Part shown: positions 1-64,000 of the stretch, piece by piece | Position numbering within the stretch: position 1 is the stretch's first letter | How the letters are laid out: the number at the start of each line of letters is the position of its first letter | Origin: Blasia pusilla | Taxonomy: Eukaryota | Length of the DNA: 64,000 nt | Assembly: GCA_050084515.1 (NCBI GenBank) | Contig: CM114271.1 | Coordinates: 28,768,001 to 28,832,000 of the forward strand | Direction: 5' to 3' | Notes under the pieces: model-generated | The model's database searches: none | What the model saw: the letters and a program-made list of their open reading frames with translations, nothing else | Told to the model about the DNA's origin: nothing | Translations under genes and position numbers: made by a program

Positions 1-479
1 AGTCCCCGGCATTGAGAAAGACTCTTATGAAGCTCTGCTCGAGAATCATTAACTTAATCCTAGATCTGGTGAGGGTTTCAAGGTCGAGTGTTAGAGCCGT
101 TTGGTAGAGTGGAAGAAACATTCTTCCACTCGAGGGGAAGAGGAGGCAACTATTTGCACTTTGCGAAGAGACGCCAACTCATATGAGTTGGCGACCTATG
201 CCAATTTCGGCAAGTATGTTGCCACAAATCATCTTTACTTTTACTTTGCCGATCATTTTTCATCTTCCCTGTTTTGCCCTACAATACTGAAATTCCACCT
301 AAAAATTTGCTGATGATGGGGGGTTGGTCTCTCTTGCACTTTCATGACTGATCATTGATGTTTTTATTTCCATCTTCACATCTTGGTTTGAAAGAATGTG
401 GTGCACTTTTTACTCTCTTTAAAAGCTTTCTTGCATTTGAAGTAGGGGTTAAACCTTAAAAAGTGATGAAAGTTTTGAA

Positions 480-579
480 GTGAGTTTAAGGATTTGGCAA
501 AAAAAATTTGAAGAGAGACTTTCCTCTCTCCCTCTCTTACTCTCCTCTCTTACTCTCTCCTGCCAGAATACCAGACCCC
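480..579 (+). repeat. Right terminus of the MULE-like family (CT-rich tract ending TGCCAGAATACCAG(A)CCCC)
   Basis: The same terminal sequence recurs at about 18850-18912 and 37330-37407, each time followed by unrelated flank. Confidence 0.7.
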
Positions 580-1096
580 AGAGCTTTGCAACCTGTGAAA
601 TTCTGATGGGTTGGAGAGAGATTTGTTTTTTTGAGCCTTGTTTGCGAGGCGCGATAAGAGGAGAGCAAGAGAGTAAGAGCGGAGAGAGGAAGAGAGGAAA
701 GAGGAAACTACCTTCAACCCAAAGAGATATTTTTTTTAAGAGAGTTTCCTGTGATTTGGAGAGAATTTCCGTTGGGTTGAAGAGAGGAAACTTTTTGTGT
801 GAATTTTTTTGCACTTTTCTTCTTAGTAAATGGTAAGTGGTAAATGGTGCTTAGGCACTCCCACAAATTTTTTTTTCCTCTTCCATATTTTGGCAACCTG
901 TCTCAATCCGACGGGTTGCAACTTGCACAAAATTTTAAAACCTGAAAAATCATTGGAATCATAAATGTGGAACAAATCACTTTTTCCATCCAAGATCTGG
1001 AAAAATTCTATCATTTTCCCTTGGCTGAATAGAGTTCAAGCTCAAAGTGAAGGTTCTCGCAAATGAAAGTGCAATCTAAGACCTCATTTTGCATCC

Positions 1097-2640
1097 TCAA
1101 AGTGGTTTGTTTAAAATACTTCGCACTTTTTTTAGGGACAGAATTGGTTGGTGGATTCCTACTTCTACCTCTGACTCTCTTAAAACTACAAGCAACACAT
1201 AGTACATGTGCTTACATGGGAAATACCTTTCCCCACTTGTCTCTCTTTGGACAAAGTCATCACATGAACATGTGAGAAAGCAACAGATGTGCACCACATA
1301 CACCCCTTTGACACTTGAATTTACAATGTTGTTCCTGACCCAATACATCCTTCCTATTCCATTGCCACTCTAAATGTCTTTTGTGGCTATGATTTCCATG
1401 TTTTCCTCCCGAGCTGATGCGATTCGCTTTGCTCTCTCCACCGTTGGCCTATACATTATGTTTCTTTTCACCTCATTTCTAGACTCAAACAAAAATAGTG
1501 GATTGAGATCATCCACCTTCTTCGGGTACATGTTGACATCAATCTTGGTGAATCCAAAATCCAAAGGTCTCTGTAATGCGAACATGCTCCGAACTGCCTT
1601 CGTCTATGAGTCTGAAACCGGCACTTGTAAGATTGTCCACTTCGTCCTAAGTGCAATTCGTACCTGCAGCAATGGGCCAAATCGTGGGGATATTCCCTGG
1701 AGCTCCAATGGCATCCGGATAAGACTTTTGGATTGCGCAGGATTTATTTGGGCAGAAGAAGTACTTCAATTGATCCTCGGTCCTAGTGAAACGGTCAAAG
1801 GTTTTGAGCCCCTAGAAGCCAGACAATTATCGTCCAGTCCTTGTACAGTTCCTATTTAGGAAAGTGCCGCATGCTCTCCTAATGCCATCAGATCCTCCCT
1901 TGCAAGTGGATCCACGTCCAGGGTTGCTTCGAGATATATGCCACCTTTTGAGGTTGCAATCCACCTCAATTATCGGAATCCCATACTGTTAAACTACCCC
2001 AGAGACCTGATGTTGCGAACTTCCAACAACATAGGGCTTTTGAAATAAAACATTCGTTGATTTTGGAGAAGTTACTTCTACTAGAATTTGGGAGCAATCC
2101 GGGGTCCTCGAATGCATGGGGGGTATAATGTCTTCATCCAAATCAATCACTGGGTTCATTCCTCGATGTTGCCTCTTCACTTGCCTGAAGTCAAGATACT
2201 TATATGGTCTCCACGAGTCTCGCTCGGATTGCTCTACCACCATCTGTATGCAACGTCTTGAAACACGCCCACGAATATCCCCACCAATATGGACATTTTG
2301 CTCGAGGGGAGTTCCTGCTACGTACCGATTGAAGGCTTCCACATAGGGTTTCTCATCACTAGATCTCAAAGCCGCTCTGACATAGAGCTCGTAAATCGAA
2401 GGTGCCTTTCCTTTAGTTGTGCCTTTTGTGAGGAAGATATGGGATGTTGCAAACTATAGCGTTGCCCTTGCCTAGTCTTGTTGGCATGCCTCCACAAGTG
2501 AAATTCTTTGGCATGCTTGTGACGACCTTTAGGAGGAATGAACACTCTCTGCTCAACTTGTGTTGGGGCAGAGGGCATTTTCATGAATGTTCAATCCCTG
2601 CAACGACGGAAATGTGAGAAGGGAACGAAAATAGCTCTAT
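1097..2640 (-). pseudogene. MULE transposase C-terminal exon with SWIM zinc finger (disrupted)
   Basis: ORF 1097-1348 has TCSCDDF...PCKHMYYV (SWIM CxC-x(n)-CxH). Homologous to 9900-11401(+); contains stops and frameshifts. Confidence 0.75.
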
Positions 2641-3164
2641 AAGTGAAGAAAAAAGAAACTTGTCGGAACCCGACGGGTTGCAAGTGGGAGGCATCCCATT
2701 AATGACTGTGTTATCCGTCAGATTCAGACGGGTTGCAAGGAACTTTGGCCACTCAGGGCCGGAAGATCCAAGTGCAAGTCATCAGAATATGACGGGTAGC
2801 ACATGGATTTTCCAGCCTCCAACTTGAAACAGGTTGCAAGTCGGAGGCATCCCTGGAATGTCCCAAGAACCTCCTACTGCAACCCGTCAAAATCGGACGG
2901 GTTGTGAGAAGCAGGCCGTTCAAGTCTGGAAAATCCTTGTGCAACCTGTCGGATTCCGTTGGCTTGCAAGAAGTGTCCACACATGAAGGTTTGCAATTTG
3001 TCAGAATTCGACGGATTCTAGTTAACTTGCACTGATGCAACGTGTCTGGGTGCGAGAAGTTGAAGACATCCCCAACTTTTCTGAATGCGAGGAGTCGGAA
3101 ACGGCCAGCACATCGCCGTCGGAAGGACAATTCGATCCAACCGTCAGCCCAACGGCTCAAAAAG

Positions 3165-3172
3165 TATAAATA
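3165..3172 (+). promoter_or_regulatory. TATA box of cargo gene (copy A)
   Basis: TATAAATA conserved at the equivalent position in copy C (16173-16180), upstream of the shared ATG. Confidence 0.55.
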
Positions 3173-3434
3173 GGGGAGAAATCGCTCATTTCCGGTTTTT
3201 CATTTCGCGATCTCAATTGCTCTCCCACGCGCTGACCAGATACCAAGGGGCACTTTACACGATGACTCATCGCGAGACGATCACAAGAGGATACGAGCGA
3301 ACGATCGCGAGACGGTTCGAGCGAAAAATCGTGAGACGATTCGAGCTACCCATCAAGGCGACTCATCTCCACATCAGCAAGGCGACTCATCAAGGGATTC
3401 ATCGTTCACATAGGTGGAGGCATTTCTGGGAAAA

Positions 3435-6400
3435 ATGACGAGGAAAAAATCTCAAGCAAACAAGGCTGGGAGCTTCACTCCCAAGTCCATGAGGACTCCC
3501 GCGTCACCATCTCCAGGGCCTCGTTCGGCCAATGAGATAAGGCAGCAAGAAATCGAGGAGCGGGAAAGGGAAGCGGGGATGCACAAGCAAGAGATTCTTG
3601 CAAAACGTGTATAGGAGGTGCTTGAAAAACAGAACGCAGAGGCAGAGGCGTCGCAGGCCTTGAAGAAAAGGGTCACCGACGAAAACCGAGAAAAGAAGCA
3701 TCTAGACGCGTCGGTGAGGAGAGCAGAATTGGCTAAAGCTCGGAGGGAAAAAGCAATAGCCATTGAAGAAAGCCCTGCCCGTCCAACCAAAAGTGTTGAG
3801 ATGCGGGAAATGGCCCCGATGAAGTCCGGGGACACAATCAATATACCCGAAATGGCCAAAGTTCAAGTCACGGACGATGAGGTCATGAGGACCGCCAGCG
3901 TGGAGATGGTGGACATCGCTGAAGAAGCAGGAGAGCAATCATCCTTGTCTCTAAGCCCGGCAGAAGAAATCGACCTCTATCGGATCGCAGTATCGGTGGA
4001 CTTGCCATTTCTTTGTCTCGAAGCGGTTGGATTGGTGGCCAAGACACCGATCCAATCTTCGAGCGGGTAAGAGAGGATCTGTGTTTTTTGAATTATGTGA
4101 AGGTCCATGTTGCAATTCATTGGCAATTCAATGTAGCTTATTGATCTTGTCCCCGTTGTGACAGGTGGTAAAGCAGATGGCATTGATGGAGGGCCACAAC
4201 GCCTCGAGAATTCCACTATGCCGATTACGGACAATGGAGAACGTCTGCGAAATTCAGTCTAACAAGGATATTGCAAAGCTCAAACAATCGGTGGCGATAG
4301 CATCCTACGTCGACAACTTCCCTCCGTTCTATGTTCAGCCTTACAATGACCATGGAACCCAAGCGCTGGTTACGGAGGAGGACTTGGAATCGCTTGACAC
4401 ATTTTGGAGGATGAGAGATCAGGAATTCAGAAGGGCGATAGGGGGGACGGAATTCAGGTGGATGAGGAACCTGTATTTCTTCATCTGGGATGGAAATCAC
4501 AGGTTCATGGCGTGGACAAAGTTTGCAGAGGAGCGCTCAAACTCCTTGGAGGCATATTTTTGCATGAAGGCAATGGTGCTTCATCCATACCCTCATCACA
4601 TGGCAATGGTGGAGATGGCCATGCATGCCATGAACACGTAAGTTTCTTCTTGCTGCAAACCGTCGGACTCCGACAAGTTGTTTGAGTCGCCACTATTTTT
4701 GGGATGTTTTTGGCCAAAAGCAACTCGTCGGACTCTGACGAGTTGCTCGATTAATCATTGGTTTAGGATGTTTTTGGCCGAAAGCAACTCGTCGGAGTCC
4801 GACGAGTTGTTCGACTGACCATAGGTTTAGGATGTTTTTGGCCCAAAGTAACTCGTCGGAGTCCGACGAGTTGCCCGACTGGCCGCATTTTTTGGATGTT
4901 TTTTGAAGAAAGCAACTCGTCGGAGTCCGACGGGTTGCTTGACTCGAAGCTGTTTTTGGAGGTTTTTTTATGTTTATGGCTGAAAGCAACTCGTCAGAGT
5001 CCGACAGGTTGCATTTGGAAGTTGGGAGCTACATTTTTGGCATCAAATTGCAGCTTTCATTGAAATTGCGCAACCTGTCAGACTCTGACGGGTTGATTTG
5101 TTCACTTTTCTCGTGGTAACCACTATGTAAATACGGACTATCTGACAATCCGTCGGAGTCCGACGGGTTGAAACTAGGCAATCACAAATCTGAATGCAAT
5201 CCGTCGGACTCCGATGGGTTGCAAAATTTAGCTCGTTGCTACAATCCGACCTTGAGCTATGACGACCTGTCGGAGTTTGACGGGTTGCAAGAACCCATGT
5301 ACCTTACAAAATTTCTTATATTGAGTTTGGATGTGCAGGATTGTATAGGAGGGGAATGTCACCCACCACTCGATCCAGGATTGAGATCGGATGAAGAAAG
5401 TGCTCACGACGCACCCGGCAGAGTACAAGGGGTTCTTGGGCGACGCCCTTGTAAATGAGATGCTGGCAAAGGGTGCACAAATCAAAAAGAAGACTTGGGC
5501 AAATAAATTTATTTCCCAAGATGCAGCCGTCACAATCCTTTGTTGGTCGAAGATACAGGCCGCCAAGAAGAGCGTTGCATTGGAACTAGAGCGGAGGGAG
5601 AAAGTGTCTGTGTCTGAGCGTGCAAAATTCATCCAAGCTACAGTATCTGCAGCTACAAAGTACACGGCAAGCAAGATCAAGCGCTACATTGCCATTTTCA
5701 ACCCCGAACTTGAACCTGATTTCTACAAGGAGCTGAAGGCGATAATCAAGCGCCAGCGGAAAAGGGATGAAGATCCGCAAGGTCGGATTGGGGAGAAAGT
5801 GTCTCTCGATCGCGTGCATCGATTTGCCTTGTCTGGAATAAGCGAATTTAGGAGGGCACAGAGGCCCAAAAGAGGATGGCACACCATCCTCCGGGTATCT
5901 CTGATCCAGTGATCACCTATTGGCTCCGCAAATGGTCGTTCTGGGACGCGTTGCGGCTTATCGGAAAGTCCATGCTCGACGGTCTCCAAGCGGAGCTGAA
6001 AAGAATAGAGCCACTTCCAGAGGAAGAAAACCTAGAGAGTGCTGATGATTTTGAACTTTGGCTCGATGACATCCGGGACAAGCCCATAAAAAACCCAGGT
6101 TTTAGGACGATGTTCAAGGAACGCATCCTCCCTCAAGCAGACCTTGACGAAGAAATCGAGGCGATAAAAAGGGATTTCGCAAAGAAGAAGCAAGATCTTG
6201 ATGAGAAGCGGCCGTCGATTCGACTAAGAGCGCCCAACGCATGGTGTTCGGTACCTCGTCCATTGTAAGAATGCAGTGCGTGGCAAAAATACCGGCGACT
6301 TTTTTGCAAATTATGGGCTTCTCCGCCTGATGGAGAGACATTTTCCATGTACGACACGTAGATGGCTCAGAGCATGTCCGATTGGGAGGTGGATAATTGC

Positions 6401-7118
6401 CCGATTTGGCTGGACTTCAACGACCCTGAGGACATAACCGAGAAAGATCTACGCCTACTTTATGATGCAATGGCGGCAGGTAGGGACGACATCCCCAATT
6501 TTGTGCAGCCTGAAGACTTTTTCGAAGGAGATGCGGAAGAGCAAGCCCTCAAGACAGTGGAGTTGGCTTCCAAAGTGCACGCAGCCAAAGACAAATCTAG
6601 AGCGGGTCTCAAAGGCAAGGCGAAGGGATCGAAGAATTCCGAGGCCGAGTCTTCCCAAAGAGAGGCTGAAGATTCAAGGCGATAGCCGGAATCATCCGGG
6701 CAAGCGGGGAGAGAGGGTCGGACCAGGTCCTCCGCAAAAAGAACCCCACCAAAGTCTGAGGTCATACAGACCCCAACAAGCCGACCGCAGACTCGGGAGA
6801 AGCGGAAGTGAGAGGCGCCAAGGTTGTCCCAAGGAGCAGACCAGGATGTGGAATACAGTCCATCATCCTTGGGAAGACATAGAGAAACAACGACCCGGAC
6901 AAGCGTCATCCTTCACTTCACGAATCTACTAGATGAGCTGAAAAGTTTCAGTTCCCAAGCGTCGACACCCGCCATCGAGAAATTGACAACGCTGGGACGG
7001 AAGCTTCAACGAAATGGGCACGCTCCCTGGATGGTCTATGGGGTGGTCGGAGAGGTGGCGGTGGATCTCTTGATCGCTGATTTGCCCTCGGAGTTGCGCT
7101 TGTGGGACGAGAATCCGT
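3435..7118 (+). pseudogene. ParB/Srx-like domain + amino-methyltransferase cargo gene, copy A (exons about 3435-4066, 4137-4637, 5339-7118; 3'-truncated)
   Basis: Charged coiled-coil N-terminus, then IQSNKDIAKLKQS...FFIWDGNHRFMAW (ParB/Srx DGxHR motif). Ends just after VDLLIADLPS (MTase motif-IV position). Introns lie at the same positions in copy C. Confidence 0.7.
4655..5290. repeat. Intronic array of the 27-bp palindrome GCAACTCGTCGGAGTCCGACGAGTTGC (about 64-bp period)
   Basis: Copies near 4720, 4783, 4848, 4912 and 4986 plus further degenerate ones; homologous array at 17735-18280. Confidence 0.9.
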
Positions 7119-7570
7119 TATTTCTAACTACCTAGATCTATGGTTCTCTTAGCTTTTCCTACGATCCCTGTGAATCCGCGGTACAAAACTGTTCTAACTA
7201 CCAATTTGATACAAAGGGTCGCGCCCTTTCCTAGTTTAACTGTTCTAACATGTGTCGCTTGAAATCACAGTCCTTCTTAGCTTCGCTTCGCTGGACTTCA
7301 TGAGGACAAAGTACTCCATGCTTCGTTCTTATTTCCGGTGCTTCATGCTTCGTTAAGTTTCGTTCTGAGTCTTGAGACTTTGTTATTGCGTTTTCCTCTC
7401 CTCTAAGGCAAATCCTTGATCTTCCATCTCTCTGCCTTGTCCCAGGAGCTTCGTGATTCACTTATTCTTCTTCATAATAATAAATAATCATAATCAAAAT
7501 CATAATATACAAGAGTCTTTGTTGAATAAAAAGATATATTCTTCAAGAGTTCAAAATTGTGGGTATCACA
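7119..7570 (-). mobile_element. LTR retrotransposon remnant: about 364-bp LTR (7570->7207, TGTGATA...TGTATCA) with downstream TGG-starting PBS-like sequence
   Basis: Minus strand reads tgtgatacc...tgtatca aat tggtagttagaac. It interrupts the transposase at 7570/7571. Confidence 0.55.
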
Positions 7571-10500
7571 TCATCGATGGTGCAGGCTTCAACAAACTAG
7601 TGCTTCAATTCCAGATGGTCCTTGGATTGTTTCTCGCCGCCAATGCGTTGGAGCCGTGGAGTGTAGAAGTCCAGCATGCTCGTATCTAGAGCGCAATGGG
7701 TGAGTCAATACGTCGCAATTCCCCCCTAAGAATGCAGAAACTCCATATGAGGTCGGTGCGACCATACCGCCGGGAGGCCCTCGATGTCCTCATTGTCAGA
7801 CATCCCCTTTTGGCGTTGGAGCGTGTCTTGCATACAAATTTTTCATTGTCCACCACTTCAATTCTACGTCAGAGTACACAAGGCTGGCAGTTCATGTTGG
7901 CTCCCACATTCATCCTGTTACCGGTGCAATTTAGAGACACATCAAGGAGGATTTGGCAAAGAAAGTGTCCGAGGTATATAGAAACTCTCCGCGATCAACG
8001 CCTAGAGTGATCAAGTTAACAACAACATCACAAATTAGTGAAAAACTGCTTGGAATCCCTGGGCAGGGGGAGATCACGGATGCTGAGGAGAAACAACTCT
8101 CGGAAAATCTCGCATTTCTCTCTGATCTTGAATGCGTCCAGAATTTGTTGCATCAAATACAGGTACTCAATGGAAAGACGGTCGAAATGGATGCCATTGC
8201 TAGAATCAAGGCCAACTCCACATTTGTATTTATTTAGAGATGCCAGTTCATGGGCTAGGGAGGCGAAGGATCCAGGGCTTATGTCTTCAAAATGTCAACG
8301 ACAGGGCCATCGAGTGGCCTCGATCTTATAGATCGAATGAGGGAAGGGGAAGATCTTTATGGCAGCTGGGTAAGCTTTGATATTTGCTACAGAGTGTTGA
8401 ATGGATGGTTGACCATGGGTGCTCACGTTTATAACCATGTGGAGAAGGGACTCATAACTATATTTGTCTGTGAGATAAAAGCAGAAGACGTTGGCAGTTT
8501 GAAGATATGTCGGTTACTCTTATTGGAGGTGGTGAAGGAAAAAAAAAGGCCACCTCCAGAAATTTATGGATTCATGGCGGACAATGCACAACCTGGGTGG
8601 ATTGCTATCAGGGAAGTGTTCTGGAGTGGACAGTTTCAACGAGAGAAGGAAAGGTCAGATGCTTTCCATTGGCAACAATCTGTGACCCGGTACACCAAAT
8701 CTTGCATCAAGGAGAATAAGAGGACAGAGCATGTCACTCTACTCCAATGCTGCAAGGACAGAAAAACCTTGAATGAGGCCATGGAGTGCCAAGAAGAGGA
8801 GGAAGCATGCGATTGAGGGGAAGTACAAAAAGTTGTGCTCTTGGCTCAGTTGGTGGACAGTACGAATGAGACTTCATGCGGCAGGTGAGTTCAGTTGTTC
8901 GTCATGTTGAGCTCATGCTGAGAATTTTTTGAAAAGTTGCTGCTCAAGTTGAGAAGCATCGGCACTTTAGGGATTTCAAACCAAAGAAACCAAACAACCG
9001 GCCAGATGCAACGGCTTGCCTAAGTGTGCAACCCGTCCGAAACCGACGGGTTGCCTGAGTGTGCAACGAGTCGGAAACTGACGGGTTGCATCAAGAATGT
9101 TTGCGACATGATGCACGAGGAATATTTGTGCAACCCGTCAGAACCCGACTGGTTGCATGAGTGTGCAACCTGTCGAATCCCCACGGGTTGCAAGTTGCAT
9201 GTATACAAGGTCTGCAAATAGTTCGACCAAGATGGGTTGCAAGCCGCAAGGCTGCGAGTTAACTCGGTCTGCTTACCGTCGGATTCCAACAAGTTGCATC
9301 TATCTGCAACCTGTGGGATTCTGACTAGCTGCATCTGTATGCGACTCCTCACATTCAGACACGTTGCGGCTGTCTCCAAGTCGCATCCAGACACGTTGCA
9401 TCAGTTCAAGTTAACTGGAACCCGTCGAATTCTAATAGTTGCAAAGCCTCGTGTGTGGACACTTCTTGCAAGCCAACGGAATCCGACAAGTTGCACAAGG
9501 ATTTTTGAGACCGGACCGGCATGCTTCTCACAACTCGTCCGATTCCCACGGGTTGAAGTAGTAGGTTCCTGGGTGCTAGGTTGCAATAAAAGGTTATTGG
9601 GACATTCCAGGGATGTCTCCGACTTGCAACCTGTTTCAAGTCAGAGGCTGGAAAATCTCTGTGCAATTCATCGGATTTCGATGACTTGCACTGGGATCTT
9701 CCAGCCCAGAGTGGCCAAAGTTACTTGCAACCCGTCTGAACCCTACAGGTTGCAGTAGGTGGTTCCTGGGTGTTGCAACACGTCAAAAATCGACGGGTCG
9801 CACAGTCATTCATGGGATGCCTCCGACTTGCAACCCGTTTGGTTTCGACAGGTAGCTTATTTCTTTGCTCATAGAGCTATTTTTGGTCCCTTCCCACATT
9901 GCCGTCGTTACAGGGATTGAACATTCATGAAAATGCCCTCTGCCCCAACACAAGTGGAGAAGAAAGTGTTCATTCCTCTTGGAGGTTGTCACAAGCATGC
10001 CAAAGAATTTCACTTGTGGAGGCATGCCAACAAGACCAGGCAAGAGAAATGCTATAATCTGTAGCATCCCATATCTTCCTCAAAAAAGGCATAACAAAAG
10101 GAAGGGGGCCTTCGATTTACGAGCTCTATATCGGGGCAACCGTGAGATCTGGTGATGAGAAACTCTATTTGGAAACCTTCAATCGGTGCGTAACAGGAAC
10201 TCCCCTCGAGCAAGATGTACACATTGGTGGGGATATTTGTGGGAGTGTTTCAAGATGTCCCATACAGATGGTGGTAGAGCAGCCCGAGCGAGACTCGTGG
10301 AGATCAGATAAGTATATTGACTTTAGGCAAGTGAAGAGGCAGCATCGAGGAACGAACCCGATGATTGATTTGGATGAAGAAATTACGCCACCCAGGTATT
10401 CGGAGACCCCAGATTGCTCCCACATCCGTGATGCAATAACTTCTCCAAAATCAGTGAAATATTTTATTTCAAAAGCCCTCCGTTGCTGGAAGTTCGCAAC

Positions 10501-11401
10501 ATCTGATCGCTAGGGTGGTTCAACAGTATGGAATTCTGGTCATTGAGGTGGATTGCAACCTCAAAAGGTGGCATATATCTCGGAGCAACTTGTAGGGTAG
10601 GATCTGATGGCATTAGGAGAGCATGCGGCAATTTCCTACATAAGAACTATACAATGACTAGACGACCACTGCCTGGATTTTGGGGACTCAAAACCTTTGA
10701 TCGTTTCACAAGGACGGGGGATCAATTGAAGTACTTCTTCTGCCCAAATGAATCCTGCGCTTTCCGAAAGTCTTATTCGGCTGCCATTGGAGCTCCAGGG
10801 AATACCCCCCACGATTTGGCCCATTTCCGCAGTTACGAATTGCACTCAAGACAAAGTGGAAAATCTTACAAGTGTCGGTTTCAGACTCGTAGACGGAGGA
10901 AGTTCGGAGCATGTTCGCATTATAGAGACCTTCGCATTTCGTATTCAACCCAAGATTGATGTCAACATGTACCCGAAGAAGGTGGATGATCTCAATCCAC
11001 TATTTTTGTTTGAGTCTAGAAATGGGATGAAGAGAAACAGAATGTGTAGGCCAACGATGGAGAGAGCAAAGCGAATCGCATCAGCTCCGGAGGCAAACAT
11101 GGAAATCATGGCCACAAAAGATGTCATGCATGGCAATGGAATAGGAAGGATGTATTGGGTCAGGAACAACATTGAAAATTCAAGTGTCACAGGGGTGTAT
11201 GTGGTGCACATGTGTTGCTTTCCCACATGTTCCTATGATGACTTTGTCTGAAGAGAGACAAGTGGGAAAAAGTATTTCCCTTGTAAGCATATGTACTATG
11301 TGTTGCTTGTAGTTTTAAGAGAGTCGGAGGTAGGAGTAGGAATCCACCAACCAATTCTGTCCCTCAAAGAAGTGTGAAGTATTTTAAACAAACCACTTTG
11401 A
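7571..11401 (+). pseudogene. MULE transposase: GCM-like Zn domain, DDE core, palindrome-filled intron (from about 8885), C-terminal SWIM
   Basis: WVSFDICYRV and GFMADNAQPGWIAIREVF...DAFHWQQS (MULE catalytic Asp residues and CxxH-position motif). Donor GCAG|GTGAGT at about 8885. SWIM (FPTCSYDDF...CKHMYY) at about 11220-11300. Confidence 0.8.
9020..9850. repeat. Palindrome cluster in the transposase intron
   Basis: Many degenerate TGCAACCCGTC..GACGGGTTGCA copies at irregular spacing; mirrored at 2660-3030 and 12800-13095. Confidence 0.85.
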
Positions 11402-11808
11402 GGATGCAAAATGAGGTCTTAGATTGTACTTTCATTTTCCAGAACCTTAACTTTGAGCTTGAACTCTATTCAGCCCACGGCAAATGATAGATTCTTCCTA
11501 GACCTTGGATGGAAAAAGTGATTTGTTCCACATTTATGATTCCACTGATTTTTCAGTTTTTTAAATTTTGTGCAAATTGCAACCCGTCAGATTCAGATTG
11601 GTTGCCAAAATATGGAAGAGGAAAAAAATTTGTGGGAGTGCCTAAGCACTGAAAACAAAAGTGCAACAAATTTCACAAAAAAGTTTCCTCTCTTCAACCC
11701 AACGGAAACTCTCTTCAAATCACACGAAACTCTCTTCAAAAAAAAGTATCTCTTTGGGTTGAAGGTAGTTTCTTCTCTCCTCTCTTCCTCTCCTCTTATC
11801 GCTCCTCG

Positions 11809-12590
11809 TATACAACTCGCTTCCAAAGCCAACTGCTCCAACTTCAGAGCCACCATTGATAGTGATACCATCGTCACTTCCTACAATTCCGAAAATTGGG
11901 AGGGCAAAGCCGACAGTAATTCTGGAAGAGCTCTCGGAGGATGACAAGTGAGTTCAAAGATTTATCAGAGCCAGCTTGACTAAAGCGTTTTGGAGTTGGG
12001 ATTTATTGGTTTCCAAGGGCGGACCATATATTGACAATGGATGGGTGTCACCTTGCAGAGCATATAAGATTTACTGTCAAAGAAGGCGTTGGGACTCAAA
12101 TCATCTTATATGGGACCGTTATGATGTACCTAGGGGGGGGGGGGCAGGCTAAGGCTCTCAAATTCCCCAACATTTATAATCCCCTTCTACAATCGGCCAA
12201 AGAAGCCACTTGTATCCCAAGACATTCCTTTTGTATAGGAACCCAGGAGAGTTAGGAGTAAATTTGTAGATGACGAGGCTGAAGAAATCATAGACAAGAT
12301 CAAATATACATTTCCAAGCTTCCCTTGGATGTAATAAAGGACAAGAAGTTTTTGCACCATGATGATTTTTGTAAAAATTTTCTGAATTGTTGTTTGTTCA
12401 TGTTGATTGTGTTGGTCTATCTACTCGATGTTTTTTATTTTGCATTCCGTTGGATTCCAACAAGTTGCAAACCAGGGAACCAACAACTGTTGGATTACGA
12501 TCTGGTTGCAAACTGGGGCTGTGGTTTTCAACCATAAAAATGAGGGACTAATGAGCAAGTTTGGAATTTCTCGGATTTTGACAAGTTACA
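11809..12590 (+). pseudogene. Remnant of the cargo-gene 3' end and downstream small ORF
   Basis: 11810-12000 matches 35355-35545. ORF 12031-12255 matches 35973-36260 (DGCHLAE.../DGCHIAE...). Confidence 0.7.
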
Positions 12591-12595
12591 GTTCT

Positions 12596-14917
12596 TGGAC
12601 AAGGCATGCTTGTGACAACCTCCAAGAGGAATGAACACTTTCTACTCCACTTGTGTTGGGGCAGAGGGCATTTTCATGAATGTTCAATCCCAGCAACGAC
12701 GGCAATGTTGGAAGGGAACGAAAATAGCTGAGAAGTCAAAGAAATAAGCTACCTGTTGGAACCAGATGTGTTCAAGGCCGAGGCATCCCATGAACGACTC
12801 TGCGACCCGTCGGGTCCCGATGTGTTGCAACACCCAGGAAACACCTACTACAATCCGTCCAATTCCGACGGGTTGCAAGAACCTTTGGCCACTCCGGGTG
12901 GAAGATCCAAGTACAAGTTATCCGAAAACTCATCCAGGTCGAACTATTTGCAGGCCTTGTATACATGCGACTTGCATACTCGTATACGGGTTGCACCAAA
13001 ATTCTGGATGCAACTCGTCGGTTTCCGACTGGTTGCACACTCAGGAAACCCGTCCGTATCCGAGGGGTTGCACACTCGGGCAACCCGTCCCATCCAACAA
13101 ATTGCTTGGTTTCTTCGGTTTGAAATCTCTATAGTTCCCACGCTTCTCAACTTGAGCTGCAACTTTTCAAACAATTCTCAGCATGAGCTTGACAAGACGA
13201 AATAGTGAACTCACCTACCCCATGAAGTTTCCCCATTGTCTCATACGTACAGTCCACCAACTCAACCAAGAGCACAACTCTTTGTACTTCCCCTCAATTG
13301 CATGCTTCCTCCACAACCCATGAAGTTCTTCTTGGCATTCCATGGCCTATTTCAAGGTTTTTCTGTCCTTGCAACGTTGGAGTAGAGTGACATGCTCTAT
13401 CCTCTTATTCTCCTTGATGCAAGATTTGGTGTACTGGGTCACAGACTGTTGCCAATGGAAAGCATCCGACCTTTCCCTCCCCGGTTGAACCTCTCCATCC
13501 CTGAACACTTCCCTGATAGCAATCCACCCAGGTTGTGTATTGTCCGCCATGAACCCATAAATTTCCGGAGGTGGCCTTTGTTTTCCTTCACCACCTCCAA
13601 TAAGAGTAACCAGCACATTTTCAAACTGCCAACGTCTTCTGCTTTTACTTCACAGACAAATATAGTTTTGAGTCCCTTCTCCACATGGTCATAAACGTGA
13701 GCAGAGAAATGCGAGATTTTCCCATAGTTGTTTCTCCTCAGCAGCCGTGATCTCGCCCTGTCCAGGGATTCCAAGCAATTGTTCACAATTTTTTGATGCT
13801 TTTGTGAGCTTGATCACTCCGGGCTTTGAACCCGGAGAGTTTCTGTAGACCTCGGCAACTTTCTTTGCCACATCCTCCTTGATGTGTCTCTGAATTGCAT
13901 CAGTCACAGGATGAGTGTGGGAGCCAACATGAACTGCCAGCCTTATGTACTCTGAGGTGGAGCCCAAGTCGTGGACAATGAAAAATATGTACGCAGGACA
14001 TGCTCCAACGCAGAAGGGGGATGCCTGACAATTAGGACATCGATGGCCTCCTGGCGGTATGGTGGCACCGACCTCGTATGGAGTTTCTGCATTCTTGGGA
14101 GGGAATTGCGACGTATTGACTCGCCCATTGCGCTCTAGATATGGGCATGCTAGACTTCTACACTCCAAGGCTCCAACGTATTGGCGGCGGGAGACAATCC
14201 AAGGACCATCTGGAATTGAAGCACTAGTCCGTTAAAGCCTGCACCATCGATGACAATCAGACTTTTTGTCCATACCCTTCAGCGTCCTCCATCTTTCTTT
14301 TGAGCGGGAGCGGCAAGTGGAGGCAACTCAAAAATGCAATTACCATTGTGCGTGGGGCGACTTGTCGACAAGAATGTGCTTGAATATTTTCAAGGCGAGA
14401 GCGATAGCAATTATTGCACGATACTCGCAAGAGGAACAGTAGGCGGACAGAGGGCCGGTTGGTGTCCAGATCAAGCGAGGTTGACAACATCCAAAATATC
14501 TTCGGGAAGTACAACATTGTTCTGGCGTGTGAAGTTGGAGTCAAAGTCGGATCTCTTGAGCTAGGAGTTGCAAGCGTGAGAGCTCGGTGCACTAGGAAAT
14601 TCTCGACCGTCTACTTGGGAAACAGAGGAATTCAGGGGGCAAATTTGTAAACTCTGTATTGACCATTTGCTAGAGGTAGGAGATTCCATACTTTACGTTT
14701 CGCAATCACCGGGTGATTGTCTCACCTATTATGTCCTCCGTACCGTCCACCCTAACATCCTTGGATACAAAGATGGTTCCAATTTGGAGAAGAAATCGAA
14801 CAGAGAGAAAATTTCATCCACTGCTATGAAAGACTCACGAGCTTGCGGTCGAACGATTTCTGATTGAGGAAGGGCCGCTAGATGACTGCCACAAGTGAGC
14901 TTCACATAATTATCCAT
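12596..14917 (-). pseudogene. MULE transposase 5' part (start, GCM-like domain, DDE core)
   Basis: ORF 13689-14168: LECRSLACPY...RCPNCQASPFCVGACPA...HVGSHTHP (GCM/WRKY-fold Zn-ligand pattern). 13347-13616: FMADN...DAFHWQQS. ATG at 14917 with TATAAAT on the minus strand at about 14981-14987. Confidence 0.75.
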
Positions 14918-15389
14918 TCCAAGAAGATTCCACCGAGAGGAGACAGAGAATTGGTATGAGAATGAGAAAGAGAATGTTTAATTTATAGTGAATAGGGACT
15001 CAGATTCTCCTGACAGAATTTGACTGACAAGATGAAGTTTGGTAGTTGAAAATTTCTAACACAATGGATTCAATTCTGTTGCAACTTTTCGGAGTCAGGT
15101 GGGTTGCAAAATTTGGGAATCAGAGACGTTGGTTGCGAAGCATGCACTTCTTTTTGTTGGAACCCGTTGAAGTCCGTTGGGTTGGTACCCCCTTCTTGCC
15201 GACCAAAGGTCTTTTGAGTCAATTTTGCTAGCATCAAACACAAGATATCGCTTGCATATGCTAAGGCAACCAATCGTTGGGGACTTTTGCGGGATTTTCC
15301 AACTCATGGTAGATCTTGTGACCCATTGGATTGCAATGGGTTGCCTCGGAACTATGTGTTGTCGCATTATTACCCGAGGGATAGAAAAG

Positions 15390-16030
15390 CGTGCAACCTG
15401 TTGATAACCGACGGGTTGCCCTGGTACCTCGCCTATTAACCCAAGATAAGCAAAGCGTGCAACCCGTCGGCTTCGGACGGGTTGCACGCTTCTACCTCAC
15501 CTTGTAACGCTAACATGAAGGAAGCGTGCAACCTGTCGATCTCCGTCGAGTTGCGCGGGTGCCGCGCCTTCTTGCTCGAAGATGGCAAAGGGGCGCAACC
15601 CGTCGGCCTCAGACGGGTTGCGCAATTTCCTCACCTTGTAACACTTACATTAAGGAAGCGTGCAACCCGTCTGCTTTCGACGAGTTGCGAGGGTGCCGCA
15701 CATTCTTGCCCAAAGACGGCGGAGGCGCGCAACCCATCGACCTCAGACGGGTTACGCAAGTGCCTTGCCTTGTAATGCTTACATGAAGGAAGCGTGCAAC
15801 CTGTCGACCTCCGACGAGTTGCGTGGGAAGCCCGCCTTGTTATCCCAAGACGAGGGAAGCGTGCAACCCACCAAAATCCAACGGGTTGCGCGGGTACCTT
15901 GCGTTCTTGTCCGAAGACGGCATAGGCGCGCAACCTATCGGTTTCTGACGGGTGGCGCGGGTACCTCGTGTTCTTGTCCGAAGACGACGGAGGCGCGCAA
16001 CCTGTCGGTCTCCGACGGGTTGCCACAAGG
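15390..16030. repeat. Tandem palindrome array (about 65-70 bp units) between the divergent transposase and cargo promoters
   Basis: About ten units of (AAGCGT)GCAACCCGTC..GACGGGTTGC separated by two recurring, related spacer types. Confidence 0.9.
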
Positions 16031-17734
16031 ATGGATGCCTTGAACCCTCGGGAAGCGTGCAACATGTCGAAGCCGTTGGTTGGTTTTTTTCACGTCCAGA
16101 CTTCCATAACGGTCGGCACGTCGCCGTTGGAAGGACGATGCGACCCAACGATCAGCCCAACAGCTCGGAAAGTATAAATAGGGGAAGGTTCACTCATTTC
16201 CGGTTTTTCGTTTCGCGATCTCAATTGCTCTTCTGCGCAGCATCTGACCAGATACCAAGGGGCGCTTTACACGGTGACTCATCGCGAGATGATTCGAGCA
16301 AACGATCGCGAGACGATTCGAGCAAACGATCGCAAGATGATTCGAGCGAACGATCGCGAGATGATTCAAGCAAACAATTGCGAGACGTTTCAAGCTACTC
16401 ATCAAGGCGACTCATCGCGACATCAGCAAGGCGACTCATCAAGGCAATTCCTCGAGCCGATTCATCGTGCACAGAGAGCAATTTCCTTGTCCATAGGAGG
16501 CATTTTCGGGAACAATGACGAGGAAAAAATCTCAAGCAAATAGGGCTGGGAGCTTCACTCCCAAGTTCATGAGGACTCTTGCGTCACCATCTCTAGGGCC
16601 TCGTTCGGCCAATGAGATAAGGCAGCAAGAAATCAAGGAGCGAGAAAGGGAAGCGGAGATGCACAAATAGGAGCTTCTTGCAAAACGTGTAAATGAGGCG
16701 CTCAAAAAATAGAACGCAAAGGCTGAGGTGTCGCACGCCTTGAAGAAAAGGATCGCTGATGAAAAGCGTGAAAAGAAGCGTCTGGACGCGTCGGTGAGGA
16801 GAGAAGAATTGGCAAAAGCTCGGAGGGAAAAAGCAATTTCCATTGAAGAAAGCCCTGCCCGTCCAACCGAAAGTGTTGAGATGCAGGAAATGTCCCCGAT
16901 AAAGTCCGGGGAAACAATCAATATAGCGGAAATGGCCGAAGTTCAAGTGACAGACGATGAGGTCATGAGGACCTCCAGCGTGGAGATGGTGGACATCGCT
17001 GAAGAAGCAGGAGAGCGGTCATCCTCGTCCCTAAGCCCGGCGGAAGAAATCGACCTCTATCGGATCGACGAGTTTCCTGTGGACTTGCCAGCTGCTGTCC
17101 TAGAGTAGTTGGCTGGCCAGGACACCGACCCAATCTTCGAACAGGTAAGAGAGGATCTGTGTTCTTTGAATTATGTGAAGGCCCATGTTGTAATTCATTG
17201 GCAATTTAGTGAAGCTTATTGACCTTGTCCCCGTTGTGACAGGTGGTAAAGCAGATGGCACTGATGGAGGGCCAGAACGCCTTGAGAATTTCACTTTGCC
17301 GATGGCAACTATGGAGTACGTCCGCGAAATTCAGTCTGACGAGGATATTTCAAAGTTGAAACAATCGACAGCGACAGCATCCTACGTCGACAGCTTCCCT
17401 CCGTTCTATGTTCACCCTTACGATGACCATGGAACCCAAGCGCTGGTTATAGAGGAGGACTTGGAAGCGCTCAACACATTCTGGAGGATGAGAGATCAGG
17501 AATTCAGAAGGGCGATAGAGGGGACGGAATTCAGCTGGATGCGAAACATGTATTTCTTCATCTGGGATGGAAACCACAGCTTCATGGCGTGGACCCAGTT
17601 TGCAGAGGAGCGCCCAAACTCATTGGAGGCACATTTTTGGGTGAAGGCATTTTTGGGTGAAGTCCTCCATACCCTCATCACATGGCGACGGTGGAGATGG
17701 CCATGCATGCCATGAACACGTAAGTTTCCTCTTG

Positions 17735-18280
17735 CTGCAAACCGTCGGACTCTGACAAGTTGTTTGAGTCGCCACTGTTTTTGGAATGTTTTTGGCCGAA
17801 AGCAACTCGTCGGACTCCGACGATTTGCTCGACTGATCACTGGTTTAGGATCTTTTTGGCAGAAAGCAACTCGTCAGACTCCGACGAGTTGCTCGACTGA
17901 TCACTGGTTTAGGATGTTTTTGGCCGAAAGCAACTCGTCGGAGTCCGACGAGTTGCTCGACTCACTTCTGTTTTAGGATGTTTTTTGAAGAAAGCAACTC
18001 GTTGGAGTCCGACTGGTTGCTTGACTCGAAGCTGTTTTTGGATGTTTCTGGCTGAAAACAACCTGTCGAACTCCGACAGGTTGATATGTTCACTTTTCTC
18101 GCGAAAACCACTCTCTAAATACGGATAATCTGACAACCTGTCGGAGTCCGACGGGTTGAAACCAGGAAATCACAAATCTGAATGCAATCCGTCGGACTCC
18201 GATGGGTTGCAAAATTTAGGTCGTTACTTCCATTCTGACCATGAGTTGTGACGACCTGTGGGAGTCTGACGGGTTGCAGG
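17735..18280. repeat. Intronic palindrome array (copy C)
   Basis: GCAACTCGTCGGAGTCCGACGAGTTGC units at about 64-bp period. Confidence 0.9.
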
Positions 18281-18483
18281 AACCCATGTACCTTGCAAAT
18301 TTTCTAATATTGAGTTTGGATGTGCAGGATTGTATCGGAGGGGAATGTCACCCACCACTGGATCCAAGATTGCAATCGGGTGAAGAAAGTGCTAACGACG
18401 CACCCGGCAGAGTACAAGTGGTTCTTGGGCGACGCCCTTGTAAATGAGATGCTGGCAAAGGGTGCTCAAATCCAAAAAAAAAA

Positions 18484-18912
18484 GAGGAGCGGTAAGAGGA
18501 GAGGAAGAGAGGAAGAGAGGAGAGAGGAAGATATTAGCAACCCCTAGGGCTCTTTTGGTTTGAAGAGAGTTTCCGACACGTTGAAGAGAGTTTCCGACAG
18601 GTTGGAGAGAGGAAAGTTTTGACAAGTTGAAAAGGCAATTTTTTTCCAAAAAAAATTGGTGGTGAAAAAAAAATTTGAAAATTTTTTTTTCTAATTTTTT
18701 TTACCTTTTCAACCCGTCGGATTCCAACAGGTTGCACTAAGTTTCCTCTCTTCAAAAAAAATCTCCAAAAAAATTACTCACTTATTATCCATAATCTTCA
18801 TATTTTTTGAAGAGAGTTTCAATTTTTTTTCCCTTTTGTGCCTTTTTTTTGAAGAGAGACTCTCCCCTCTTCCTCTCCTCTCTTCCTCTCTCATGCCAGA
18901 ATACTAGCCCCC
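18484..18912 (+). mobile_element. About 430-bp non-autonomous element with both MULE-family termini, inserted into a cargo exon
   Basis: Absent from copy A (5483-5493 is contiguous). Begins GAGGAGCGGTAAGAGGAGAGG and ends GCCAGAATACTAGCCCCC. Flanked by A-runs, so TSD length is unresolved. Carries one palindrome at about 18710-18735. Confidence 0.8.
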
Positions 18913-19003
18913 AAAAAAAGACTTGGGCAAATAAGTTTATTTCCCAAGATGCAGCCGTGACAATCCTTTGCTGGTCGAAGATATAGGCCGCCAAGAAGAG
19001 CGC

Positions 19004-20278
19004 TGTCGTATAGTAAAATCAACCAGTGTGTAAACTCCTTCGTCATTAAGTGTTAGATAGAGTTTCATTTGTATTAAGTAAATTGGCTTAGAAAAAGGAG
19101 ATTCTTATGTTTAAACCTCTTTATGGTGCCTCTTTTATGCGGGCCCAACTTTAGGAAAAGGAGGTAATAAATAAAAGATGACTTTATAAAAGTAAAGTAG
19201 TTGCTTTAATGAAAAGCAAAAGTAGTCTTGGTTGGTGGCTAGATTAGTTGGGGTAATTTGGAAAATATCATGTGGGTAAAAGAGGATATTTTGGAAGAGA
19301 TAAGAGGAAATCTACTTATGTCAAAATATGATTGGCTAAGCCTTGAGAGGAAGCGATGTGGCACAAGATAAGATAAGCTCTATTTCATACTCTTGTGGAT
19401 CCCTTGTGAGTATATAAATAGGAGGGACCTTCAAGGGTTCATCACCTTCTATTCCACATCTTGAGTCTCTCGTGTCTCTCTTGAGTGTATGGCTTTGGGA
19501 TTGCTTGCTCTTCCAATGAGAGTGGATCACCCTTCTTGGGAGAGTAACTTGACCATGGTCTATTCTTCGAGAGATTTCTAGAGTGTGGTGTGTGTGTGTG
19601 TGGGGATGAGAGGTTTTTCACCGTAGAGGATTTTAGTCATACTAAAATACCCGATGTTTTGGCTTGTTACTTCCCCAATGAGAGTGGATTACCCCTCTTG
19701 GGAGAATAACTCTGCCAAAACTCATTCTTGAGGAGAGTAGAGAATGTCTGTCAAGCATGGATAGGGGTGGAGCACGAGCTGTGCCCGACTTTCCTTTCCT
19801 CAATCCTTACCATGTCAAGGTACTCTTTGTAGATAGGCACTGGTTCACTCGCTATTTAGTTTATCACTTTGGGGAGGCATTCATGAACCAGGTCATGCAA
19901 TCTCCAACTCCGGTGATTCTTCCTATTGTCACATATGGAAGGACATAGGATTGTATTTTGTATGTCCTTATATAGCGATCCATGGATGTCAATAGGCCTG
20001 CTCAAGTAGGGTTTAACACTAGTTGTGCTGTCTTCCTCGTGTACAAGCGTAAAATAGTTTATAGGGATTTTATAGTTAGGAATTTTGGGGTCCGATGTTA
20101 CGAAGAAGTGATCGCCTCGGCACTTCCATTTGTGATACCTGTCGTGAGAGAATGGAGAGTGTACATCATAATTTTGTATTGAAAAATGAGAACTTATTAG
20201 AGAGTTCACCTTGCATCGACCGCATCTACCGCAGCTAGAAGGCCTGCCCTTGCTCGAAGAAAGACTCTCGACACGACA
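19004..20278 (+). repeat. 5' LTR (1275 bp) of the outer Ty3/gypsy element
   Basis: 6-bp inverted termini TGTCGT/ACGACA; TATATAAATA at about 19411. Confidence 0.85.
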
Positions 20279-20280
20279 AA

Positions 20281-20298
20281 TGGTGCTTCCACTGAGAG
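20281..20298 (+). other. Primer-binding site, probably tRNA-Thr(AGU)
   Basis: TGGTGCTTCCACTGAGAG lies 2 nt after the LTR. Its reverse complement resembles the 3' end of plant tRNA-Thr(AGU) as recalled from memory. Confidence 0.6.
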
Positions 20299-23200
20299 CT
20301 CTTTGAGGCGGTAGTTTGTGTTTGCAAGTTGGAGTCTTATCAAGATGACTACTTTTGGGAGTACTTCATCAATGGGAAGTGAGGGAGTTGAGGATCTTCT
20401 CCGAACTTTGACAACATTGTTGAGCCAACAAGGAGGAGTTCACATCGGAGAGCAAAGATCAACAAGGGCTCTCCAAGCGATTGTGAAGAAGTTGGGGAGA
20501 TTTGATGGAAGGAACATCACCAAGTATGTTCGAGAGTACGTCTGTGAGATGGAGGTAAACCGTGTATCCGAAGGTGATATGGTGTCAAGTTTTGAGTTAG
20601 CTGTAATACCAGAGATCCGTAGTCAAGTAAAGAAGTTGAGAGCAGAAAATCCAACCTCATGGGGAGGAGTACTGACGATTCTTTGAAAAGGAGAATTCTT
20701 CGATGATGATGTGGATCGGGTGACTAAGAGGAGTTTTCTAGAATGGAAAGAGCAACGTCCAGGGAAGGGAATGACTCCAAATGAGTTGTTTCGTGAGTTT
20801 GAGAAGCGGTTTTTTTAGCTTTCTCCTTCTGAAAGGGCTATCATGACCGTACGGATTATGTCGTAGAGTATGGTGTGCTGGTAGAGGCCATTCCTTATGT
20901 AGGACCGTAGTGGCTTGGTAGAGATGTGGTTCCATACATAGGGTTGGGGTTACTCACTTGGGGTGACTTTCCTAGTAGGGCCCGCTCTTGGTTGGAGGAT
21001 ATAAGGTGGCTTGCCCTCAAAAAACGATCAGTTCTTTGAGTTGAGCCTGTTGCGTTGGGAGTTAGCCTTGGTAGTGAGTAGAGCTCTTGGCTATGGTGTT
21101 TCCGCAAGCCGACCTGGATTCTCCCATCGTGGAGTGGGTTTGGCTCGATTGTATGTGATTGTAAACGTGTTTTATGACAAATGAGGTCTTTCACGGATTT
21201 CACTCAAAGAACCGGAGTAGATCGATAGTAGCTTCGATTGTAGATCAAGAGGGATCTGGTTAGGGTGATTGTGTACTCAGCCGTGGATGTTCGGGCTTGT
21301 TGCATATGTTGGAGGTGTGAATCAGGTGCGTGGTTGGTTGGGAAAGAAGCGCCTTGCTGAGAGCTTTCCAACGCGCTGTAGATCGCCGGATTTCGTCAAG
21401 GGAGTTGGAAGTTATCAAGCATTGAAGATTCTCGGTTCGTGTTCGGCGCTTTTCGATGTGGAGAGCTTGGAGTGCGGAAGTGTGTTGAAGTTCATCCAGA
21501 TCGGGTGAGAGGTTCCTGATGCTACTCGTATTGTAATCTCCTGTGAATCTATCTGCTCGAGTGTGTGGAGAGTTGCGGATTTCTACGTGCATGGAACTTG
21601 GCGGAAGCGCTGTCGGATTTGCGATTCTGGAGGTGTATGGACATCAAGTTTGTTTGATTCTTAGCTCGGAGTACAGAGCTCGGTTGTAGCTGATTTTTTG
21701 TGGAGAGATAGCTATGGTGGTCTATTGAATTCTGATCGAAACAGATTTGATTTCGGTCACGTATTTGTGAAGTAATTTCTGATCGAAATTTCGCAGACTA
21801 GCTCGAGGTCTGGCTATGGTGGACAGCGGATCGGAGGGGCTGGTTGGTTGGTGACTCGTTCATTTTTGGAGACGCCTATCCCATTGGGGGCACCCTGGTT
21901 GGACCTCTCTCCATAGCGAAGCATGGCGAAGCGTGGCGAACGGGGCATGTCTCGGCGTTTTGAGGCTTCGAGGCAACTCGTGGTAGCTCAAGCAGTGGGC
22001 GTGAGAGGCGGAGTAAGGAGCAAGGAGCAAGCAAGCAAGCTTGCTTGCTTGGGCGTGAGGCAATTTTTGCAGGATTTGGGATTTGAGTTTTGCATAACTA
22101 GTCACCCATCTTTGGGCTATTCTGCCTGGAGGACGCTTAACTGCTGAGTTCTTAACTATGCCAGTGTAGAGACTGTTGTAGCTCATTTGGTGCTGTTCGG
22201 AGATGTGTTAGGCGCTTTATGCATCTCAGGTTTTTGGTTGATGTACCTCTAGCGCATAGTACGGTGTAGCCTCTCCATGCAGGTGATATTTTCAGATGCT
22301 GCGAGTTCGACTAGTATGTCATCGACCCGCGGCGGAGTAGCTATTGCGTTAGAATTGTGTGGTGGGTTTTGTGGATTCAGAGGGCACCACGTTTGGTGGA
22401 TTGTGTTACCTTGATTTTCATTTGCGGTTGGAGGGTTGTCGTTGGACTTCAGAATCGGATCCCCTCCATCGTGCTTTTGCTTGCTTGCGCCCAATGTTAG
22501 GGTTGACGCTGATTTCAGAGTAGTGTTACTCTTGTGTGCTACTGATAGTGAGGCTGGAGTGATGACCAGTAGACCGTGGGAGGCTTCTTGTAGTGATGAG
22601 AGGTTAGATTGCCTACACCCATAGCTAGTAGAGCTACAATAGTAGAGCCACATCGCGTCACTTGGATAATTTGGTGGTGGTGCGGCATCGGCGTTGGTCA
22701 TCACTGTCGGGTGGTACGGTTGGGGACCGTGGTGCGGATAAAGTGGTGGTTTCACACGGAGTGGATTTAGGTATCGGTTCGACGGTTGATGAAGAGGAGG
22801 ACCAGGGTGTTCCAAACACCGAGTCTTCTACGTTGTTATCGAGTGTTGCAGCTCCATTGATTTGGGACATGGACGGTGGATATGGGGCCATGAAGGGCCC
22901 ACGACGATACTCAGGTGCAGTGGGCACCATTGAGTTGGAGGACTTCATGCAGGAGTTTGATACGTGGTGTGATATGCGGATGTTATGAACGCCACGTTGT
23001 TTACACCCTTCTTGGCTTGGAAGGGTTGTTTCAAAGACTTGGAAGGACCACCCATGGATGATTACCATGAGTTTAGGAAAGACCATGTTCTTTGAGATTG
23101 AGGCGTGAGACAATATTGGTCTCCAGGCTATGTGTCTATCACCCATGGTGGTATTGGTAGTAGTGCTCCTACTATGCCCGGCCCGGCCCGCGTTGAGTGG

Positions 23201-25509
23201 TGCAGTACGAGCCGGAGTGGGGGTACCAAAGTGGAGGTACTAGTGGGGGTACTAGTGGAGGTATTAATGCCCCACCATCGTTCAGCCCGATTTGCAGAGT
23301 TCTTCAAGAGGTTGAAGAAGAACTATCAAGGAGTGAAGACGGAGAAGTTGAGGAATCTTCAGGACTTTGAGCGAAAGGCGGTGAGAGTCTTCGTGAGGCA
23401 TACACGCGTATCGACGCTTGATTTCATTACCAGGGTGTGGCGAGGATCAGCGACCCGTTTTGGTATGGGATCTTGGACAGAGATTTGCGCCGTAGGGTGC
23501 GTGATGCTACTCTTATGAGTGATGATTCACCCACATTGACCCATGTGTTTGCTCTATCTCGAGAAGATTGAGCTTAACATGGTGAAGGAGAAAGTGGTGA
23601 CATCCGCATTCAAGAGGGGATACAACTACTACTTCTCGGGTTCAGCCGCCCACCTCACGATCTCGTAGTAGTGGTGGTGGTAGTAGTAGTGGGAGTCGTG
23701 GGGGGTACACGCGACCTCAATCAAGTCCTAGAGGGACATTTGTGCAGAGACCATTGCCTTCATTTGCTGCCCCGCAGCAAGGACAGTCATGTTGGACATG
23801 TGGAGGTGATCATGTTAGGAAGTTTTGTCCCCAAGAGGATGGGAGACGGACTTTGGAGGATGGGCCTCAGTCGGCCCCAACTCAGTGTGATCATTGCGGG
23901 AGACTAGGTCATCCTCGAGAGCGTTGCTTTGATCTCCATCCAGAGTTGAGATCAGGCCGTGGCCGTGGTGGAGTAGCTCCGAGAGGCCGAGGTGGTAGAG
24001 GTGGTAGGGGTGGTAGAGGTGGACCAGTGGTTGGAGAGCCTACGGTGGCTACCCCTACCACTACGACAGTCACTATGGTGCGGGATTGATCGATTGGAGC
24101 GAAGTTGGCTACTATGGTGGTATCCAAAGATAGATCGGTTCGGGAGCAGGGCTTCCACCTCTTATGGAGGAGATGATCTCTCTTATATGGCGAGTGCAAA
24201 GACAGTGAGGCATCGGTGCGATTTAGAGGAGCCACTCGAGCGTCGAGAGCCACGTGGTGCTCTTGTGGAGTTGGACGCCTGAGGGGTGAGGCCGGGAGGC
24301 GTGCTAGGCTTCCCAGTCATTCTTGTTGTCGAGGTGCTTAGGACTCCATCCATGGTTCCTCACGCAGCCTATTGAGCCGAGTGGGGATCGAGGCATCTAC
24401 ATCAGCGTGTAGTAGACACGGATGCAGATCAATGCAAAGATTGTGCGGATGGCAACTTCGGTGTTAGGATCCCCATTGTTTTCGGCCACGGAGTGATGGC
24501 TTTAGGAGTTGACTTAGCTCTGTATTTGATTAGCGCCACGTTGTGTGAACGGGGGTGTTATCTTTGCATGGTGTTGAGGTGGATGAGGGTGTTGCGGTGG
24601 AGCGACCCTCTATGTCGGGAGTAGCATTGAGTACCGGTGCTACTTGGCGAAAGCGTGGCGAAGATGGATGCATTACCAGCCCGGCCAGCCATTGATCGTG
24701 AGAGGCTTACACCTTGTGTATGTATGTTGGACAACCGAGTGGGATCTTCCGATTGGTAAGTCCTACAGGACAGGTGTATAGACCAGATAGAGTCTTGTTA
24801 GACTCTGGTGCCCAACCTTTGATGTTGGGAAAGGCGGCATGTATTGGTTTGGGTATTCGGAGGTCAGAGCTTGAGCCTTGCCCATTCCAGATTCAAACAT
24901 CACTTGGAGGAGCCAATGATAGGTCTCCATTCATGACACGAGAAAAGTTTTCTGTACAATTGAGACCAAATCATGCGACTGATAGCTCCCGGTTGGGAGT
25001 ATCTGCGGTAGTCACATCAGCCGAGTCGTATGATGTACTAGTTGGAGGAGCGATGATTGTACCGATGGGTTTTCAGATGGATTTCGGGTGAGACAGCGTC
25101 CCATAGACCAGGTTGGCAGTCCGAGGATGGACGTATGAGCCAAGTTCCTGTGAGATTTATTTCTGGGGCTCGACCAGGAGGGTCTTCCCCAACAGTGTTA
25201 GCATCTGTGGCTGGTTTTAGTGGAGTAGTCACTTGGCCAGGAGACTTTTTGGAGGGTAATGTTTCTGCTATGGATTCTCTGCGCATGAGGAGGTAGAGGA
25301 GGTCCCTACTTTTGCAGCGGTGGCATCCTCATCGTTGGATGTGCCACTTTGGAGTTCAGCGGTGCACTACGGCAGAGGTCGATCGCCTAGTGCGAGGAGG
25401 CTTGGTGTGAGGCTGTTATACCTCACGAGGAAGAGGAGGCCCCACGGCGGACTCCTACGCCTGGCTTGATTAGGTTATCCCCTTTGGATACTACACCCAT
25501 TGTATGGCA

Positions 25510-26460
25510 AGTATCCGCGGAGGGCATTTGTGTGTTAGATCTCTTTGGTGGGATTAGCACTGGTTTGGCGGCGATGTTGCAGGCGGTATTCGTGTGCGGA
25601 GATACGTGTATGTGGAGCGAGATGAGACGGCCGAGAGAGTCTCATCGACATATTGGTCGATTGATGCGGAGATATCTGAGTTGTTGCCGCCATCGGCTAT
25701 TCGTGGGTACCGGCGTGCTTTACCATCACACATTGCATTGTTGAGGCGCGCAGGACCTTGAGAGGTTGGTCCTGTGGATTTGGTGATTCTTTGGATGGCC
25801 ATGTCGAGGGGTCATACACGTGTTGCTCGTGGTGAGGGATTACATGACCCTAGGTCTCGATTGTTTTGGGAGATGTTACGGGTGTTACGACATCTTGAGT
25901 TCATCGAGCACGTTACTAGCTTACATTCTGGAGAATGTTCCATTGTTAGGTGACACTCGAACCGGATGATGGCGAGTGTTCATGAGGTGCGGTCTTGATT
26001 GACCAGCGGTGTTGTTGGATGCAACGCGAGTTGGCTCAGCGTGCACATCGTCCACGCTTGTGGTGGACAAACTTGTTGCCTAGGAGGTTCTCGTCAAGCA
26101 TATGATGCGGTCTGGCGGGATCCTCGCTTACAATGGATAGTATCTTGAATCTTGGCGACTTTCTCAAGTGGTGAGGGTTATTGATCGGTCACCCATGGCG
26201 GTGGTGAACCGTGTGGGCGACCTAGGATGGCACTACCCACATTTGTGAGTTTTCCGCGTCACATGCCTACGAGGAAGGTGGTCCGGGGGCTTGTATGGGA
26301 TTCTCATGTGCGGCAGTTGGTGGAGCCTAACGCTGATGAGAGAGAGCGTGCGATGGGATTTACTCTTGGCGTGGCGGTTGCTTCTATTTACGAGGCTTCA
26401 CGACGTCATGTGTTGGGTCGGCCATGGACTGGGAATTGTTTGACTTGGATTTTGAGTCTT
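25510..26460 (+). pseudogene. DNMT3-like C5-cytosine methyltransferase domain within pol
   Basis: Motif I VLDLFGGISTG; IV VDLVI..WPC.G (about 25775-25810); VI YILENVP (about 25922); VIII AHRPRLWWTNL (about 26043); IX ERERAMGF; X RRHVLG..MD. Confidence 0.85.
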
Positions 26461-29400
26461 GGTATGGCCCAAGCGTCGACTTTGGACTATGTCGTGGGTC
26501 TTCCACCCCTTGTAATGAGCTCGATGGCTAGGGGACGGTAGAGGCATCGGTGGGGCAAGGAGAGTAGTATTTTGCATCCTTGGAGTAAATGGGATGTAAT
26601 GGATGGGCATGTGGAGTTGGTTGCTCATGCTGGTGGAGGAGTTATTTGCTCAGATGATGGTGTAGCTAAGGGTGTATCATCTTGTGAGGGGATTGCGTAG
26701 CAGCCAATGGCATCGTCCTCTCCCTCTAGTGTGCCAATGGAGGAGACTTGGGAGCCATTACTTGGGCCCAAGCTTACGGGGGAGGTGAGAAACGACGCTG
26801 CCACGGTTCCTACGTGCTTATAGGAGTTGTTTTGCCTTTAGCATGAAAGAGTTGGGTTCTCTGGTTGGACCCGGTATACGGATTGATTTGGCTAGTGATA
26901 CGCCAATCTTCCGTCGTCCCTACCGATGTAGTGATATGGAGAGGACTTGATTGAGTAGGGCGTTGGATCTTTTGGAGGTGGATTAATGGAGTTGTTGCAT
27001 GGAGAGTATGCATCGCCCTTTGTCATGCTGCTAAAAAGGATATGCATGGCAACTACACGGATAGGCGGATGTGTGGAGATTACCGTCCTATCAATCGGCA
27101 AACCAAGGCGATAGGTATGCCATGCCTACACCGAGGAGATCTTTGATGTGGTGGGCGGCAAAGATTTTCAGTACTTTGGATCTTGGCGAATACCATCAAT
27201 TGCCGATTCGGAGAGTGACAAGGCCAAGACAACATTTTGGGGTGTCAACTCTCATGGCAAGGATTGTTTGTACCGGTGGAAATTCTTACCCTTTGGGTTG
27301 AAGAATGCACTGCCGAGTTTCAAAGAGTGATGGACGGGATCCTAGCGGGGTTGGATTTTGTTCGGTGTTACATTGATGATATCTTGGTGTTGAGAACACG
27401 GTGGAGGAGCATCGATACATTTGCAGATGGTGTTTGAGCGGTTGAAAGCTCATGGTCTACGTTGCATCCAGGAAAGTGTAAGTTCTTCCATGAGGATGTT
27501 GAGTACTTGGGTCATGTGATCTATCCGGTGGTTTGGGAGTTCAGCAAGCAAAGGTGGAGGCTATTGCACTTATTCGCGTCGATAGATGTGAGTAGAGTTC
27601 GAGCATTCATGGGATTGGCGAACTACTATCGGAGGTATGTGAAGGGATTTAGTGCTATGGCAAAGCCTTTGAACCAATTGCTGAAATCAGATCAAGAGTG
27701 GCACTGGGGAGATGATTAGGAGAGAGCTTTTTGGAGCTTAAGGCCAGTTGGTGGCGGCGCCTATCTTGAGGAGACCTATCGAGGGCGCCCATTTCGATTT
27801 AACCGATTGGAGTAGGTTGGGACTTGGAGCGGTGTTGACACAACATGATGATGAGCACATGGAGTTTGTGGTGGCCTATGCAAGTCGTTCGAATAATGCA
27901 AATGAGTCGCGCTATAGTTCATATGAGGGAGAGTGCTTGGCAAGAGTGTGGGTTGTGGCACACTTTAGGTGTTACTTGTTTGGCACACAATTTACCCTTG
28001 TTCATGATCACCGGCCCGCTCAAGTGGTTGATGGAGTCGGACAAGCTTACTGGGGAAGCTTGCACGGTGGGCTCTTATCTTACAGAGTATGACTTCCAGG
28101 TGGTACATAGACCTGGAGTTGCCAACCTTGATGCTGATGGGTTGAGTAGGAACTCATGTACTAGCCAAGAGGATACAACTAGGGCTAGATGGCATGGCGA
28201 GGTTGATGAGGAGATGGTGCCAGGTTGGCATGCATCCGCCTTTTTATGTTGGTTAGGGGTGGACTCTAGTATGGAGGACCACATGATATCTTATTCTAGT
28301 CGAGGGTAGATGGCACCTTCTCAGATCCTAAGGTTGGAGATGGTGGTACGGATCAGCTTGATATTCATGATGATGCGTTGGTGTTGGAGTTCCTACAGAC
28401 CAGTAGGGTGCTAGGCATAGTGAGTGCCAAGGAGCGAGACCGTGTTCTTCAACGTGCTAAGAGGTATCGATTGGAGGAAACACATATTCTCCGCGTGTGG
28501 GAGGATGGTAGAGTACGAGTAGTGCCACATTTGGCTCAGAGAGAGCGCATTGTGCGACATGCCCATGAGGAGTTGGGACATTTTGGGGTAAAGCGTACTT
28601 ATAGCTTACTCCTTGGTGAGTATTGGTGGCGTGGCATGCATACTCAGGTGCAGCAGTTGGTGTCACGTTGTATGGTTTGTGACCGGGTGAGGGCATCATT
28701 TAATGCCCCTACACCACAATTACACCCCTTGCCTATTATGGGGTTGGGTTACCGTTGGAGTGTGGACTTTGCGGGACGTTATCGTTGATTCATACAACAT
28801 CATCGATATGTGTTGGTGATGGTGGAGCACTTTTCCAAGTGGATTGAGTTGGTGGCATTACGGACAAGGCAAGTGAGGGAATGGCGTATCGTTTCGGATA
28901 GAGTGCTTAGTCATTTTGGTGCACCAGTGAAGTCTTGACCGACCAGGGTATAGAGTTTGAGGTGAGTTTGGTCTTGTGTGACAAGGCGTTGATTGATCAT
29001 CGGACCACGTCTCGAGATCATCCAGGCGGATGGTTTGGCTGGCGTGTGGTTGAGGCGGTGAAGAGGGCATTGCGCAAGTATGGCCTCTGAAGGGCATCTT
29101 GAGACAGGATATTCGGTTGCCATGGTTAGCCATGGGGTATAGGTTCGATCGCCAAGCATCCTTGGCTTCCTTCTCACCTTATTTTTCATTATACGGCCGA
29201 GATCCGGACTTGCCGGCAAGCAAAGCAATTGTCGGGAGTCTAGTGAGGTGGTGAACCTTGATGACCCAGAGATGTGGATGAGGGTGTGTTCTCGGCGGGC
29301 GGAGCTCTTTCGGAGAGTTATGCCATGACCTTTGAGAATCTTGCCATTGCTCAACATAGGGATACGTTGCGGTATGCAACCATTCGGGTGGAGGTTATCG

Positions 29401-29646
29401 ACCATCGATTCAGTAGGTTCCATGTGGGGGACTATGTCTATTTTAGCAGATTGCCCGACAACGTTGGATGTGGCCAGCCGCACTATTTTACGAAAGTGCG
29501 TGAGGTGTTAGCTTCTAGAGTTCTCATGTTGGAGGGTCGTGATGGAGTTGTTTGGAAGGACCATGTGCGTAATTGTGCGCCATGTCATCTTCCAAATGTG
29601 GATGGTCTTATTGACCCAAGCTTAGCCATGATACGTGCTAGCTTGA

Positions 29647-29781
29647 GGTGCATGTTGTGTGGGTGCTTGTAATGGTATGTTGGTGTGTGATCGGTGTTCT
29701 AGGGGTTGGCACATGATGTGTTTGACTCACGTTTGGATGTTGTTCCTCTTTGGAAGGTGGGTTTGTCCTCGATGTACTTAG
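29647..29781 (+). pseudogene. PHD finger at the integrase C-terminus
   Basis: CMLCG...MLVCDRCSRGWHMMCL...WVCPRC* (C4HC3) across frameshifts. Confidence 0.8.
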
Positions 29782-32700
29782 AGAGGTAGATGACTTGATC
29801 TTTGCATGATATGGATTACAGAGATGTGCGACTAACGATGGCGCAACCTAGCACCCGGGATTCGGGCACCCAAGAAGGTGTATAGCATGTAGTAGATGTA
29901 TAGGGCTACTTGGGGGAGTTAGAGGACCTAACCTTGATTAGGGGGGGTTGTGGTACACTTGCGTTTGTGGATACTCGTCTATGTTATGTATGTATGTGCG
30001 TATGGTATGTCGGCGATGTATGTTGTATGGCGATGAGGATTCGTGACGACAAGCTTGTCATGACCATACGGATTATGTCGTAGAGTATGGTGTCTTTGGT
30101 AGAGGCCATTCCTTGTGTAGGACCGTAGTGGCTTGGTAGAGATGTGGTTCCATACATAGGGTTGGGGTTACTCACTTGGGGTGACTTTCCTAGTAGGGCC
30201 CGCTCTTAGGTTGAGGATATAAGGTGGCTTGCCCTCAAAGAAACGATCAGTTCTTTGAGTTTAGCCTGCTATGCGTTGGGAGTTAGCCTTGGTAGTGAGT
30301 AGAGCTCTTGGCTATGGTGTTTCCCGCAAGCTTCGACCTGGATTCTCCCATCGTGGAGTGGGTTTGGCTCGTTTGTATGTGATTGTAAACGTGTTTTATG
30401 ATAGTAAGTCTTTCACGGATTTCAGTTGTGGTACACTTGCGTTTGTGGATACTCTCGTCTATGTTATGTATGTATGTGCATATGGTATGTCAGTGATGTA
30501 TGTTGTATGACGATGTGGATTCGCATGACAGGGCAACTCTAGACTTGAGGAAAACCGAGTTATTCCTTGAGGCGGCAGATGAGAATTTGGAGGACAAGCT
30601 TTTCATAATGTTGGCGGACAAGAATGAAGAAGGAGATGTCAGCACTAATTGGAAGAAAGTGGAAGAAGTTGTTGCTATCCTCACAAAGCAAAGTCGAAGT
30701 AGAGGTAGAACCACAATATTTAAGTCGGAGGTACCAATTTCAAATCCATTGCCTAAGCCCATGCCAGCAAAGCTTGAAGATTCTACCATTGATGAGTTGG
30801 TGAAAGGTTTGAGAGAGTTGAGAGTAGAAATGGCTGAGCTTAAACTTGATAGGAATCCTAGTGTTGGTGCTCCTTCAATAAGTAAGAACTTTGTGAGAAG
30901 ATGTATATGGTGTGATAGTGTTGAGCATCAACGTCGAGAATATGAGGAATTTTCAGAAGCTCTTAGAAATGGAATAGTAAACTTCAAAGATGGGAAGATT
31001 CATTCAACGCAGACTGGTATGCCGTTGAATACCAACTTTGGTAGAGGAGGTATGAAAGGCTTAGTGAGAAGTCAAGTAGGAGTTGCCACTACGACATTAG
31101 ATTCTTATACCTTTTCAGTAAAAATAGAAGCGCCTATTGTATCTGTAGCTAAAAGTGAATCATTACAATTTCCTCGAGAAGTGATGATACAAGGGGCAGA
31201 GACTATCCGTCATCTGACTGGATGGGATGATCCAGTGGAAGTTGGGTGTGTTAAAGCATACCTAGCACAAGAGAAACATGTGAGTTGGCAAGATGCTAGT
31301 GTGGAGGAGAAGAGGAGACGCGACAATGATGGTGCTGATTTTGAGGAAGATGCAAGAAGAGCGAGGACTGTAAGAAGGAAAGGGCAACCAGAGGCGCAAC
31401 CGTCAAGAGAAGAAGGGCCTTCTACATCTGAATTTATGATGGATTCTCAAATGAAAGAAGGTGGAATGAAGGAGAACGAATTGAGGTCTCCTCAGAAGAC
31501 CAAGGGTAAGACTCCTACATACAAGTTTGCGATCGATATCGAGACAAGCACCTAATTTAAAGGAGATTCTTGAGGAGAGGATTTTGGATGCGAAAATAGA
31601 GTTTTCTTTGAGGGAAGTCTTGGGCATAGCCAAACGTGACTTTCATGAGTTGATCATAGATGTGATCAAAAGGAAGAGGCAGATGACTACAGATATGGTG
31701 ATGGTGAGAGCTTTGGATACTGACATCACAGAAGAAGAAGATGAAGAGCTTTGCCAAGTGTTTGGACAAAACCTTGACTTACGCGGAAAAGAGGCGAGAG
31801 TAGGAGAAGCCTTGAGAGAACAAGGTGAAGACAGGCATAATGGTGGACACTATTCTCGATCATATTGGGCGCGTGCAACGACGGAGGCTAGAGTTCGACT
31901 TGGCTCTCTTTAAGAATCAGTTTTGGCTCTCGTTGATCATGGTTCAGAGATCAACATCATGTCGCGAAGTGTGTACGACAAAGGGATATGGCCAATTGAT
32001 ACAGGGCATGGATGGGTACTACGAGCGACTAACAACCAAAAAGGTGAACTCTATGGTGCTTGTCCATCCGTCAAAACTCGTATCGGAGATGTGTTGATTG
32101 AGCAAAATTTCTTTGTTCAGAATAGAGCTGCTTATCCTATGATTCTTGGGCAACCTTACATCACAGCATCTAGAATGGAGACCAAAGTCATGGATGATGG
32201 GTCTCATTATGCCCGTATTAGAAGTCAGGATGGAACAAGATCAGTTCAATTCCCTTCTTTGTCATTTGAGTAGGTCATGAAAGGAATAGAGAGAAGTTGA
32301 GAGATGGTCCTATGAAGGTAGAGAAAGAGTTTTCGGATTTTTAGTTAGCATTCCTATAGAGCGGGAATATGGGGGTGCAGAGAAAAGAAAGAGTCTTCCG
32401 CTAGTAGAGGGGGAAGAATCATATATGTTTAGGTGTGGGTTTTCTCAATGTTTTTCTTCGTGGTCTAGTAGATTCCAAATGATGAAAGAAATGAATGAAA
32501 AGAAAAGACGTTTTATGAAAAAAAAAGGAGGGTTTGTTAAAATGTGAGGGTGTTCTATTAGATGAAGAGTTCATTAGTGGGATGTATGAAGAAGAGGGTT
32601 TTGGAGATAGTCTTGAAGAGGTGTTTACCCAGATGAACATCGATTCGCTGGATACAAGTGTGATTACAATTCACTCGCGTGAGTTGCATGAAGAGATATC

Positions 32701-33182
32701 AAGGTTCATGGAAGGAGAAAATGAAAATGAATATATGGAGAAGGAAGCGGATGGGCATGGGTTTGAGTCTGACGAACATCCCATGGAGGCACAAGTGCAC
32801 ACAAAATACAAGACAGTGGCCCGGAAGGTGAAACCAATGGCTACTCAACTACCAGAGGGTTGTGGGAGACAAGTAGAACGTGCATCAATGGAGCCAAGTC
32901 TGCGGGATATCAAGAAGATAGGACATAAGTTCACAGAAGAGATGCTAGATCGTCTGCAAATCGGAGGGGGTGAGTTTCTCACAGAAATTGAAAGAAAATG
33001 CTTTCGGGAGATGTTAAGGAGACATGGTAAGGCTTTCTCTTTTACAACACAAGAAATTGGTTGTGTAGACACGAGTGTGGTGGCACCGATGGTAATTTTC
33101 ACAGTTCCACATGTGCCTTGGGATTTGAAACCCATACCAGTACCATGAGCTATGATTCCCAAGCTGATTGAGTTATTGAGTT

Positions 33183-35578
33183 CCGGAGGAAGCAAACCTG
33201 GAGAGTGCTGAAGATTTTGAACTTTGGCTGGATGACATGCGGGACGAGCCCATAAAAAACCCAAGTTTGAGGACGATGTTCAAGGATTGCATCCTCCCTC
33301 AGTCAGACCTTGATGAAGAAATAGAGGCAGAAAAAAGGGATTTCGCAAAGAAGAAGCGAGATCTTCAAGAGCAGGCGGCCGATGCATCTCGACTAAGAGC
33401 TGCCCAATGCATGGTGTTCAGGAACCTCGTCGATTGTAAGAATGCAGGTACATGGCAAAAAATACCGGCAGCCTGCAAATTGTGGGCTTCTCCACTGATG
33501 GAGAGACATTTTCCATGTACGACATGGGGATGGCTCAAAGCATGTCTGATTGGGAGGTGGAGAATTGCCCGATTTGGCTGGACTTCAACGACCCTGAGGA
33601 CATAACTGAGAAAGATCTACGCCTACTCTATGATGCAGTGGCGGCAGGTAGGGACGATATCCCCAATTTTGTGCAACCTAAAGACTTTTTCGAAGGAGAT
33701 GCGGAGGAGCAAGCCCTCGAGACAGCGGAGTTGGTGTCCAAGGTCATCACTGCCAAGGACAAATCTACAACGGGTCTCAAAGCCAAGGCGAGGGGATAGA
33801 AGAATTTCGAGGCCAAGTCTTCCCAAAAAGAGGTTGAAAATTCAAGGCGAGAGCCGGAATCATCCGGATGAGCGGGGAGAGAGGGTCGGACCAGGTCCTC
33901 CGCAAAAAAAACTCCACCAGAGTCTGAGGTCATAGAGACCCCAACAAGCCAACCGCAGACTCAAGAGAAGCAAAAGCGAGAGGCGCCAGGGTTTTCCCAA
34001 GGAGATGACCAGGATGTGGAATACACTCCATCATCCTTGAGAAGACATAGAGAAACAACGACCTAGACAAGCGTCATCCTTCACTGCACGAATCTTCAGG
34101 ATGAGCCGAAAAGTTTCAGTTCCCAAGCGTCGACATCCGCCATTGAAAAATTGACAACGTTGGGACGGAAACTTCAACAAAACGGCCACGCTCCCTGGAC
34201 GGTCCATGGGGAGATCGAAGAGGTGGCGGTGGATATCCTCGTCGCTGATTTGCCCTCGAGGTTGCGCTTGTGGGACGAGAATCCGTCCGACAGGGTCCCA
34301 GACTGGAATGTCCCTCTTTCTTATGACCGGATCGCGCTTCTGTTTTCCTTTGCAGACGCTTATCTTAGTGACAGGGGCTTTTTCTTAGTTTTGACTGGAG
34401 GGAGCGAGGACGAGCTCTTCAACCTCCAGTGCGTCAAGAGGTCCCTAAAGTGGAGGACGGCGCAATTGTGGATCATCAAGAACGAGTATCCACTCCGATC
34501 CGCGACAAGTCAAATTCGGGTAAGGGCTCTAAATTTGTATCCAAATTGTCTTTCTCCAATGGGTTGCATCTCTGCATACAACCCGTCGGATTGTTTGAGC
34601 TGGGTCTGTTTGCAATCCGTCTGAAAGTGACGGGTTGCAAATTTACCGCAAGTCTCCATTGGGTGAATGCAACCCGTCGGAACCCGACGGGTTGCAAGTG
34701 CTAATGCTTTTGCAATTTTCTAGAATGATGCAACCCGTCTGAAAGTGACGGGTTGCTCTAAACCAGAAACCTGTCGCCTTCCGATAGGTTGCTCATGGAC
34801 AAAAAAATCACAAGACACTTGTAAAACAACCTGTCGGACTCCGACAGGTTGCTCCAATGTTAGGATTATAAAGGAGTTCTTTGGGGACATGTTGCACATT
34901 ATGTCGCCATACTGAGAGTAGACGAGTGGCCAAGTAGCTCTTTGTTGTTGCTGACATTGTTTCCAACGTGCTTCTTTACAGATGGACCACTCCTATGTTT
35001 ACTGCTTTGTTCGGCCCGAGCAAAACTTCCAGGTGTTTAAGATCCTGGATCCTGTGTATCCATGCTCCGATGGGTACAACTTAGATAGTTTATACAATTC
35101 CCCCCTGGGAATTTACATGCAAGACGGTACCCCTTTACTTGGAGGAAGGGAAAAGTCACCAGCCCTGATGCAAACGCTCATCGAGCTCTGCTCAAGGCCG
35201 GGTGACTTAGTGCTCGACTTAGTGGGCCTTTCAGGGGCGAGTATCAGAGGCGCCTGGTAGAGTGGCAGGAACATTCTCTGCCTTGAGGGAAGGCAGCAAC
35301 TGTTTGACCTTTGCAAGGAGGCAAAGGCAGATATTACGACATGCTAGTTGGGGCGTACAACTCTCCTCGGCCGAAAGCTCGGTTCGGACCCACCATTGGT
35401 AGTGACACCATCGTCATTTCCCACGATTCTGAAAATCGGGAGGGCAAGGCCGACAGTAATCTTGGAAGAGCTCTCGGATGATGACGAGTGAGTTCAAAGA
35501 ACTCAAGGACCCAGCTTGACTGCAGCGTTTGGAGTAGGGATTTATTTGATGACGAGGCAAAAGATTTCATAGAATAGA
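33183..35578 (+). pseudogene. Cargo gene copy C, 3' part: beta-class N4C/N6A DNA methyltransferase-like domain (intron 34520-34981)
   Basis: Motifs in beta-class order: VDILVADLPS (IV), LFSFADAYLSDRGFFLV, WIIK; then after a phase-0 GT-AG intron DHSYVYCF and REKSPALMQTLIELCSRPGDLVLDLVGLSGASIRGAW*SGRNILCLE (X-I-II). Confidence 0.75.
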
Positions 35579-35972
35579 TCAAATGTACAGTTCTGAGCTT
35601 CTTTCGGATGTAATAAAGGACAAGATTTTTTTGAACGATGATGATGTTTGTAAAAGTTTGCTGAATATCTTTTTTGGTCTTGTCGAATGTGATCGTCTAT
35701 GTACTCCGAGGACTTCTATTTTGCAACCCGCCGGATTTCCACGGCTTGCAACTTTTCACTTTGTGACCACTGCACCTTTTTAACCACTTCCAAGCAACCT
35801 GTCGGAATCCGACAAATTGGCTATGTGAGTGATCGGACTCTTTCGGACTCTTTAGAGGCATTCTGGCGGGCTTCTTCACTTTGGCACCTTCCCCTAGTAT
35901 CGTCAAACAAGGCGTACGCTTTTTCTCTTCTCTAAGACATGTTGGATTCCTACTACTTGTGGGATTGCCATC

Positions 35973-36260
35973 ATGGTATTTCCAAGGACGGAGCACATAT
36001 TGATACTGGATGGGTGTCACATTGCAGAGCGTAGAAGATATACTGCCGAGGAAGGCGGTGGGACTCAAATCAGGTTACATGGGACCGTTATGGTGTACCT
36101 AGGGGGGGGGCCAAGGCTCTCGAATTCGCCAACATTTTTTATCCCCGTCTACAATCGGCCAGAGGAGCCACTTGTATCCCAGGACACTCCTTTTGTACAG
36201 GAACCTAGGAGAGTTAGGAGTAGATTTGCAGATGACGAGGCTGAAGAAATCATAGACTAG
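35973..36260 (+). CDS. Small ORF of unknown function in the MULE right arm
   Basis: Homologous to 12031-12300; acidic end SRFADDEAEEII resembles the cargo-gene end (FDDEAKDFIE). Confidence 0.35.
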   Translation: MVFPRTEHILILDGCHIAERRRYTAEEGGGTQIRLHGTVMVYLGGGPRLSNSPTFFIPVYNRPEEPLVSQDTPFVQEPRRVRSRFADDEAEEIID

Positions 36261-37599
36261 ATCAAATGTAGATTTTCGAGATTCCTTTGGATGTAATAAA
36301 GGACGAGATTTTCACAACCGATAATGGTGTTTGTAAAAGTTTGCTGAATATTTTTTTTGGACTTGTGGATTGTGTTCTTCTAGCTATTTAGAATTACAAT
36401 TTTGCAACCCGTCGGATTCCGACGGGTTGCAACTTTTTAACCATTTCCAGGCAAGCTGTCGGATTCCGACAGGTTGGCTGCTTGAGTGATTAGACTCTTT
36501 TCCTTTGAGACCAACTTCTGAGGCATTGTGGCCGGCTTCTTCACTTTTGGCTCGTTCCCCTAGATTCGTCAAACCAATTGTAGGCTTCTTTTCTTGTCTA
36601 AGATGTGTAGGATTCTTACTACGTGTCGGATTGCAATTTCGGATTTCCAACCCGTTGGATTTTCGTGAGTGTAGGGTGGAATGGAATCACTTCTCAAAAT
36701 CTTTCCTTTCTTATGGTGAGCTTGCTTGCAAGAGGTGCAAGCCATCTGATTCCGACGGGTTGCAAGAGTTGCAACCTGTAAAATTCCGACGGGTTGGGAG
36801 GGGTGCAGCTTCTCGGTTTCTCAGATTTAGGATCTGAATGAAGGGACATCAGTTCCTCTTTACTCCAGACAGCTAACAATCTTTTGGTTCAATTATCGTC
36901 TCATGTGTTCACATTTCACAAAGTTGGTCTTGAGCAGACACAATTCATAACCAACAAAAAGTTGGTTATGAGGCAATTCAGGGGAGGCCATGATGCAGGA
37001 AACAATCCCTGCAAAAAGAGAGGTTGGCATCGTATCGATGCGCATCCGGGTGATCCTCCGACAAAAATACCCATGAGCACTATTTATTGTAGACCGAGAC
37101 AGGCAATGTTAAGAAACTTAGGCTCACACGGAGAGTGATGGAAAAATGTTTGTAGTGGTCTTATGATGTCTACTTTTTTTTCGCCCCTTGGAAAAAGGAG
37201 GTTTCTTTAGGCCCGAATGTGGACCACTACCTACTCTCTTCTAAAGATTTCATGAATTTGAAAGCAAACAAAAATTTCAAATATGTCAAAAAGTTTTGAA
37301 GAGAGAAGGTGGATTTGGCCCTTTTTTTTTAAGAGAGACTCTCCTCTCTTCCTCTCTTCCTCTCTTCCTCTCTTCCTCTCCTCTCTCCTGCCAGAATACC
37401 AGCCCCCGAGATTATAGACTAGAGTTTGTAGTTCAAGAAATCCAATGTAAATATCTGAATTGCAAATCGATTTCAATAAACAACTTGAAATGTGTTTTTC
37501 AAACTTTCAGAGCTCTACTCTTGAATGTTTTTTGCACTGTCGATTAGTTTCCTACAGACTGTAACTTGGGTTTTTCTTAATCCAAGATTTTTTGTTTAG

Positions 37600-38560
37600 A
37601 TTTCTAGCATTTTGCAACTTGTCTAATTTTGACAAGTCAAAAATTGAATTTTTGCTTCTCTATGTATGGTGTTTTGATTGTGTCTCTGATAACCTATTCT
37701 TGCAACCCATTGGATTCCAACGGGTTGCATGTGTGAATGTAGATTTCCTATGATTTCCTCATATGGATAGTTTCGGATTTCCTATCATTTCTTCTTCTTT
37801 TTTTTTAGCCTTTCTTCTTGTGAAGTTCTTGAAAGTTTTCTGTTTTTCCTCATGAGTCATGTTAGTTTTCAGTTTTTCCTCGTCTCCTGTCATGCAAACT
37901 TTTTTATTCCGACAGGTGGCATGTCTGAATGGATAGAACTTGGATGTTTCTTAGCATATGGATGTTTCATTTTTTTGTCATTAGTCTTGCTACCTATTAG
38001 AATCCAAGGGGTTGCATGTCTGAATGGATGGAACCCTGGCTGCTTCCTAGCATATGGATGTTCATTTTTCTGTCATTGGTCTTACAACCTGTCGGATTCT
38101 CAAGGGTTGCATATTTGAATGGATGGAATATACTTCCTAGCATATGGATGTCTTATTTTAATATCATCATGTTTTGCAACCCGTCGCATTCCGACGGGTT
38201 GAATGTTTGAATGAAACCTAGGAGTTTCCAGCTTTTTTCTGCTTTCACATGCATGTTATGTTCCTATTTCTTTTTCACTGGTAATTTTTCAGTATAATCT
38301 CATAGTGGTCATGTCTAACAACATGCTAATTCCGACAGGTTGCTCATAATGCCCATAGTAACCTTTTGTTCTTTATTTTTCTTACCACCTTTTTCTTACG
38401 TCCAACCTTCATCTGTCATGCAACCTGTCGAATTTCGACAAGTTGCATGTAAGGATGATGCCTTCTATTCATTTCATTCTCTCTCTTCACTTGTCACGTC
38501 ACTAGTATTTCTTGACTTTTGACGTCTAGCAACCTGTCAATTTTTGATAGGTTGGCTGGC
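37600..38560. repeat. Degenerate palindrome-bearing sequence beyond the copy C right end (older related element)
   Basis: TGCAACCCATTGGATTCCAACGGGTTGCA at about 37701, TGCAACCCGTCGCATTCCGACGGGTTG at about 38175, and others. Confidence 0.55.
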
Positions 38561-39085
38561 TGATTGCTTCTCTTTTCCTCTCAGTCCTTTCTTTTAGGCC
38601 TTCTTGTTGGCTTCCTTTACTTCTCACATGTGTGTTTAAATAGAGTTTCCAAACGTCCATCAGCCTCCTAAAGACTCCATGTACCCACTCGTGAGCCAAC
38701 ATTTCTAATTGATTCATGGCTTCCGGGTTTTCTGAGTCATTGTTGGCAATATTGCAATCCTACACTTTCTACCAACCTCACCAAATAAACTGTCATCTTT
38801 TTTAATTCCTTTATCTCCAAGACTTTCCTCAGTGAGAGAAAAAAATCCCATGTGTCATCAGTGAAAGTTCTCGACTAGACCCAATAATGAGAGTGTATTC
38901 TAAACGGATTTGATTAGTTTTGTAGTGAGAAAATCCCATCTGATGGATCTACATCGATATGATACCATCATCCGTTCAACACAAGCCTACACAGAGATTG
39001 ATTTTAGCATATCTGAAGTAGTCTTCACTATTCCATCTTCACATCCTAGTGTTCAAAAATAATGTGTGTTTGTGCCCCAGCCTGG

Positions 39086-41632
39086 TGTGGAAAACTGCTA
39101 AACAAGCATGATTGGTGGAAAACGGCTCTCACACACACACACCACCATGGAGAATGAAATTTGCAATGAGAGAATGAGTGGAGGCTGGTCCTCTTCTCAA
39201 TTATATAGGGTATGTACAAGCAACCATAACCTTACCCTTAACCATAGTCTCGAGTTAGATTAACAGTGATTAACTAACCCTAGTTAAGATAATCATACTT
39301 AAGTAACTAACCAAGATTAAACTTCCCTACTTCGTGTGAGTACCAAATGTAGCAGTTTAGGTGTCTCATGAGCTTGACTGTAACTCAACCTTCAATACTT
39401 CCCCTCGAGCTCATATCGATATCTCTAACGCCTAAATCCTTTCTAAAGATCTCAAACTTATCTCTAGACAATGCCTTTGTAAAGATGTCAGCAATTTGCT
39501 GATCTGTACCTATATACACAAGATCAATTTCTCCTGCAAGCACTTTCTCTCTGATAAAATAATAGTGCACCTCAACATGCTTTGTACGAGCATGAAACAC
39601 AAGGTTATTAGCAAGTTTGATGCTACTAATATTGTCTGCATATATTACACTAGGTCCTAAGTTACTAACACCAATCTCAACAAGTAATCGATGAAGCCAC
39701 ACCGCCTCACATGCTGTATTGGTTGCTCCTCTGTACAGAGCCTCTGTTGAAGATAAAGCAATTATAGCTTGCTTCTTTGAAGCCCAACTTATAGCTGCGC
39801 TTCCCAAAGTAAATGAATAACCAGACGTGGAGTGTTGATCAGACACGCTTCCTGCCCAATCATCATCTGAGAATCCCTGTAATTGAAAACTCGGAGAAGG
39901 TTCAAATTGAAGCCCAAATTGAATAGAGAATTTCACATACCGCATAATCCTCCTCACAGCATAAAGGTGAGGTTTTTGAGGTGCTTGCATAAACTGGCTC
40001 ACTAGGCCAACAACATAGCTCAAATCTGGTCTGGTTATAGTTAGATAGATCAAACTTCCAACCATGCGCCTGTACATATAAGAATCTGCAAGCAGCTCTC
40101 CTTTATCCACTCTTAGCTTCACGCTTTGGTCCAACGATGTAGAGATTGGCTTACAAGCCGTCATACCATATTTTGAAAGAAAATGAAGAGCATATTGTCG
40201 TTGTAGTAACCACATGCTCTCTCTAACCTTGACAAAATCAATACCAAGGAAGTACTTGAGTTCTCCCAAGTCCTTCATATCAAATTCTGCTTATAACTTA
40301 AGCTTGACTTCTTGTACCATTTCTTCAGTACTCCCAGTAATCAAGAGATCGTCAACATACAACACAATGAGAAGTGTATGATCTTGTCCTCTCAAGACAT
40401 ATAATGAGGAGTCAGAATCACATACCCTAAAATCCAACTCTTGTAGGACATATGTAATCTTGCCATACCAAGCTCTTAGAGCTTGTTTGAGCCTGTATAG
40501 AGCTTTCTTCAACCTGCATACGCGAAATGGAAATTTGGGATGCTCATATCCATGTGGTTGAGTCATATATACCTCCTCGTATAGATCTCCATTCAAGAAG
40601 GCATTCTTGACGTCCATGTAATGTAATCTCCACTTCTTACTTACTACAACTACAACCACTGTTCTCGTAGTCGCCATCTTTCCAACAGGGCTAAATGTTT
40701 CCTCATACCATATTGTTGTGCATAGCCCTTAGCCACCAATCTCGCTTTGTATCTGTTAATTGTACCATCTTGATTGCGCTTGATTTTGTAAACCCATTTG
40801 CAACCAATAGCTTCCTTACCGGAAGGTATATCAACCAGGTCCCATGTTTGTTGATGTCTTAATGCAGCAAGCTCTTCCTCCATAGCTTCAATCCATGTGG
40901 TGACTTGGTCTTCAAAGTGGAATTTGGCGGAACGATATTGGGACTTGAAACCGATGGCACTCCGCGAGCATCTACAAAAGCAATTTCTCAACATTATTTA
41001 GAGCACCAAAATCGAGTTTTATCAACTTCATGTTAATCCTATGCTTGTATATTGTGAACAAGGATACATACTCGCGGGGATCTCCACGTTCTTACGTCAT
41101 ATTATCGCACGACATAGAACTGGGTCTCATAGGCTAGGAATTGAGGAAGGATGATGATTTAATATTGATAGAAGTGAACGAATTTGTAGGTTATGTGACA
41201 GAGAAAATATTGAGGATGAAGAGCATGTGTTTGTTACATGTCCAAGGTACGAAGAGATTAGACTAGCTCATAAAATAGATGTGGAGAATTTCTATTCTTT
41301 ACTACAGCTAGTGCCTTATGATTTAGGTAGTTATATTAGAGATGTAATTATTCATCGCTCAAGTGCTCTAGGCAGTAGCTAGGAAAGGGTCTTTAGGATC
41401 TTTTTCAAGGTGAGTGAATGAATGACTTGTAATGTATTTTTCAGCCTTTTAACCCTTTGGGTCCCACGGGCTTGACCTATTTACCATTTACCATTCGGCT
41501 TTACTCGCAGCTTCTTCAAAACAACTCGGCTGCTGCTCTTGAAGGGTAGTCATCATATATGCATGATGTGTCGCAAGGAAACCATCATTTATGAATCTAT
41601 GAATTGGATGCGTAACTCTACTTGATCTACGA
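39086..41632 (-). mobile_element. Ty1/copia retrotransposon, 3' half (RT-RNase H, PPT, 3' LTR 39397->39086)
   Basis: WVYKIK...YKARLVAKGY, MDVKNAFLNG, LYVDDLL, RTKHVEVHY; PPT GAGGGGAAG adjacent to the LTR; same family as 60731-63745. Confidence 0.9.
40897..41494 (+). mobile_element. 5'-truncated LINE (RTEX/L2-like C-terminal CCHC finger) inserted in Copia, with a TTTACCA-repeat tail
   Basis: IARHRTGSHRLGIEEG...RICRLCDRENIEDEEHVFVTCPRYEEIR; tail TATTTACCATTTACCATT. The second Copia copy is contiguous across this site (62421-62440). Confidence 0.75.
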
Positions 41633-42367
41633 TGTCGTGCGCATACATATCGCTACACAACATACATCCCTGGTCATATCTACACCATACAACATCGATC
41701 TTCCCCACACACGGGTCGATCCACACATGTACAAAAATAAACTCATACATATACATGGAGATCACACAACAAAAATAAAGAGTAGTAAAAACGACACACC
41801 TGGCCTAAAACTCCTCTCCTCAATCTACATCGGCATATCGAGCCATGTCCACCCTGTGCTATCAAGGAATCCGAACGCTAGCACCCTAGTCCGATCTCAC
41901 ACACATACAAGGGAGGTGCTCCAACGGCCCAACATGAGATTATATAGGGTTAGGAAGAGCCAAAAGGCTCTTCCCCTAAAAATAGCCCTCCCCTTGGTAA
42001 CCTGCGCACACAGGTTACCAGGGGCGGGTGACCTGGTCAACAAGTCACCCGGCTGTAAAAGACCTCAACATAAAAGTTGTCAGAAACAACGTTCTTGACA
42101 CAATGGACCTATCCTCAACCTCATCCGACACTGTGGGACAAAGTTACACTCAAGATAGTCCGCTGGCTCCTACGCCCTATAAACGATAGATCTCGGCCTA
42201 TCGGCTACTCAGATGTGACAGTTGTCGTGCGCATACATATCGCTACATAACATACATCGCTGGTCACATCTACACCACACAACACCGATCTTCCCCACAC
42301 AAGGGTCGATCCACACATGTACAAAAATCAACTCATACATATACATGGAGATCACACCGCCCCTAGC
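41633..42367 (-). mobile_element. 3' end of a second Ty3-like element with PPT-B-A-B repeats
   Basis: Direct repeat 41633-41766 / 42223-42356. Minus strand reads TAGGGGCGG, B1 ending CGACA, AC, TGTCA starting A, then B2 ending CGACA. The B 3' end resembles B of 29949-30051. Confidence 0.7.
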
Positions 42368-42526
42368 GGGCGGTTGGATCCCCAACCAGGCAAAATATCA
42401 CATCTCTCTGACATGACCTACTCCCTTCCCCGATCACGATGGCGTCATTCTTTCTGTCTGTAATTCTGTAGGTACTACGGAGAGGCCTGAGGTTCGTGAA
42501 TATTGGATCGCGGGGACACCTTGTAG

Positions 42527-43580
42527 GCTAGCTAGGGTTGAATAATTATTATACGGTGCTCGGATACTATTCCGCGGAATTTCCGCCTACGTGGCAGGGA
42601 CTTGGGATCGGAGCTCACATGAGACATGGATGGACGTCGTTACGGCATGAGAGAGATAAATAAATAAATAAATATATATATAGAAAAAGGATGGGGACCC
42701 ATTCTTTTTTCTATATAAGGTAAAAGAAAGACCTCAAGAGGTCATAATCCGCCCCGTGAGAAAGAAGGGGGTCTTCCTCCTAACGACCTGAATCCCCTCT
42801 AACATCAGAGACAATATCAGTAATACCTAGAGAATTATGACTACTATTAAATGGGTTTCTAGCATTGGCATCTCCAACCGCCTAAGCCCCCCGCAGAAGC
42901 CCATTTGCTTGGGTGCGCTGCAAAGCTATGGAGACCCGTTGTCTATAATAAAGTATCGTAATGGCTAAGGACAATCCATTTCTCGATTGGAGATGATGGG
43001 CGTAATCCGTAAGGAACGAGTCAAACTTCTCCCCCATCGCCCTGTACATCTCAATGACCAGGGGATAAATCTATGTCCGTCATGAAGTCGACTATAAATG
43101 TGGGTCTTCTTAACCGCCGCCGCCGCCACTCCTTGTAGCAATCTCCCTTGTGCTACCACTTGGGCTCGCACCGCCTCCCGCGTAGGATCTGTCACTACAA
43201 CATCCGCTACCACCACCTTAGACTCCCTCGTCATGTAGAGATCAGCACGGATAAGGGAATCCTGCATGGAGTAATGCCTCTCTCTTTGTACATGGAATTC
43301 ACTCTCCCGCATTGCATCGTGAGTGGCTATCCTGAGAACATAATATCCCGCATTGCATGTGAATGGCTATCCAAGTGGGTTTGCATTTCCAGACTTGAAT
43401 AGTTTATAATTTTTCGGAGCTAGCTAGGGTTGAATAATTATTAAACGGTGCTCCGATACTATTCCGCGGAATTTCCGCCTACGTGGCAGGGACTTGGGAT
43501 CGAAGCTCACTTGAGACATGGATGGACGTCGTTATGGCCCCTGAGAACGGAGCAAGTGGGTTTGCGTTTCCAGAGTTGAA
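42527..43580 (+). repeat. About 165-bp tandem duplication; first copy (42527-42650 + 43372-43399) split by a LINE insertion, second copy 43418-43580
   Basis: GCTAGCTAGGGTTGAATAATT...GGACGTCGTTA(C/T)GGC and CAAGTGGGTTTGC.TTTCCAGA.TTGAA each occur twice. Confidence 0.75.
42653..43371 (-). mobile_element. 3' fragment of a CRE-like non-LTR retrotransposon (restriction-like endonuclease)
   Basis: RADLYM...VADVVVTDP...KKTHIY...FIP (PD-(D/E)xK), then YRQRVSIALQRTQA; (TATT)n tail at about 42656-42675. Confidence 0.75.
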
Positions 43581-45327
43581 CTCTCGCGTGGCTGTCGGTA
43601 AGGCTATGATGAAAGGAAGCATGAGGAAGGAACAAAATCGGAGGACTGATGGATGAGGTGGGTATGACCATGACGATGAAAGTAACCGTGACTGCAGAGG
43701 CTTTGTGGGGTCACGAGGTCGGATGGAGTAGGTATTCGTCACAGTAGTCAGCTGCCTTGGTTGGAGCTTCGCATTGGTGCGTAGGTCTGGGAGATTGGTA
43801 CGTGTACGGGATGATGGGTTTGTCATCGGAGAAAGGGAAGAGAGAGGGAGTGGATCGTCGGATGCGGGGAGTCGGACGGTTGTGAGATGGGTCTTCATGG
43901 GTATGGCTTCTCAGGCCGTAATTTTGTAAGTAGATTCAGAGGGCTGTAACTTTATTACTGTGTAGATTGACAGGAGAAGCCGCACTGTTGCAGCTCTCGC
44001 GGGCGCTCTTCCCGCGGTGCAGCTTCGGATTGGACATTCAGGTCGGGAGAGATGAGCCATACATGGGGATGATGAGCCTCGCGGCATGAGAGGGCCTGGA
44101 GGCGTCAGATGGAGGTGATCCGACGGACTGAAGATGGCGTACGCATGGGTATGGCAGGAAAGGCCCTAATTAGATTCACAAGGCTGCCATGCCACTTTAT
44201 TCAATGGATTGAGAAAAGGAAGGAGACCACCTCGGCTCTCGTGCTGCTTTTCCCTGCAGGGGATGGAGGAGGAAGGAGATGCAGCTGTGTGCATTCTCAC
44301 CCTCGTCATCTGCGGGGAGCTGTGTTGCCAGCGAAGTCGTAATCGGCAGTGAGCGGTGTTTGGAGTCTGAGGAAGGAAATCGAGGGGAAGAGTGGATTGA
44401 TGCGCACGAGATCATTAGAATCGCAGAGGGAATTGGAGAATTTATTGTGAGCAATTTGGTGTGGCAGATTGAGAATTCTGCGAGTCAGACGCAACGAAGA
44501 CGTGGTTTGGGGTTGTGGAGGGAGAAATCCCTTTCAGATTTTTTTCATCGAGCGACCGCTGTTGGGGGCAGACAGTAGATAAATCGGAGGTAAGTTCGAA
44601 CTGCGGTAGACTTATTTGTAACGTTGTGTTGGTCTGCTTCTATGGAGAAATCAAGCAAGGGGGTTACTTTTGGTGTTTTCTTGTGGGCTCCTGTCGAAAT
44701 TTCAGGAAATTTTGGTCGACGAGACAGCCTCGAGAGCGAGGCTTGACTGGAAGTTGGAAGTGTGAAATTCTCAGTTGGTTTGTGCCAGTCTCATATGCAG
44801 AAGATGTAAGACGTTTGAGTGCATGTTTAGTGTGTCCGATCTATCAAGGTTATTGCGAAAGAACCACGAGTGCCTTAGTTGTGTAGGCAACTACTGTATC
44901 TCATGAAGCATACGTATGCGGAGAAGAAGGTTGAATGGGATTTGTCCGTCCTTTGTTGGCATGGTAGTTTGGTGTGTTCATTGTTTTCGTAGTTTAATGT
45001 CGCTCGTGACGGGATCGAGTGGGTATGCATGATAACAAATACCGCTGTGGGTTGCTCCAGGCGTGAAAAAGTTGGAGCGAACAGAGTATTATTCTTCGGA
45101 CCGGTCTAGTTTTATGGACCTAAGTTCTGCTTGAAATATCACATCAACCTATAAGATATCCGGAGCAATCGGGGAGGATTCAGTTCGTGAAAGCGCCGTG
45201 ATCATAATTCATGTATGAGCCACTCTGTTTAGACCAAGTGGCTCAACATGCACGCTTGTGCATCTCTGAACTCCTGACGTAAACTCGGTCCCTCTTTGAA
45301 TTTGTCACTAGTCGTTAAATTCACAAA

Positions 45328-48300
45328 ATGGTAGACGTATTGGAGGCGATGGGATTCCCCAGCGATTGGTGTGAGAAGGCTCTCAGCAGTGCTTCCGGCA
45401 TAGAAACAGCTGTGGACCTCCTCTTGCAGTGGCAGGCGCATGGGGCACCCCAATTTCCTCCTCCGTCCGTAAGACCTAACCCTTCTTCCCCTTCCTTGGG
45501 GCAAAACACACAACCTCTTGTGCGGGGTGGACAAGGGCTTCCTAACCCCACTCTAAGGCTTCTTCCCCTTCCAAATGCCGTCTGTAAAGCGGTTATCGAT
45601 GAGCATGGACCGTCTCCTTCGGTTGTCCAGCCATCGACCTCTTCTTCAGGTCCTTCCTCGCTGGATGGTCCATCAGGGTTGAATGAGGCAATCAATCCGG
45701 AATCGCCTTCAGGTTCTAGTCTAAGAGAGGGCCCAAACGAAAATTTGGGTGGTGGAAGGCGAATTGGACCAAGCAGGCCGTCACCCTGCGATCGAATGAC
45801 AATGACAGGTAATTCAAGTGTTGACGATGGTCGGCAGGTTTCAGGAAGAGGAGCAGGTTCTAGTAGGATTGAACAAAACACAGATAGCACCGATGCCGTT
45901 GTCCCAGACGCTTTTGCTGAAGAGAGGAAGGGTCGTTATGCCACAGCCCAGCGTGCTAAGCAGGTATTTATTTCTTCGATTCAATTCTCTCATCGTCTCT
46001 AGCAGTCTAAAGCTGCTCATTTCTGGAACATTGGAGTTTCTCACATTACCTCTCCCAAGGTAAAACCTGTAATTTTCGCTTCCCAGTCGTGGTGTCGAGC
46101 ATCTACGTGTTGGTTTCCTGCCTCCGCCATGTAGCTGGAGACTATTCACCAATGCTCACATTTTTGTTTTCTTTCTCCGTGTAGGAAAAAGAGGCGGAAA
46201 AGGCAAAAATCCGGCAGCAACTGCAGGAGGATATGGTACAACGTCGTTTTAGACACACTTCGATGGCTCCAACTGATAACGAGAGGAATCTGGGAAAGGA
46301 AGCGGTCAGTCATAACAGACCATTTGAAGTGGCGATGGATACTTCTGTACAGCTACAGATTCGCTGTTCTGGCAGTCAAGTTATGAGGGGATCTTTCACT
46401 GCAGGTAGCCGTACTTGTTCAGTTCGCTGGTACTTCTCTTTTGCAGTCTTTGATGTGCATTACACGGGAATTGTTTGTTGTCAGAATGCGATAGTTGAAC
46501 CAACACTAGGTCTGGTTGTTTACTATTGCCAAGTTTAGTAGTATTATAATCTATTAGAGAGTTTGTAGTCTACCTTTAGTACGCTAGTTTTGGTTTGCTT
46601 GTACTTAAGGTTTGCTTGTACTTAAGGTTTGCTTGTACTTAAGGCACAGTGATTATAATCTGTTTCTCCTTAAGTATTGTTTTCCAAACTAGGTGCAAAT
46701 TAAGGTATGTTGCTATTTGTCTTGTGGTCTTTTCCTTTGTCGGAATCACTTTCTTTGGTTGATATTAGCTAACTGTATCATGGATTTTCCGGTTACAGCC
46801 AACACTCTGAGGGATGTAAGAGCTTATGTTGAACGTCAACTTCAGCGTCCTCCAATGGTGCCAGCCTCCCAACATGAGTTGAGAGGCTTCCGACCAGGTG
46901 CTGTGCCATTCAGTGGACAGTCTTCAAGACTCTCTTCTGACAGGTTTGTTCCGTCCTATCACATATTGGTGTAAGCCCCACGGAAGCTAGGTTTCACCAT
47001 AGTATTCTCCTCAGTGTCACTGTGGCTATAGATTGTCTGATCTCTTAATTTTTTTGGTGGTTTCCCTGATAGTTCCCAGACAATTTCTGAGACCAAAAGG
47101 CTGGGGCTGCTTGAGTGTGCAGGCAGGCTGAAAGAGAGTTGCTGCAAGCTGCCCGAGAAAATTTTGAAGTTCAGACCAGTCGCATATTAGCATCTGCTAA
47201 GACTCTCCGTTACACTGCGATGGAGAATGATATCCAAGATGGGCAAAGCAGGGGCACCATCTACTTCCTGATCCCAATCCCTCGACAAGAATTTTTTACA
47301 GGTAATATATTTCTCCGTGTGGCCTCACACAAGAGCAAGAGTAGTTGTACAGACTTTACGTATTACTTGGTTTGACTTGTGTGAAACTTGAATTTATCCT
47401 TCTACTCAGGTTCATGAGCTTATTTTATGGTTTTGTTGTCTTTGCAGAGGCAGCAATGGACCTTACCCTGGCTCAGGCACAGCTGGTGCCAAGGGGCACT
47501 TTAATTGTGCAGTTTCGGTCATGTGATACAGAAGGAGGGAGTAGTCTTCAGGGCCAACCAAAACCCTCAACTGATGAGTTGGATGATCATACCAAAATCT
47601 TTGGTCACGACCAATATTATGAACACGGTCAAAGCTGTGTGGCTCGTTTGCTTCCTGGAAGTGCAGGACATGAGATAGCCGCAGTGGAGGCAGAAAATGT
47701 CCAGGTCAATGGAATTCTACCATCAAGAAAGGTTGCTTTGTCTATTGAAAGGCCAATGAATGGAACACCCAAGAGTGGCCGGGCCTTGGAGGTGGATGGT
47801 GAGCGTGTTCGAGTTAGAGAACTAGCTTTGCAAGCAGCTGCGAAAAGAATGAGTGAAGCTGCTAAAATCTTTCGTGAAGGTCTTCCACTTGAAGAAGGAG
47901 AAACTGGAGGTGCCTTCCCGTTTCCCACTGAAGAGGAAAATGCTTATATTTTTGATAGTCCAGCACTGTTCAATGGAGGTATTGCAGCCCAGCAGGCGCG
48001 TGCAGGACTTGATGATAGTGCTCCAACAGAAGATTGTTTTTCACCCAACTTGAAAGCAGCAGGTGCAGATGCAGAGCTGTTAGATGCATCTCATGGTATT
48101 GTAGGCCAACCAGCTGATTCCAGTGGATCTGATTCACTCCCAGTTGACAGATCACTTGATACTCTTCATCGCCAGGCCATGGCTGCAGCAGAGGCACGAT
48201 TGAGAAATTCACAAAATCCTCCGACTGTGCGGGGAGCTGTTTATATACAGGAGCCAGAAGAAGCAGAGAGTAGAATTTGTGCAGATGAGCCAGAATCCCG

Positions 48301-51300
48301 TCCACCAAGGGGGAGAGCAAGGGTTCCTTTGTCATCACGCTTACTCTCTCGACCAGAGAAGCTTCAGCGGACTTCTGACAGTCCTCCAAGTAGCTCCCCA
48401 AGTCCATATGAAGTCCTAAACAATATTGAGGAACTAGCCCGCACCGCAAGCAGCAGTAGGCCACAATTACAGATGAATGCAGGTGCTGGAAGGTGTGTAT
48501 ATACTCCACATACAATTGGTTTGAGTTTTTTTCACCCAAGGTAGTTGCTCTTGATTGGTAAATTGACGTTGACTCTCAAGACAAACTTTGAGAATAGATT
48601 AGTGTCGTTGATATGGCCTAGAATTCAGGGCTTTGAAGATTTGGAACCATCAGGGTTGTTGGAGTGCAGAAGACTTGGCTGTAAGCCCTCAATGGGCAAG
48701 TTTTGGTTTGAAGAAAATGTCAATCATGATTTAGAAGGCTTTCTGATAGCTGACAAGGGATTGCTACTAATTTGGTTTGTACTTCTTAGTCGAACATTAG
48801 CTGTTGTCAAAACTGGAACTATGATACCAGAAAAGTATTGATTGGTATTTTTCTTTTGTAGTCATGGTCCTTTGGAGGCAGCACTTCAAAGATTCAATGC
48901 AGTTTCTCAGCGTGACAGCAAAGGAAAAGGACCACTGCAAGATCAGGGTTCCTCGCAAGGGGCAGTAATTTCTAGTAGCCATCAACTTCAAGCAGAGAGA
49001 CAGAGCACACTGCGAGTTCGTCTTGAGGATGGCAATGTGGTGCCACTCACGTTCCCTGCGAGTAATTAGTCCCTTATTGACCCAAGTATCAGTTCATCTG
49101 CAGGTTAAGAAGCTTTAATAGTTTATATTTGGTGGTTTATTTATGAGTGCTTTCCAGCTTGAAGGTTAAGGGATCTTCGAAACAAAGTTGCAGTGTGCTC
49201 TTTTCTTCGTTGCAGTCCTTTGGTGTGAAGGCGTCATTCTATTGTCTACAGTTGTAGTCCTAGATGTTTACAAAGAGAATGCTTATTAGATGTTGGTGAT
49301 GAGTATTGAATGCAAGTTGCAGTTTCGTTTTCAGTCTGAGATTGTATACTTATATGTGGTGGATAGGATCCGTCTAGTGTAGCCCTAAACCACAGATCCT
49401 GCAGAAGGTCAGGAGTTCGTATTTATTATGTCCTATCCCAAAAGTGCCCTCGCTGCTGAGTATAAGTAGTAGCCTATAGGATGCAGTTTATTTTCTTCGC
49501 AGAAAAATGGGCTGCCAATACTCGGTGTTGCTCTTAGGGCAGTAAATGGGCTAGGGTCCACTATTTGCAGCCCGTTCACGTTGTCAGGTTAATAAATTCC
49601 AGCAATAATTGTGATCTTTCCAAAGCAAAATGGTATTGGCCTTCAATTCCTAACAATTATCCTAACTTCTGCAATGTTGTTTGTTGTGTAGACACTTCGT
49701 TGCAATCAGTAAGAGACTCGGTTATACCAGAGGGAGCTGATACATGTGCTTATGGCTTTGTGAGTTTTAAATTTGATGCTCTCTTGTTTAACTGGAAATT
49801 CTTCTTGAGCCACAATATTCAAACTTTTAAGTCTGTGGAGCATCAACGTACTATAGACAGTATGTTCAGAATCCCAGTGGTGGTAGTATTCCTGAAAGTC
49901 TGCACTTTGAACAGTGCCTATGTTCTAATTTAGATTCTTTGGTTTGGGTGACAGTTTGTCCCTATTCCTGAGCCACATTTCGTTGAAGGAGAAGACTTGG
50001 GTGTCAGTCTTGAAGAAGGTAAGCCACTCTCTTGAAGCAAGTTTACTGCGTATTCCTCATGTTTTGTGACCATTATTCTGAGAATTTGGAGAATTGCTTT
50101 ATTCCAGGGTTTACCTTTGCCTCTTGGTTTTCTAACAAATACTTCATGTTTGTGTGGGATGAACAGTTGGACTTGTACCGCGTGGAATACTGCATTTAAT
50201 CAAGGTGGCAAGCAGGGGCATGGTTCGGCAGGGCAGAAGAGTGCCTCGCCGGAGACGCTATGTTCCAGACAGTGATGATGAGGGTATGTACAGCGTGATG
50301 GAGGGTATGTTTCGACAGTTGGCAGATCACACACATAATCGTCAGGACCTCACATACGAGGAGTTAATGGAACTGGAAGAGAGCATTGGTCGTGGTAAGT
50401 TCTTAGATTTAGATGTCTGACTGTTTACATCTGTAGGACCTTTGATCTTTGTTGTGTAGAGCAGAGTCCTACTTCATTTTGCTCTTTTGACCCATTCCAC
50501 GTGAAAAATCCTGCATTCTATAGATTTATTATTCACAAAAGATTTACAAGTGTCAAGTGCAGTGCATATAAATCCTGTGGAAGTTGTCCGCTATAGGTCT
50601 TGTGTATGGGCCACTGGATGGGCGGAAGAATTCATAGGGCGGGTTACACAGGCATAGGGTGTTATTGTTTTGGTCTGTATATATACTTTGTGAGGAATGT
50701 ATACACATATTAAACTGTTTAGGGTAGAACTTCAGAACAGGACTTCAAATCTGGAACCAGATTCCGTCCTGGTACTTAACAAGATAGAGCAGAACGTGCA
50801 GATTTAAAAAAATTTCCAGCACTGCATAAGGCTCTCCACGGAGGTCATTTTCTCTCAAAGCTTCCTTCAAATCTCTTCCTGTTTTTTCCTTCGGGGGTTA
50901 CCAATAGATTTTGCTGTGATTCAAAGCCAGAATGTGAGTACTTCTAGCTGTAAGAGCCACATTAAGGGACCTTGCAACGAATTTAAATTGTAAGCAGGTA
51001 CATAGGGTGTCGTGATTTTAATGTCACATCGGAACACAACGAATAAAGCTGGATGGGAATCCTGGTGAAGAACATCCGCTCAGAGCTTTGTTCTTGTTGA
51101 TGCCTTTATGGTTCTTGACATGAGAGGTTTATTTAATGGCAAGTGGTCGAGCTTGTTCTAATATTAAGGATTTCTACTGCATCTTGTTTTCCTCAAGTTT
51201 CCTATCATTCCTGGGTACACTTCTCCTCACTACTACACCCCATAGAAAGTATGTCCCGAAACCCTTGTCTGCAATAACACAAGAAAGCAGTGTCACTATC

Positions 51301-52713
51301 TTTACCTCTTTGCTGTTTAGGGCCAACACTTCAAGGGAAGTGTGGAATCAACTGAGCCAGACCGTGTTTTGAGCTATGGAGATGATTTTCTTGATAAGGG
51401 CCGATCAGTGAGCTGGGAAATGACACAAGTTCCCTGATGTAGAGTGAGGGAGTCTATCAAATTCAGATGTACAGCATGACTGACTTAACCTTTCCGGTGT
51501 GGGAATTTGTGGCACGATGTAGATTAACGAGGAAGAAATACATCATGAAGATTTCAAATAGTACCTTGTGATCTTTGTCTTCGAGTCATGTTTATTGATG
51601 GCCTTATCTCAAAGAGTTGGGAGGGGAGGTGATGGTGATATCATTTTAGAGATCGTTCATTCAGTAGTGCCTTCATAGCCTTTTAGCCAGTGTTTGTAAG
51701 GGATTGATAAGTGTATTGCCTATCTCATAGTAACATGTATCTATATTGTCCCTGTTCCCTTCTCAACTTCTATCCATGTTTAGCACCATGGATAGAAGTT
51801 CCGTTAGCAACAGTGCGACTGCCGTCGATGTTTTAATTCCCATATAAGTCTCACTATCTGGTGTGCCTTTCTCTTCTCAACTATTGATTAGTGTCCCAGC
51901 AAGAGGAGGTTGAAAAAATTATGCAATCAGATTTCACATTATGAATGCTTCCTCTGATGCATCAAATGAAGTCTTCAGACACAGAAGTCTGTGTCTGATA
52001 CCTTGTCGCAAGACATGGAGGACTCCAAAACGGTGTTGTGCGCTACCTTTAAAGGAGGAGAGGTCTCGACTACCCCTACAAATGTTGAGCTGTAGGTTTG
52101 CTGCCATAAGTCACTGGGGAAAAGCCTGCCAAAGGCAAACTCTGAGCAAGCAGAGATGAAATATGATTATTTCACTGGTAATGCCATGTGTTCTGAGGAT
52201 TCACTCATGAAGAGCTATCTGTAACAGACACAGAAGAAGCAAGTGTCCCCAGATTCCCAGTTTTTTTAACCTTTTGGTTATTGGTCCAGATACAAACCAT
52301 GGTGCTATTTTAGTAGGGTTTAAAAAATAAGGAATTTGAACGGTCAGCAATCTGTGTGCTGTTGGTTCATGTCTCATTTTGCGTTTTTGTGATTTGAGTG
52401 GACCTTGTCTCCATGTCGTGCATCCCATAATCTTCTCATAATGTACTTTGTATTGTGGACAGTACATGTTGGTGTTCCAGAGGAGGTAATTGCAGCCCTT
52501 CCAACACATATGGTGAAGATAGCGAATGGTGAGGAAACAACAGAAGATGGAAACAAAGAGTGTGTGGATGTATGCATTGTGTGCATGGCAGAGATGGTGA
52601 ATGGTGAAGAAGCTATGTCTTTGCCTTGTATCCACACCTTCCATACTGTTTGCATCCGGCGATGGTTGCTCCAGTCTACGTGCTGTCCCACCTGCAAACA
52701 GTGTTTGGTATAA
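45328..52713 (+). CDS. UBA-UBX-UBX-RING-H2 protein (putative p97/CDC48 adaptor E3 ligase); exons about 45328-45963, 46185-46404, 46799-46943, 47123-47301, 47448-48492, 48862-49103, 49396-49418, 49955-50018, 50167-50394, 52463-52713; in-frame TAG at 49067
   Basis: UBA LEAMGFPSDWCEKAL. UBX VQLQIRC...TLRDVRAYV...LTLAQAQLVPRGTLIV. Second UBX LRVRLEDG...SLEEVGLVPRGILHL. LTYEELMELEESIG, then RING-H2 CIVC...LPCIHTFHTVCIRRWL...CPTCK. Introns are phase-compatible GT-AG. Confidence 0.75.
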
Positions 52714-54965
52714 TTAGGAGATGTTTTCAACAACATAGCAGCAGTTCACTTCTTGTGTCCAGTTTTGAATGATCAGATTCTCTGCACCTTTGTTCTGTAT
52801 AGCTAATTTTATCAACAGATTTAACTATAGAGTAGTGTCAGATTCTTGTTTATCGGCTGGCAAAGTGTGCAAAAGCTTAGTATTTGCTCGTCCAAATTTG
52901 CCCCCCTATTGGGGCTTGATGTTGTCTGTCATTTTTCTCTGGTTGAGAATATCAAACCACCGTGGTTTTAGAGGGGTTGTAGTTACTTGGGGATAGTACT
53001 TGATTGGTTACGAATGGGTCGGTACTGCCCATGTTTTAGTGAATATCAACTGAAACTCACTGTCAACCCCGGGCTGTGTAGTCATTGATCGTTTGCTGGT
53101 GAAATCATCATCCAGAAATGTGTAAGTGGGGGTCATAATGTCATAGATTTAATCTGAACAGAGATGTGTACATGAAATGTTAACAGTGACCTAAAAGAAA
53201 AGATGGTCCCACAAGCCTTGCCGCCCCTTTTATGATCTGCTCGCAAATCTGAATATTTTCTGAGAGCTTATGATCTTCTGCTCCCATTCAGCTGGAATAC
53301 TGCTTGGCTCCAAAACCTTGAAAAAAAATCTCCTGGCATTCATTCTCTGGCAGCCCGCTACCATAATCTGTTTCCATTACATACAGGAAGGTATACTGCA
53401 ATTTTGCAATTCTCATGCGAGCAAATTCGTGTGAATTAATGGAATGTGGGCACTCTCTCAGATGGCACTATGGAAAGATGCTTGAAAAAATTGTGCGGAT
53501 TTTCTCGTCCCTAGGTGTAAGTATAGCAAACAGGTTTTATTGTCAAGGACAGCACCGAATGCAACGGGGGAAGATTTCGAAAACAAAAGACGGACATTCT
53601 ATTTACTGGATTTCAAACGCAAATGGCGACAGTTTCCAGTCGCCGCACACTAATTGTGACTGGTTTCACCGCCCATACCAGTTGGACACATACCCAGAGG
53701 CCATGCATTAATACGAATAACCCATCTTATTTAGGAGCATTCGTAGAATCGGGAAGATATGTGCCAGTCACACCTCCCACGATATGAGTCCCAGAGGCTC
53801 GAATGGCTTTACGGTTTCCGCGCACCTTGTCTTACCTAGCGCAGCATGTGAGCATGTGGCAGTAGAAAGTGGTAAAAGATCTGCTGTCCACAGCTAAAAA
53901 GTGCAACGGTCAAGAAGGAACATGGAAAATTAATTGTCTGGTCAGCTATCTGAGTTTGATTCGGGGTCATCACCCATGGAATTTGGTCAGAGCACCTTAT
54001 CGGGTATCTCTCAGGTGTACCTGTAGGTGTCACACGCACGAGGCCGGCCACCTACCTCACCTGGCCAATGCGAATCGTACGGAACCACAATTCCGAAATC
54101 ATATGGCAACATTTTCCTTACGTGTGTTGTGTCGGTGAAGGAGCAGATAGAAGTTATTTGTGTTGTGCTGGTGAAAGAGCACATACATGATACACATATG
54201 TTTAGTGAGACTCGAATTAGTGATGAGGAATTTTCAAATTATCCCGAACACACTCGTAAATGGCTCATAAAAATGTGGGAAAGACAGCAAGTTTGCAGAA
54301 ATATAATATTTCATTGAAGAGTGAATTTTTCATTTGTCAACATCCATTTACTTCACGAATATCTTTTTTACAACTCGTGTTGTCCCATCCTGGTGCTACC
54401 CATCCTATCTATGAGACTCTGCAGTCTGGGGGATCTGTCGCTACTCCTCTAAGGAAGAATCTGAAAGATAACATGATATCGGAACTTCAGAAGGCACCAT
54501 AATCACTATACTATCCAATCAAAGCTCAGAGCCGAAGCAAGATAAGTACTATCTGACCCTACATGGAAGCTAAGTATTCCAAGATTCTGTGGCTCAGAAG
54601 GCATGCGATACTTTCTCCGCACACGAATCACGAGGACCTGCACAAACTTGTCACCAGTATGAGACAAAGTGCTGACGTTTGAACGGTTGACTCAGACAAT
54701 CCAAGAATTATCCTCTTCCTGATACTGAGTATATTAGGTTGTATCGAAGCGTACAATGGAAGTAACGTAAGACTGGAGTGCTCCAAGAGGTTTGTTAAGA
54801 CAGAATGAATACCTTTGGGGAAACGCAACTCACTCGTGAGTCTTTTTTCTCTTATTTGCAAGCTCATTCACAGCTGTAAGATGAGTTGCATGCGCTCTCT
54901 GCTGGCATGCACTACATTTAGTATAGATAAGGAAACAGATGAATAGAGTGGAATACGTCAAGATC

Positions 54966-56724
54966 CTACTCCTCATCATCCCAGAACTCTTCAGGGGTCT
55001 TCCAGGGTCCTTTGTATATTGGAGAAAAATCACAAAGTCGTTTCTGGTTGATGGTCTTGATTTTCTGATGATCTTCCTCGGTCAAATTGAACTCAAAAAT
55101 GCTCAAATTCTGAATTTGACGGTCCTTGTTGTACGTTTTGGGCACAGCTGCAAAGCCACTCTCTGTGATCCACCGCAAAGTAATCTGCACAGGTCCACCA
55201 TCACATGCAACATATTTGAACTTTCATTTTCATGTTGGAATTGTATCTCCAACGAATTGAGTCGGTCAAACTGGTTTGTTTCATTGAAGTTTGAGCCATT
55301 GAAAGAGAAAGCACTGTAACTATTACAATTGTAATTCTGACGGCACTTTCCTTTTCGTTACTTAACCTAGAAAGGCTGGAGGCTGAAGTGCAGTGAGTGC
55401 GGGACTAATCCTGACTTCTGAAATGCAAAATGATCTCAGTCGAAGGCACGATAAGTAACAAGGGTTTTACCTGGGGCACACTCTTGCCGTGGTTCTCAGC
55501 TATATCCTTCAGAATAGGGTTCTGCATCAAGTCCTTCCCACCATAAGAATATTGATACGCTGCAAGAGGGGACCAGGCAGTGATCTGTATGCCTTTCTTG
55601 TCACAGTAGGCCTTCAGCTTCGCATGCTGCAAGTGAGGATGTAGCTCCACCTGCATGCAATGGCAGGTACACATGACTCTTCACAGTATTAGCTAATATT
55701 CCACATCCTTTCTGCAGTGCGCAGTGAAAACGTCACAAGTTAAAAGCCAACATTAACTTGGCACTGCCTCACTTAGAAACGCACGATGTTGGGTGGACGC
55801 TGGACCTGATTAACAGCAGGGATTATAGTCGCATGAGGTAGAAGCTCCTGGAGTCTCTTGACTTCAAAATTACTCACTCCGATAGCTTTGGTCAGGCCCA
55901 TGTGCACAAGCTTCTCCATTTCCTGCCAGACGCCCTTCATGTCGAGTGGCAGAAAATCGTCCTCTGTCAACATCATGAAAGAATGGGTTGTGTCCTGTCT
56001 AATTCGAACAGGCCAGTGGATGAGGTACAAATCCAAATAATCCAGCTGCAATTGGCTGCAACAAACAAGCCCTCCACCAGTCAGTTCAATTCGCCAGACG
56101 GACGAGAAGGAGACTCGAGAAACACGGCGTGCTTCACCTCTGGTAGTGAAATCTACGCAGTGCCTCACCAATCTGTGAATTCCGAATTGGCGGTCTCACC
56201 TGAGGCTCTTCTGAATCGCGGGGAGCACTAGTGGAGGATCCACATCCTGAACTCCGATCTTTGTGGTCACAAACACGTCCTCCCTGTTCACGATGCCCCT
56301 CTTGAACGCCTCCTGTAGAGCTGCCCCCAACGCAGCTTCCGTGCCATAGACAGCAGCGGTATCAAAATGCCGATAGCCATTCTGCATGCACGATGCCAAC
56401 CAGCTATGCCTCACAAATCCAAAGCGAAAACGTGACGATTACCGCAAGCTCTGATCTGCTCAGGTGAGCCCCACTACCGCTCATCGTCACCGCATCCACA
56501 ATTGCAGCAGTGACAGAACACGGACCAAAACACGAACTCTAACAGTCAGCGGCGGCCCAAACTGCAGCCGCCGCCGTCGCTCCGAGATTCACCTCGATGG
56601 CCTGCAGTACGCCGGCCTCGACGACCTCCGCGGCCTCCCCCATGCTCCCGGTGCCCAACCCGATGGCGGGCATCCAAGCTCCATTGTTTAGCTTAAACTG
56701 CAGCACTTCCTTCGGATCCACCAT
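54966..56724 (-). CDS. Aldo-keto reductase (plant AKR4-like); exons about 56724-56593, 56381-56200, 56055-55806, 55650-55471, 55184-54966
   Basis: MPAIGLGT, GYRHFDTAAVYG, FVTTKI, LDYLDLYLIHWP, AIGVSNF, PAVNQVELHP, WSPL. Catalytic D/Y/K/H present; splice sites in phase. Confidence 0.93.
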
Positions 56725-58459
56725 CTTCTTCTTCCTCCTCCCAATCGATCCCCGTCACTTCCTTCCCTCCTGTCAACCAATTTAACGCGCTTCTCTTCTC
56801 CCTCTTCTCTGGTCATTACCGGCTTCTTCCCCACTGCCATATATCCATCCCTCCGTCCCACTGCCGTCTGTCATACCACTCCGCTCCAACGCTCCCATCG
56901 CATTTCCCCCATTCGTCAGTTTCGTGCGCAGCTTCGTGGTGCCGCGACTTCAGATCAAAGCGAGAAGTTCTGACTTTGACTTCTTCGATTCCGTTTCCCC
57001 AAATTCCCATGATTCCCATCCCAACCCGACTTCGTCTCTCCTGCGCGTGCGTAGGATGGAAGCTCGACTAGGACATCGACTTGGACTTGGGCTGGGAGCC
57101 TCGGGCTGGTCCCTGCGTGTTGTCGGCCGAACTTCAATCCGGTGGGGTTTCCTTTCATTCATGCCTTCTCAATTTTTTCCTTTTGGAGAATGAAAAAGGA
57201 AGATAATATTTGCACCCTCACCCTTGTACGGTATAAAAAGTGTTTAAAAACTTTTGTTAGTGAAAGCACAAATTCGAGTTTCTTTTTCCGGGATATGCGA
57301 AACATTTTTTTCACACGTAGCGTTCAAACAAATAAAATGGCATTTTCTAATAATAATATAAATTTAAAATTCTTTTCTCATATGAAAAATATTTATGCCA
57401 TTTTAATGGAAAGTTTTAAAATTTTAAATTAATGAACTCCATATTTGAGGTCTATTTAAAAAAAGTAGAATTTGTTGGTAATTTGGAAGGTTTCAATTGA
57501 AATTAAAGGTTTTGTATGCAATAGTTGGATTGGAGAGTAGAGGGATATGGTGGAGGAGGACTATGGCAGAGGAGATTGAGGGATGATTAGAATTTTGCTT
57601 GTAACTATTTTCATGATGATCCAATCTTTTCAATCTAAGGTCTAATGTGTTCATCTTCTTAAGCTTGAACTTTGGGTTCTTCTTTTTTCCATTTAAGATT
57701 GAGTTTTCCAAAGTTCTTGGGATCTTTGGACCTCCTTCTCTCCTAAATGTGCTCATAGATTCCTATACGCAATTTCAAACATAGCGCTCTCTTCATAGAG
57801 TGATTTCGGGTTACCATCGGTTTAAGGGATTCCTCTTTCTTTTCTGGATCTTTTGACACGGGCTGGGCCCAACATTACGAACTCATTCCCTCATAGCGGT
57901 CATTGGTGGGTGGCTCACTTACTCCTCACATCCTCTTTTTTGGTGTTTCCAATTTCTTTCATAATTTTCTTCTGGAATGTCGGTTTTGGACATGTTTGGG
58001 CTTGTTTCCATCGTCTTGACGAGCTCATTCTTTTCATATCAAGAAGGTTTTCTAGTTTTTCTTCCTTCTCTGTAGGCGCCTATTTTTTTGTAGGGGTTTG
58101 TTTTAGTTCAATTCCTCCCAAAAGTCTTCCTTGCTCTTTTAACTCCATACCTTACTGTTTCGTCCTTACATACGTTTTCCATCTCTTTAAGGACATTAGA
58201 AATTCATATTCTTGAGCCACCTCTTCGGATAACATATAGATCACTTTTCCTTTTCAATTTCTTTTTATATTTTTCTTATAATAACTTTCAATCATAAATT
58301 CGGTATTGCCGAATCTTCTTCTCTCCATCTAAATTTCTTTTGGACGAATTCCACTACTTTTGCTTTGCTAGTTATCCTCATGCTTTCTCCAAACCACGTT
58401 TCATATGTCTTTCCTTGTCTTCGATGACTTGCCTACCTTTACTTCTATATCATCAGAGA

Positions 58460-60730
58460 TGGAGTTGGATTCTCCATCTACTCGCTTATCTCGTTTTACA
58501 CGCCCTCTTACAGCCGTAACCTCTCCCCCTGGTTCACCTCCTCATTGTAGATCTCCCCATTTTCCTCCAGACTAATATACCCATTACACTCGCTACATTT
58601 CTTCTGGATTCTCCTCTTCTCCCTTCTTTGCATTGTCCTATTGAGCCTAATCTTGATCCATTATTACGAAATCCTTCTACTTTGCCATCCCTACATATCT
58701 CATCTATGCCCTTGCTTTCAACTCCCATCTATTCTACCCAAATCTCCCCTCTTCCTCCTCCTCCTTCCCCAACCTCCTTACCCCCTCATCGTCGATCATC
58801 ACCACCTCTTGCACCTCCCACCTCCTCTCCTTGTAACCCTTCTACTTCTCCATTTGTACCAAAGTTTCGTTGCATACCTTGTGGTAAGGAGTTTGCTCCT
58901 AATGGGATCAAAAGACATCAACGCTACTGTCGATCCATGTATGGGCCTTCAATCCCTAACCCGATACCACCTCCTACTGCACTCCCCACAACAACTCCTT
59001 GGACCTGGTTAAGCCAAATGGATCTCCTTCACTCTTTCCATCCAGGTCTTCCTCGTCCTAGACTCTACACTTGCATTCCTATTGCTCTTCGTCCCATCAC
59101 CGAACCCGCTTTGCTTTTCCCATTAGAAAGGTTAGCGCGTGATCCCACAGATATCAAAGCTTGGTATCTCTTATTACTCTTCCCACAATGGGTTTTAGTC
59201 CTTCCTCCAAGGGGTGGTGCAACGGGTCATCGTGAAACCTCCACACGTATTCAACGCTTTATGTCTGGGGATTGGGAGAATCTTCAGAATGAGCATGTAC
59301 TTCGAGCCGAGGCCTTAGCTGCGACTCATCCCACTTAACATGTCAATCATGGAAGGCCTTCAATACAACAACGCCTTCGATGAAGTCTACTTTTGGGGCA
59401 GGTTGGTGAGTTTTCACGTGCAACTTGAGCATTGGGTCCTCTTTCTCCGGCGGTTCCAAGTGCGGGAATAGTGGCTCTCTTGGAAGCTCTTCATCCTTCT
59501 TCAAGTGGCGATGCTCCACCTTTTGTGGAAGACTATACAATGGACCCTCACTTGGAGCTTGACTTGGAGGTTTTCACAAGGGATTTTCTACAAACTCCTC
59601 GCTTATCAGCAAGCAGGCTATCAAGGATGGTTTTTTAGCATCTCTGCGAATGCTTTATCCCAACAGATTCAGCAAGTGGCTTTGTCTCTCTATATAAGGT
59701 GTGTGCACATATGGCGGTAGGTCGTCTTCCATTCTCTATATCTAGGCTCTTAAGGGCTTGTCGTTTGTTGGTTTTGGATAAGCCTCCTTCAAGTGTGTGC
59801 CCTTTGGCTATTCGAGAGGTTTTATATCGCTTGGTTAGTCGATCCGTATGCTTGCAATTTTTTCCTCACTTTAGTGCCCACTTATTTCCTCATCAATTTG
59901 GAGTGGCAACTCTTGAAGGTTGTGAGGCTGTGATGCATGGGATTTGCTCCACTCTTGATATTCATCCAGATTGGGTAGCAATTCAAGTCGATATGGTTGA
60001 CGCATTCAATTCACTTTCTCGTGTGGCCATCTTTGAGGAGTTATGTTGTGCAGGAAGACAACTCGCGAGCCTCATTCAATTTGTTTCCTCCTTCTATGCC
60101 TATGATACACCCTTTATCTATTTCCATCATGCTACTTCTGGGGAATATAGTATTCTACAATGGGCTTGTGGCACACGTCAAGGTGATCCCATGGGTGGCC
60201 TACTCTTTGCCATTGCCCATTTTCATGCCCTTCGAGCATCAGCGCAAGCATTTCCATCTTGTCTTTTCCCTTCTATTGCTGATGACACTCACATTATAGG
60301 TCCTCCTTCTAAAGTGGTTCTTGCTTATATCGATTTCGTGGAGCAACTCTCTTTCTTAAACCTTAAAGTCCAACCTAGTGAATGTGGAGTATGGTCTCCT
60401 TCATGCCTTCCCTCCATATTCATCCCACCTACTTATGATTTTCCCATCTATATTGAAGGGGTTAGAGTTCTTGGGGTCCCAATTGGCTTCATTGACTATG
60501 TCTCAAAGTTCTTGGATGAGGCCCTTGTGAAAGACGCGGAATGGCTTTATTTGTTACCTCATCTGGGGGGTCCCCTAGTGGCTTATGGGATTCTCTCCCA
60601 ATGTTTTCTACGACGTCCTTCCTACCTTCTTCGCACTTGTCCTCCCACTTCAAGGTTCTTACATCGGTTGGCCTCTTTTGACGCTTCTATCTTGGTAACT
60701 TTTGGTCAACTTCTTGGCCCGAATACCTTT
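58460..60730 (+). mobile_element. CRE-like non-LTR retrotransposon (N-terminal Zn finger + RT), disrupted and cut by a Copia insertion
   Basis: CIPCGKEFAPNGIKRHQRYC; QFGVA..GCEA; DAFNSLSR; GTRQGDPMGGLLFA; SIADDTHIIG; no APE domain visible upstream. Confidence 0.75.
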
Positions 60731-63700
60731 TATGGAAAACTGCTAAAGAAGCATAACTGGTGGGAAACGACTCTCACACTCACACACCACTAGGGAGAAC
60801 AAAATTTGCAATGAGAGAATGAGTGGAGGCTAGTCCCCTTCTCAATTATATAAGGTATATACAAACAACCCTAACCCTAATCCTAACCTTAACCATAGTC
60901 TCGAGTTAGACGAATTATGATTAACTAACCCTATTTAAGATAATCGTGCTTAGCTGACTAACCAAAATTAAGCTTTCCTAGTTAGTGTGAGTACCAAATG
61001 TAGCAGTTCAGGTGTCTCATGAGCTTGATTGTAACTCAATCTTCAATACTCCTCCTCAAGCTCATATCGATATCTCTAACGCCTAATCATTTTAAAACAT
61101 CTCAAACTTATCTCTAGACAATGCCTTTATAAAGATGTCAGCAATTTGTTGATTTGTACCTATATACACAAGATCAATTTCTCCTACAAGCACTTTCTCT
61201 CTGATAAAATGATAGTGCACCTCAATATGCTTTGTATGAGCATGAAACACAGGGTTATTAGCAATCTTGATGCTACTAATATTATCTGCATATATTACAC
61301 TAGGTCCTAAGTTACTAATACCAATCTCAACAAGTAATTGATGAAGCCACACCGCCTCACATGTTGCATTGGTTGCTCCTCTGTACTCAGCCTCTGTTGA
61401 AGATAAAGCAACTATAGGTTGCTTCTTTGAAGCCCAACTTATACCTACGCTTGCCAAAGTAAATGAATAACAAGATGTGGAGTTTCAATCACATACGCTT
61501 CTTGCCCCATCATCATCTGTGAATCTCTGTAATTGAAAACTCAGAGAAGGTTCAAAGAGAAGCCCAAATTGAATAGAGAATTTCATATACCGCATAATCC
61601 TCCTCATCAAGGTGAGGTTTTCGAGGTGCTTGCATAAAATGGCTCACTAGGCCAACAACATAGCTCAAATCTTGTCTGGTTATAGTTAGATAGATCAAAC
61701 TTCCAACCATGCTCATGTACATATCAGAATCTGCAAGCAACTCTCCTTCATCCACTCTTAGCTTCACACTGGTCCAACGGTGTAGAGATTTGCTTACAAG
61801 CCGTCATACCATGTTTTGAAAGCATTTGAAGAGCATATTGTCGTTGTAGTAACCACATGCTATCTCCAACCTTGATAAACTCTATACCAAGGAAGTACTT
61901 GAGTTCTCCCAAGTCCTTTATATCAAATTCTGCTTGTAACTTAAGCTTGATTTGTTGTACCATTTCTTCAGTACTCCTAGTAATCATGAGATCGTCAACA
62001 TACAACGTAATGAGAACCGTATGATCTTGTCCTCTCAAGACATATAACAAGGAGTCAGAATCACATACCCTAAAACCTAATTCTTGTAGGATATATGTAA
62101 TCTTGTCATACCAAGCTCTTGGAGCTTGTTTAAGCTCGTATAGAGCTTTCTTCAACCTGCATACGCAAAATGGAAACTTGGGATGCTCATATCCAGATGG
62201 TTGAGTCATATATACCTCCTCGTATAGATCTCCATTCAAGAAGACATTCTTGACGTCCATGTGATGTAATCTCCACTTCTTACTTATTACAACTGCATCC
62301 ATTGTTCTTGTAGTCGCCATCTTTGCAACAGGTCTAAATGTTTCCTCATAATCAATGCCATATTGTCATGCATAGCCCTTAGCCATCAATCTCACTTTGT
62401 ATTTGTTAATTGTACCATCTTCAATCCATTCGACTTTACTTGCAGCTTCTTCAAAACAGTTCGACTCCTGTTCTTGAAGGGTAGTCATCATGTATGTATG
62501 ATGTGTTGCAAGGAAACTTTCATTTATGAATCTATGAACTGGATGTGTAACTCGATCTACAAAGTTTTTGTTGAGAGGTAGATGCTTCTGACACCTGACT
62601 CGAGCTCTAACTAGTGTCAACAGACTCAATACGTACTCTTCCCATCCATGGACTCACAGATATAACTGATGAATCTAGGATTTCTCTGAATCCTGCACTA
62701 GTACTTGGGGAAGTTGAAGGCAATGTCTGTTGATTTACAGTCATATTCTCCCCCTCAATAGACGAGTTTAGAGTTGGAATAGACTCAGATGGAGCATACC
62801 ATGACTTTAGCTCATCAAAGACAACATCCTGACTAATAATAAGTTTCCTAGAGGATGGAATGTAGCACTTATACCCCTTAGTTCCATCAACATAGCCAAT
62901 GAAGATACATCTTTCAAACTTGGGGTCTAATTTATGACGTCTCTCAGAAGGAACATGAGCATAACAAATACAACCAAATACTTTCAAGAAGGAAAAATGA
63001 GGTTTACTTCATGTGAAGACTTCAAATGGAGTTTTATCATGAACTTTTGCTGTTGGAGTTCGGTTGATTAAGAAGACTTCATATGCTACAGCCTCTGCCC
63101 AATACACCTTAGGCATGTTCTTCTCATTCAGTATAGCTCGTGCCGCTTCAGCAATATGTCGATTCTTCCTCTCAGCCCCTCCATTTTGTTGTGGAGTATA
63201 ACGGCAAGTCACTTGACGTTGGATGCCATTCTAATGTAAATAGTCATCAAACTCTGTTGAAAGATACTCTCCTCCTCCTTCACTACACAATTTCAGAATG
63301 TGTTCTCATGTCTGCTTCTCTACTAGAACTCTGAATGTTTGGAACACTGAGAATATCTCTTACTTAGATTTCTCAAAGTATACCCATATATACCTAGAGA
63401 AGTCATCAATAAATGAAACAAAGTATTGGCAACCACTAAGGCTATGTTGTGATGCTGTCCACATATCACTGTGGATCAACTCCAATATCCTGGATGCTCT
63501 TCTATCTTGCTTTGGGAAAGGAAATCTAGCTTGTTTTCCAAATTGGAAAGCATGACATATCTCTAATGTAGCAGGGATCGCTCATTTAGGCAGTCTTATT
63601 ACTATATTAGATGATGAAAGACTCTATAATCTTTGAAGATTCATATGTCCAATTCTTTTATGTCACACATTTAGATTTGTGACTTGTTGGCCGGTTTGAC

Positions 63701-63745
63701 CATACATTGTTGTTTGAATCTCTAATGTACAAGAGTTTACTGAGT
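60731..63745 (-). mobile_element. Ty1/copia retrotransposon (integrase, RT, RNase H, 3' LTR 61048->60731), 5'-truncated
   Basis: HKRIGHMN, YTPQQNGGAERKNR, KLDPK..RCIFIGY, LYVDDL, HTKHIEVHYHF; LTR homologous to 39086-39397. Confidence 0.9.
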
Positions 63746-64000
63746 TCGATCCCCTAGATGATCATTGTTTAGTGAAAAGAGAGTTTAAAATTACAATTCT
63801 CTGGCAATAGTTGTATTTAGGTGTGAATAATTTAGATTCAATATCTTATCAACGTATTCAAATATTTCTTAGTACCAAGGTTTCTTTTCTCAATTCTCTC
63901 TAGTGGAGTTGACATCACGCTCAAGTAGATTTCCCCTCGACATCAAGAAACCTCACAGAGATCTCAACAAGGAAGTTGGCTTTTCCTACTTTCAGAACTC

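Follow-up and report, generated by a model that had tools for sequence, protein, structure and literature searches.

Which mobile element gave rise to the related fragments scattered through this stretch of DNA (64,000 nucleotides, here called the window), and what might the gene carried beside its transposase do for it?

Anatomy of the element

Self-BLAST of the window revealed at least five nested, decayed fragments of one DNA transposon, 83 to 89% identical in pairwise comparisons, which together give a composite of approximately 13 kb. The earlier note had reconstructed one element from three partial copies; the reconstruction was borne out with more than three, and the ends it gave proved exact, the left terminus beginning at 646 and the right terminus finishing at 37407. 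The fragments are as follows.

1-170 (within 1..580), plus strand: fragment Z, tail of the cargo 3' exon, similar to 35154-35320
394-586, plus strand: fragment Z, right terminus, similar to 37215-37413
646-7118: copy A overall; left end, transposase 3' part (minus strand) and cargo gene (plus strand)
646..3099, minus strand: copy A left terminus (GAGGCGCGATAAGAGG... from 646) and transposase 3' part, with the SWIM-finger ORF at 1097-1369
3100..7118, plus strand: copy A cargo gene, truncated beyond 7118
7571-~11800: copy D, inverted, with the transposase on the plus strand
7572-8768, plus strand: copy D zinc-finger and DDE region of the transposase
9029-9855: copy D stretch bearing palindromes
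near 11200: copy D decayed SWIM remnant
near 11800: copy D left terminus
11811-12470, plus strand: fragment E, right subterminal piece, similar to 35356-36432
12603-19005: copy B overall; transposase 5' part, intergenic region and cargo 5' part
12603..14353, minus strand: copy B transposase 5' part
14354..16108: copy B intergenic region, flanked by the divergently oriented transposase and cargo genes
16109..19005, plus strand: copy B cargo 5' part
33181-37407: copy C overall; cargo 3' part and right end
33181..35320, plus strand: copy C cargo 3' part, including middle-domain exons
35321..37407, plus strand: right subterminal region with five palindromes, ending ...CCTGCCAGAATACCAGCCCCC at 37407

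Every copy in the window is decayed, none is complete or intact, and the full element exists here only as a composite. The cargo exons of copies A and C contain in-frame stops, and the WDGNHR motif of copy B has an R-to-S change; the copies are dead relics. It is very probable that decayed, nested copies of a single DNA-transposon family make up the region and that the anatomy is as described.

The left and right termini do not form an inverted repeat; only GA-rich subterminal tracts are common to the two. This absence of long terminal inverted repeats is compatible with the non-TIR subgroup of Mutator-like elements (MULEs). Both subterminal regions are marked by the motif TTGAAGAGAG, for which eight matches were found against 0.13 expected. 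Evidence of mobility is provided by a short derivative that has the same termini and a target duplication.

18481..18912, plus strand: non-autonomous derivative of 432 bp, bounded by the left and right termini of the family and lying within a copy B cargo exon

An A-rich direct repeat flanks this derivative, and the corresponding empty site is present in copy A (5485-5491). The target duplication, estimated from this one insertion against the copy A site, is approximately 9 to 10 bp, its length being ambiguous because the insertion site is an A-run, and lies within the range of about 8 to 11 bp expected of Mutator/MULE elements.

Palindromes confined to element DNA

The noncoding parts of the element are populated by a 27-bp palindrome, GCAACCCGTCGGA-N-TCCGACGGGTTGC. 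Using the pattern CAACCCGTC-N7-GACGGGTTG with up to three mismatches, 62 matches were found in the whole window against 0.00 expected from 100 shuffles; 56 of these lie between 646 and 37407, and none falls in the 39.5 kb of the window that consist of unrelated retroelements. The claim that the element carries its own palindrome arrays in noncoding DNA is thus supported, the matches being restricted to element DNA. The sites occur in the intergenic region, in introns of both genes and in the subterminal parts at approximately 2 to 6 copies per kb, often in arrays with periods of 35, 64 or 67 bp.

4656..5287: array of 10 palindromes in copy A cargo intron 1, with a 64-bp period over 4661-4967
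17738-18276: counterpart of this array in copy B
15394-16022: array of 10 palindromes with a 67-bp period in the copy B intergenic region

These palindromes may be binding sites of the accessory protein encoded by the cargo gene. A somewhat unlikely alternative is that they have nothing to do with that protein and are either transposase-binding repeats or self-propagating hairpin minisatellites that spread in noncoding DNA. Many DNA transposons have subterminal repeats bound by their own transposase, the 432-bp derivative retains one palindrome (18710-18734), and the differing array periods resemble local tandem amplification. However, introns and the intergenic region, far from the termini, hold most of the palindromes, and TTGAAGAGAG, a different motif, is more promising as a transposase site. 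Conservation of the palindrome centre, as in dimeric binding sites, also counts against this alternative.

The accessory gene and its ParB-like domain

The accessory gene is divergent from the transposase, contains introns and encodes approximately 1,100 to 1,200 residues. The predicted protein comprises, in order, an N-terminal domain with a ParB/sulfiredoxin fold, a helical middle region, a low-complexity linker and a C-terminal methyltransferase-derived domain. The middle region matched no known family, and no helix-turn-helix (HTH) was identified in it.

3615-4070, plus strand: E/K-rich N-terminal ORF, copy A
4162-4637, plus strand: ParB/Srx-fold exon, copy A, with WDGNHR at 4486-4503
4638-5338, plus strand: cargo intron 1, copy A, with in-frame stops just past the acceptor
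about 5339-6685, plus strand: middle-domain exons, copy A
6812-7118, plus strand: start of the methyltransferase-like domain, copy A, with ADLPS at 7076-7090
17194-17719, plus strand: ParB-like exon, copy B, with WDGNHS at 17563-17580
17720-18327, plus strand: cargo intron, copy B; GT-AG, the frame continuing across it and matching a liverwort protein
from 18328, plus strand: next cargo exon, copy B
34067-34519, plus strand: methyltransferase-like exon, copy C, with ADLPS at 34244-34258 in the motif IV position
34520-34981, plus strand: cargo intron, copy C, with four palindromes inside
34982-35260 and beyond, plus strand: cargo exon, copy C, with EKSPALMQ at 35150-35173 and LDLVGLSGAS at 35213-35242 in the motif I position
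35258-35260, plus strand: in-frame stop within conserved sequence, copy C

The cargo introns are of the GT-AG type, and the continuity of frame across them agrees with the homologue. Two liverwort proteins (1,207 and 1,191 amino acids) are collinear with the window exons, placing both domains in one protein, and in five pairs of consecutive locus tags a ParB-like gene model adjoins a methyltransferase-like one. The proposal that this second gene joins a ParB/Srx-fold domain to a domain resembling beta-class amino-methyltransferases is supported, by predicted fold for the former and by weak but consistent profile matches for the latter.

The N-terminal domain is confidently predicted to adopt the ParB/sulfiredoxin fold. 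An AlphaFold2 model of 4162-4641, built from a 133-row alignment, had a pLDDT of 91.5 and a pTM of 0.85. When this model was compared with the PDB using Foldseek, 29 of the 32 matches listed were ParB/Noc/KorB/PadC proteins, sulfiredoxin, SbnI or free serine kinase; the best was 7bnr_A (E = 0.033, probability 1.00, TM-score 0.44), and among the matches listed TM-scores were 0.36 to 0.47 and no E value was ≤0.001. A viral fold library agreed with this fold, its matches including two proteins named as methylases. Pfam matched ParB (ParBc/ParB_N) in none of 30 family members, giving one DndB match (E = 0.066), and a sequence search of the PDB with the domain returned no match. The assignment to ParB thus rests on the predicted fold; the superfamily was recovered by structure and the ParBc family was not recovered by Pfam. 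The WDGNHR motif was found as had been described, with a WDGNHS counterpart in copy B. Bacterial ParB proper is a CTP-dependent clamp that binds parS and has a GERRxRA CTP-binding box and an adjacent HTH; the DGNHR motif of the window is presumably nearer to the ParB-like nuclease/Srx/DndB type than to that box. A ParB N-terminal domain by itself is not known to bind DNA sequence specifically, which counts against recognition of the palindromes by this domain.

A methyltransferase-like domain with a noncanonical motif IV

The C-terminal domain probably is derived from beta-class N6/N4 amino-methyltransferases, as judged from profile matches that are weak but consistent. PF01555 matched the window exon with E = 0.0017 (18.8 bits; cut-off, 26.7) and liverwort homologues with E values of 9.4e-6 to 5.2e-5 (23.7 to 26.2 bits; same cut-off), all within profile positions 165-221, and a precomputed PF01555 match exists for 4 of 26 liverwort homologues. 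When a profile of the family was searched against PDB sequences, six of the seven matches (E values of 0.01 to 1.9) were to DpnA, CcrM, RsrI or an N4-methyltransferase, the last being structure 8s9m, which ranked sixth (E = 1.9). A structure model of this domain had a pLDDT of 45.8 and was unusable. The order of motifs, IV before I, is that of the beta class, as the earlier note had read it: ADLPS (34244-34258) precedes LDLVGLSGAS (35213-35242), and the alignment with CcrM extends over both halves in that order. Motif I, which is glycine rich, is recognizable both in the liverwort (GDIVIDFAGGWGAT) and in the window (GDLVLDLVGLSGAS).

Motif IV reads D-[LM]-[PS]-[ST], and not (D/N/S)PP(Y/F/W), in all 16 family sequences compared, two of them from copies in the window and 14 from the liverwort, the equivalence of DLPS with DPPY being drawn from the pattern and from the CcrM alignment, which begins just downstream of DLPS. 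This replacement makes a canonical 4mC/6mA writer doubtful and weakens the earlier suggestion that the element encodes one. On these motifs, a role as a pseudo-enzyme or in DNA binding appears at least as likely.

It is accordingly unlikely, though several observations favor it, that the accessory protein is an active amino-methyltransferase placing 4mC or 6mA on the palindromes of its element. The domain descends from PF01555 enzymes and retains motif I; the D of motif IV, and mostly its second P, are conserved at 24 to 30% overall identity, which suggests selection on the loop; the palindromes contain CG and GA/TC steps; and phage ParB-methylase fusions, two of which are among the viral fold matches, are real enzymes. 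Against these, (D/N/S)PP(Y/F/W) is absent from all 16 sequences, and the position whose aromatic side chain would stack on the flipped base is S or T. Loss of that aromatic usually abolishes amino-methyltransferase catalysis, as exemplified by METTL14 and its inactive EPPL motif.

The transposase looks Mutator-like

The transposase, on the minus strand in copies A and B, combines a DDE core with a zinc-finger pattern of the WRKY/GCM type and with a SWIM finger. An N-terminal WRKY/GCM1-type finger and a C-terminal SWIM finger are frequent in the Mutator/MULE superfamily, though not universal.

1253-1270, minus strand: SWIM CxCx19CxH pattern (CSC-x19-CKH), the single regular-expression match among nine frames scanned
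8259-8816, plus strand: DDE-region ORF
13170-13708 region, minus strand: DDE-region ORFs
13524-13550, minus strand: MADNTQPGW of the DDE region, copy B
14010-14039 (CPNCQASPFC) and 13908-13931 (HVGSHTHP), minus strand: WRKY/GCM-type pattern, assigned by its Cys/His arrangement only, copy B

A protein-atlas search with the transposase ORF matched ZSWIM1-3_RNaseH-like/MULE clusters (0.96; 176 of 256 features shared), and of the matches carrying a family, the best ten all fell in a common family or clan. SWIM (PF04434) matched the SWIM-finger ORF with E = 0.0029 (17.5 bits; cut-off, 19.6). Three transposase homologues, 45 to 48% identical, map to 7572-8768 and 14353-13170. Together with the termini and the target duplication, the atlas match, the SWIM finger and the Cys/His pattern support the original classification as a DNA transposon of the Mutator-like kind that lacks clear terminal inverted repeats.

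We consider it very unlikely that the element belongs outside the Mutator superfamily, to another DDE lineage (Plavaka/CACTA-like or KDZ-like) with an accessory cassette of the red-algal type. The Pfam families MULE and Transposase_mut matched none of 13 window ORFs and none of the three homologues, and the authors of a preprint on red algae report that accessory-gene homology led to Plavaka elements being misclassified as MULEs (10.1101/2025.02.11.637652). The present classification, however, comes from the transposase ORF itself and its atlas match, and is accompanied by the SWIM finger, the WRKY/GCM-type pattern and a duplication of approximately 9 to 10 bp. Elements of the CACTA type produce 3-bp duplications and have CACTA at their ends, which the window termini lack.

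Proposed mechanism and relation to known systems

We tentatively propose that the accessory protein would bind the palindromes as a dimer and act on copies of its own transposon family, either shielding the element from silencing or organizing or bridging its DNA. In this scheme the chief task of the methyltransferase-like domain would be to bind SAM or DNA, and not to write 4mC/6mA in the canonical way. This reading, which would parallel VANC of Arabidopsis VANDAL elements and the role proposed for red-algal PAG2/PAG3, is plausible and falls short of probable; anatomy and mechanism taken as one explanation are, on balance, probable.

The earlier note knew of no description of such a system. 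As far as the available literature extends, none was found from a land plant; analogous transposons of red algae, however, appear in a 2025 preprint (10.1101/2025.02.11.637652). Giant Plavaka elements of red algae and Mutator elements of Chondrus are described there as having two accessory genes, one ParB-like and one with PF01555, next to tandem arrays of inverted repeats, and binding of the accessory proteins to their own element is proposed (10.1101/2025.02.11.637652). The red-algal and window systems share a giant DDE transposon, ParB-like and PF01555-like domains and tandem inverted-repeat arrays within the element, and the algal ParB-like domain likewise has PDB entry 7BNR as its best structural match. 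In the algae, however, two genes are described, with the ParB-like domain fused to a 2OG-oxygenase (PAG3) and PF01555 fused to SET (PAG2), whereas in the window element a single protein has both domains, and neither SET nor 2OG was detected in it; the likeness is at the domain level and taken from that text. The window family also differs in that its nearest named homologues are from a liverwort and ferns and its catalytic motif is noncanonical.

Arabidopsis VANDAL elements are similarly Mutator-like and lack clear terminal inverted repeats, and their accessory protein VANC is proposed to recognize short motifs amplified in the noncoding DNA of its own family. The likeness lies in the type of element and in the supposed role, the function of the window protein being only inferred. 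To our knowledge, VANC has neither a ParB nor a methyltransferase domain. Phage and bacterial fusions of ParB-like nuclease and N6_N4 methylase resemble the window protein in both folds and in their N-to-C order, but the window protein has approximately 600 extra residues between the domains, has eukaryotic introns and has lost DPPY; it had no sequence match among 50,697 phage records. Marchantia DN4MT1 and bdelloid N4CMT share the beta-class PF01555 fold in eukaryotes but are host genes that keep the catalytic SPPY motif (TSPPY in DN4MT1).

Few transposon-encoded factors that recognize their own noncoding DNA are known, VANDAL/VANC being the classic case and the red-algal PAG genes a recent proposal. 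With the window family, the combination of ParB-like domain, PF01555-like domain and palindrome array would reach land plants, and in a fused form that is new. A broader version, which we consider quite unlikely, is an old transposon-borne self-recognition module across Archaeplastida (red algae, liverworts, ferns and the window genome) in which the ParB-like domain would load at element-specific palindromes and the domain with the conserved noncanonical D-L/M-P-S/T loop would deposit an unusual DNA mark or block host 5mC, specifically on the element's own copies. If true, it would stand beside VANC as a second and independent anti-silencing system of that type, and amino-methyltransferases might gain a new catalytic variant with it. 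The family is a test case for possible repurposing of a methyltransferase fold whose catalytic loop has degenerated; concrete reagents are the 27-bp palindrome and liverwort proteins of full length, among them the 1,207-amino-acid homologue. Should the domain be inactive, the main value of the finding would lie in annotation, as a well-defined new family of accessory genes for the transposons of bryophytes and ferns.

Homologues of the accessory gene

Full-length homologues of the accessory protein are multicopy in a liverwort, and the N-terminal domain is found in ferns too. The architecture of approximately 1,200 amino acids is kept at 27 to 32% identity between the window genome and the liverwort, with many copies per genome, which fits a long-lived gene borne by the element and not a one-off capture. 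Passive, Pack-MULE-like capture of a host or viral gene without function for the element is therefore extremely improbable, even though all cargo copies in the window are pseudogenes and MULEs frequently capture host fragments, according to a review (PMC13317346). The transposase search yielded only the three relatives, with none of them in the liverwort where cargo homologues are numerous; the pairing of cargo with transposase may not be universal. Two metagenome scans for cargo-transposase linkage beyond the window gave no matches. Proteins of the accessory family are currently annotated as "hypothetical" or, misleadingly, as "trimethylguanosine synthase."

Organization of the element and its copies

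Self-comparison of the window revealed that 1-19005 and 33181-38600 are pieces of one repeat family, with a mutual identity of 83 to 89%. These pieces could be assigned to the following copies and fragments of a large transposon, whose two genes, a transposase and an accessory (cargo) gene, are divergently oriented.

Copies and fragments of the element in the window
1-580: fragment Z, an additional right end of the element
646 (start): left end of copy A, followed by the 3' part of the transposase gene (684-3099, minus strand)
3100-7118, plus strand: cargo gene of copy A, joined to the transposase part across an internal deletion
7571 to ~11800, inverted: copy D, transposase from the zinc-finger/DDE region as far as the left terminus
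11811-12470: fragment E, right-part sequence of the element
12603-19005: copy B, 5' part of the transposase (minus strand), 1.75-kb intergenic region and 5' part of the cargo gene
33181-37407: copy C, 3' part of the cargo gene and right end

Joining the nonredundant parts gives a composite element of ~13 kb, which is complete in none of the window copies. Copies B and C may be a single copy split by the retroelement sequence at 19006-33180; cargo sequence of ~440 bp is absent between them. An earlier note, made from the sequence alone, had delimited a non-TIR element here, and its boundaries proved exact: the left terminus (GAGG[A/C]GCGATAAGAGG...) starts at 646, and 37407 is the last position of the right terminus (...CCAGAATACCAGCCCCC). 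The description as non-TIR also fits, since neither terminus is an inverted copy of the other and GA-rich tracts are all that they share. Directly past the right terminus, 37408-38622 contains five further palindromes of the kind described below and a 92- to 95-bp tandem repeat (37915-38213), and 38529-38622 is similar to 36451-36546. This stretch is probably a further fragment of a related element.

Transposase and evidence of movement

Pfam analysis yielded no match passing threshold for 13 window ORFs or for three transposase homologues. The only subthreshold match was the SWIM finger (PF04434; E = 0.0029; 17.5 bits versus a cutoff of 19.6), which fell on an ORF with a CSC-x19-CKH pattern (1253-1270, minus strand). 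The DDE-region ORF (8259-8816) matched protein-atlas clusters with ZSWIM1-3_RNaseH-like and MULE domains (score, 0.96; 176 of 256 features in common), and a common family or clan was found in all 10 of the best matches that carry a family. Three transposase relatives, at 45 to 48% identity, map onto 7572-8768 and 14353-13170. A WRKY/GCM-type Cys/His arrangement, recognizable at the level of pattern only, lies 5' of the DDE core in the window and in the three relatives.

A cargo exon of copy B contains a 432-bp insertion (18481-18912) that is missing from the equivalent site of copy A (5485-5491). The insertion bears both termini of the large element, TTGAAGAGAG subterminal repeats and one palindrome; on either side of it lies an A-rich direct repeat of ~9 to 10 bp, a target duplication. 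It is a nonautonomous, MITE-like derivative of the large element, and its shared termini and target duplication indicate that the element has moved. The 15-bp motif TTGAAGAGAG(W)(Y)T(Y)C has eight matches in the window versus 0.13 expected, all adjoining left or right termini, and is a candidate transposase-binding site. Taken with the target duplication, the transposase features make Mutator-like the best classification of the element, and we hold it with high confidence.

The cargo gene and its homologues

A full HMMER scan of the ORF carrying the WDGNHR motif (4162-4641) against 1.84 billion representatives identified 131 proteins at E values up to 1e-3, the best at 4.8e-20 and 32% identity. 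Among the 30 homologues whose hosts were looked up, 14 were from the liverwort Riccia sorocarpa and 4 were from Adiantum ferns. Liverwort proteins of 1191 and 1207 aa are collinear with the window exons, running from a ParB-like part through a middle part to a methyltransferase-like part. In five cases, ParB-like and methyltransferase-like gene models are joined by consecutive liverwort locus tags, which would place such genes next to each other. The collinear alignments and consecutive tags argue that the cargo gene is real and that one protein carries both domains. Two introns are well defined, each with GT-AG borders and a reading frame that continues across it and matches the liverwort sequence.

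Introns of the cargo gene
4638-5338 (copy A), equivalent to 17720-18327 (copy B): intron 1
34520-34981 (copy C): intron within the methyltransferase domain

Every cargo copy in the window is a pseudogene. Copy A has stops directly 3' of the first intron acceptor; in copy B, WDGNHR has become WDGNHS and the 432-bp insertion is present; and copy C has a stop at 35258-35260 within conserved sequence. In copies A and B, we also noted a 24-bp tandem repeat of three to four units (3272-3346 and 16281-16385), which lies just 5' of the first ORF of the cargo gene.

Pfam assigned no family to 10 long cargo homologues, a profile of the full-length alignment produced just spurious SHOC-2 matches among PDB sequences (E of at least 1.7), and tblastn with the 1207-aa homologue found no match in phage records. 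Two scans of metagenome contigs for related loci turned up patterns and no confirmed relatives.

The ParB-like domain

The ParB-like assignment made in the earlier note found no backing in sequence profiles and was upheld by predicted structure. None of 30 family members matched a Pfam ParB family (there was a single DndB match, E = 0.066), and a profile of the ParB-like alignment gave one spurious match, to eL24, among PDB sequences. An AlphaFold2 model of the WDGNHR ORF, built from a 133-row alignment, had a pLDDT of 91.5 and a pTM of 0.85. When this model was compared with the PDB by Foldseek, 29 of the 32 matches listed were to ParB, Noc, KorB, PadC, sulfiredoxin, SbnI or free serine kinase. 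The top match was 7bnr_A (E = 0.033; probability, 1.00; TM, 0.44); among the matches listed, TM ranged from 0.36 to 0.47 and none reached an E value of 0.001. A viral fold library returned ParB-like nuclease and ParB/Srx proteins, two of which are named as methylases. On the strength of the model, we accept a predicted ParB/Srx fold for the WDGNHR domain. The candidate identification of this ORF as a bacterial-type ParB with an HTH was rejected, neither an HTH nor a CTP box being shown. To our knowledge, a ParB N-domain alone is not a sequence-specific DNA binder.

The methyltransferase-like domain

The Pfam family PF01555 matched the last window exon at an E value of 0.0017 and liverwort homologues at 9.4e-6 to 5.2e-5, slightly below the curated cutoff; a precomputed PF01555 match was present in 4 of 26 liverwort relatives. 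When the family profile was searched against PDB sequences (E up to 10), six of seven matches were beta-class amino-methyltransferases (DpnA twice, CcrM, RsrI twice and one N4 enzyme). The match to CcrM extends across both halves of the domain, in which motif IV (the catalytic position) precedes motif I (the SAM loop). None of 837 candidates scored in a longer protein search with the motif IV exon. Because the structure model of this domain was unusable (pLDDT, 45.8), the fold assignment rests on profile evidence, which is weak but concordant and suggests a beta-class amino-methyltransferase fold. Public records label several of the liverwort homologues (P0132, P0134, P0135 and others) "Trimethylguanosine synthase"; this looks like an annotation artifact, since the Pfam evidence is for PF01555 (DNA methylase N-4/N-6).

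The position that we align with DPPY reads D-[LM]-[PS]-[ST] in all 16 sequences compared (14 from liverwort proteins and 2 from window copies). This alignment is our own and is based on the pattern strand-D-x-P-x followed by W, a helix and RxL-G-strand, and on the CcrM alignment, which begins just downstream. Loss of the aromatic residue of motif IV argues against ordinary 4mC/6mA catalysis, and the proposal that the element encodes a 4mC/6mA writer is weakened to that extent. The variant loop is kept at 24 to 30% overall identity, which argues that it still matters.

Palindromes and possible function of the accessory protein

The pattern CAACCCGTC-N7-GACGGGTTG, allowing up to three mismatches, has 62 matches in the window versus 0.00 expected. 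These matches yield a 27-bp palindromic consensus, GCAACCCGTCGGA-N-TCCGACGGGTTGC, whose center is conserved too. The unrelated retroelements in the window, 39.5 kb in all, contain none.

Distribution of the palindromes
Cargo intron 1, copy A: 10
Cargo part, copy B: 10 (9 in the intron array and 1 within the 432-bp insertion)
Intergenic region, copy B: 10, with a 67-bp period
Intron inside the methyltransferase domain: 4
Transposase regions: 9 in copy D and 4 in copy B
Left part of copy A: 4
Right part of copy C: 5
Between fragment Z and copy A: 1
Just past 37407, in an apparent further related fragment: 5

Across these copies (589-38554), most deviations from the consensus are C-to-T and G-to-A changes at the four CpG positions; at one of these sites, for example, 20 of the 62 copies have C-to-T. 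Deamination of methylated CpG would leave such a pattern, and the sites may have been cytosine methylated in the germ line.

Our tentative proposal is that dimers of the accessory protein recognize the palindromes and that the protein acts on members of its own family, the methyltransferase-like domain serving as a SAM- or DNA-binding module. The protein might counteract silencing, for which VANC provides the model, or organize element DNA in the manner of ParB. The palindromes could instead be unconnected with the cargo protein; we think this somewhat less likely. That the protein is a true DNA amino-methyltransferase, as the profile matches might suggest, is unlikely given the altered motif IV, and other readings take up the remainder. 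What the earlier note had observed is confirmed; its interpretation, a self-encoded methylation writer or DNA-binding factor with cognate sites, is supported in part, with the enzymatic claim weakened.

Comparison with known systems

The closest published system is that of red algae, where two accessory genes, PAG2 (PF01555 plus SET) and PAG3 (ParB-like, best match 7BNR, plus 2OG-oxygenase), reside in giant Plavaka elements and, in Chondrus, in Mutator elements; tandem inverted-repeat arrays adjoin PAG3, and the authors put forward the identical self-binding idea (10.1101/2025.02.11.637652). The system described here is a variant of this recently described kind, present in the window as dead copies only. 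Relative to PAG2 and PAG3, the present family has the ParB-like and PF01555-like parts fused in one protein, SET and 2OG domains were not detected, motif IV is degenerate, and the nearest named homologues are in a liverwort and in ferns. A literature search found no land-plant account of such a system, and supplementary element lists may bear on the point. In the accessible part of a review from 2026 on how plant transposons capture genes (PMC13317346), "ParB," "methyltransferase" and "methylase" are all absent. A survey of adenine methyltransferases in eukaryotes, published in 2015 (PMC4738411), in its accessible part mentions fusions of ParB with HTH for chlorophytes and chytrids alone, in another (Dam-type) clade.

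Neighboring retroelements

The sequence that parts copies B and C (19006-33180) encodes a Gypsy-type gag (CCHC), protease and integrase. Repeats of 362 to 370 bp at 20841-21202 and 30058-30424 are 94.6% identical and may be parts of LTRs, and a second gag/protease-like stretch lies at 30490-33150. From 20 to 34 kb, the GC skew (0.22 to 0.30) is unusually high. Copia-type stretches at 39088-40771 and 60733-62421 contain none of the element palindromes and are 90.5% identical to each other.

Retroelement domains in the window
28300-28788: Integrase_H2C2 (integrase zinc-binding domain), E = 6.9e-17
59639-60793: RVT_1 reverse transcriptase ORF
61748-62365, minus strand: RVT_2, E = 1.6e-55

Follow-up and report, generated by a model that had tools for sequence, protein, structure and literature searches.

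The 9.7-kb insertion at positions 20839-30530 of the window (the whole 64-kb stretch of Blasia pusilla DNA that was analysed) is an old, decayed member of a bryophyte Ty3/gypsy lineage whose normal integrated form is not flanked by two whole LTRs, but reads A-PBS-...-PPT-B-NN-A-B, with the terminal repeat split into two parts, A and B. This arrangement implies that integrated copies are circularly permuted relative to the predicted cDNA. The sequences are best accounted for, at a probability of roughly 55%, if cDNA with joined outer ends is opened at an internal site of its upstream LTR and then inserted.

The split-repeat layout of the window copy, in the order A1...B1-AGCT-A2-B2, is confirmed as a real observation, and its repeats and joints with the chromosome are as follows (the boundaries proposed earlier were kept, refined by 1-3 nt).

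20835-20838, + strand: left copy of the target-site duplication (TSD), GGGC (sequence and empty-site contigs)
20839-21201, + strand: A1, left terminal repeat, TATCATG...GGATTTC (repeat alignment)
29946-30051, + strand: B1, ending ...GACGACA (repeat alignment)
30052-30055, + strand: spacer AGCT between B1 and A2, at the centre of the palindrome GACAAGCTTGTC
30056-30423, + strand: A2, second copy of A, TGTCATG...GGATTTC (repeat alignment)
30424-30530, + strand: B2, second copy of B, ending CATGACA, the right end of the insertion (repeat alignment)
30531-30534, + strand: right copy of the TSD, GGGC (sequence and empty-site contigs)

The likeness of the repeats is far above chance (A1 and A2, 93.8% identity over 369 nt, E 4e-157; B1 and B2, 92.9% over 99 nt, E 9e-38), and no further copy of A or B was found elsewhere in the 64-kb window. 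The initial annotation had placed the joints with the chromosome where A starts and where B ends, flanked by a 4-bp GGGC duplication, and the empty site agrees: contigs from three public sequencing runs (two from X2, and others from X8 and X9) join ∼20833-20838 straight to 30530-30535. Its claim that the host frame is restored across the insertion also stands on a by-eye reading of codon continuity, in which the codon interrupted at 20837-38 resumes in frame at 30535, matching a 352-aa ORF at 30497-31555. The A2-B2 junction, previously read as TTCA-GT-TGTGG, is better read as ...TTTC followed directly by AGTTGTGG, with zero extra nucleotides; an ambiguity of 1-2 nt arises at this point because the PBS and B both begin with A.

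The landmarks of reverse transcription are out of register with these ends.

21000-21005, + strand: TATAAG box in A1, with the predicted RNA start 31 nt downstream
21031-21041, + strand: GTTCTTTGAGT, predicted start of R and candidate self-primer, conserved in relatives
21202-21212, + strand: ACTCAAAGAAC, putative self-priming PBS directly after A1 (complementarity)
29921-29945, + strand: polypurine tract (PPT) region with a terminal G-run, adjoining B1

The G-run (29941-29945) lies directly against B1, and the boundary, ...CTAGGGGGGCG followed by AGTTGTGG, is conserved in relatives. Within the 64-kb window GTTCTTTGAGT occurs in A1 and A2 only (the second copy at 30250-30260), and it is complementary to 21202-21212 at 11/11 positions, where 4e-4 sites would be expected by composition. 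The reverse complement of ACTCAAAGAAC is found within A, 169-171 nt before the repeat ends and 31-32 nt after the TATA box; in relatives, TATA[AT]A stands 32 nt upstream of the corresponding position. Among 13 distinct relatives the complementarity recurs at the same position, at 11/11 bases in four, 10/11 in five and 8-9/11 in two, the best match lying elsewhere in the remaining two. The pairing of ACTCAAAGAAC with GTTCTTTGAGT would fit self-priming of the Tf1 type, the RNA 5′ end being placed by its spacing from the TATA box; A1 would then hold the 3′ part of U3 followed by R and U5, and B1 the 5′ part of U3. Since the PPT adjoins B1 and the primer site adjoins A1, the LTR expected from reverse transcription is B-spacer-A, as had been proposed.

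The coding region, though decayed, is that of a Ty3/gypsy element.

23601-24086, + strand: gag remnant with two zinc-knuckle-like motifs (by-eye reading, no Pfam match)
24714-25358, + strand: protease region with stops and frameshifts (tblastn to Marchantia protein P0044, residues 123-337, 56% identity)
25391-26451, + strand: C5 cytosine DNA methyltransferase domain, broken (tblastn to P0044, residues 236-694)
26792-27716, + strand: reverse transcriptase, broken (tblastn to P0015 and P0044; RVT_1 in the relative L029)
27742-28089, + strand: RNase H (Pfam RT_RNaseH, E 8e-22)
28300-29663, + strand: integrase with H2C2 zinc domain, DDE core and C-terminal region, broken (Pfam, tblastn)
29647-29778, + strand: PHD finger at the C-terminal end of the integrase (weak match, E 0.003)

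The near-intact relative L029 carries Asp_protease, RVT_1, RT_RNaseH, H2C2 and rve domains; the methyltransferase domain (PF00145) is present in P0044, L029 and Marchantia proteins; and the PHD finger, found in many relatives, is clear in L029 (E 3e-10). In the window, RT_RNaseH is followed by Integrase_H2C2 (E 7e-17) and a weak rve match (E 0.002, below the Pfam cut-off), the same order being recovered by tblastn. The integrase D, D and E residues are invariant across 14 relatives. The lineage is therefore Ty3/gypsy (gag, protease, C5 methyltransferase, reverse transcriptase, RNase H, DDE integrase, PHD finger), as the Pfam domains and the invariant triad bear out.

Relatives, in the form of loci fetched from metagenome contigs (metagenome assemblies), carry the same architecture. 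A or B was matched in 57 of 80 fetched loci, representing 42 distinct insertions, of which 17 end at the 3′ side in PPT-B-NN-A-B followed by flank and 19 in PPT-B followed by flank (the A...B form); one further copy has B-A and is then interrupted, one is internally deleted (...A-B), and four are uninformative (one contig stops at B, three have no 3′ repeat). At the 5′ side, flank is followed directly by T(G/A)TCATG at all 12 informative ends, and in the window. Ordinary B-A...B-A LTRs in most copies had been named beforehand as the outcome that would refute the layout, and an end beginning with B-NN-A was found at 0 of the 12. The termini of the family are TGTCATG...CA(C/T)GACA, with a 4-bp TSD that is perfect in 8 of 10 complete copies (the window included) and matches at 3/4 bases in the other two. 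Six A...B copies retain both flanks, with perfect TSDs in four (L002, L024, L050, L062) and 3/4 bases in two (L027, L058).

The perfect palindrome noted initially (GACA-AGCT-TGTC) is present in the window at 30048-30059, where the AGCT spacer and its surroundings would serve as a site of integrase recognition and cleavage, but the AGCT spacer is not shared: its length is 4 nt in the window copy against 2 nt in 17/17 relatives, mostly the non-palindromic AC, and B-(AC/GC)-A joints occur in further copies from sequencing runs of the host. All copies studied are old, with A1/A2 identities of 86-94%, and terminal branch lengths are similar for the A...B and A...B-A-B forms (medians 0.060 and 0.050, respectively, P 0.41). 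The A...B form may have been made either at integration or by later deletion between B1 and B2. One pair, L013 and L015, is 99.4% identical up to B and divergent beyond, a difference that may come from a chimeric contig.

The junction between A2 and B2 differs in behavior from that between B1 and A2. It is precise in 9 of 11 copies of the main subfamily, while the other two have insertions of 1 nt and 19 nt (the latter in L008/L009) placed exactly at the A-B boundary, and these fillers finish in G and CG, as the PPT does. The alignment has 18 indel events in 570 columns, and for two of them to fall at the same specified site by chance is improbable (P ∼5e-4); it contains no indels at the B-NN-A junction. 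These data, in which the filler evidence comes from two copies, support the earlier suggestion that A-B may be a freshly joined end-to-end junction.

All steps of the proposed route are read from integrated copies. Transcription would start in A, ∼31 nt past the TATA box, and the first 11 bases of the RNA would fold back onto the site after A1, priming the minus strand in the manner of Tf1, as the conserved complementarity suggests; the plus strand, judging from the position of the PPT, would be primed at the start of B. The product of ordinary reverse transcription would then be a linear cDNA flanked by B-NN-A LTRs, and integrase would not use its outer ends (AGTTGTGG... and ...CATTTTC). The enzyme would instead act on two half-sites within the LTR, TGTCATG and CACGACA, inverted and facing one another over the 2-4-nt spacer, an internal site that would resemble a built-in retroviral LTR-LTR junction. 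The outer ends of the cDNA would be joined together, remaking A2-B2 in each round, and insertion with a 4-bp duplication would follow once the molecule had been opened at the upstream LTR's internal site; use of the B of the downstream LTR as an alternative right end would give the dead A...B form.

The integrated copies bear unequally on how such a molecule might be cut. In a closed two-LTR circle, integrase would cut either of the two identical internal palindromes at random, a reading that shares its topology with the favored explanation and could draw on reports of retroviral integrases cutting LTR-LTR junctions, as well as on the PPT-derived filler at A-B. Filler of this kind occurs at retroviral circle junctions. 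However, random cutting predicts A-B-NN-A-PBS...PPT-B equally often, and this mirror form (A-B-A...B) was seen in none of the distinct insertions, with 12 informative 5′ ends, against 17 of A...B-A-B; we regard the closed circle as unlikely; it could be rescued only if the mirror form decayed much faster to A...B. Mirror copies could have arisen and later been reduced to A...B by recombination between their adjacent 340-bp copies of A, in which case the argument from asymmetry would fall. As only the upstream site seems to act as a left end, a cut at the upstream LTR of linear or unfinished cDNA, with a short stub of B retained as the right end, is favored over random cutting of a two-LTR circle. 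The initial annotation had integrase acting on an internal CA/TG site of a circularized cDNA; its permuted, joined-end topology is that of the favored route, while the simple symmetric two-LTR circle is not supported.

The same asymmetry could be produced with no ligation at all, if reverse transcriptase made a third template switch, from the U5 end to the start of the upstream LTR, adding the right-end B, and integrase then selected from this longer linear DNA the first of the left half-sites together with a right one. This would yield A...B-A-B, A...B and solo A-B, and never A-B-A...B, as observed. The junctions found, mostly precise and sometimes carrying extra bases, would fit end-to-end template switching by reverse transcriptase. 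Against it, no homology would guide a switch between the U5 end and the PPT side, and the 19-nt filler of L008/L009 looks more like error-prone end joining; we therefore consider this route improbable.

Recombination of circular cDNA with the target by a tyrosine recombinase, provided in trans or by a gene lying elsewhere, as in PAT, Ngaro and DIRS elements, would account for the repeat order, because A1...B1-A2-B2 is the defining PAT/Ngaro layout in the relevant account (PMC4157794). The 4-bp TSDs, the TG...CA inverted ends and the invariant DDE triad all make this explanation very hard to credit, as does the lack of any recombinase: no Phage_integrase match was found in the 2,416 codons of L029, which has no further ORF >169 aa and hence no room for another enzyme, and the precomputed Pfam domains of full-length 2,300-aa relatives include none. 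Equally improbable is that A...B is the primary form, with the 3′ A-B added after integration, or that the window layout is a one-off rearrangement or assembly error: 19 distinct A...B insertions, commonly with matching TSDs, might suggest the former, but an A...B copy lacks the downstream R and could not be reverse-transcribed by the proposed route, and these readings are largely refuted by the recurrence of B-NN-A-B with the same junctions in 17 distinct insertions from several diverged lineages, besides the window, and by the B-(AC/GC)-A joints in the host's own runs.

Split repeats in a Gypsy element, whose novelty the initial annotation proposed to test, have a precedent: a figure legend describes KnitGypsy-Dnmt3 of Klebsormidium nitens as having DIRS-type repeats but Gypsy domains (Fig. 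4c of de Mendoza et al. 2018, PMC5890265). On that description, both it and the present family are Gypsy-type elements with a C5 methyltransferase inside pol (Dnmt3-type in KnitGypsy-Dnmt3) and a DIRS-type repeat order, although it comes from a charophyte alga and the present family's named relatives from liverworts and Sphagnum. Section 9 and the Fig. 4c legend of that paper give no PBS, PPT, TSD, junction sequence or mechanism, and no Klebsormidium-named protein appeared among the 46 and 42 matches listed in our searches, which were limited by length and shared words. We found no paper discussing the mechanism of split-repeat Gypsy integration.

Tyrosine-recombinase retrotransposons of the PAT/Ngaro/Viper type, described as having A1-B1-A2-B2 split direct repeats (PMC4157794), share with the present family the repeat order, an internal B1-A2 downstream of the enzyme genes, and an integrated form that would be a permutation of a joined-end form. 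They encode a tyrosine recombinase, in contrast to the DDE integrase, TG...CA termini, 4-bp TSD, PPT and putative self-priming PBS found here. To our knowledge, their integration makes no TSD. The present family thus has the split direct repeats of PAT/Ngaro but neither the tyrosine recombinase nor the lack of a TSD, and has the pol order, short TSD and TG...CA termini of Gypsy but not two whole LTRs, its 5′ end carrying only A and its PPT being followed by B-NN-A-B.

Other systems resemble single features. Tf1/sushi and the plant Tcn1 or TAR elements, for which self-primed reverse transcription has been described (Neumann et al. 2019, PMC6317226), have a PBS adjoining U5 that pairs with the start of their own transcript and not with a tRNA, as that of the present family would, but their LTRs are ordinary and whole; in the present family self-priming is suggested by sequence. 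The integrases of foamy virus (PMC1180852) and HIV-1 (PMC1905944, PMC4372172) are described as cutting the palindromic junction of two-LTR circles, which by analogy resembles the family's proposed site in combining a DDE integrase, inverted CA/TG half-sites across a 2-4-nt spacer, and processed ends. The retroviral junction, however, occurs only in by-product circles, on a minor or debated route, whereas the family's site is in every LTR and would apparently be the sole site used. Troyka, cited initially as a multi-LTR group, is instead an animal group that Kojima 2025 (PMC12440569) defines by its 3-bp TSDs and its CG...CG termini; as described there it is another unusual lineage near Gypsy with non-canonical termini, without split repeats.

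In the standard view, LTR retrotransposons and retroviruses integrate through both ends of a linear cDNA, and circles with joined LTRs count as dead ends. The integrated copies of this family, in which the repeat expected from reverse transcription and the ends used by integrase are out of register in many independent insertions and several diverged lineages, could not be made by that linear-end route. If the route proposed here is right, the substrate that a DDE integrase normally uses could be an internal, junction-like site, the split-repeat arrangement usually associated with tyrosine-recombinase elements would have arisen independently in Gypsy, and standard LTR-finding software, which expects two whole LTRs, would mis-annotate an abundant bryophyte family. 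We advance more tentatively, at slightly less than even odds, the fuller proposal that a streptophyte Ty3/gypsy lineage has moved its integrase sites away from the LTR ends to an internal, junction-like near-palindrome, with joined-end cDNA obligatory and only the upstream site opened. If true, it would be a natural, obligatory counterpart of the abandoned circle-junction model of retroviral integration, and a DDE-integrase route convergent with that of tyrosine-recombinase retroelements. Because the family has near-intact members and its plant group includes a transformable model liverwort, the question is directly testable.

Repeat finding, BLAST and pairwise alignments resolve two families of direct repeats in the element, in the order A1...B1-A2-B2:

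Direct repeats of the element (identities and E values from pairwise alignment)
20839-21201: A1, 93.8% identical to A2 (E 4e-157)
29946-30051: B1, 92.9% identical to B2 (E 9e-38)
30056-30423: A2, partner of A1
30424-30530: B2, partner of B1, ending CATGACA

B1 and A2 are separated by AGCT, within the perfect palindrome GACAAGCTTGTC; the start of A (T(G>A)TCATG) and the end of B2 (CATGACA) form a 7-bp inverted repeat, and GGGC stands on both sides of 20839-30530. These results bear out the A...B-A-B layout described in the initial annotation, as well as its restored host frame: read by eye, the host reading frame resumes beyond the insertion, in frame with the ORF at 30497-31555, and an empty site is present in contigs from three public sequencing runs (X2, two contigs; X8, one plus one variant joint; X9, one of 2,567 nt), which fuse ∼20833-20838 straight to 30530-30535. 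The element is thus a single insertion event. Read depth in these runs indicates that its family is highly repeated in the host, and within the window a BLAST search for further A or B copies found none besides A1, A2, B1 and B2. Two B-like minus-strand matches, at 41633 and 42223, were rejected as other copies, being only 39 nt long and without pol of the element's family. A 408-nt contig of run X9 spans the A2/B2 junction; it was left out of the evidence, the identification of X9 as RNA being a guess.

Three further pairs of long direct repeats, with identities in the range 83-90%, identify the window as a nest of old LTR elements, and the LTRs of the element whose gag received the 20839-30530 insertion may be the pair listed first:

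Further long direct repeats
6015-7118 and 33181-34286: possible LTRs of the host element
3100-5491 and 16108-18480: direct-repeat pair
39088-40771 and 60733-62421: direct-repeat pair

At least 23 copies of a hairpin-forming palindrome of ∼30 nt (TGCAACCCGTCGGA..CCGACGGGTTGCA; for example 34668-34714) lie within other repeats between 892 and 38221, one set forming a 67-bp tandem array at 15387-16023. The coding strand of the element and its host element (20001-34000) has a GC skew of +0.22 to +0.30, with T exceeding A (element counts: G 3086, C 1782); because the repeats of relatives are likewise G+T-rich, this strong asymmetry may be a family trait rather than a product of decay.

The element interior carries 134-151 stops per frame (133 in a translation of the whole element), and Pfam matches were obtained for only four of 20 stop-free pieces (RT_RNaseH, Integrase_H2C2, weak rve and weak PHD), the other 16 having none. 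Searches by tblastn with two relatives recovered the order protease, C5-DNA methyltransferase (DNMT), reverse transcriptase (RT), RNase H, integrase and PHD finger. The nearest named proteins are from Sphagnum and the liverworts Calypogeia, Riccia and Marchantia, and the Marchantia protein P0044 shares the protease-DNMT-RT-RNase H run. In L029, a near-intact relative from a metagenome contig, Asp_protease and DNA_methylase occupy one ORF, with RVT_1, RT_RNaseH, H2C2, rve and PHD past a single in-frame TAG; no tyrosine recombinase and no other ORF longer than 169 amino acids was found in this locus. Alignment of 14 relatives shows no variation in the integrase D, D and E, with 35 residues from the second D to E. 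Judged from these sequences, the lineage has a working-type DDE integrase, and the element is assigned to Ty3/gypsy by its proteins, ends and target-site duplication (TSD), whole LTRs not being what its termini display.

The PHD finger at the integrase C-terminus (29647-29778; residues 990-1034 of L029 ORF2) occupies the position of the chromodomain in chromoviruses, and with the DNMT makes two chromatin-related modules in the element. The in-frame TAG lies at the same place in L029 (5083-5085) and in L033 (4661-4663), a near-intact relative from a different sample, and separates the gag-protease-DNMT region from the RT-RNase H-integrase-PHD region. The next two codons are CAG TTA in one locus and CAA TCA in the other; because this fits CAR-YYA, the context of tobamovirus-type stop-codon readthrough, pol may be expressed by programmed readthrough in these loci.

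Scanning metagenome contigs with an integrase-PHD alignment yielded 300 relatives; the best-scoring 80 were retrieved and mapped with A and B queries from the window and seven well-defined loci. Matches were found in 57 of the 80, representing 42 distinct insertions by their flanks; the 23 without matches are short-flanked or of distant lineages. In four distant intact relatives (L029, L035, L059 and L067), no B repeats were found within the short 3' flanks. The 3' structures of the 42 insertions were as follows, where PPT is the polypurine tract and NN a 2-nt spacer:

Structures at the 3' end (distinct insertions)
PPT-B-NN-A-B, then flank: 17
PPT-B, then flank (at least 300 nt): 19
B at the end of the contig: 1
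B-A followed by an interruption: 1
...A-B with an internal deletion: 1
No 3' end: 3

At the 5' end, all 12 informative insertions pass from flank directly into T(G/A)TCATG, none carrying B-NN ahead of A1; the ordinary B-A...B-A LTRs that the initial annotation had named as evidence against its reading are therefore not the arrangement of most copies. The 4-bp TSD is perfect in eight of ten complete two-flank copies, the ten including the one in the window (three of four bases match in the other two). The layout is confirmed as family-wide, not a one-off. All six distinct insertions of the diverged lineages (L036, L063/66, L064/65, L069, L071 and L072) are A...B-A-B by their 3' structure; B alone terminates 19 of the 30 main-subfamily insertions whose 3' end is informative.

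A conserved tract ending in CTAGGGGGGCG lies immediately 5' of B1 (AGTTGTGG...) in all relatives, the G-run adjoining B1 in the window, while ACTCAAAGAAC immediately follows A1 both in the window (21202-21212) and in relatives. Its reverse complement, GTTCTTTGAGT, lies within A, 169-171 nt from the A end and 31-32 nt downstream of a TATA box, and occurs in the 64-kb window in A1 and A2 only (an 11/11 match, with 4e-4 sites expected by composition). In the 13 distinct relatives with A1, the match at this position is 11/11 in four, 10/11 in five, 9/11 in one and 8/11 in one; in the remaining two the best complement of ACTCAAAGAAC is found elsewhere. We read this complementarity as a hallmark of Tf1-type self-priming, a mode predicted for the Tcn1 clade of mosses and club mosses and for plant TAR elements (PMC6317226). 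Because the minus strand would be primed after A1 and the plus strand before B1, the predicted cDNA would carry B-NN-A as an LTR at each end.

The joints with the chromosome are instead the start of A and the end of B, which the predicted LTR holds internally, opposed as CACGACA-NN-TGTCATG. The B-A spacer is 2 nt in all 17 relatives (AC in ten, GC in four, AT in two, GT in one) and in further copies from the host's own runs (AC, GC); the window copy has AGCT. The predicted outer ends of the cDNA in relatives (AGTTGTGG... and ...CATTTTC) lack a terminal CA. The opposed site resembles the palindrome formed where the LTRs meet in retroviral two-LTR circles, a junction that the integrases of foamy virus and HIV-1 are reported to cleave (PMC1180852, PMC1905944, PMC4372172).

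The integrated order, A-PBS-int-PPT-B-NN-A-B (PBS, primer-binding site), corresponds exactly to the predicted cDNA, B-NN-A-PBS-int-PPT-B-NN-A, once its outer ends are joined (A end to B start) and the upstream LTR is opened at its NN. The A2/B2 junction would then form anew in every round, never being copied from a parent. It is precise in nine of 11 main-subfamily copies, and insertions fall exactly on it in L013 (1 nt, G) and in L008/L009 (19 nt, ending CG); both insertions finish with the bases that close the PPT, which would be expected if primer bases were occasionally kept at the left end of the cDNA. Given 18 indel events in 570 columns, the probability of two falling at one particular site is ∼5e-4 (a post hoc test on two copies), and no indels occur at the templated B-NN-A junction. 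On this topological reading, the data support A2/B2 behaving as a junction made anew each round. The L008/L009 filler also holds an 11-nt stretch present in A just upstream of the junction, and resembles a templated product of error-prone end joining.

The conserved landmarks and junction filler thus support the internal-site part of the initial proposal, that integrase acts on an internal site of a circularised cDNA; the closed-circle part conflicts with the insertion forms seen. A closed two-LTR circle would hold two identical internal sites, and cutting the other one would yield a mirror form, A-B-NN-A-PBS...PPT-B, which is seen in none of the 12 informative 5' ends of relatives, against 17 insertions with A...B-A-B. 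All copies are old, and the mirror form, with two adjacent 340-bp copies of A, could have collapsed to A...B. Given the unseen mirror form, we prefer an asymmetric route, in which cleavage would fall on the internal site of the upstream LTR and make A the left end; this site might be favoured as the first to become double-stranded, or by lying only ∼117 bp from a DNA end. Two right ends would then be available: the released B stub, giving A...B-A-B after joining of the outer ends (a step that could precede or follow strand transfer), or the B of the downstream LTR, giving A...B. This route, though speculative, would account for both forms seen and for the lack of the mirror form.

A...B copies may arise at integration or through B1xB2 deletion. 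On the integrase tree both forms intermingle, and their terminal branches do not differ in length (medians 0.050 and 0.060, P 0.41), a weak test of age because all copies are old. Six A...B copies are flanked on both sides; four of them (L002, L024, L050 and L062) have a perfect TSD, and the other two (L027 and L058) match at three of four bases. Two loci from different samples (L013:1-2713 and L015:38-2750) are 99.4% identical to the B end plus 2 nt and then wholly different, one running into A-B and the other into unrelated flank; the pair reflects a recent duplication or else a contig wrongly joined at the repeat, and suggests that some A...B contigs without both flanks could be assembly chimeras.

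Among described elements, Troyka, proposed in the initial annotation for comparison, proved irrelevant to split repeats, as its abstract indicates. PAT/Ngaro elements, as described in PMC4157794, share the repeat order, but the element lacks their tyrosine recombinase and has 4-bp TSDs, and therefore lies outside that group. The nearest described counterpart is KnitGypsy-Dnmt3 of Klebsormidium, whose figure legend depicts DIRS-like repeats with Gypsy domains and gives no junctions, priming sites, TSDs or mechanism (PMC5890265); this 2018 legend was the only report of a Gypsy or integrase-bearing element with split direct repeats found in the openly accessible literature. Gypsy-DNMT3 of streptophytes is mentioned in a 2026 preprint, in a passage without junctions, priming sites, TSDs or mechanism, and two homologue lists for the element's family contained no Klebsormidium-named proteins.

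The observation is thus confirmed and extends to the whole family, its kind having already been noted in print. The topology gives good grounds for proposing that a DDE integrase acts on end-joined cDNA at an internal, junction-like site, though this is unproven.

What the first reader, a model, noticed from the sequence alone, without database searches (positions are those of the whole stretch)
25510..26460. DNMT3-like cytosine methyltransferase embedded between protease and RT
All main C5-MTase motifs (LFGG, PC, ENV, RxR, IX, X) are present in order, and AHRPRLWWTNL resembles DNMT3 AHRARYFWGNL. Retrotransposon-borne DNMTs are known from Symbiodinium and the charophyte Klebsormidium. An instance in an apparent land plant would extend this and suggests self-methylation of the cDNA.
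Basis: partly seen in the sequence, partly recalled or inferred. Interest (0 to 1): 0.82.

Follow-up and report, generated by a model that had tools for sequence, protein, structure and literature searches.

The report
Decayed retrotransposon carrying DNMT3-like methyltransferase
This is a broken copy of a plant jumping gene whose own polyprotein includes a DNA-methylating enzyme domain like animal DNMT3, a kind described from one green alga and found here to have many relatives in liverwort and moss genomes.

Summary
Window 25469-26460 (+) encodes a C5 cytosine methyltransferase domain. Motifs I, IV (GWPC), VI (ENV), VIII (RAHRPRLWWTN) and X stand in the unpermuted order, between the protease and the RT of a Ty3/Gypsy-type element (20841-30523). 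It can be read only across 17-21 frameshifts and 1 stop, and the whole pol is broken in the same way. Read that way, it is 72-74% identical to Marchantia polymorpha proteins that carry gag, protease, DNMT and RT in one ORF. A family profile and an AlphaFold model both hit DNMT3A/3B/3C first (E 1e-19), ahead of DRM and bacterial methylases. Named relatives come from Marchantia, Calypogeia and Sphagnum, and a second domain order occurs in green algae. The element has DIRS-like split repeats (A-internal-B-A-B). Independent copies share them, and the published Klebsormidium KnitGypsy-Dnmt3 is described with the same structure. It is therefore a new member of a known kind. Land-plant members already sit unremarked in public proteomes, and I found no paper that describes them. 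This copy is dead, or misassembled: its excess of indels is odd. Methylation of the element's own cDNA remains an inference.

The parts
20841..21202 (+). Terminal repeat A1 (LTR-like; probably begins about 20838, TA for TG, and ends ...TTTCA)
   Evidence: 93.8% identical to 30058-30424: 14 mismatches, 6 gap openings in 369 columns. 71-74% alike to repeat A of metagenome loci L028 and L036.
21203..21212 (+). Conserved CTCAAAGAAC directly after A1 (primer-binding-site position)
   Evidence: The same ten bases follow A1 in the window, L028 and L036. The PBS function is inferred.
22869..24156 (+). gag with two CCHC zinc knuckles (23790-23828, 23886-23927), broken
   Evidence: Frameshift-aware alignment to Marchantia P0006 residues 1-420: 55-69% identity, 9 frameshifts, 2 stops. 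Knuckle coordinates.
24157..25286 (+). Protease region (LLDSGAQ active-site motif 24795-24815), broken
   Evidence: 65.8% identity to P0006 residues 421-800, 13 frameshifts. Motif. Relatives P0283 and P0293 carry Asp-protease Pfam families.
25469..26460 (+). DNMT3-like C5 cytosine methyltransferase domain (the finding), 17 frameshifts + 1 stop
   Evidence: motifs; DNMT3 best by profile and by fold; sister to Marchantia P0314, SH-aLRT 95.
27045..28111 (+). Reverse transcriptase + RNase H, broken
   Evidence: 84.4% identity to Marchantia P0314 RT-RH, 12 frameshifts, 1 stop. Pfam RT_RNaseH E 8.3e-22 on 27742-28089.
28522..29040 (+). Integrase (H2C2 zinc domain about 28534-28695; DDE core)
   Evidence: Pfam Integrase_H2C2 E 6.9e-17; rve E 0.0022, below cutoff. 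54% identity to the P0283 integrase.
29043..29775 (+). Integrase C-terminal extension ending in a PHD finger (about 29665-29775)
   Evidence: Pfam PHD E 0.003, below cutoff, on 29647-29778. 49.8% identity to the P0283 C-terminus. Clear PHD hits in relatives, E 1e-5 to 7.5e-13.
29938..29946 (+). Purine run (TTAGGGGGGG) directly upstream of B1 (polypurine-tract position)
   Evidence: Read. AGGGGGG also precedes B1 in L028 and L036. Function inferred.
29947..30043 (+). Short repeat B1
   Evidence: 92.9% identical to 30425-30523.
30058..30424 (+). Terminal repeat A2
   Evidence: Pairs with A1.
30425..30523 (+). Short repeat B2, abutting A2; end of the element
   Evidence: 78-80% alike to repeat B of L028 and L036.

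Best explanation
Window 20841-30523 is one decayed copy of a Ty3/Gypsy-type retrotransposon family. Its polyprotein reads gag(CCHC)-protease-DNMT3-like methyltransferase-RT-RNase H-integrase-PHD, and it is bounded by split direct repeats (A-internal-B-A-B). This is the same kind of element as KnitGypsy-Dnmt3 of Klebsormidium nitens. Its nearest named relatives are in liverworts and Sphagnum. SHOWN: the domain, its DNMT3 affinity, its place in pol, its conservation across copies and hosts, and that this copy cannot make the protein as assembled. INFERRED for intact family members (my odds about 0.4): the methyltransferase is translated within Pol and travels with RT and integrase in the particle or pre-integration complex. 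There it methylates the element's own newly made cDNA, or the freshly integrated copy, de novo. The insertion then arrives already carrying a host-like methylation mark. The C-terminal PHD finger is inferred to read histone tails for targeting.
For: Domain and motif order. Relatives: 45 hits to the 118-aa piece, of which 17 are named and all 17 are bryophytes (10 Marchantia, 3 Calypogeia, 4 Sphagnum); 17 of the 45 carry PF00145. Marchantia proteins P0004-P0006 and P0008 align colinearly to 22869-27110. Single-ORF relatives have DNMT upstream of RT: 15 of 103 proteins where both domains were located, for example P0171 and P0149. DNMT3 affinity. Selection: identity to Marchantia is 72-74% in the DNMT, against 69% in gag, 66% in the protease region and 84% in RT-RH. 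Across 15 metagenome copies the median dN/dS is 0.52, and 101 of 104 pairs with dS>0.05 are below 1. Catalytic residues (GWPC, ENV, RxR) are invariant or nearly invariant in 19 sequences. The split repeats are shared with L028 and L036 (complete), L015 and L018 (B-A-B) and L002 (A...A, where the contig ends). The Fig. 4c legend of de Mendoza et al. 2018 (PMC5890265; passages read) says KnitGypsy-Dnmt3 has the repeat structure of a DIRS element with Gypsy domains.
Against: No Klebsormidium sequence could be compared, and none appeared among the named hits. The domain order of KnitGypsy-Dnmt3 is in a figure I could not see. My tree has only two fish DNMT3 as outgroup and no plant DNMT3 or DRM, so placement inside the DNMT3 clade rests on profile and fold ranking. 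Pfam PF00145 matches only about positions 49-157 of 324 in relatives, in 10 of 14 scanned (E 6e-9 to 3.5e-6). It matches none of the window's own pieces. Activity is unproven: in yeast KnitGypsy-Dnmt3 gave no methylation, which the authors call inconclusive. A dN/dS of 0.5 is weak constraint, diluted by neutral decay after insertion.
Confidence: 0.85

Rival explanations
1. Most of the frameshifts are assembly or polishing errors in a very high-copy repeat. On this reading the real copy at this locus is much less broken, perhaps only a few stops from intact.
For: The decay spectrum is odd: 21 frameshifts against 1 stop in 1.35 kb. In 34 close metagenome copies the same stretch mostly keeps its 1005-nt length and carries stops: 20 of 34 loci keep the 1005-nt length, 19 of them with 1-10 stops and 1 (L012) with none. 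The repeat pairs A1/A2 and B1/B2 of the window differ by 7 gap openings and 19 mismatches. Seven such pairs in other copies show 1 gap opening and 107 mismatches. In an independent run of the same coded organism (X9), the contigs differ from the window at 11 of the 12 listed indel sites and hold the majority of depth at 9 of them; 10 of the 12 sites coincide with 9 of my 21 frameshift positions. The best holder has only 65% of the stretch's sampled words.
Against: Other elements in the same window read cleanly, for example Copia RT 61751-62365, which matches RVT_2 over 195 residues in one frame at E 1.6e-55. In run X1 over 90% of depth agrees with the window at 11 of the 12 listed sites. Contigs of a multi-copy family cannot be assigned to this locus.
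Confidence: 0.45
2. The methyltransferase is a host DNMT3 gene fragment that lies next to transposon sequence by chance (a nested insertion or a chimeric assembly), not part of the element.
For: The window is a nest of transposons, and this element itself sits inside another one.
Against: The same gag-protease-DNMT-RT order is found in single ORFs from several hosts. The DNMT lies between the element's own repeats in the window, L028 and L036. There are no intron-like interruptions.
Confidence: 0.02
3. It is a bacterial or phage type C5 methylase: contamination, or a recent capture from prokaryotes.
For: Some relatives are labelled 'site-specific DNA-cytosine methylase' or carry names of bacterial metagenome bins (Obscuribacterales, Minisyncoccia). 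Two of the three best protein-atlas feature rows shown are phage clusters.
Against: Profile and fold both rank DNMT3 far above M.HhaI and M.HaeIII (1e-19 against 1e-7). The labelled proteins also carry RT, RNase H, integrase and PHD, so they are eukaryotic elements in mis-binned contigs. The neighbouring transposons look streptophyte.
Confidence: 0.02
4. The family's DNMT works, but not on its own cDNA. It might methylate host chromatin around insertion sites or in trans, methylate RNA, or serve a non-catalytic role such as DNA binding or multimerisation in the particle.
For: The yeast test of the Klebsormidium domain was negative. The module sits in two different places in pol, protease-DNMT-RT and RNase H-DNMT-integrase, so no fixed neighbour is required. 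The PHD finger suggests a chromatin-level action.
Against: The catalytic Cys, ENV and RxR are conserved, which argues for catalysis. The SymbioDIRS-Dnmt3 domains methylate CG de novo in yeast.
Confidence: 0.25

Closest known systems
KnitGypsy-Dnmt3 of Klebsormidium nitens (de Mendoza et al. 2018, Nat Commun 9:1341, PMC5890265)
   Same: A Gypsy-type pol with DDE integrase. An unpermuted DNMT3-like domain lies inside the Pol ORF. The repeat structure is DIRS-like. Copies are under purifying selection (the paper reports Ka/Ks < 0.2; here median 0.52 on decayed copies).
   Different: The host here groups with liverwort and Sphagnum sequences, not a charophyte alga. No direct sequence comparison was possible. 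The domain order and any PHD finger in the Klebsormidium element are unknown to me, because the figure and PDF supplements were not readable.
Green-algal relatives with the other domain order (e.g. Monoraphidium neglectum MNEG_11595, Haematococcus lacustris QJQ45_029518; public proteins, no paper found)
   Same: The same DNMT family (33-43% identity to the Marchantia domain), the same integrase and the same C-terminal PHD.
   Different: In these the DNMT lies between RNase H and integrase: 88 of 103 proteins with both domains located. Their DNMTs form a separate group in the tree: 74 rows at SH-aLRT 81, against 14 rows at 85.
SymbioDIRS-Dnmt3 of Symbiodinium (same paper)
   Same: A DNMT3-like domain in Pol and an A-coding-B-A-B repeat layout. 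De novo CG methylation was shown in yeast.
   Different: These are tyrosine-recombinase (DIRS) elements of dinoflagellates, regarded by the authors as an independent acquisition.
Host DNMT3A/3B/3C (animals), plant DNMT3 (Physcomitrium PpDNMT3b, PMC6453930) and DRM
   Same: The catalytic fold and motifs. DNMT3A/B are the best structural and profile matches.
   Different: About 20-23% identity. There are no PWWP or ADD domains. The domain is not permuted as it is in DRM. It is expressed as part of a retrotransposon polyprotein.
EpiLTRs and chromoviruses (bioRxiv 10.64898/2026.05.21.726589; chromovirus comparison from my own knowledge)
   Same: LTR elements that combine DNA-modifying and chromatin-reading modules. 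A reader domain sits at the integrase C-terminus.
   Different: EpiLTR DNMTs are sister to DNMT4 and come with an adenine methylase and a chromodomain. Here the set is DNMT3-like plus PHD.

Membership tests
C5 cytosine DNA methyltransferase (Pfam PF00145) | Motifs I, IV (PC), VI (ENV), VIII (RxR) and X present | tested here: met
   for the window. GW, E-N and other columns are invariant; the catalytic C and the two R are nearly invariant (>=90%) in 19 relatives. PF00145 above cutoff in 10 of 14 relatives scanned.
C5 cytosine DNA methyltransferase (Pfam PF00145) | An open reading frame able to give the enzyme (this copy) | tested here: not met
   17 frameshifts and 1 stop in the domain. Pfam finds nothing on the 12 separate pieces. 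The breaks may be partly technical.
DNMT3 class | Closer to DNMT3 than to DNMT1, DNMT2, DRM or bacterial enzymes | tested here: met
   Profile against PDB: the 29 best sequences are all DNMT3A/B/C; DRM 4e-11 to 3.5e-7; HhaI 3.5e-7; DNMT2 0.056; DNMT1 not among the 56 listed. Foldseek: all 33 rows listed down to rank 50 are DNMT3A/B/C.
DNMT3 class | Unpermuted motif order (unlike DRM) | tested here: met
   Coordinates rise I < IV < VI < VIII < X.
DNMT3 class | Placement inside the DNMT3 clade in a tree with plant DNMT3, DRM and other classes | not tested
The tree has only two fish DNMT3 as outgroup.
Gypsy-DNMT3 retrotransposons (KnitGypsy-Dnmt3 kind) | Gypsy-type RT-RNase H and DDE integrase in the same element as the DNMT | tested here: met
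   for the window. Single-ORF relatives.
Gypsy-DNMT3 retrotransposons (KnitGypsy-Dnmt3 kind) | DIRS-like split direct repeats (A-coding-B-A-B) | tested here: met
   Window. L028 and L036 complete; L015 and L018 B-A-B. Paper's legend.
Gypsy-DNMT3 retrotransposons (KnitGypsy-Dnmt3 kind) | Sequence kinship with the Klebsormidium copies | not testable with these tools
   No Klebsormidium protein among the named hits (only the best 120 of 217 are listed). The paper's sequences are not in a form I may use.
Gypsy-DNMT3 retrotransposons (KnitGypsy-Dnmt3 kind) | De novo methyltransferase activity | not testable with these tools
   Needs a bench assay. The published yeast test of the Klebsormidium domain was inconclusive.

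The most novel reading that the evidence does not exclude
Gypsy elements with split direct repeats, a DNMT3-like methyltransferase and a PHD finger may be an old lineage spread across the green plants, from chlorophyte algae to bryophytes. During its history the methyltransferase module moved within pol, from RNase H-DNMT-integrase to protease-DNMT-RT or the reverse. On this reading the lineage persists at very high copy number in at least one land plant. Intact members would then still write cytosine methylation on their own DNA, and so contribute to bryophyte methylomes.
Probability: 0.3. Interest if true: 0.7.

Novelty: new member of a known kind. Interest (0 to 1): 0.5.

Why it matters
Retrotransposons that carry the enzyme normally used to silence them are a paradox. 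So far they are documented for one charophyte alga and for dinoflagellates. This window and its relatives show the Gypsy-DNMT3 kind in land-plant lineages with good genetics, including Marchantia. In the window's organism it is at very high copy number: 28,928 contigs of one run laid on 1.4 kb. That makes the open question testable in a tractable plant: what does the element gain from methylating DNA? The two domain orders and the conserved split repeats on an integrase-bearing element also bear on how such elements replicate and exchange modules. The window's own copy adds nothing functional, because it is a relic.

Tried and rejected
- Pfam on 46 stop-to-stop pieces of the element gave no methylase hit. 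This is uninformative because the pieces are too short.
- The listing of cluster members on 10 proteins returned no organism names.
- Sequencing runs: no RNA holder is listed, and four rows marked 'RNA?' are guesses. The X11 contigs cover most of the stretch, but I do not count them as evidence of expression.
Identity of the X-masked window DNMT to liverwort and Sphagnum proteins is similar (47-66% among named hits, up to 69% among unnamed ones; X counted as mismatch) and does not tell them apart.
- The first dN/dS run included L002, whose 993-nt match is not in register. I dropped it and reran with 15 loci.
- Target-site duplication: none was recognisable at 20840/30524.
- Literature: searches found no paper describing a Gypsy-DNMT3 element in Marchantia, Sphagnum or any land plant. 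Six Marchantia gene ids gave 0 papers. Later papers speak only of 'streptophytes' and cite the 2018 work.
- The species table of the 2018 survey lists Physcomitrella and Selaginella but not Marchantia or Sphagnum. The one readable supplement of PMC12344493 names neither.
- PDF supplements of PMC5890265 and all figures were not readable, and they may show the Klebsormidium domain order.

Full report
WHAT IS THERE. Translating 25300-26800 in three frames shows the methyltransferase motifs scattered over all three frames. Pfam on the 12 stop-to-stop pieces of this stretch finds nothing. I wrote a frameshift-aware protein-to-DNA alignment and ran it against Marchantia polymorpha protein P0006 (Mp_4g09160). 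It gives 293 identities in 439 aligned residues over 25308-26661, at the price of 21 frameshifts and 1 stop. The catalytic domain maps to 25469-26460 at 73.6% identity, with 17 frameshifts and 1 stop. Motif coordinates rise in the canonical order: I 25535, IV GWPC 25793, VI ENV 25922, VIII RAHRPRLWWTN 26040, X 26401.

THE ELEMENT.
- Direct repeats 20841-21202 and 30058-30424 are 93.8% alike and bound the unit. A second, short repeat occurs at 29947-30043 and again at 30425-30523, directly after the 3' copy.
- Between the repeats, colinear with relatives, lie gag with two CCHC knuckles, protease (LLDSGAQ), the DNMT, RT-RNase H (Pfam 8.3e-22), integrase (H2C2 6.9e-17) and a weak PHD finger (E 0.003).
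- The whole polyprotein is broken. There are 43 frameshifts and 3 stops against P0006 over 22869-26661, and 36 frameshifts and 8 stops against P0314 over 25008-28210.
- The element sits inside another transposon, whose gag-like frames continue on both sides.
- The rest of the window is also transposons: two Copia and another RT. A Copia RT looks streptophyte in the protein atlas.

RELATIVES.
- The only long in-frame piece (26185-26538) finds 45 proteins. 17 are named and all 17 come from bryophytes: 10 Marchantia, 3 Calypogeia fissa, 4 Sphagnum. 17 of the 45 carry PF00145. The representative library gives 179 hits at E<=1e-3.
- Profile searches with an alignment of 19 domains (A1) give 91 longer proteins and 217 near-length ones, of which the best 120 are listed. 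These add Marchantia paleacea and the green algae Monoraphidium and Haematococcus.
- I located DNMT, RT and integrase in the 384 proteins held at that point. 15 have the DNMT upstream of RT, as in the window; they include single ORFs of 2138-2358 aa. 88 have RT-RNase H-DNMT-integrase(-PHD). 27 show only DNMT before integrase. 244 could not be typed.
- A tree was built from 90 rows: 87 representatives plus the window read with X at every break and two fish DNMT3. The representatives were reached from 185 domains of at least 270 aa, cut to 142 at 80% identity and to 87 at 58%.
- The tree puts the window next to Marchantia P0314 (SH-aLRT 95). All first-order proteins except the long-branched P0298 fall in a 14-row group (support 85). 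The second order falls in a 74-row group (support 81). Neither support is strong.

DNMT3 OR NOT. The A1 profile against all PDB sequences lists 56 at E<=1. The first 29 are DNMT3A, 3B or 3C (1.5e-19 to 2.5e-14), then DRM-type plant enzymes (4e-11 to 3.5e-7), M.HhaI (3.5e-7), M.HaeIII and DNMT2 (0.056). DNMT1 is not listed. The alignment pairs the family's AHRxRxxWTNL with DNMT3A's AHRARYFWGNL, and its ERERAMGF...LG with TEMERVFGFP...LGRSWSVPV. AlphaFold on the Marchantia domain with A1 gives pLDDT 92.5 and pTM 0.92. Foldseek lists 33 rows down to rank 50, and all are DNMT3A/B/C chains, with E from 3e-19 and TM up to 0.83 on the target. Fish DNMT3 proteins also appear as weak sequence hits. A proper class-level tree with plant DNMT3 and DRM could not be made.

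IS THE DOMAIN KEPT BY SELECTION? Between the window and Marchantia the DNMT is as conserved as the core parts: 72-74%, against gag 69%, protease region 66% and RT-RH 84%. A scan of metagenome contigs found 259 relatives among 598 pattern matches, and 80 loci were kept. Of the 34 closest, 4 have an open DNMT frame (L002, L012, L024, L026). 20 keep the exact 1005-nt length, 19 of them with 1-10 stops and 1 (L012) open. The rest have shifted lengths. For 15 gap-free loci the median dN/dS is 0.52, range 0.29-1.07, and 101 of 104 pairs with dS>0.05 are below 1. This is modest constraint, as expected if part of the divergence is decay after insertion. Of their 42 stop codons, 33 are single C-to-T or G-to-A changes; CGA to TGA alone accounts for 14. 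That is the signature expected of deaminated methylcytosine.

SPLIT REPEATS. The layout A-internal-B-A-B is not an accident of this copy.
- L028 and L036 show it completely. L015 and L018 show B-A-B. L002 shows A...A up to the contig end.
- The window's A and B are 71-80% alike to those of L028 and L036. All three share a purine run before B1 and CTCAAAGAAC after A1, while the flanks differ.
- De Mendoza et al. 2018 describe KnitGypsy-Dnmt3 as having the repeat structure of a DIRS element with Gypsy domains.
This is the strongest link I could make to the published family without its sequences.

IS THIS COPY REALLY SO BROKEN? The excess of indels is peculiar to the window. Its repeat pairs differ by 7 gap openings and 19 mismatches. 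Seven repeat pairs in other copies show 1 gap opening and 107 mismatches. Public contigs laid on 25300-26700 show a very abundant family: 28,928 contigs from run X1 and 348 from X9. Twelve indel differences are listed and 31 more are not shown. Ten of the twelve fall on 9 of my 21 frameshift positions. In X9, which has the same coded organism but another study, the contigs differ from the window at 11 of the 12 sites and hold most of the depth at 9. In X1, which is probably the source sample, over 90% of the depth agrees with the window at 11 of 12. Other transposons in the window read cleanly. I cannot decide between a truly indel-riddled relic and a poorly resolved consensus of a high-copy repeat. 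Either way the family's domain is in frame elsewhere.

HOW IT PROBABLY WORKS. SHOWN: a DNMT3-type catalytic domain with intact catalytic residues is translated within Pol in intact relatives. INFERRED: it is packaged with RT and integrase and methylates the element's cDNA or the new insertion (about 0.4), and the PHD finger reads histone tails. Rivals are action on host chromatin or RNA, or a non-catalytic role (about 0.25), and a passenger without function (about 0.1). The published yeast assays showed de novo CG methylation for the dinoflagellate DIRS domains, but nothing conclusive for the Klebsormidium Gypsy domain.

NOVELTY. The kind is published. I read passages of PMC5890265, PMC12344493, PMC6453930, PMC5784723, PMC9033089 and the 2026 bioRxiv preprint, and two spreadsheet supplements. 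I found no description of a land-plant member. The 2018 survey did not include Marchantia or Sphagnum. The proteins themselves are already public, as 'hypothetical' Marchantia, Calypogeia and Sphagnum entries. Verdict: a real feature, correctly interpreted; a new member of a known kind; of moderate interest.

Noticed in passing
window 20841-21202, 29947-30043, 30058-30424, 30425-30523; L028 1676-2017 and 10238-10805; L036 5882-6225 and 14528-15096: An integrase-bearing Gypsy-type element is bounded by split direct repeats (A-internal-B-A-B), a layout usual for tyrosine-recombinase DIRS/Ngaro/PAT elements. It is conserved across copies, with a purine run before B1 and CTCAAAGAAC after A1. How a DDE-integrase element replicates with such ends is unexplained.
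   Followed up: partly
proteins (e.g. P0171, P0283 versus P0100, P0234): The same DNMT family sits in two places in pol. Protease-DNMT-RT is found in the bryophyte-type proteins and some unnamed ones. RNase H-DNMT-integrase-PHD is found in Monoraphidium, Haematococcus and most metagenome proteins. The DNMT tree roughly follows the two orders.
   Followed up: partly
window 29647-29778; relatives: A PHD finger lies at the C-terminal end of the integrase. It is weak in the window (E 0.003) and clear in relatives (E 1e-5 to 7.5e-13). It stands where chromoviruses carry a chromodomain.
   Followed up: partly
window 20841-30523 versus L-loci: This copy differs from its relatives mainly by 1-2 base indels, about one per 64 bases, with hardly any stops. 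Metagenome copies decay by stops with almost no indels. This may be an assembly artefact confined to a very high-copy repeat.
   Followed up: partly
L001-L021 DNMT matches: Stop codons in decayed copies are mostly C-to-T or G-to-A changes (33 of 42; CGA to TGA 14). This fits deamination of methylated cytosines in these elements.
   Followed up: yes
window 20315-20840 and 30524-about 34000: The DNMT element is nested in another transposon. Its gag-like reading frames (20315-20686; 30497-31555 and onward) flank it on both sides and have no Pfam match. No target-site duplication was recognisable.
   Followed up: partly
window 20001-34000: There is a strong strand asymmetry: GC skew +0.22 to +0.30, and T over A through about 30 kb, the AT skew turning positive at 30-34 kb. 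The GC skew spans both the DNMT element and the transposon around it.
   Followed up: no
window 17780-18099: A tandem array with a 64-base period: four overlapping 128-nt copies, 69-100% alike.
   Followed up: no
window 39388-40728 (-), 61751-63008 (-), 59639-60790 (+): Two Copia-type elements (RVT_2 E 9e-39 and 1.6e-55; SH3_retrovirus E 4e-32) and a further RVT_1 reverse transcriptase. No host gene was recognised anywhere in the window.
   Followed up: no
P0243, P0324: Proteins of this eukaryotic retrotransposon family are filed under bacterial metagenome bins (Minisyncoccia, Candidatus Obscuribacterales). The contigs are probably mis-binned.
   Followed up: no
P0181 and its cluster: A relative of the DNMT domain occurs with PHD and PCIF1_WW domains and without RT or integrase in the 1053-aa representative. 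Cluster members reach 4799 aa. It was not examined.
   Followed up: no

What the first reader, a model, noticed from the sequence alone, without database searches (positions are those of the whole stretch)
41633..42367. Independent second example of the PPT-B-A-B end structure
A different but related element on the minus strand shows a PPT, B1 ending CGACA, a 2-nt spacer, A starting TGTCA, then B2 ending CGACA at the host junction. Recurrence in a diverged family argues that the split-repeat layout is a lineage property and not a one-off rearrangement.
Basis: partly seen in the sequence, partly recalled or inferred. Interest (0 to 1): 0.75.

Follow-up and report, generated by a model that had tools for sequence, protein, structure and literature searches.

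The report
Retrotransposon with internal integrase cut site
This is the broken tail of a plant-type jumping gene whose end repeats are shuffled, apparently because its integrase cuts inside the repeat rather than at the DNA ends; the layout was noted once before in an alga, but not explained.

Summary
The PPT–B–A–B layout is real. It is the 3' remnant of a high-copy Ty3/gypsy family. Full copies read TSD–A–PBS–(C5 DNA methyltransferase, RT, RH, DDE integrase, PHD)–PPT–B–att–A–B–TSD, about 9–11 kb, with 4-bp TSDs, an A-only 5' repeat and a 14-nt self-priming PBS. The layout recurs in the window's other family (71% identical pol) and in metagenome relatives. It is therefore a lineage trait, but inherited rather than independent, and was already noted for Klebsormidium KnitGypsy-Dnmt3 (de Mendoza 2018, figure legend, no mechanism given).

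My reading is a permuted LTR. The reverse-transcription LTR is B–att–A, bounded by PPT and PBS. The integrase site is the internal palindrome GACA-GC-TGTC. The A|B join is the two cDNA ends, rejoined in each cycle.

Support: about 40% of 3' ends stop at B, and these repeat-less A…B copies have exact TSDs (11 of 11). Some joins retain PBS or PPT remnants. A1/A2 and B1/B2 are homogenised within elements.

Unexplained: the mirror permutation expected from random cutting of a 2-LTR circle is absent (0 of 165). No biochemical or RNA-end evidence was obtained.

The parts
42365..42425 (-). Last ~60 nt of the family-2 internal region; the element is truncated upstream of this point
   Evidence: homology to 29 other loci covers only this stretch of the 1510 nt upstream
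42358..42364 (-). Short G-rich polypurine tract abutting B1 (AGGGGCG; family AGGGGGGCG)
   Evidence: a G-run sits directly before B in all families compared
42223..42357 (-). B1: first part of the reverse-transcription LTR, TGTA-rich, ends CGACA; this copy lacks 3 nt at its start
42216..42227 (-). Internal att-att palindrome CGACA-NN-TGTCA (spacer AC here; GC, AC or GT in the family), the inferred integrase cut site
   Evidence: element ends at TSDs are exactly TGTCA and CGACA; GACA-GC-TGTC also in metagenome relatives
41771..42220 (-). A2: promoter-bearing part of the LTR; this copy lacks the ~30 nt between the TATA box and the self-primer
41940..41947 (-). TATA-like box CTATATAA; in intact copies the 14-nt self-primer starts 23 nt after TATAAG
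41766..41775 (-). A|B junction (TTTTT|GTTGT): A stops where the PBS begins in 5' copies and B starts where the PPT ends; read as the joined cDNA ends
41633..41770 (-). B2, ends CGACA at the host junction
41491..41632 (-). Host flank: Ty1/copia pol remnant into which the element inserted
   Evidence: 41491-41618 matches 62426-62553, 89%; copia-like RT ORFs
20839..21202 (+). Family-1 element: 5' A1 (TATAAG at 21000, self-primer at 21029); left TSD GGGC at 20835-20838; PBS from 21203
21203..29939 (+). Family-1 internal region (decayed gag, protease, DNMT, RT, RH, integrase, PHD)
29940..30534 (+). Family-1 3' end: PPT 29940-29946, B1 29947-30051, spacer AGCT, A2 30056-30424, B2 30425-30530, right TSD GGGC

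Best explanation
A self-priming Ty3/gypsy retrotransposon with a permuted LTR and an internal integrase site.

Shown (sequence anatomy): full copies are TSD-A-PBS-pol-PPT-B-att-A-B-TSD, with a DDE integrase and 4-bp TSDs.

Inferred steps: (1) RNA starts at the primer 23 nt after the TATA box in A1, and its first 14 nt pair with the PBS. (2) Ordinary reverse transcription gives a linear cDNA B-att-A...B-att-A whose ends lie at the PPT and PBS boundaries and are not att sites. (3) Integrase cuts after CA on both strands of the internal palindrome, freeing an A-start and a B-end. (4) Cutting the left att and joining the two raw cDNA ends, either as a 2-LTR circle or by host repair after insertion, gives the long form A...B-att-A|B. 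(5) A 1-LTR circle, cutting of both atts, or B1/B2 annealing gives the repeat-less short form A...B. (6) Later A1/A2 recombination gives solo A|B. Only the long form keeps a second A for first-strand transfer, so it would be the replicating form.
For: Ends and TSDs: the ends are exactly the two halves of the internal palindrome. 4-bp TSDs are exact in 11 of 16 long copies, 0 of 16 at 3, 5 or 6 bp; 11 of 11 short copies with an A start; 5 of 7 solos.

Enzyme: RT, RH, H2C2 + rve integrase, PHD and C5 methylase. No tyrosine recombinase among the 29 ORFs of at least 80 aa in one copy.

Priming: a perfect 14-nt PBS complement; 2000 random internal 20-mers reach at most 10 nt. The helix is in both the MFE and centroid folds. 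The same 23-nt TATA spacing holds in family 1 with a different sequence. Complements of 11 and 16 nt lie about 24 nt after TATAAAA in two metagenome relatives.

Boundaries: B starts right after the G-run with GTT or ATA, not TG, and family-2 A ends TTTTT, not CA.

Homogenisation per cycle: alleles shared within an element number 72 vs 19 expected and 22 vs 6 for A, and 17 vs 6 for B; 0 of 5000 permutations reached these.

Join made anew: length variants at 4 of 15 joins against 0 of 30 A1|PBS boundaries, p = 0.009. Three joins retain the PBS plus 20-130 nt of 5' internal DNA and meet B at 3-5-nt microhomologies.

Precedent: foamy-virus integrase cuts a palindromic LTR-LTR junction after CA in vitro (PMC1180852, passages).
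Against: The mirror permutation A|B-att-A-PBS...B, expected from random cutting of a 2-LTR circle, is absent: 0 of 165, and the 3 junction-B-att-A matches are tandem expansions. The model needs an extra bias, such as the left att becoming double-stranded first or the mirror form collapsing through the 480-bp A repeat; neither was tested.

Most joins are identical (10 of 15 in the unbiased set), which would also fit an RNA-templated join. Without the one homopolymer +T, the excess of length variants is only p = 0.03. Allele sharing in the last 60 columns of A is not significant (4 vs 2.5, p = 0.20), and A and B divergences do not correlate across elements (rho -0.03). Gene conversion or polishing could add to B1/B2 sharing.

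The three tandem expansions show that B1/B2 recombination also happens after insertion, so short forms need not arise at integration. The age test short vs long was flat (p = 0.82) and has little power. The whole 5' fold is not unusual (z -1.23). For MLV, titles in the reference list of PMC1180852 argue that internal att sites and circle junctions are poor substrates (titles only). No RNA-end or biochemical data.
Confidence: 0.68

Rival explanations
1. PAT/Ngaro-like end regeneration with an integrase. The RNA runs into B2, and template switches copy both the A|B join and a second att. The precursor always has its extra B-att on the right and is trimmed by integrase, so the join is templated and not made by end joining.
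For: It explains the absence of the mirror permutation (0 of 165) and the mostly identical joins (404 exact copies). The repeat order is the same as in split-repeat DIRS elements. B is TGTA-rich, so transcripts may end in B2 (inference).
Against: A PBS-primed minus strand that jumps to A2 skips the join. B1 and B2 share derived alleles even in their first 40 nt (3 vs 0.3, p = 0.001) and show no fixed differences. Some joins carry PBS or PPT remnants and microhomology. It still needs integrase cleavage at an internal att.
Confidence: 0.2
2. Only the long form integrates, by some end-processing route, and all short and solo forms are later recombination products. The internal palindrome is then a passive template for the ends and is not cut.
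For: Tandem B-A-B-A-B expansions exist (3 matches). Solos with TSDs fit A1/A2 recombination. The short fraction differs between families (13 of 30 vs 3 of 30, p = 0.007).
Against: It gives no way to make a left end that starts at TGTCA: no primer site lies there, and plus-strand priming is 138 nt upstream at the PPT. Short forms are not older than long ones (weak test). Deletions (up to 139 of 336) vastly outnumber expansions (3).
Confidence: 0.08
3. A conventional LTR retrotransposon with LTR = A-B (TGTCA...CGACA), an incidental extra B before the 3' LTR, and decayed 5' LTRs; or an assembly artefact.
For: A-B has TG...CA termini and occurs as a solo with TSD (7 of 30 junction loci). The assembly shows signs of uncorrected errors inside repeats.
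Against: 5' repeats are A followed directly by the PBS in 30 of 30 family-2 loci and 20 of 20 family-1 loci. The layout is also found in 13 distinct metagenome elements. Contigs of a public run join the A end to the B start (table 5c; that run may be the assembly's own sample).
Confidence: 0.02
4. A DIRS-order element integrated by a tyrosine recombinase, encoded in cis or supplied in trans.
For: The same A...B-A-B repeat order as split-repeat DIRS elements.
Against: An rve integrase with D,D,E motifs is present. There are random 4-bp TSDs and TG/CA ends. No recombinase hit in the 29 ORFs of one copy. RT groups with Gypsy proteins.
Confidence: 0.02

Closest known systems
KnitGypsy-Dnmt3 of Klebsormidium nitens (de Mendoza et al. 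2018, PMC5890265; passages and section 9 read, figure not seen)
   Same: Gypsy pol carrying a Dnmt3-like C5 methyltransferase; repeats arranged like DIRS (A-coding-B-A-B) per the legends of Figs 1e and 4c. K. nitens proteins fall in the same fully supported RT-RH clade.
   Different: The text read gives no TSD, PBS, att site, short or solo forms, or mechanism. Here there is a C-terminal PHD finger (the term is absent from that paper's text). The nearest named relatives are Marchantia polymorpha proteins (70% and 61% identity). I did not verify that the K. nitens hits are the KnitGypsy-Dnmt3 sequences themselves.
Tf1/Sushi and Tcn1 self-priming Ty3/gypsy elements (Neumann et al. 2019, PMC6317226, passages; PMC11042837, passages)
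   Same: Self-priming PBS directly after the 5' repeat; PBS and PPT remnants at cDNA ends.
   Different: Those have two full LTRs with att at the cDNA ends and usually a chromodomain. Here att is internal, there is a PHD and no chromodomain hit, and the second integrase spacing is 34 residues (54 of 54 readable clade members, against 35 in 16 of 17 outside).
Split-direct-repeat DIRS-order elements (SymbioDIRS-Dnmt3 in PMC5890265; PAT, Ngaro, TOC1 recalled)
   Same: Repeat order A...B-A-B, with an internal copy of the end-to-end junction.
   Different: Those use a tyrosine recombinase. This element has a DDE integrase, PPT, PBS and 4-bp TSDs.
Retroviral 2-LTR circle junction cleavage (Delelis et al. 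2005, PMC1180852, passages)
   Same: A palindromic CA-N-TG junction cut after CA leaves integration-ready ends with 2-nt 5' overhangs.
   Different: There the palindrome forms only when cDNA ends ligate and is a side route. Here it is encoded inside the LTR and appears to be the only source of ends.
Chlamydomonas PHD-bearing Gypsy elements (Gypsy-7a_cRei, PMC9940879, passages; REM1, recalled, paper not held)
   Same: Green-lineage Gypsy elements with a PHD finger; the Gypsy-7a legend mentions 'LTR subparts'.
   Different: Their repeat layout and relation to this clade were not tested.

Membership tests
Ty3/gypsy LTR retrotransposon | Domain order PR-RT-RH-INT with a DDE integrase | tested here: met
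   RVT_1, RT_RNaseH, Integrase_H2C2 and rve in order; D,D,E motifs located; protease seen only as an LLDSGA motif
Ty3/gypsy LTR retrotransposon | TG...CA termini with a 4-6 bp TSD | tested here: met
   TGTCA...CGACA ends; 4-bp TSD exact in 11 of 16 long and 11 of 11 short copies
Ty3/gypsy LTR retrotransposon | Two complete, colinear LTRs at the two ends | tested here: not met
   5' repeat is A only (30 of 30); 3' end is B-A-B or B; att-A-PBS at a 5' end in 0 of 165 matches
Ty3/gypsy LTR retrotransposon | PBS after the 5' repeat and PPT before the 3' repeat | tested here: met
   14-nt self-complementary PBS; G-run before B; function inferred
KnitGypsy-Dnmt3-like lineage | Dnmt3-like C5 methyltransferase within Gypsy pol | tested here: met
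   PF00145, E 1.5e-8; FGG, GWPCQ and ENV motifs read in one copy; the Dnmt3 subtype was not tested by a tree
KnitGypsy-Dnmt3-like lineage | DIRS-like A-coding-B-A-B repeats | tested here: met
KnitGypsy-Dnmt3-like lineage | RT groups with the K. nitens elements | tested here: inconclusive
   Same clade (support 1.0; 78 of 119 sequences) as K. nitens P0020 and P0054, but these were not shown to be the published elements, and no REXdb references were in the tree
DIRS order, split direct repeats (PAT/Ngaro type) | Tyrosine recombinase instead of DDE integrase | tested here: not met
   No recombinase family in the 29 ORFs of at least 80 aa of one copy; rve present
Chromovirus (Tcn1/Chlamyvir) | Chromodomain at the integrase C-terminus | tested here: not met
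   A PHD finger occupies that place in two copies; no chromodomain hit
Self-priming Tf1-type elements | Transcript 5' end pairs with the PBS and is cleaved to form the primer | not testable with these tools
   Complement and TATA spacing fit; no raw RNA reads were offered

The most novel reading that the evidence does not exclude
A widespread green-lineage Gypsy clade (PHD, often a C5 methyltransferase, DD34E integrase) has moved its att sites from the cDNA ends into the middle of the LTR. Its integrase must work as a site-specific double-strand cutter of an internal palindrome. Circular or end-damaged cDNAs, normally treated as dead ends, become integration substrates. About 40% of its insertions carry no terminal repeat at all and are invisible to LTR finders.
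Probability: 0.6. Interest if true: 0.8.

Novelty: new member of a known kind. Interest (0 to 1): 0.62.

Why it matters
The layout alone has been published once, in a figure legend and without explanation. The anatomy worked out here turns an old retrovirology question into a direct test: can a DDE integrase routinely use an internal, palindromic att-att junction, and can circles be true integration precursors? The substrate is a defined 12-bp site, and the products are predicted.

It also matters for annotation. Tools that demand two LTRs (such as the LTR-FINDER survey behind REXdb) would miss or mis-bound these elements. One family alone has at least 336 exact PPT-B ends in this genome.

Methyltransferase-bearing Gypsy elements were described from charophyte algae, and one review says they are absent from land plants such as tracheophytes (PMC6338049). 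Here the closest named relatives with that domain are Marchantia proteins.

Tried and rejected
Hypermutated internal att in family 1: 20 of 27 copies have an indel there against 0 at the B2 end. However, other windows inside B1-A2 reach 15 of 27 and all of B2 is clean, which looks like uncorrected assembly error away from unique flanks; family 2 shows only 5 of 62. Laying contigs of four runs did not settle it. Not used as evidence.

A2-specific loss of the primer hairpin (5 of 21 A2 against 0 of 21 A1): rejected as sampling bias, because the query carries that deletion.

Inheritance of junction variants: L006/L012 and L013/L083 share a variant and are among each other's nearer neighbours, but not clearly sisters; inconclusive.

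Age of short vs long forms: no difference, low power.

Expression: no RNA holder listed; run X4 is only guessed to be RNA.

Candidate mirror permutations: 3 att-A-PBS and 3 junction-B-att-A matches were inspected; none is one. One family-1 5' locus had a B-like hit upstream that is an inverted fragment about 150 nt away.

Literature: nine searches found no paper explaining the layout. The library lacks most subscription papers, Repbase and the REM1 paper. Figures are not held; the supplements of PMC5890265 gave no hit for KnitGypsy or TSD, and bioRxiv supplements were not seen, so prior description cannot be excluded.

Earlier scan findings: none. The host species was not determined.

Full report
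Observation. On the minus strand, B1 (42223-42357) and B2 (41633-41767) are 94.8% identical over 135 nt. Both end CGACA, a spacer AC follows B1, and A starts TGTCA. Homology to other copies stops about 70 nt upstream of the G-run, so this copy is only a 3' remnant lying in a Copia pol fragment. The window lies in a 390-Mb genome. The family is large: 43 matches among 40 scored candidates of 5355, 404 exact junction 28-mers with 0 in the control, and 336 exact PPT-B ends.

Full-length anatomy. I walked 20 of the 30 first loci 11 kb upstream. Sixteen had an intact A followed directly by ACATGAGAAAGATG, 8.8-11.0 kb from the B2 end; four had no intact A1 in range. Four-base TSDs were exact in 11 of 16, and 0 of 16 matched at 3, 5 or 6 bases. 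In 30 loci picked by their 5' end, none had B before A. ORF fragments gave a C5 DNA methylase, RT, RNase H, H2C2 + rve integrase and PHD. No tyrosine recombinase or chromodomain appeared in the 29 ORFs of at least 80 aa of one copy.

Priming signals. In intact A copies, TATAAG is followed after 23 nt by CATCTTTCTCATGT, the exact complement of the 14 nt after A1. 2000 random internal 20-mers reach at most 10 nt. The helix appears in the MFE and centroid folds, though the fold as a whole is not unusual (z -1.23). Family 1, the window's other element, uses a different sequence at the same 23-nt spacing. B begins directly after a G-run, with GTT in families 1 and 2 and ATA in a metagenome family. 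So the unit bounded by PPT and PBS is B-spacer-A, and its ends need not be TG or CA: family-2 A ends TTTTT. The TG/CA pair that forms the element's ends lies inside it as the palindrome GACA-GC-TGTC. The A|B join falls where the PBS would start and where the PPT ends.

Products. Of 30 loci picked by the PPT-B1 end, 13 stop at B. Eleven of these 13 have an A start upstream, and all 11 have an exact 4-bp TSD. Genome-wide, 197 of 336 exact PPT-B ends continue into NN-TGTCA; the other 139 are an upper bound for short forms. Of the first 30 exact junctions on one contig, 21 are long, 7 are solo A|B (5 exact TSDs, 2 with one mismatch) and 2 are rearranged. att-A is followed by the junction 162 times and by the PBS 3 times. 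All three are 3' ends that keep the PBS plus 20-130 nt and then meet B at short microhomologies (read by eye). Three junction-B-att-A matches are tandem expansions. No conventional-LTR copy and no mirror permutation was found.

Copying pattern. Across 21 long copies, minor alleles shared between A1 and A2 of one element number 72 (19 expected) upstream of the primer and 22 (6 expected) downstream. For B1/B2 the count is 17 (6 expected). None of 5000 permutations reached these values. Against this, the last 60 columns of A alone are not significant, and A and B divergences do not correlate. There are no fixed B1-versus-B2 differences. Joins vary in length in 4 of 15 unbiased long copies against 0 of 30 A1|PBS boundaries (p = 0.009; p = 0.03 without a homopolymer +T); two further long copies were interrupted and not counted.

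Lineage. Families 1 and 2 share 71% nucleotide identity over 3037 nt of pol, but in the repeats only the last ~40 nt of B. Family 1 has 27 long and 3 short ends among 30, no B-att before A1 in 20 of 20, and exact TSDs in 4 of 5 matched pairs plus the window copy; this sample may lean towards long forms. RT-RH groups with two Marchantia proteins (0.96) inside a clade of 78 of 119 sequences (1.0) that includes Closterium, Klebsormidium and Pleodorina proteins. The tree used FastTree, was rooted on one animal Gypsy, and left out 2 of the 120 hits as too short. The clade has 34 residues between the second D and the E of integrase (54 of 54 readable; 23 unreadable), against 35 in 16 of 17 readable outside. 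Of 80 metagenome loci I self-compared 35 with long flanks. Sixteen (13 distinct) show B1/B2 after pol, and 7 of the 16 also show an upstream A1. Their internal site is again GACA-NN-TGTC. Three others look like short forms with TSD-like flanks, though short-read collapse could mimic this. Contigs of public run X1 join the A end to the B start; X1 may be the assembly's own sample.

Mechanism. The simplest account is ordinary self-primed reverse transcription to B-att-A...B-att-A, followed by integrase cutting the internal palindrome after CA. Cutting the left att and joining the raw cDNA ends gives the long form. A 1-LTR circle, double cutting, or B1/B2 annealing gives the short form, and A1/A2 recombination gives solos. 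Anatomy, TSDs and allele sharing are shown; RNA ends, cleavage and the timing of the join are inferred. Foamy-virus integrase cuts such a palindrome in vitro (PMC1180852, passages). Tf1 cDNA ends keep PBS and PPT remnants (PMC11042837, passages). 1-LTR circles dominate in Drosophila elements (bioRxiv 2022.09.25.509424, passages). The missing mirror form is unexplained. Two ideas, both untested: the left att becomes double-stranded long before the right one, or the mirror form collapses to the short form through the longer A repeat. A templated-join model of the PAT/Ngaro kind explains the asymmetry better but the homogenised B copies and remnant-bearing joins worse.

Known or new. De Mendoza et al. 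2018 (PMC5890265; passages, section 9, supplement search) state that KnitGypsy-Dnmt3 has DIRS-like repeats, defined there as A-coding-B-A-B, with Gypsy domains. The layout is therefore known, and this family is best filed as a new member of that lineage. I also read passages of PMC6317226, PMC3350952, PMC9940879, PMC6338049, PMC12344493 and bioRxiv 2026.05.21.726589. None describes an internal att, self-priming or repeat-less products for such elements, and nine searches found no paper that does. PAT, Ngaro and REM1 details are recalled, not read.

Verdict. The feature is real and a lineage trait. The layout is already on record, and the mechanism is probably new and directly testable. Interest 0.62.

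Noticed in passing
window 42527-43538 (minus strand): A ~770-nt insert between two 120-nt direct repeats (96%). It encodes a decayed frame resembling the C-terminal endonuclease region of CRE-type non-LTR elements (label recalled) and ends in an AT-rich tail; this could be an unusually long target duplication.
   Followed up: partly
window 59639-60793 (+) and 58520-59338 (+): An RT-like ORF (GTRQGDP, IADD motifs) preceded by a zinc-finger ORF, probably a CRE-type non-LTR element (label recalled, not tested).
   Followed up: no
window 19800-20838 and 30531-33150 (+): The family-1 element interrupts another Gypsy-like gag-pol; its frame rejoins across the GGGC duplication.
   Followed up: partly
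window 892-38572: A dispersed palindromic motif TGCAACCCGTCGGAWTCCGACGGGTTGCA occurs in dozens of copies, partly in 64-67-nt tandem arrays, within large direct and inverted repeats; possibly a DNA transposon or Helitron-like family.
   Followed up: no
window 39088-41618 and 60733-62553: Two related Copia copies (90%); the first has an extra ~720 nt (40771-41491) in pol.
   Followed up: partly
L137, L146, L151: Three of seven solo A|B copies have the same TSD, ACCT, at different sites; possibly a target preference or chance.
   Followed up: no
A repeat of both families (e.g. window 21006-21041): A PBS-like copy sits between the TATA box and the self-primer, forming a short inverted repeat with it in both families.
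   Followed up: no
L165-L193 (family-1 3' ends): Indels are frequent in B1 and A2 but nearly absent in B2, suggesting the assembly is less accurate inside repeats away from unique flanks.
   Followed up: partly
P0003, P0006: Marchantia polymorpha annotated 'hypothetical proteins' carrying C5 methylase + RT + RH are the closest named relatives, so methyltransferase-bearing Gypsy elements occur in a land plant.
   Followed up: partly
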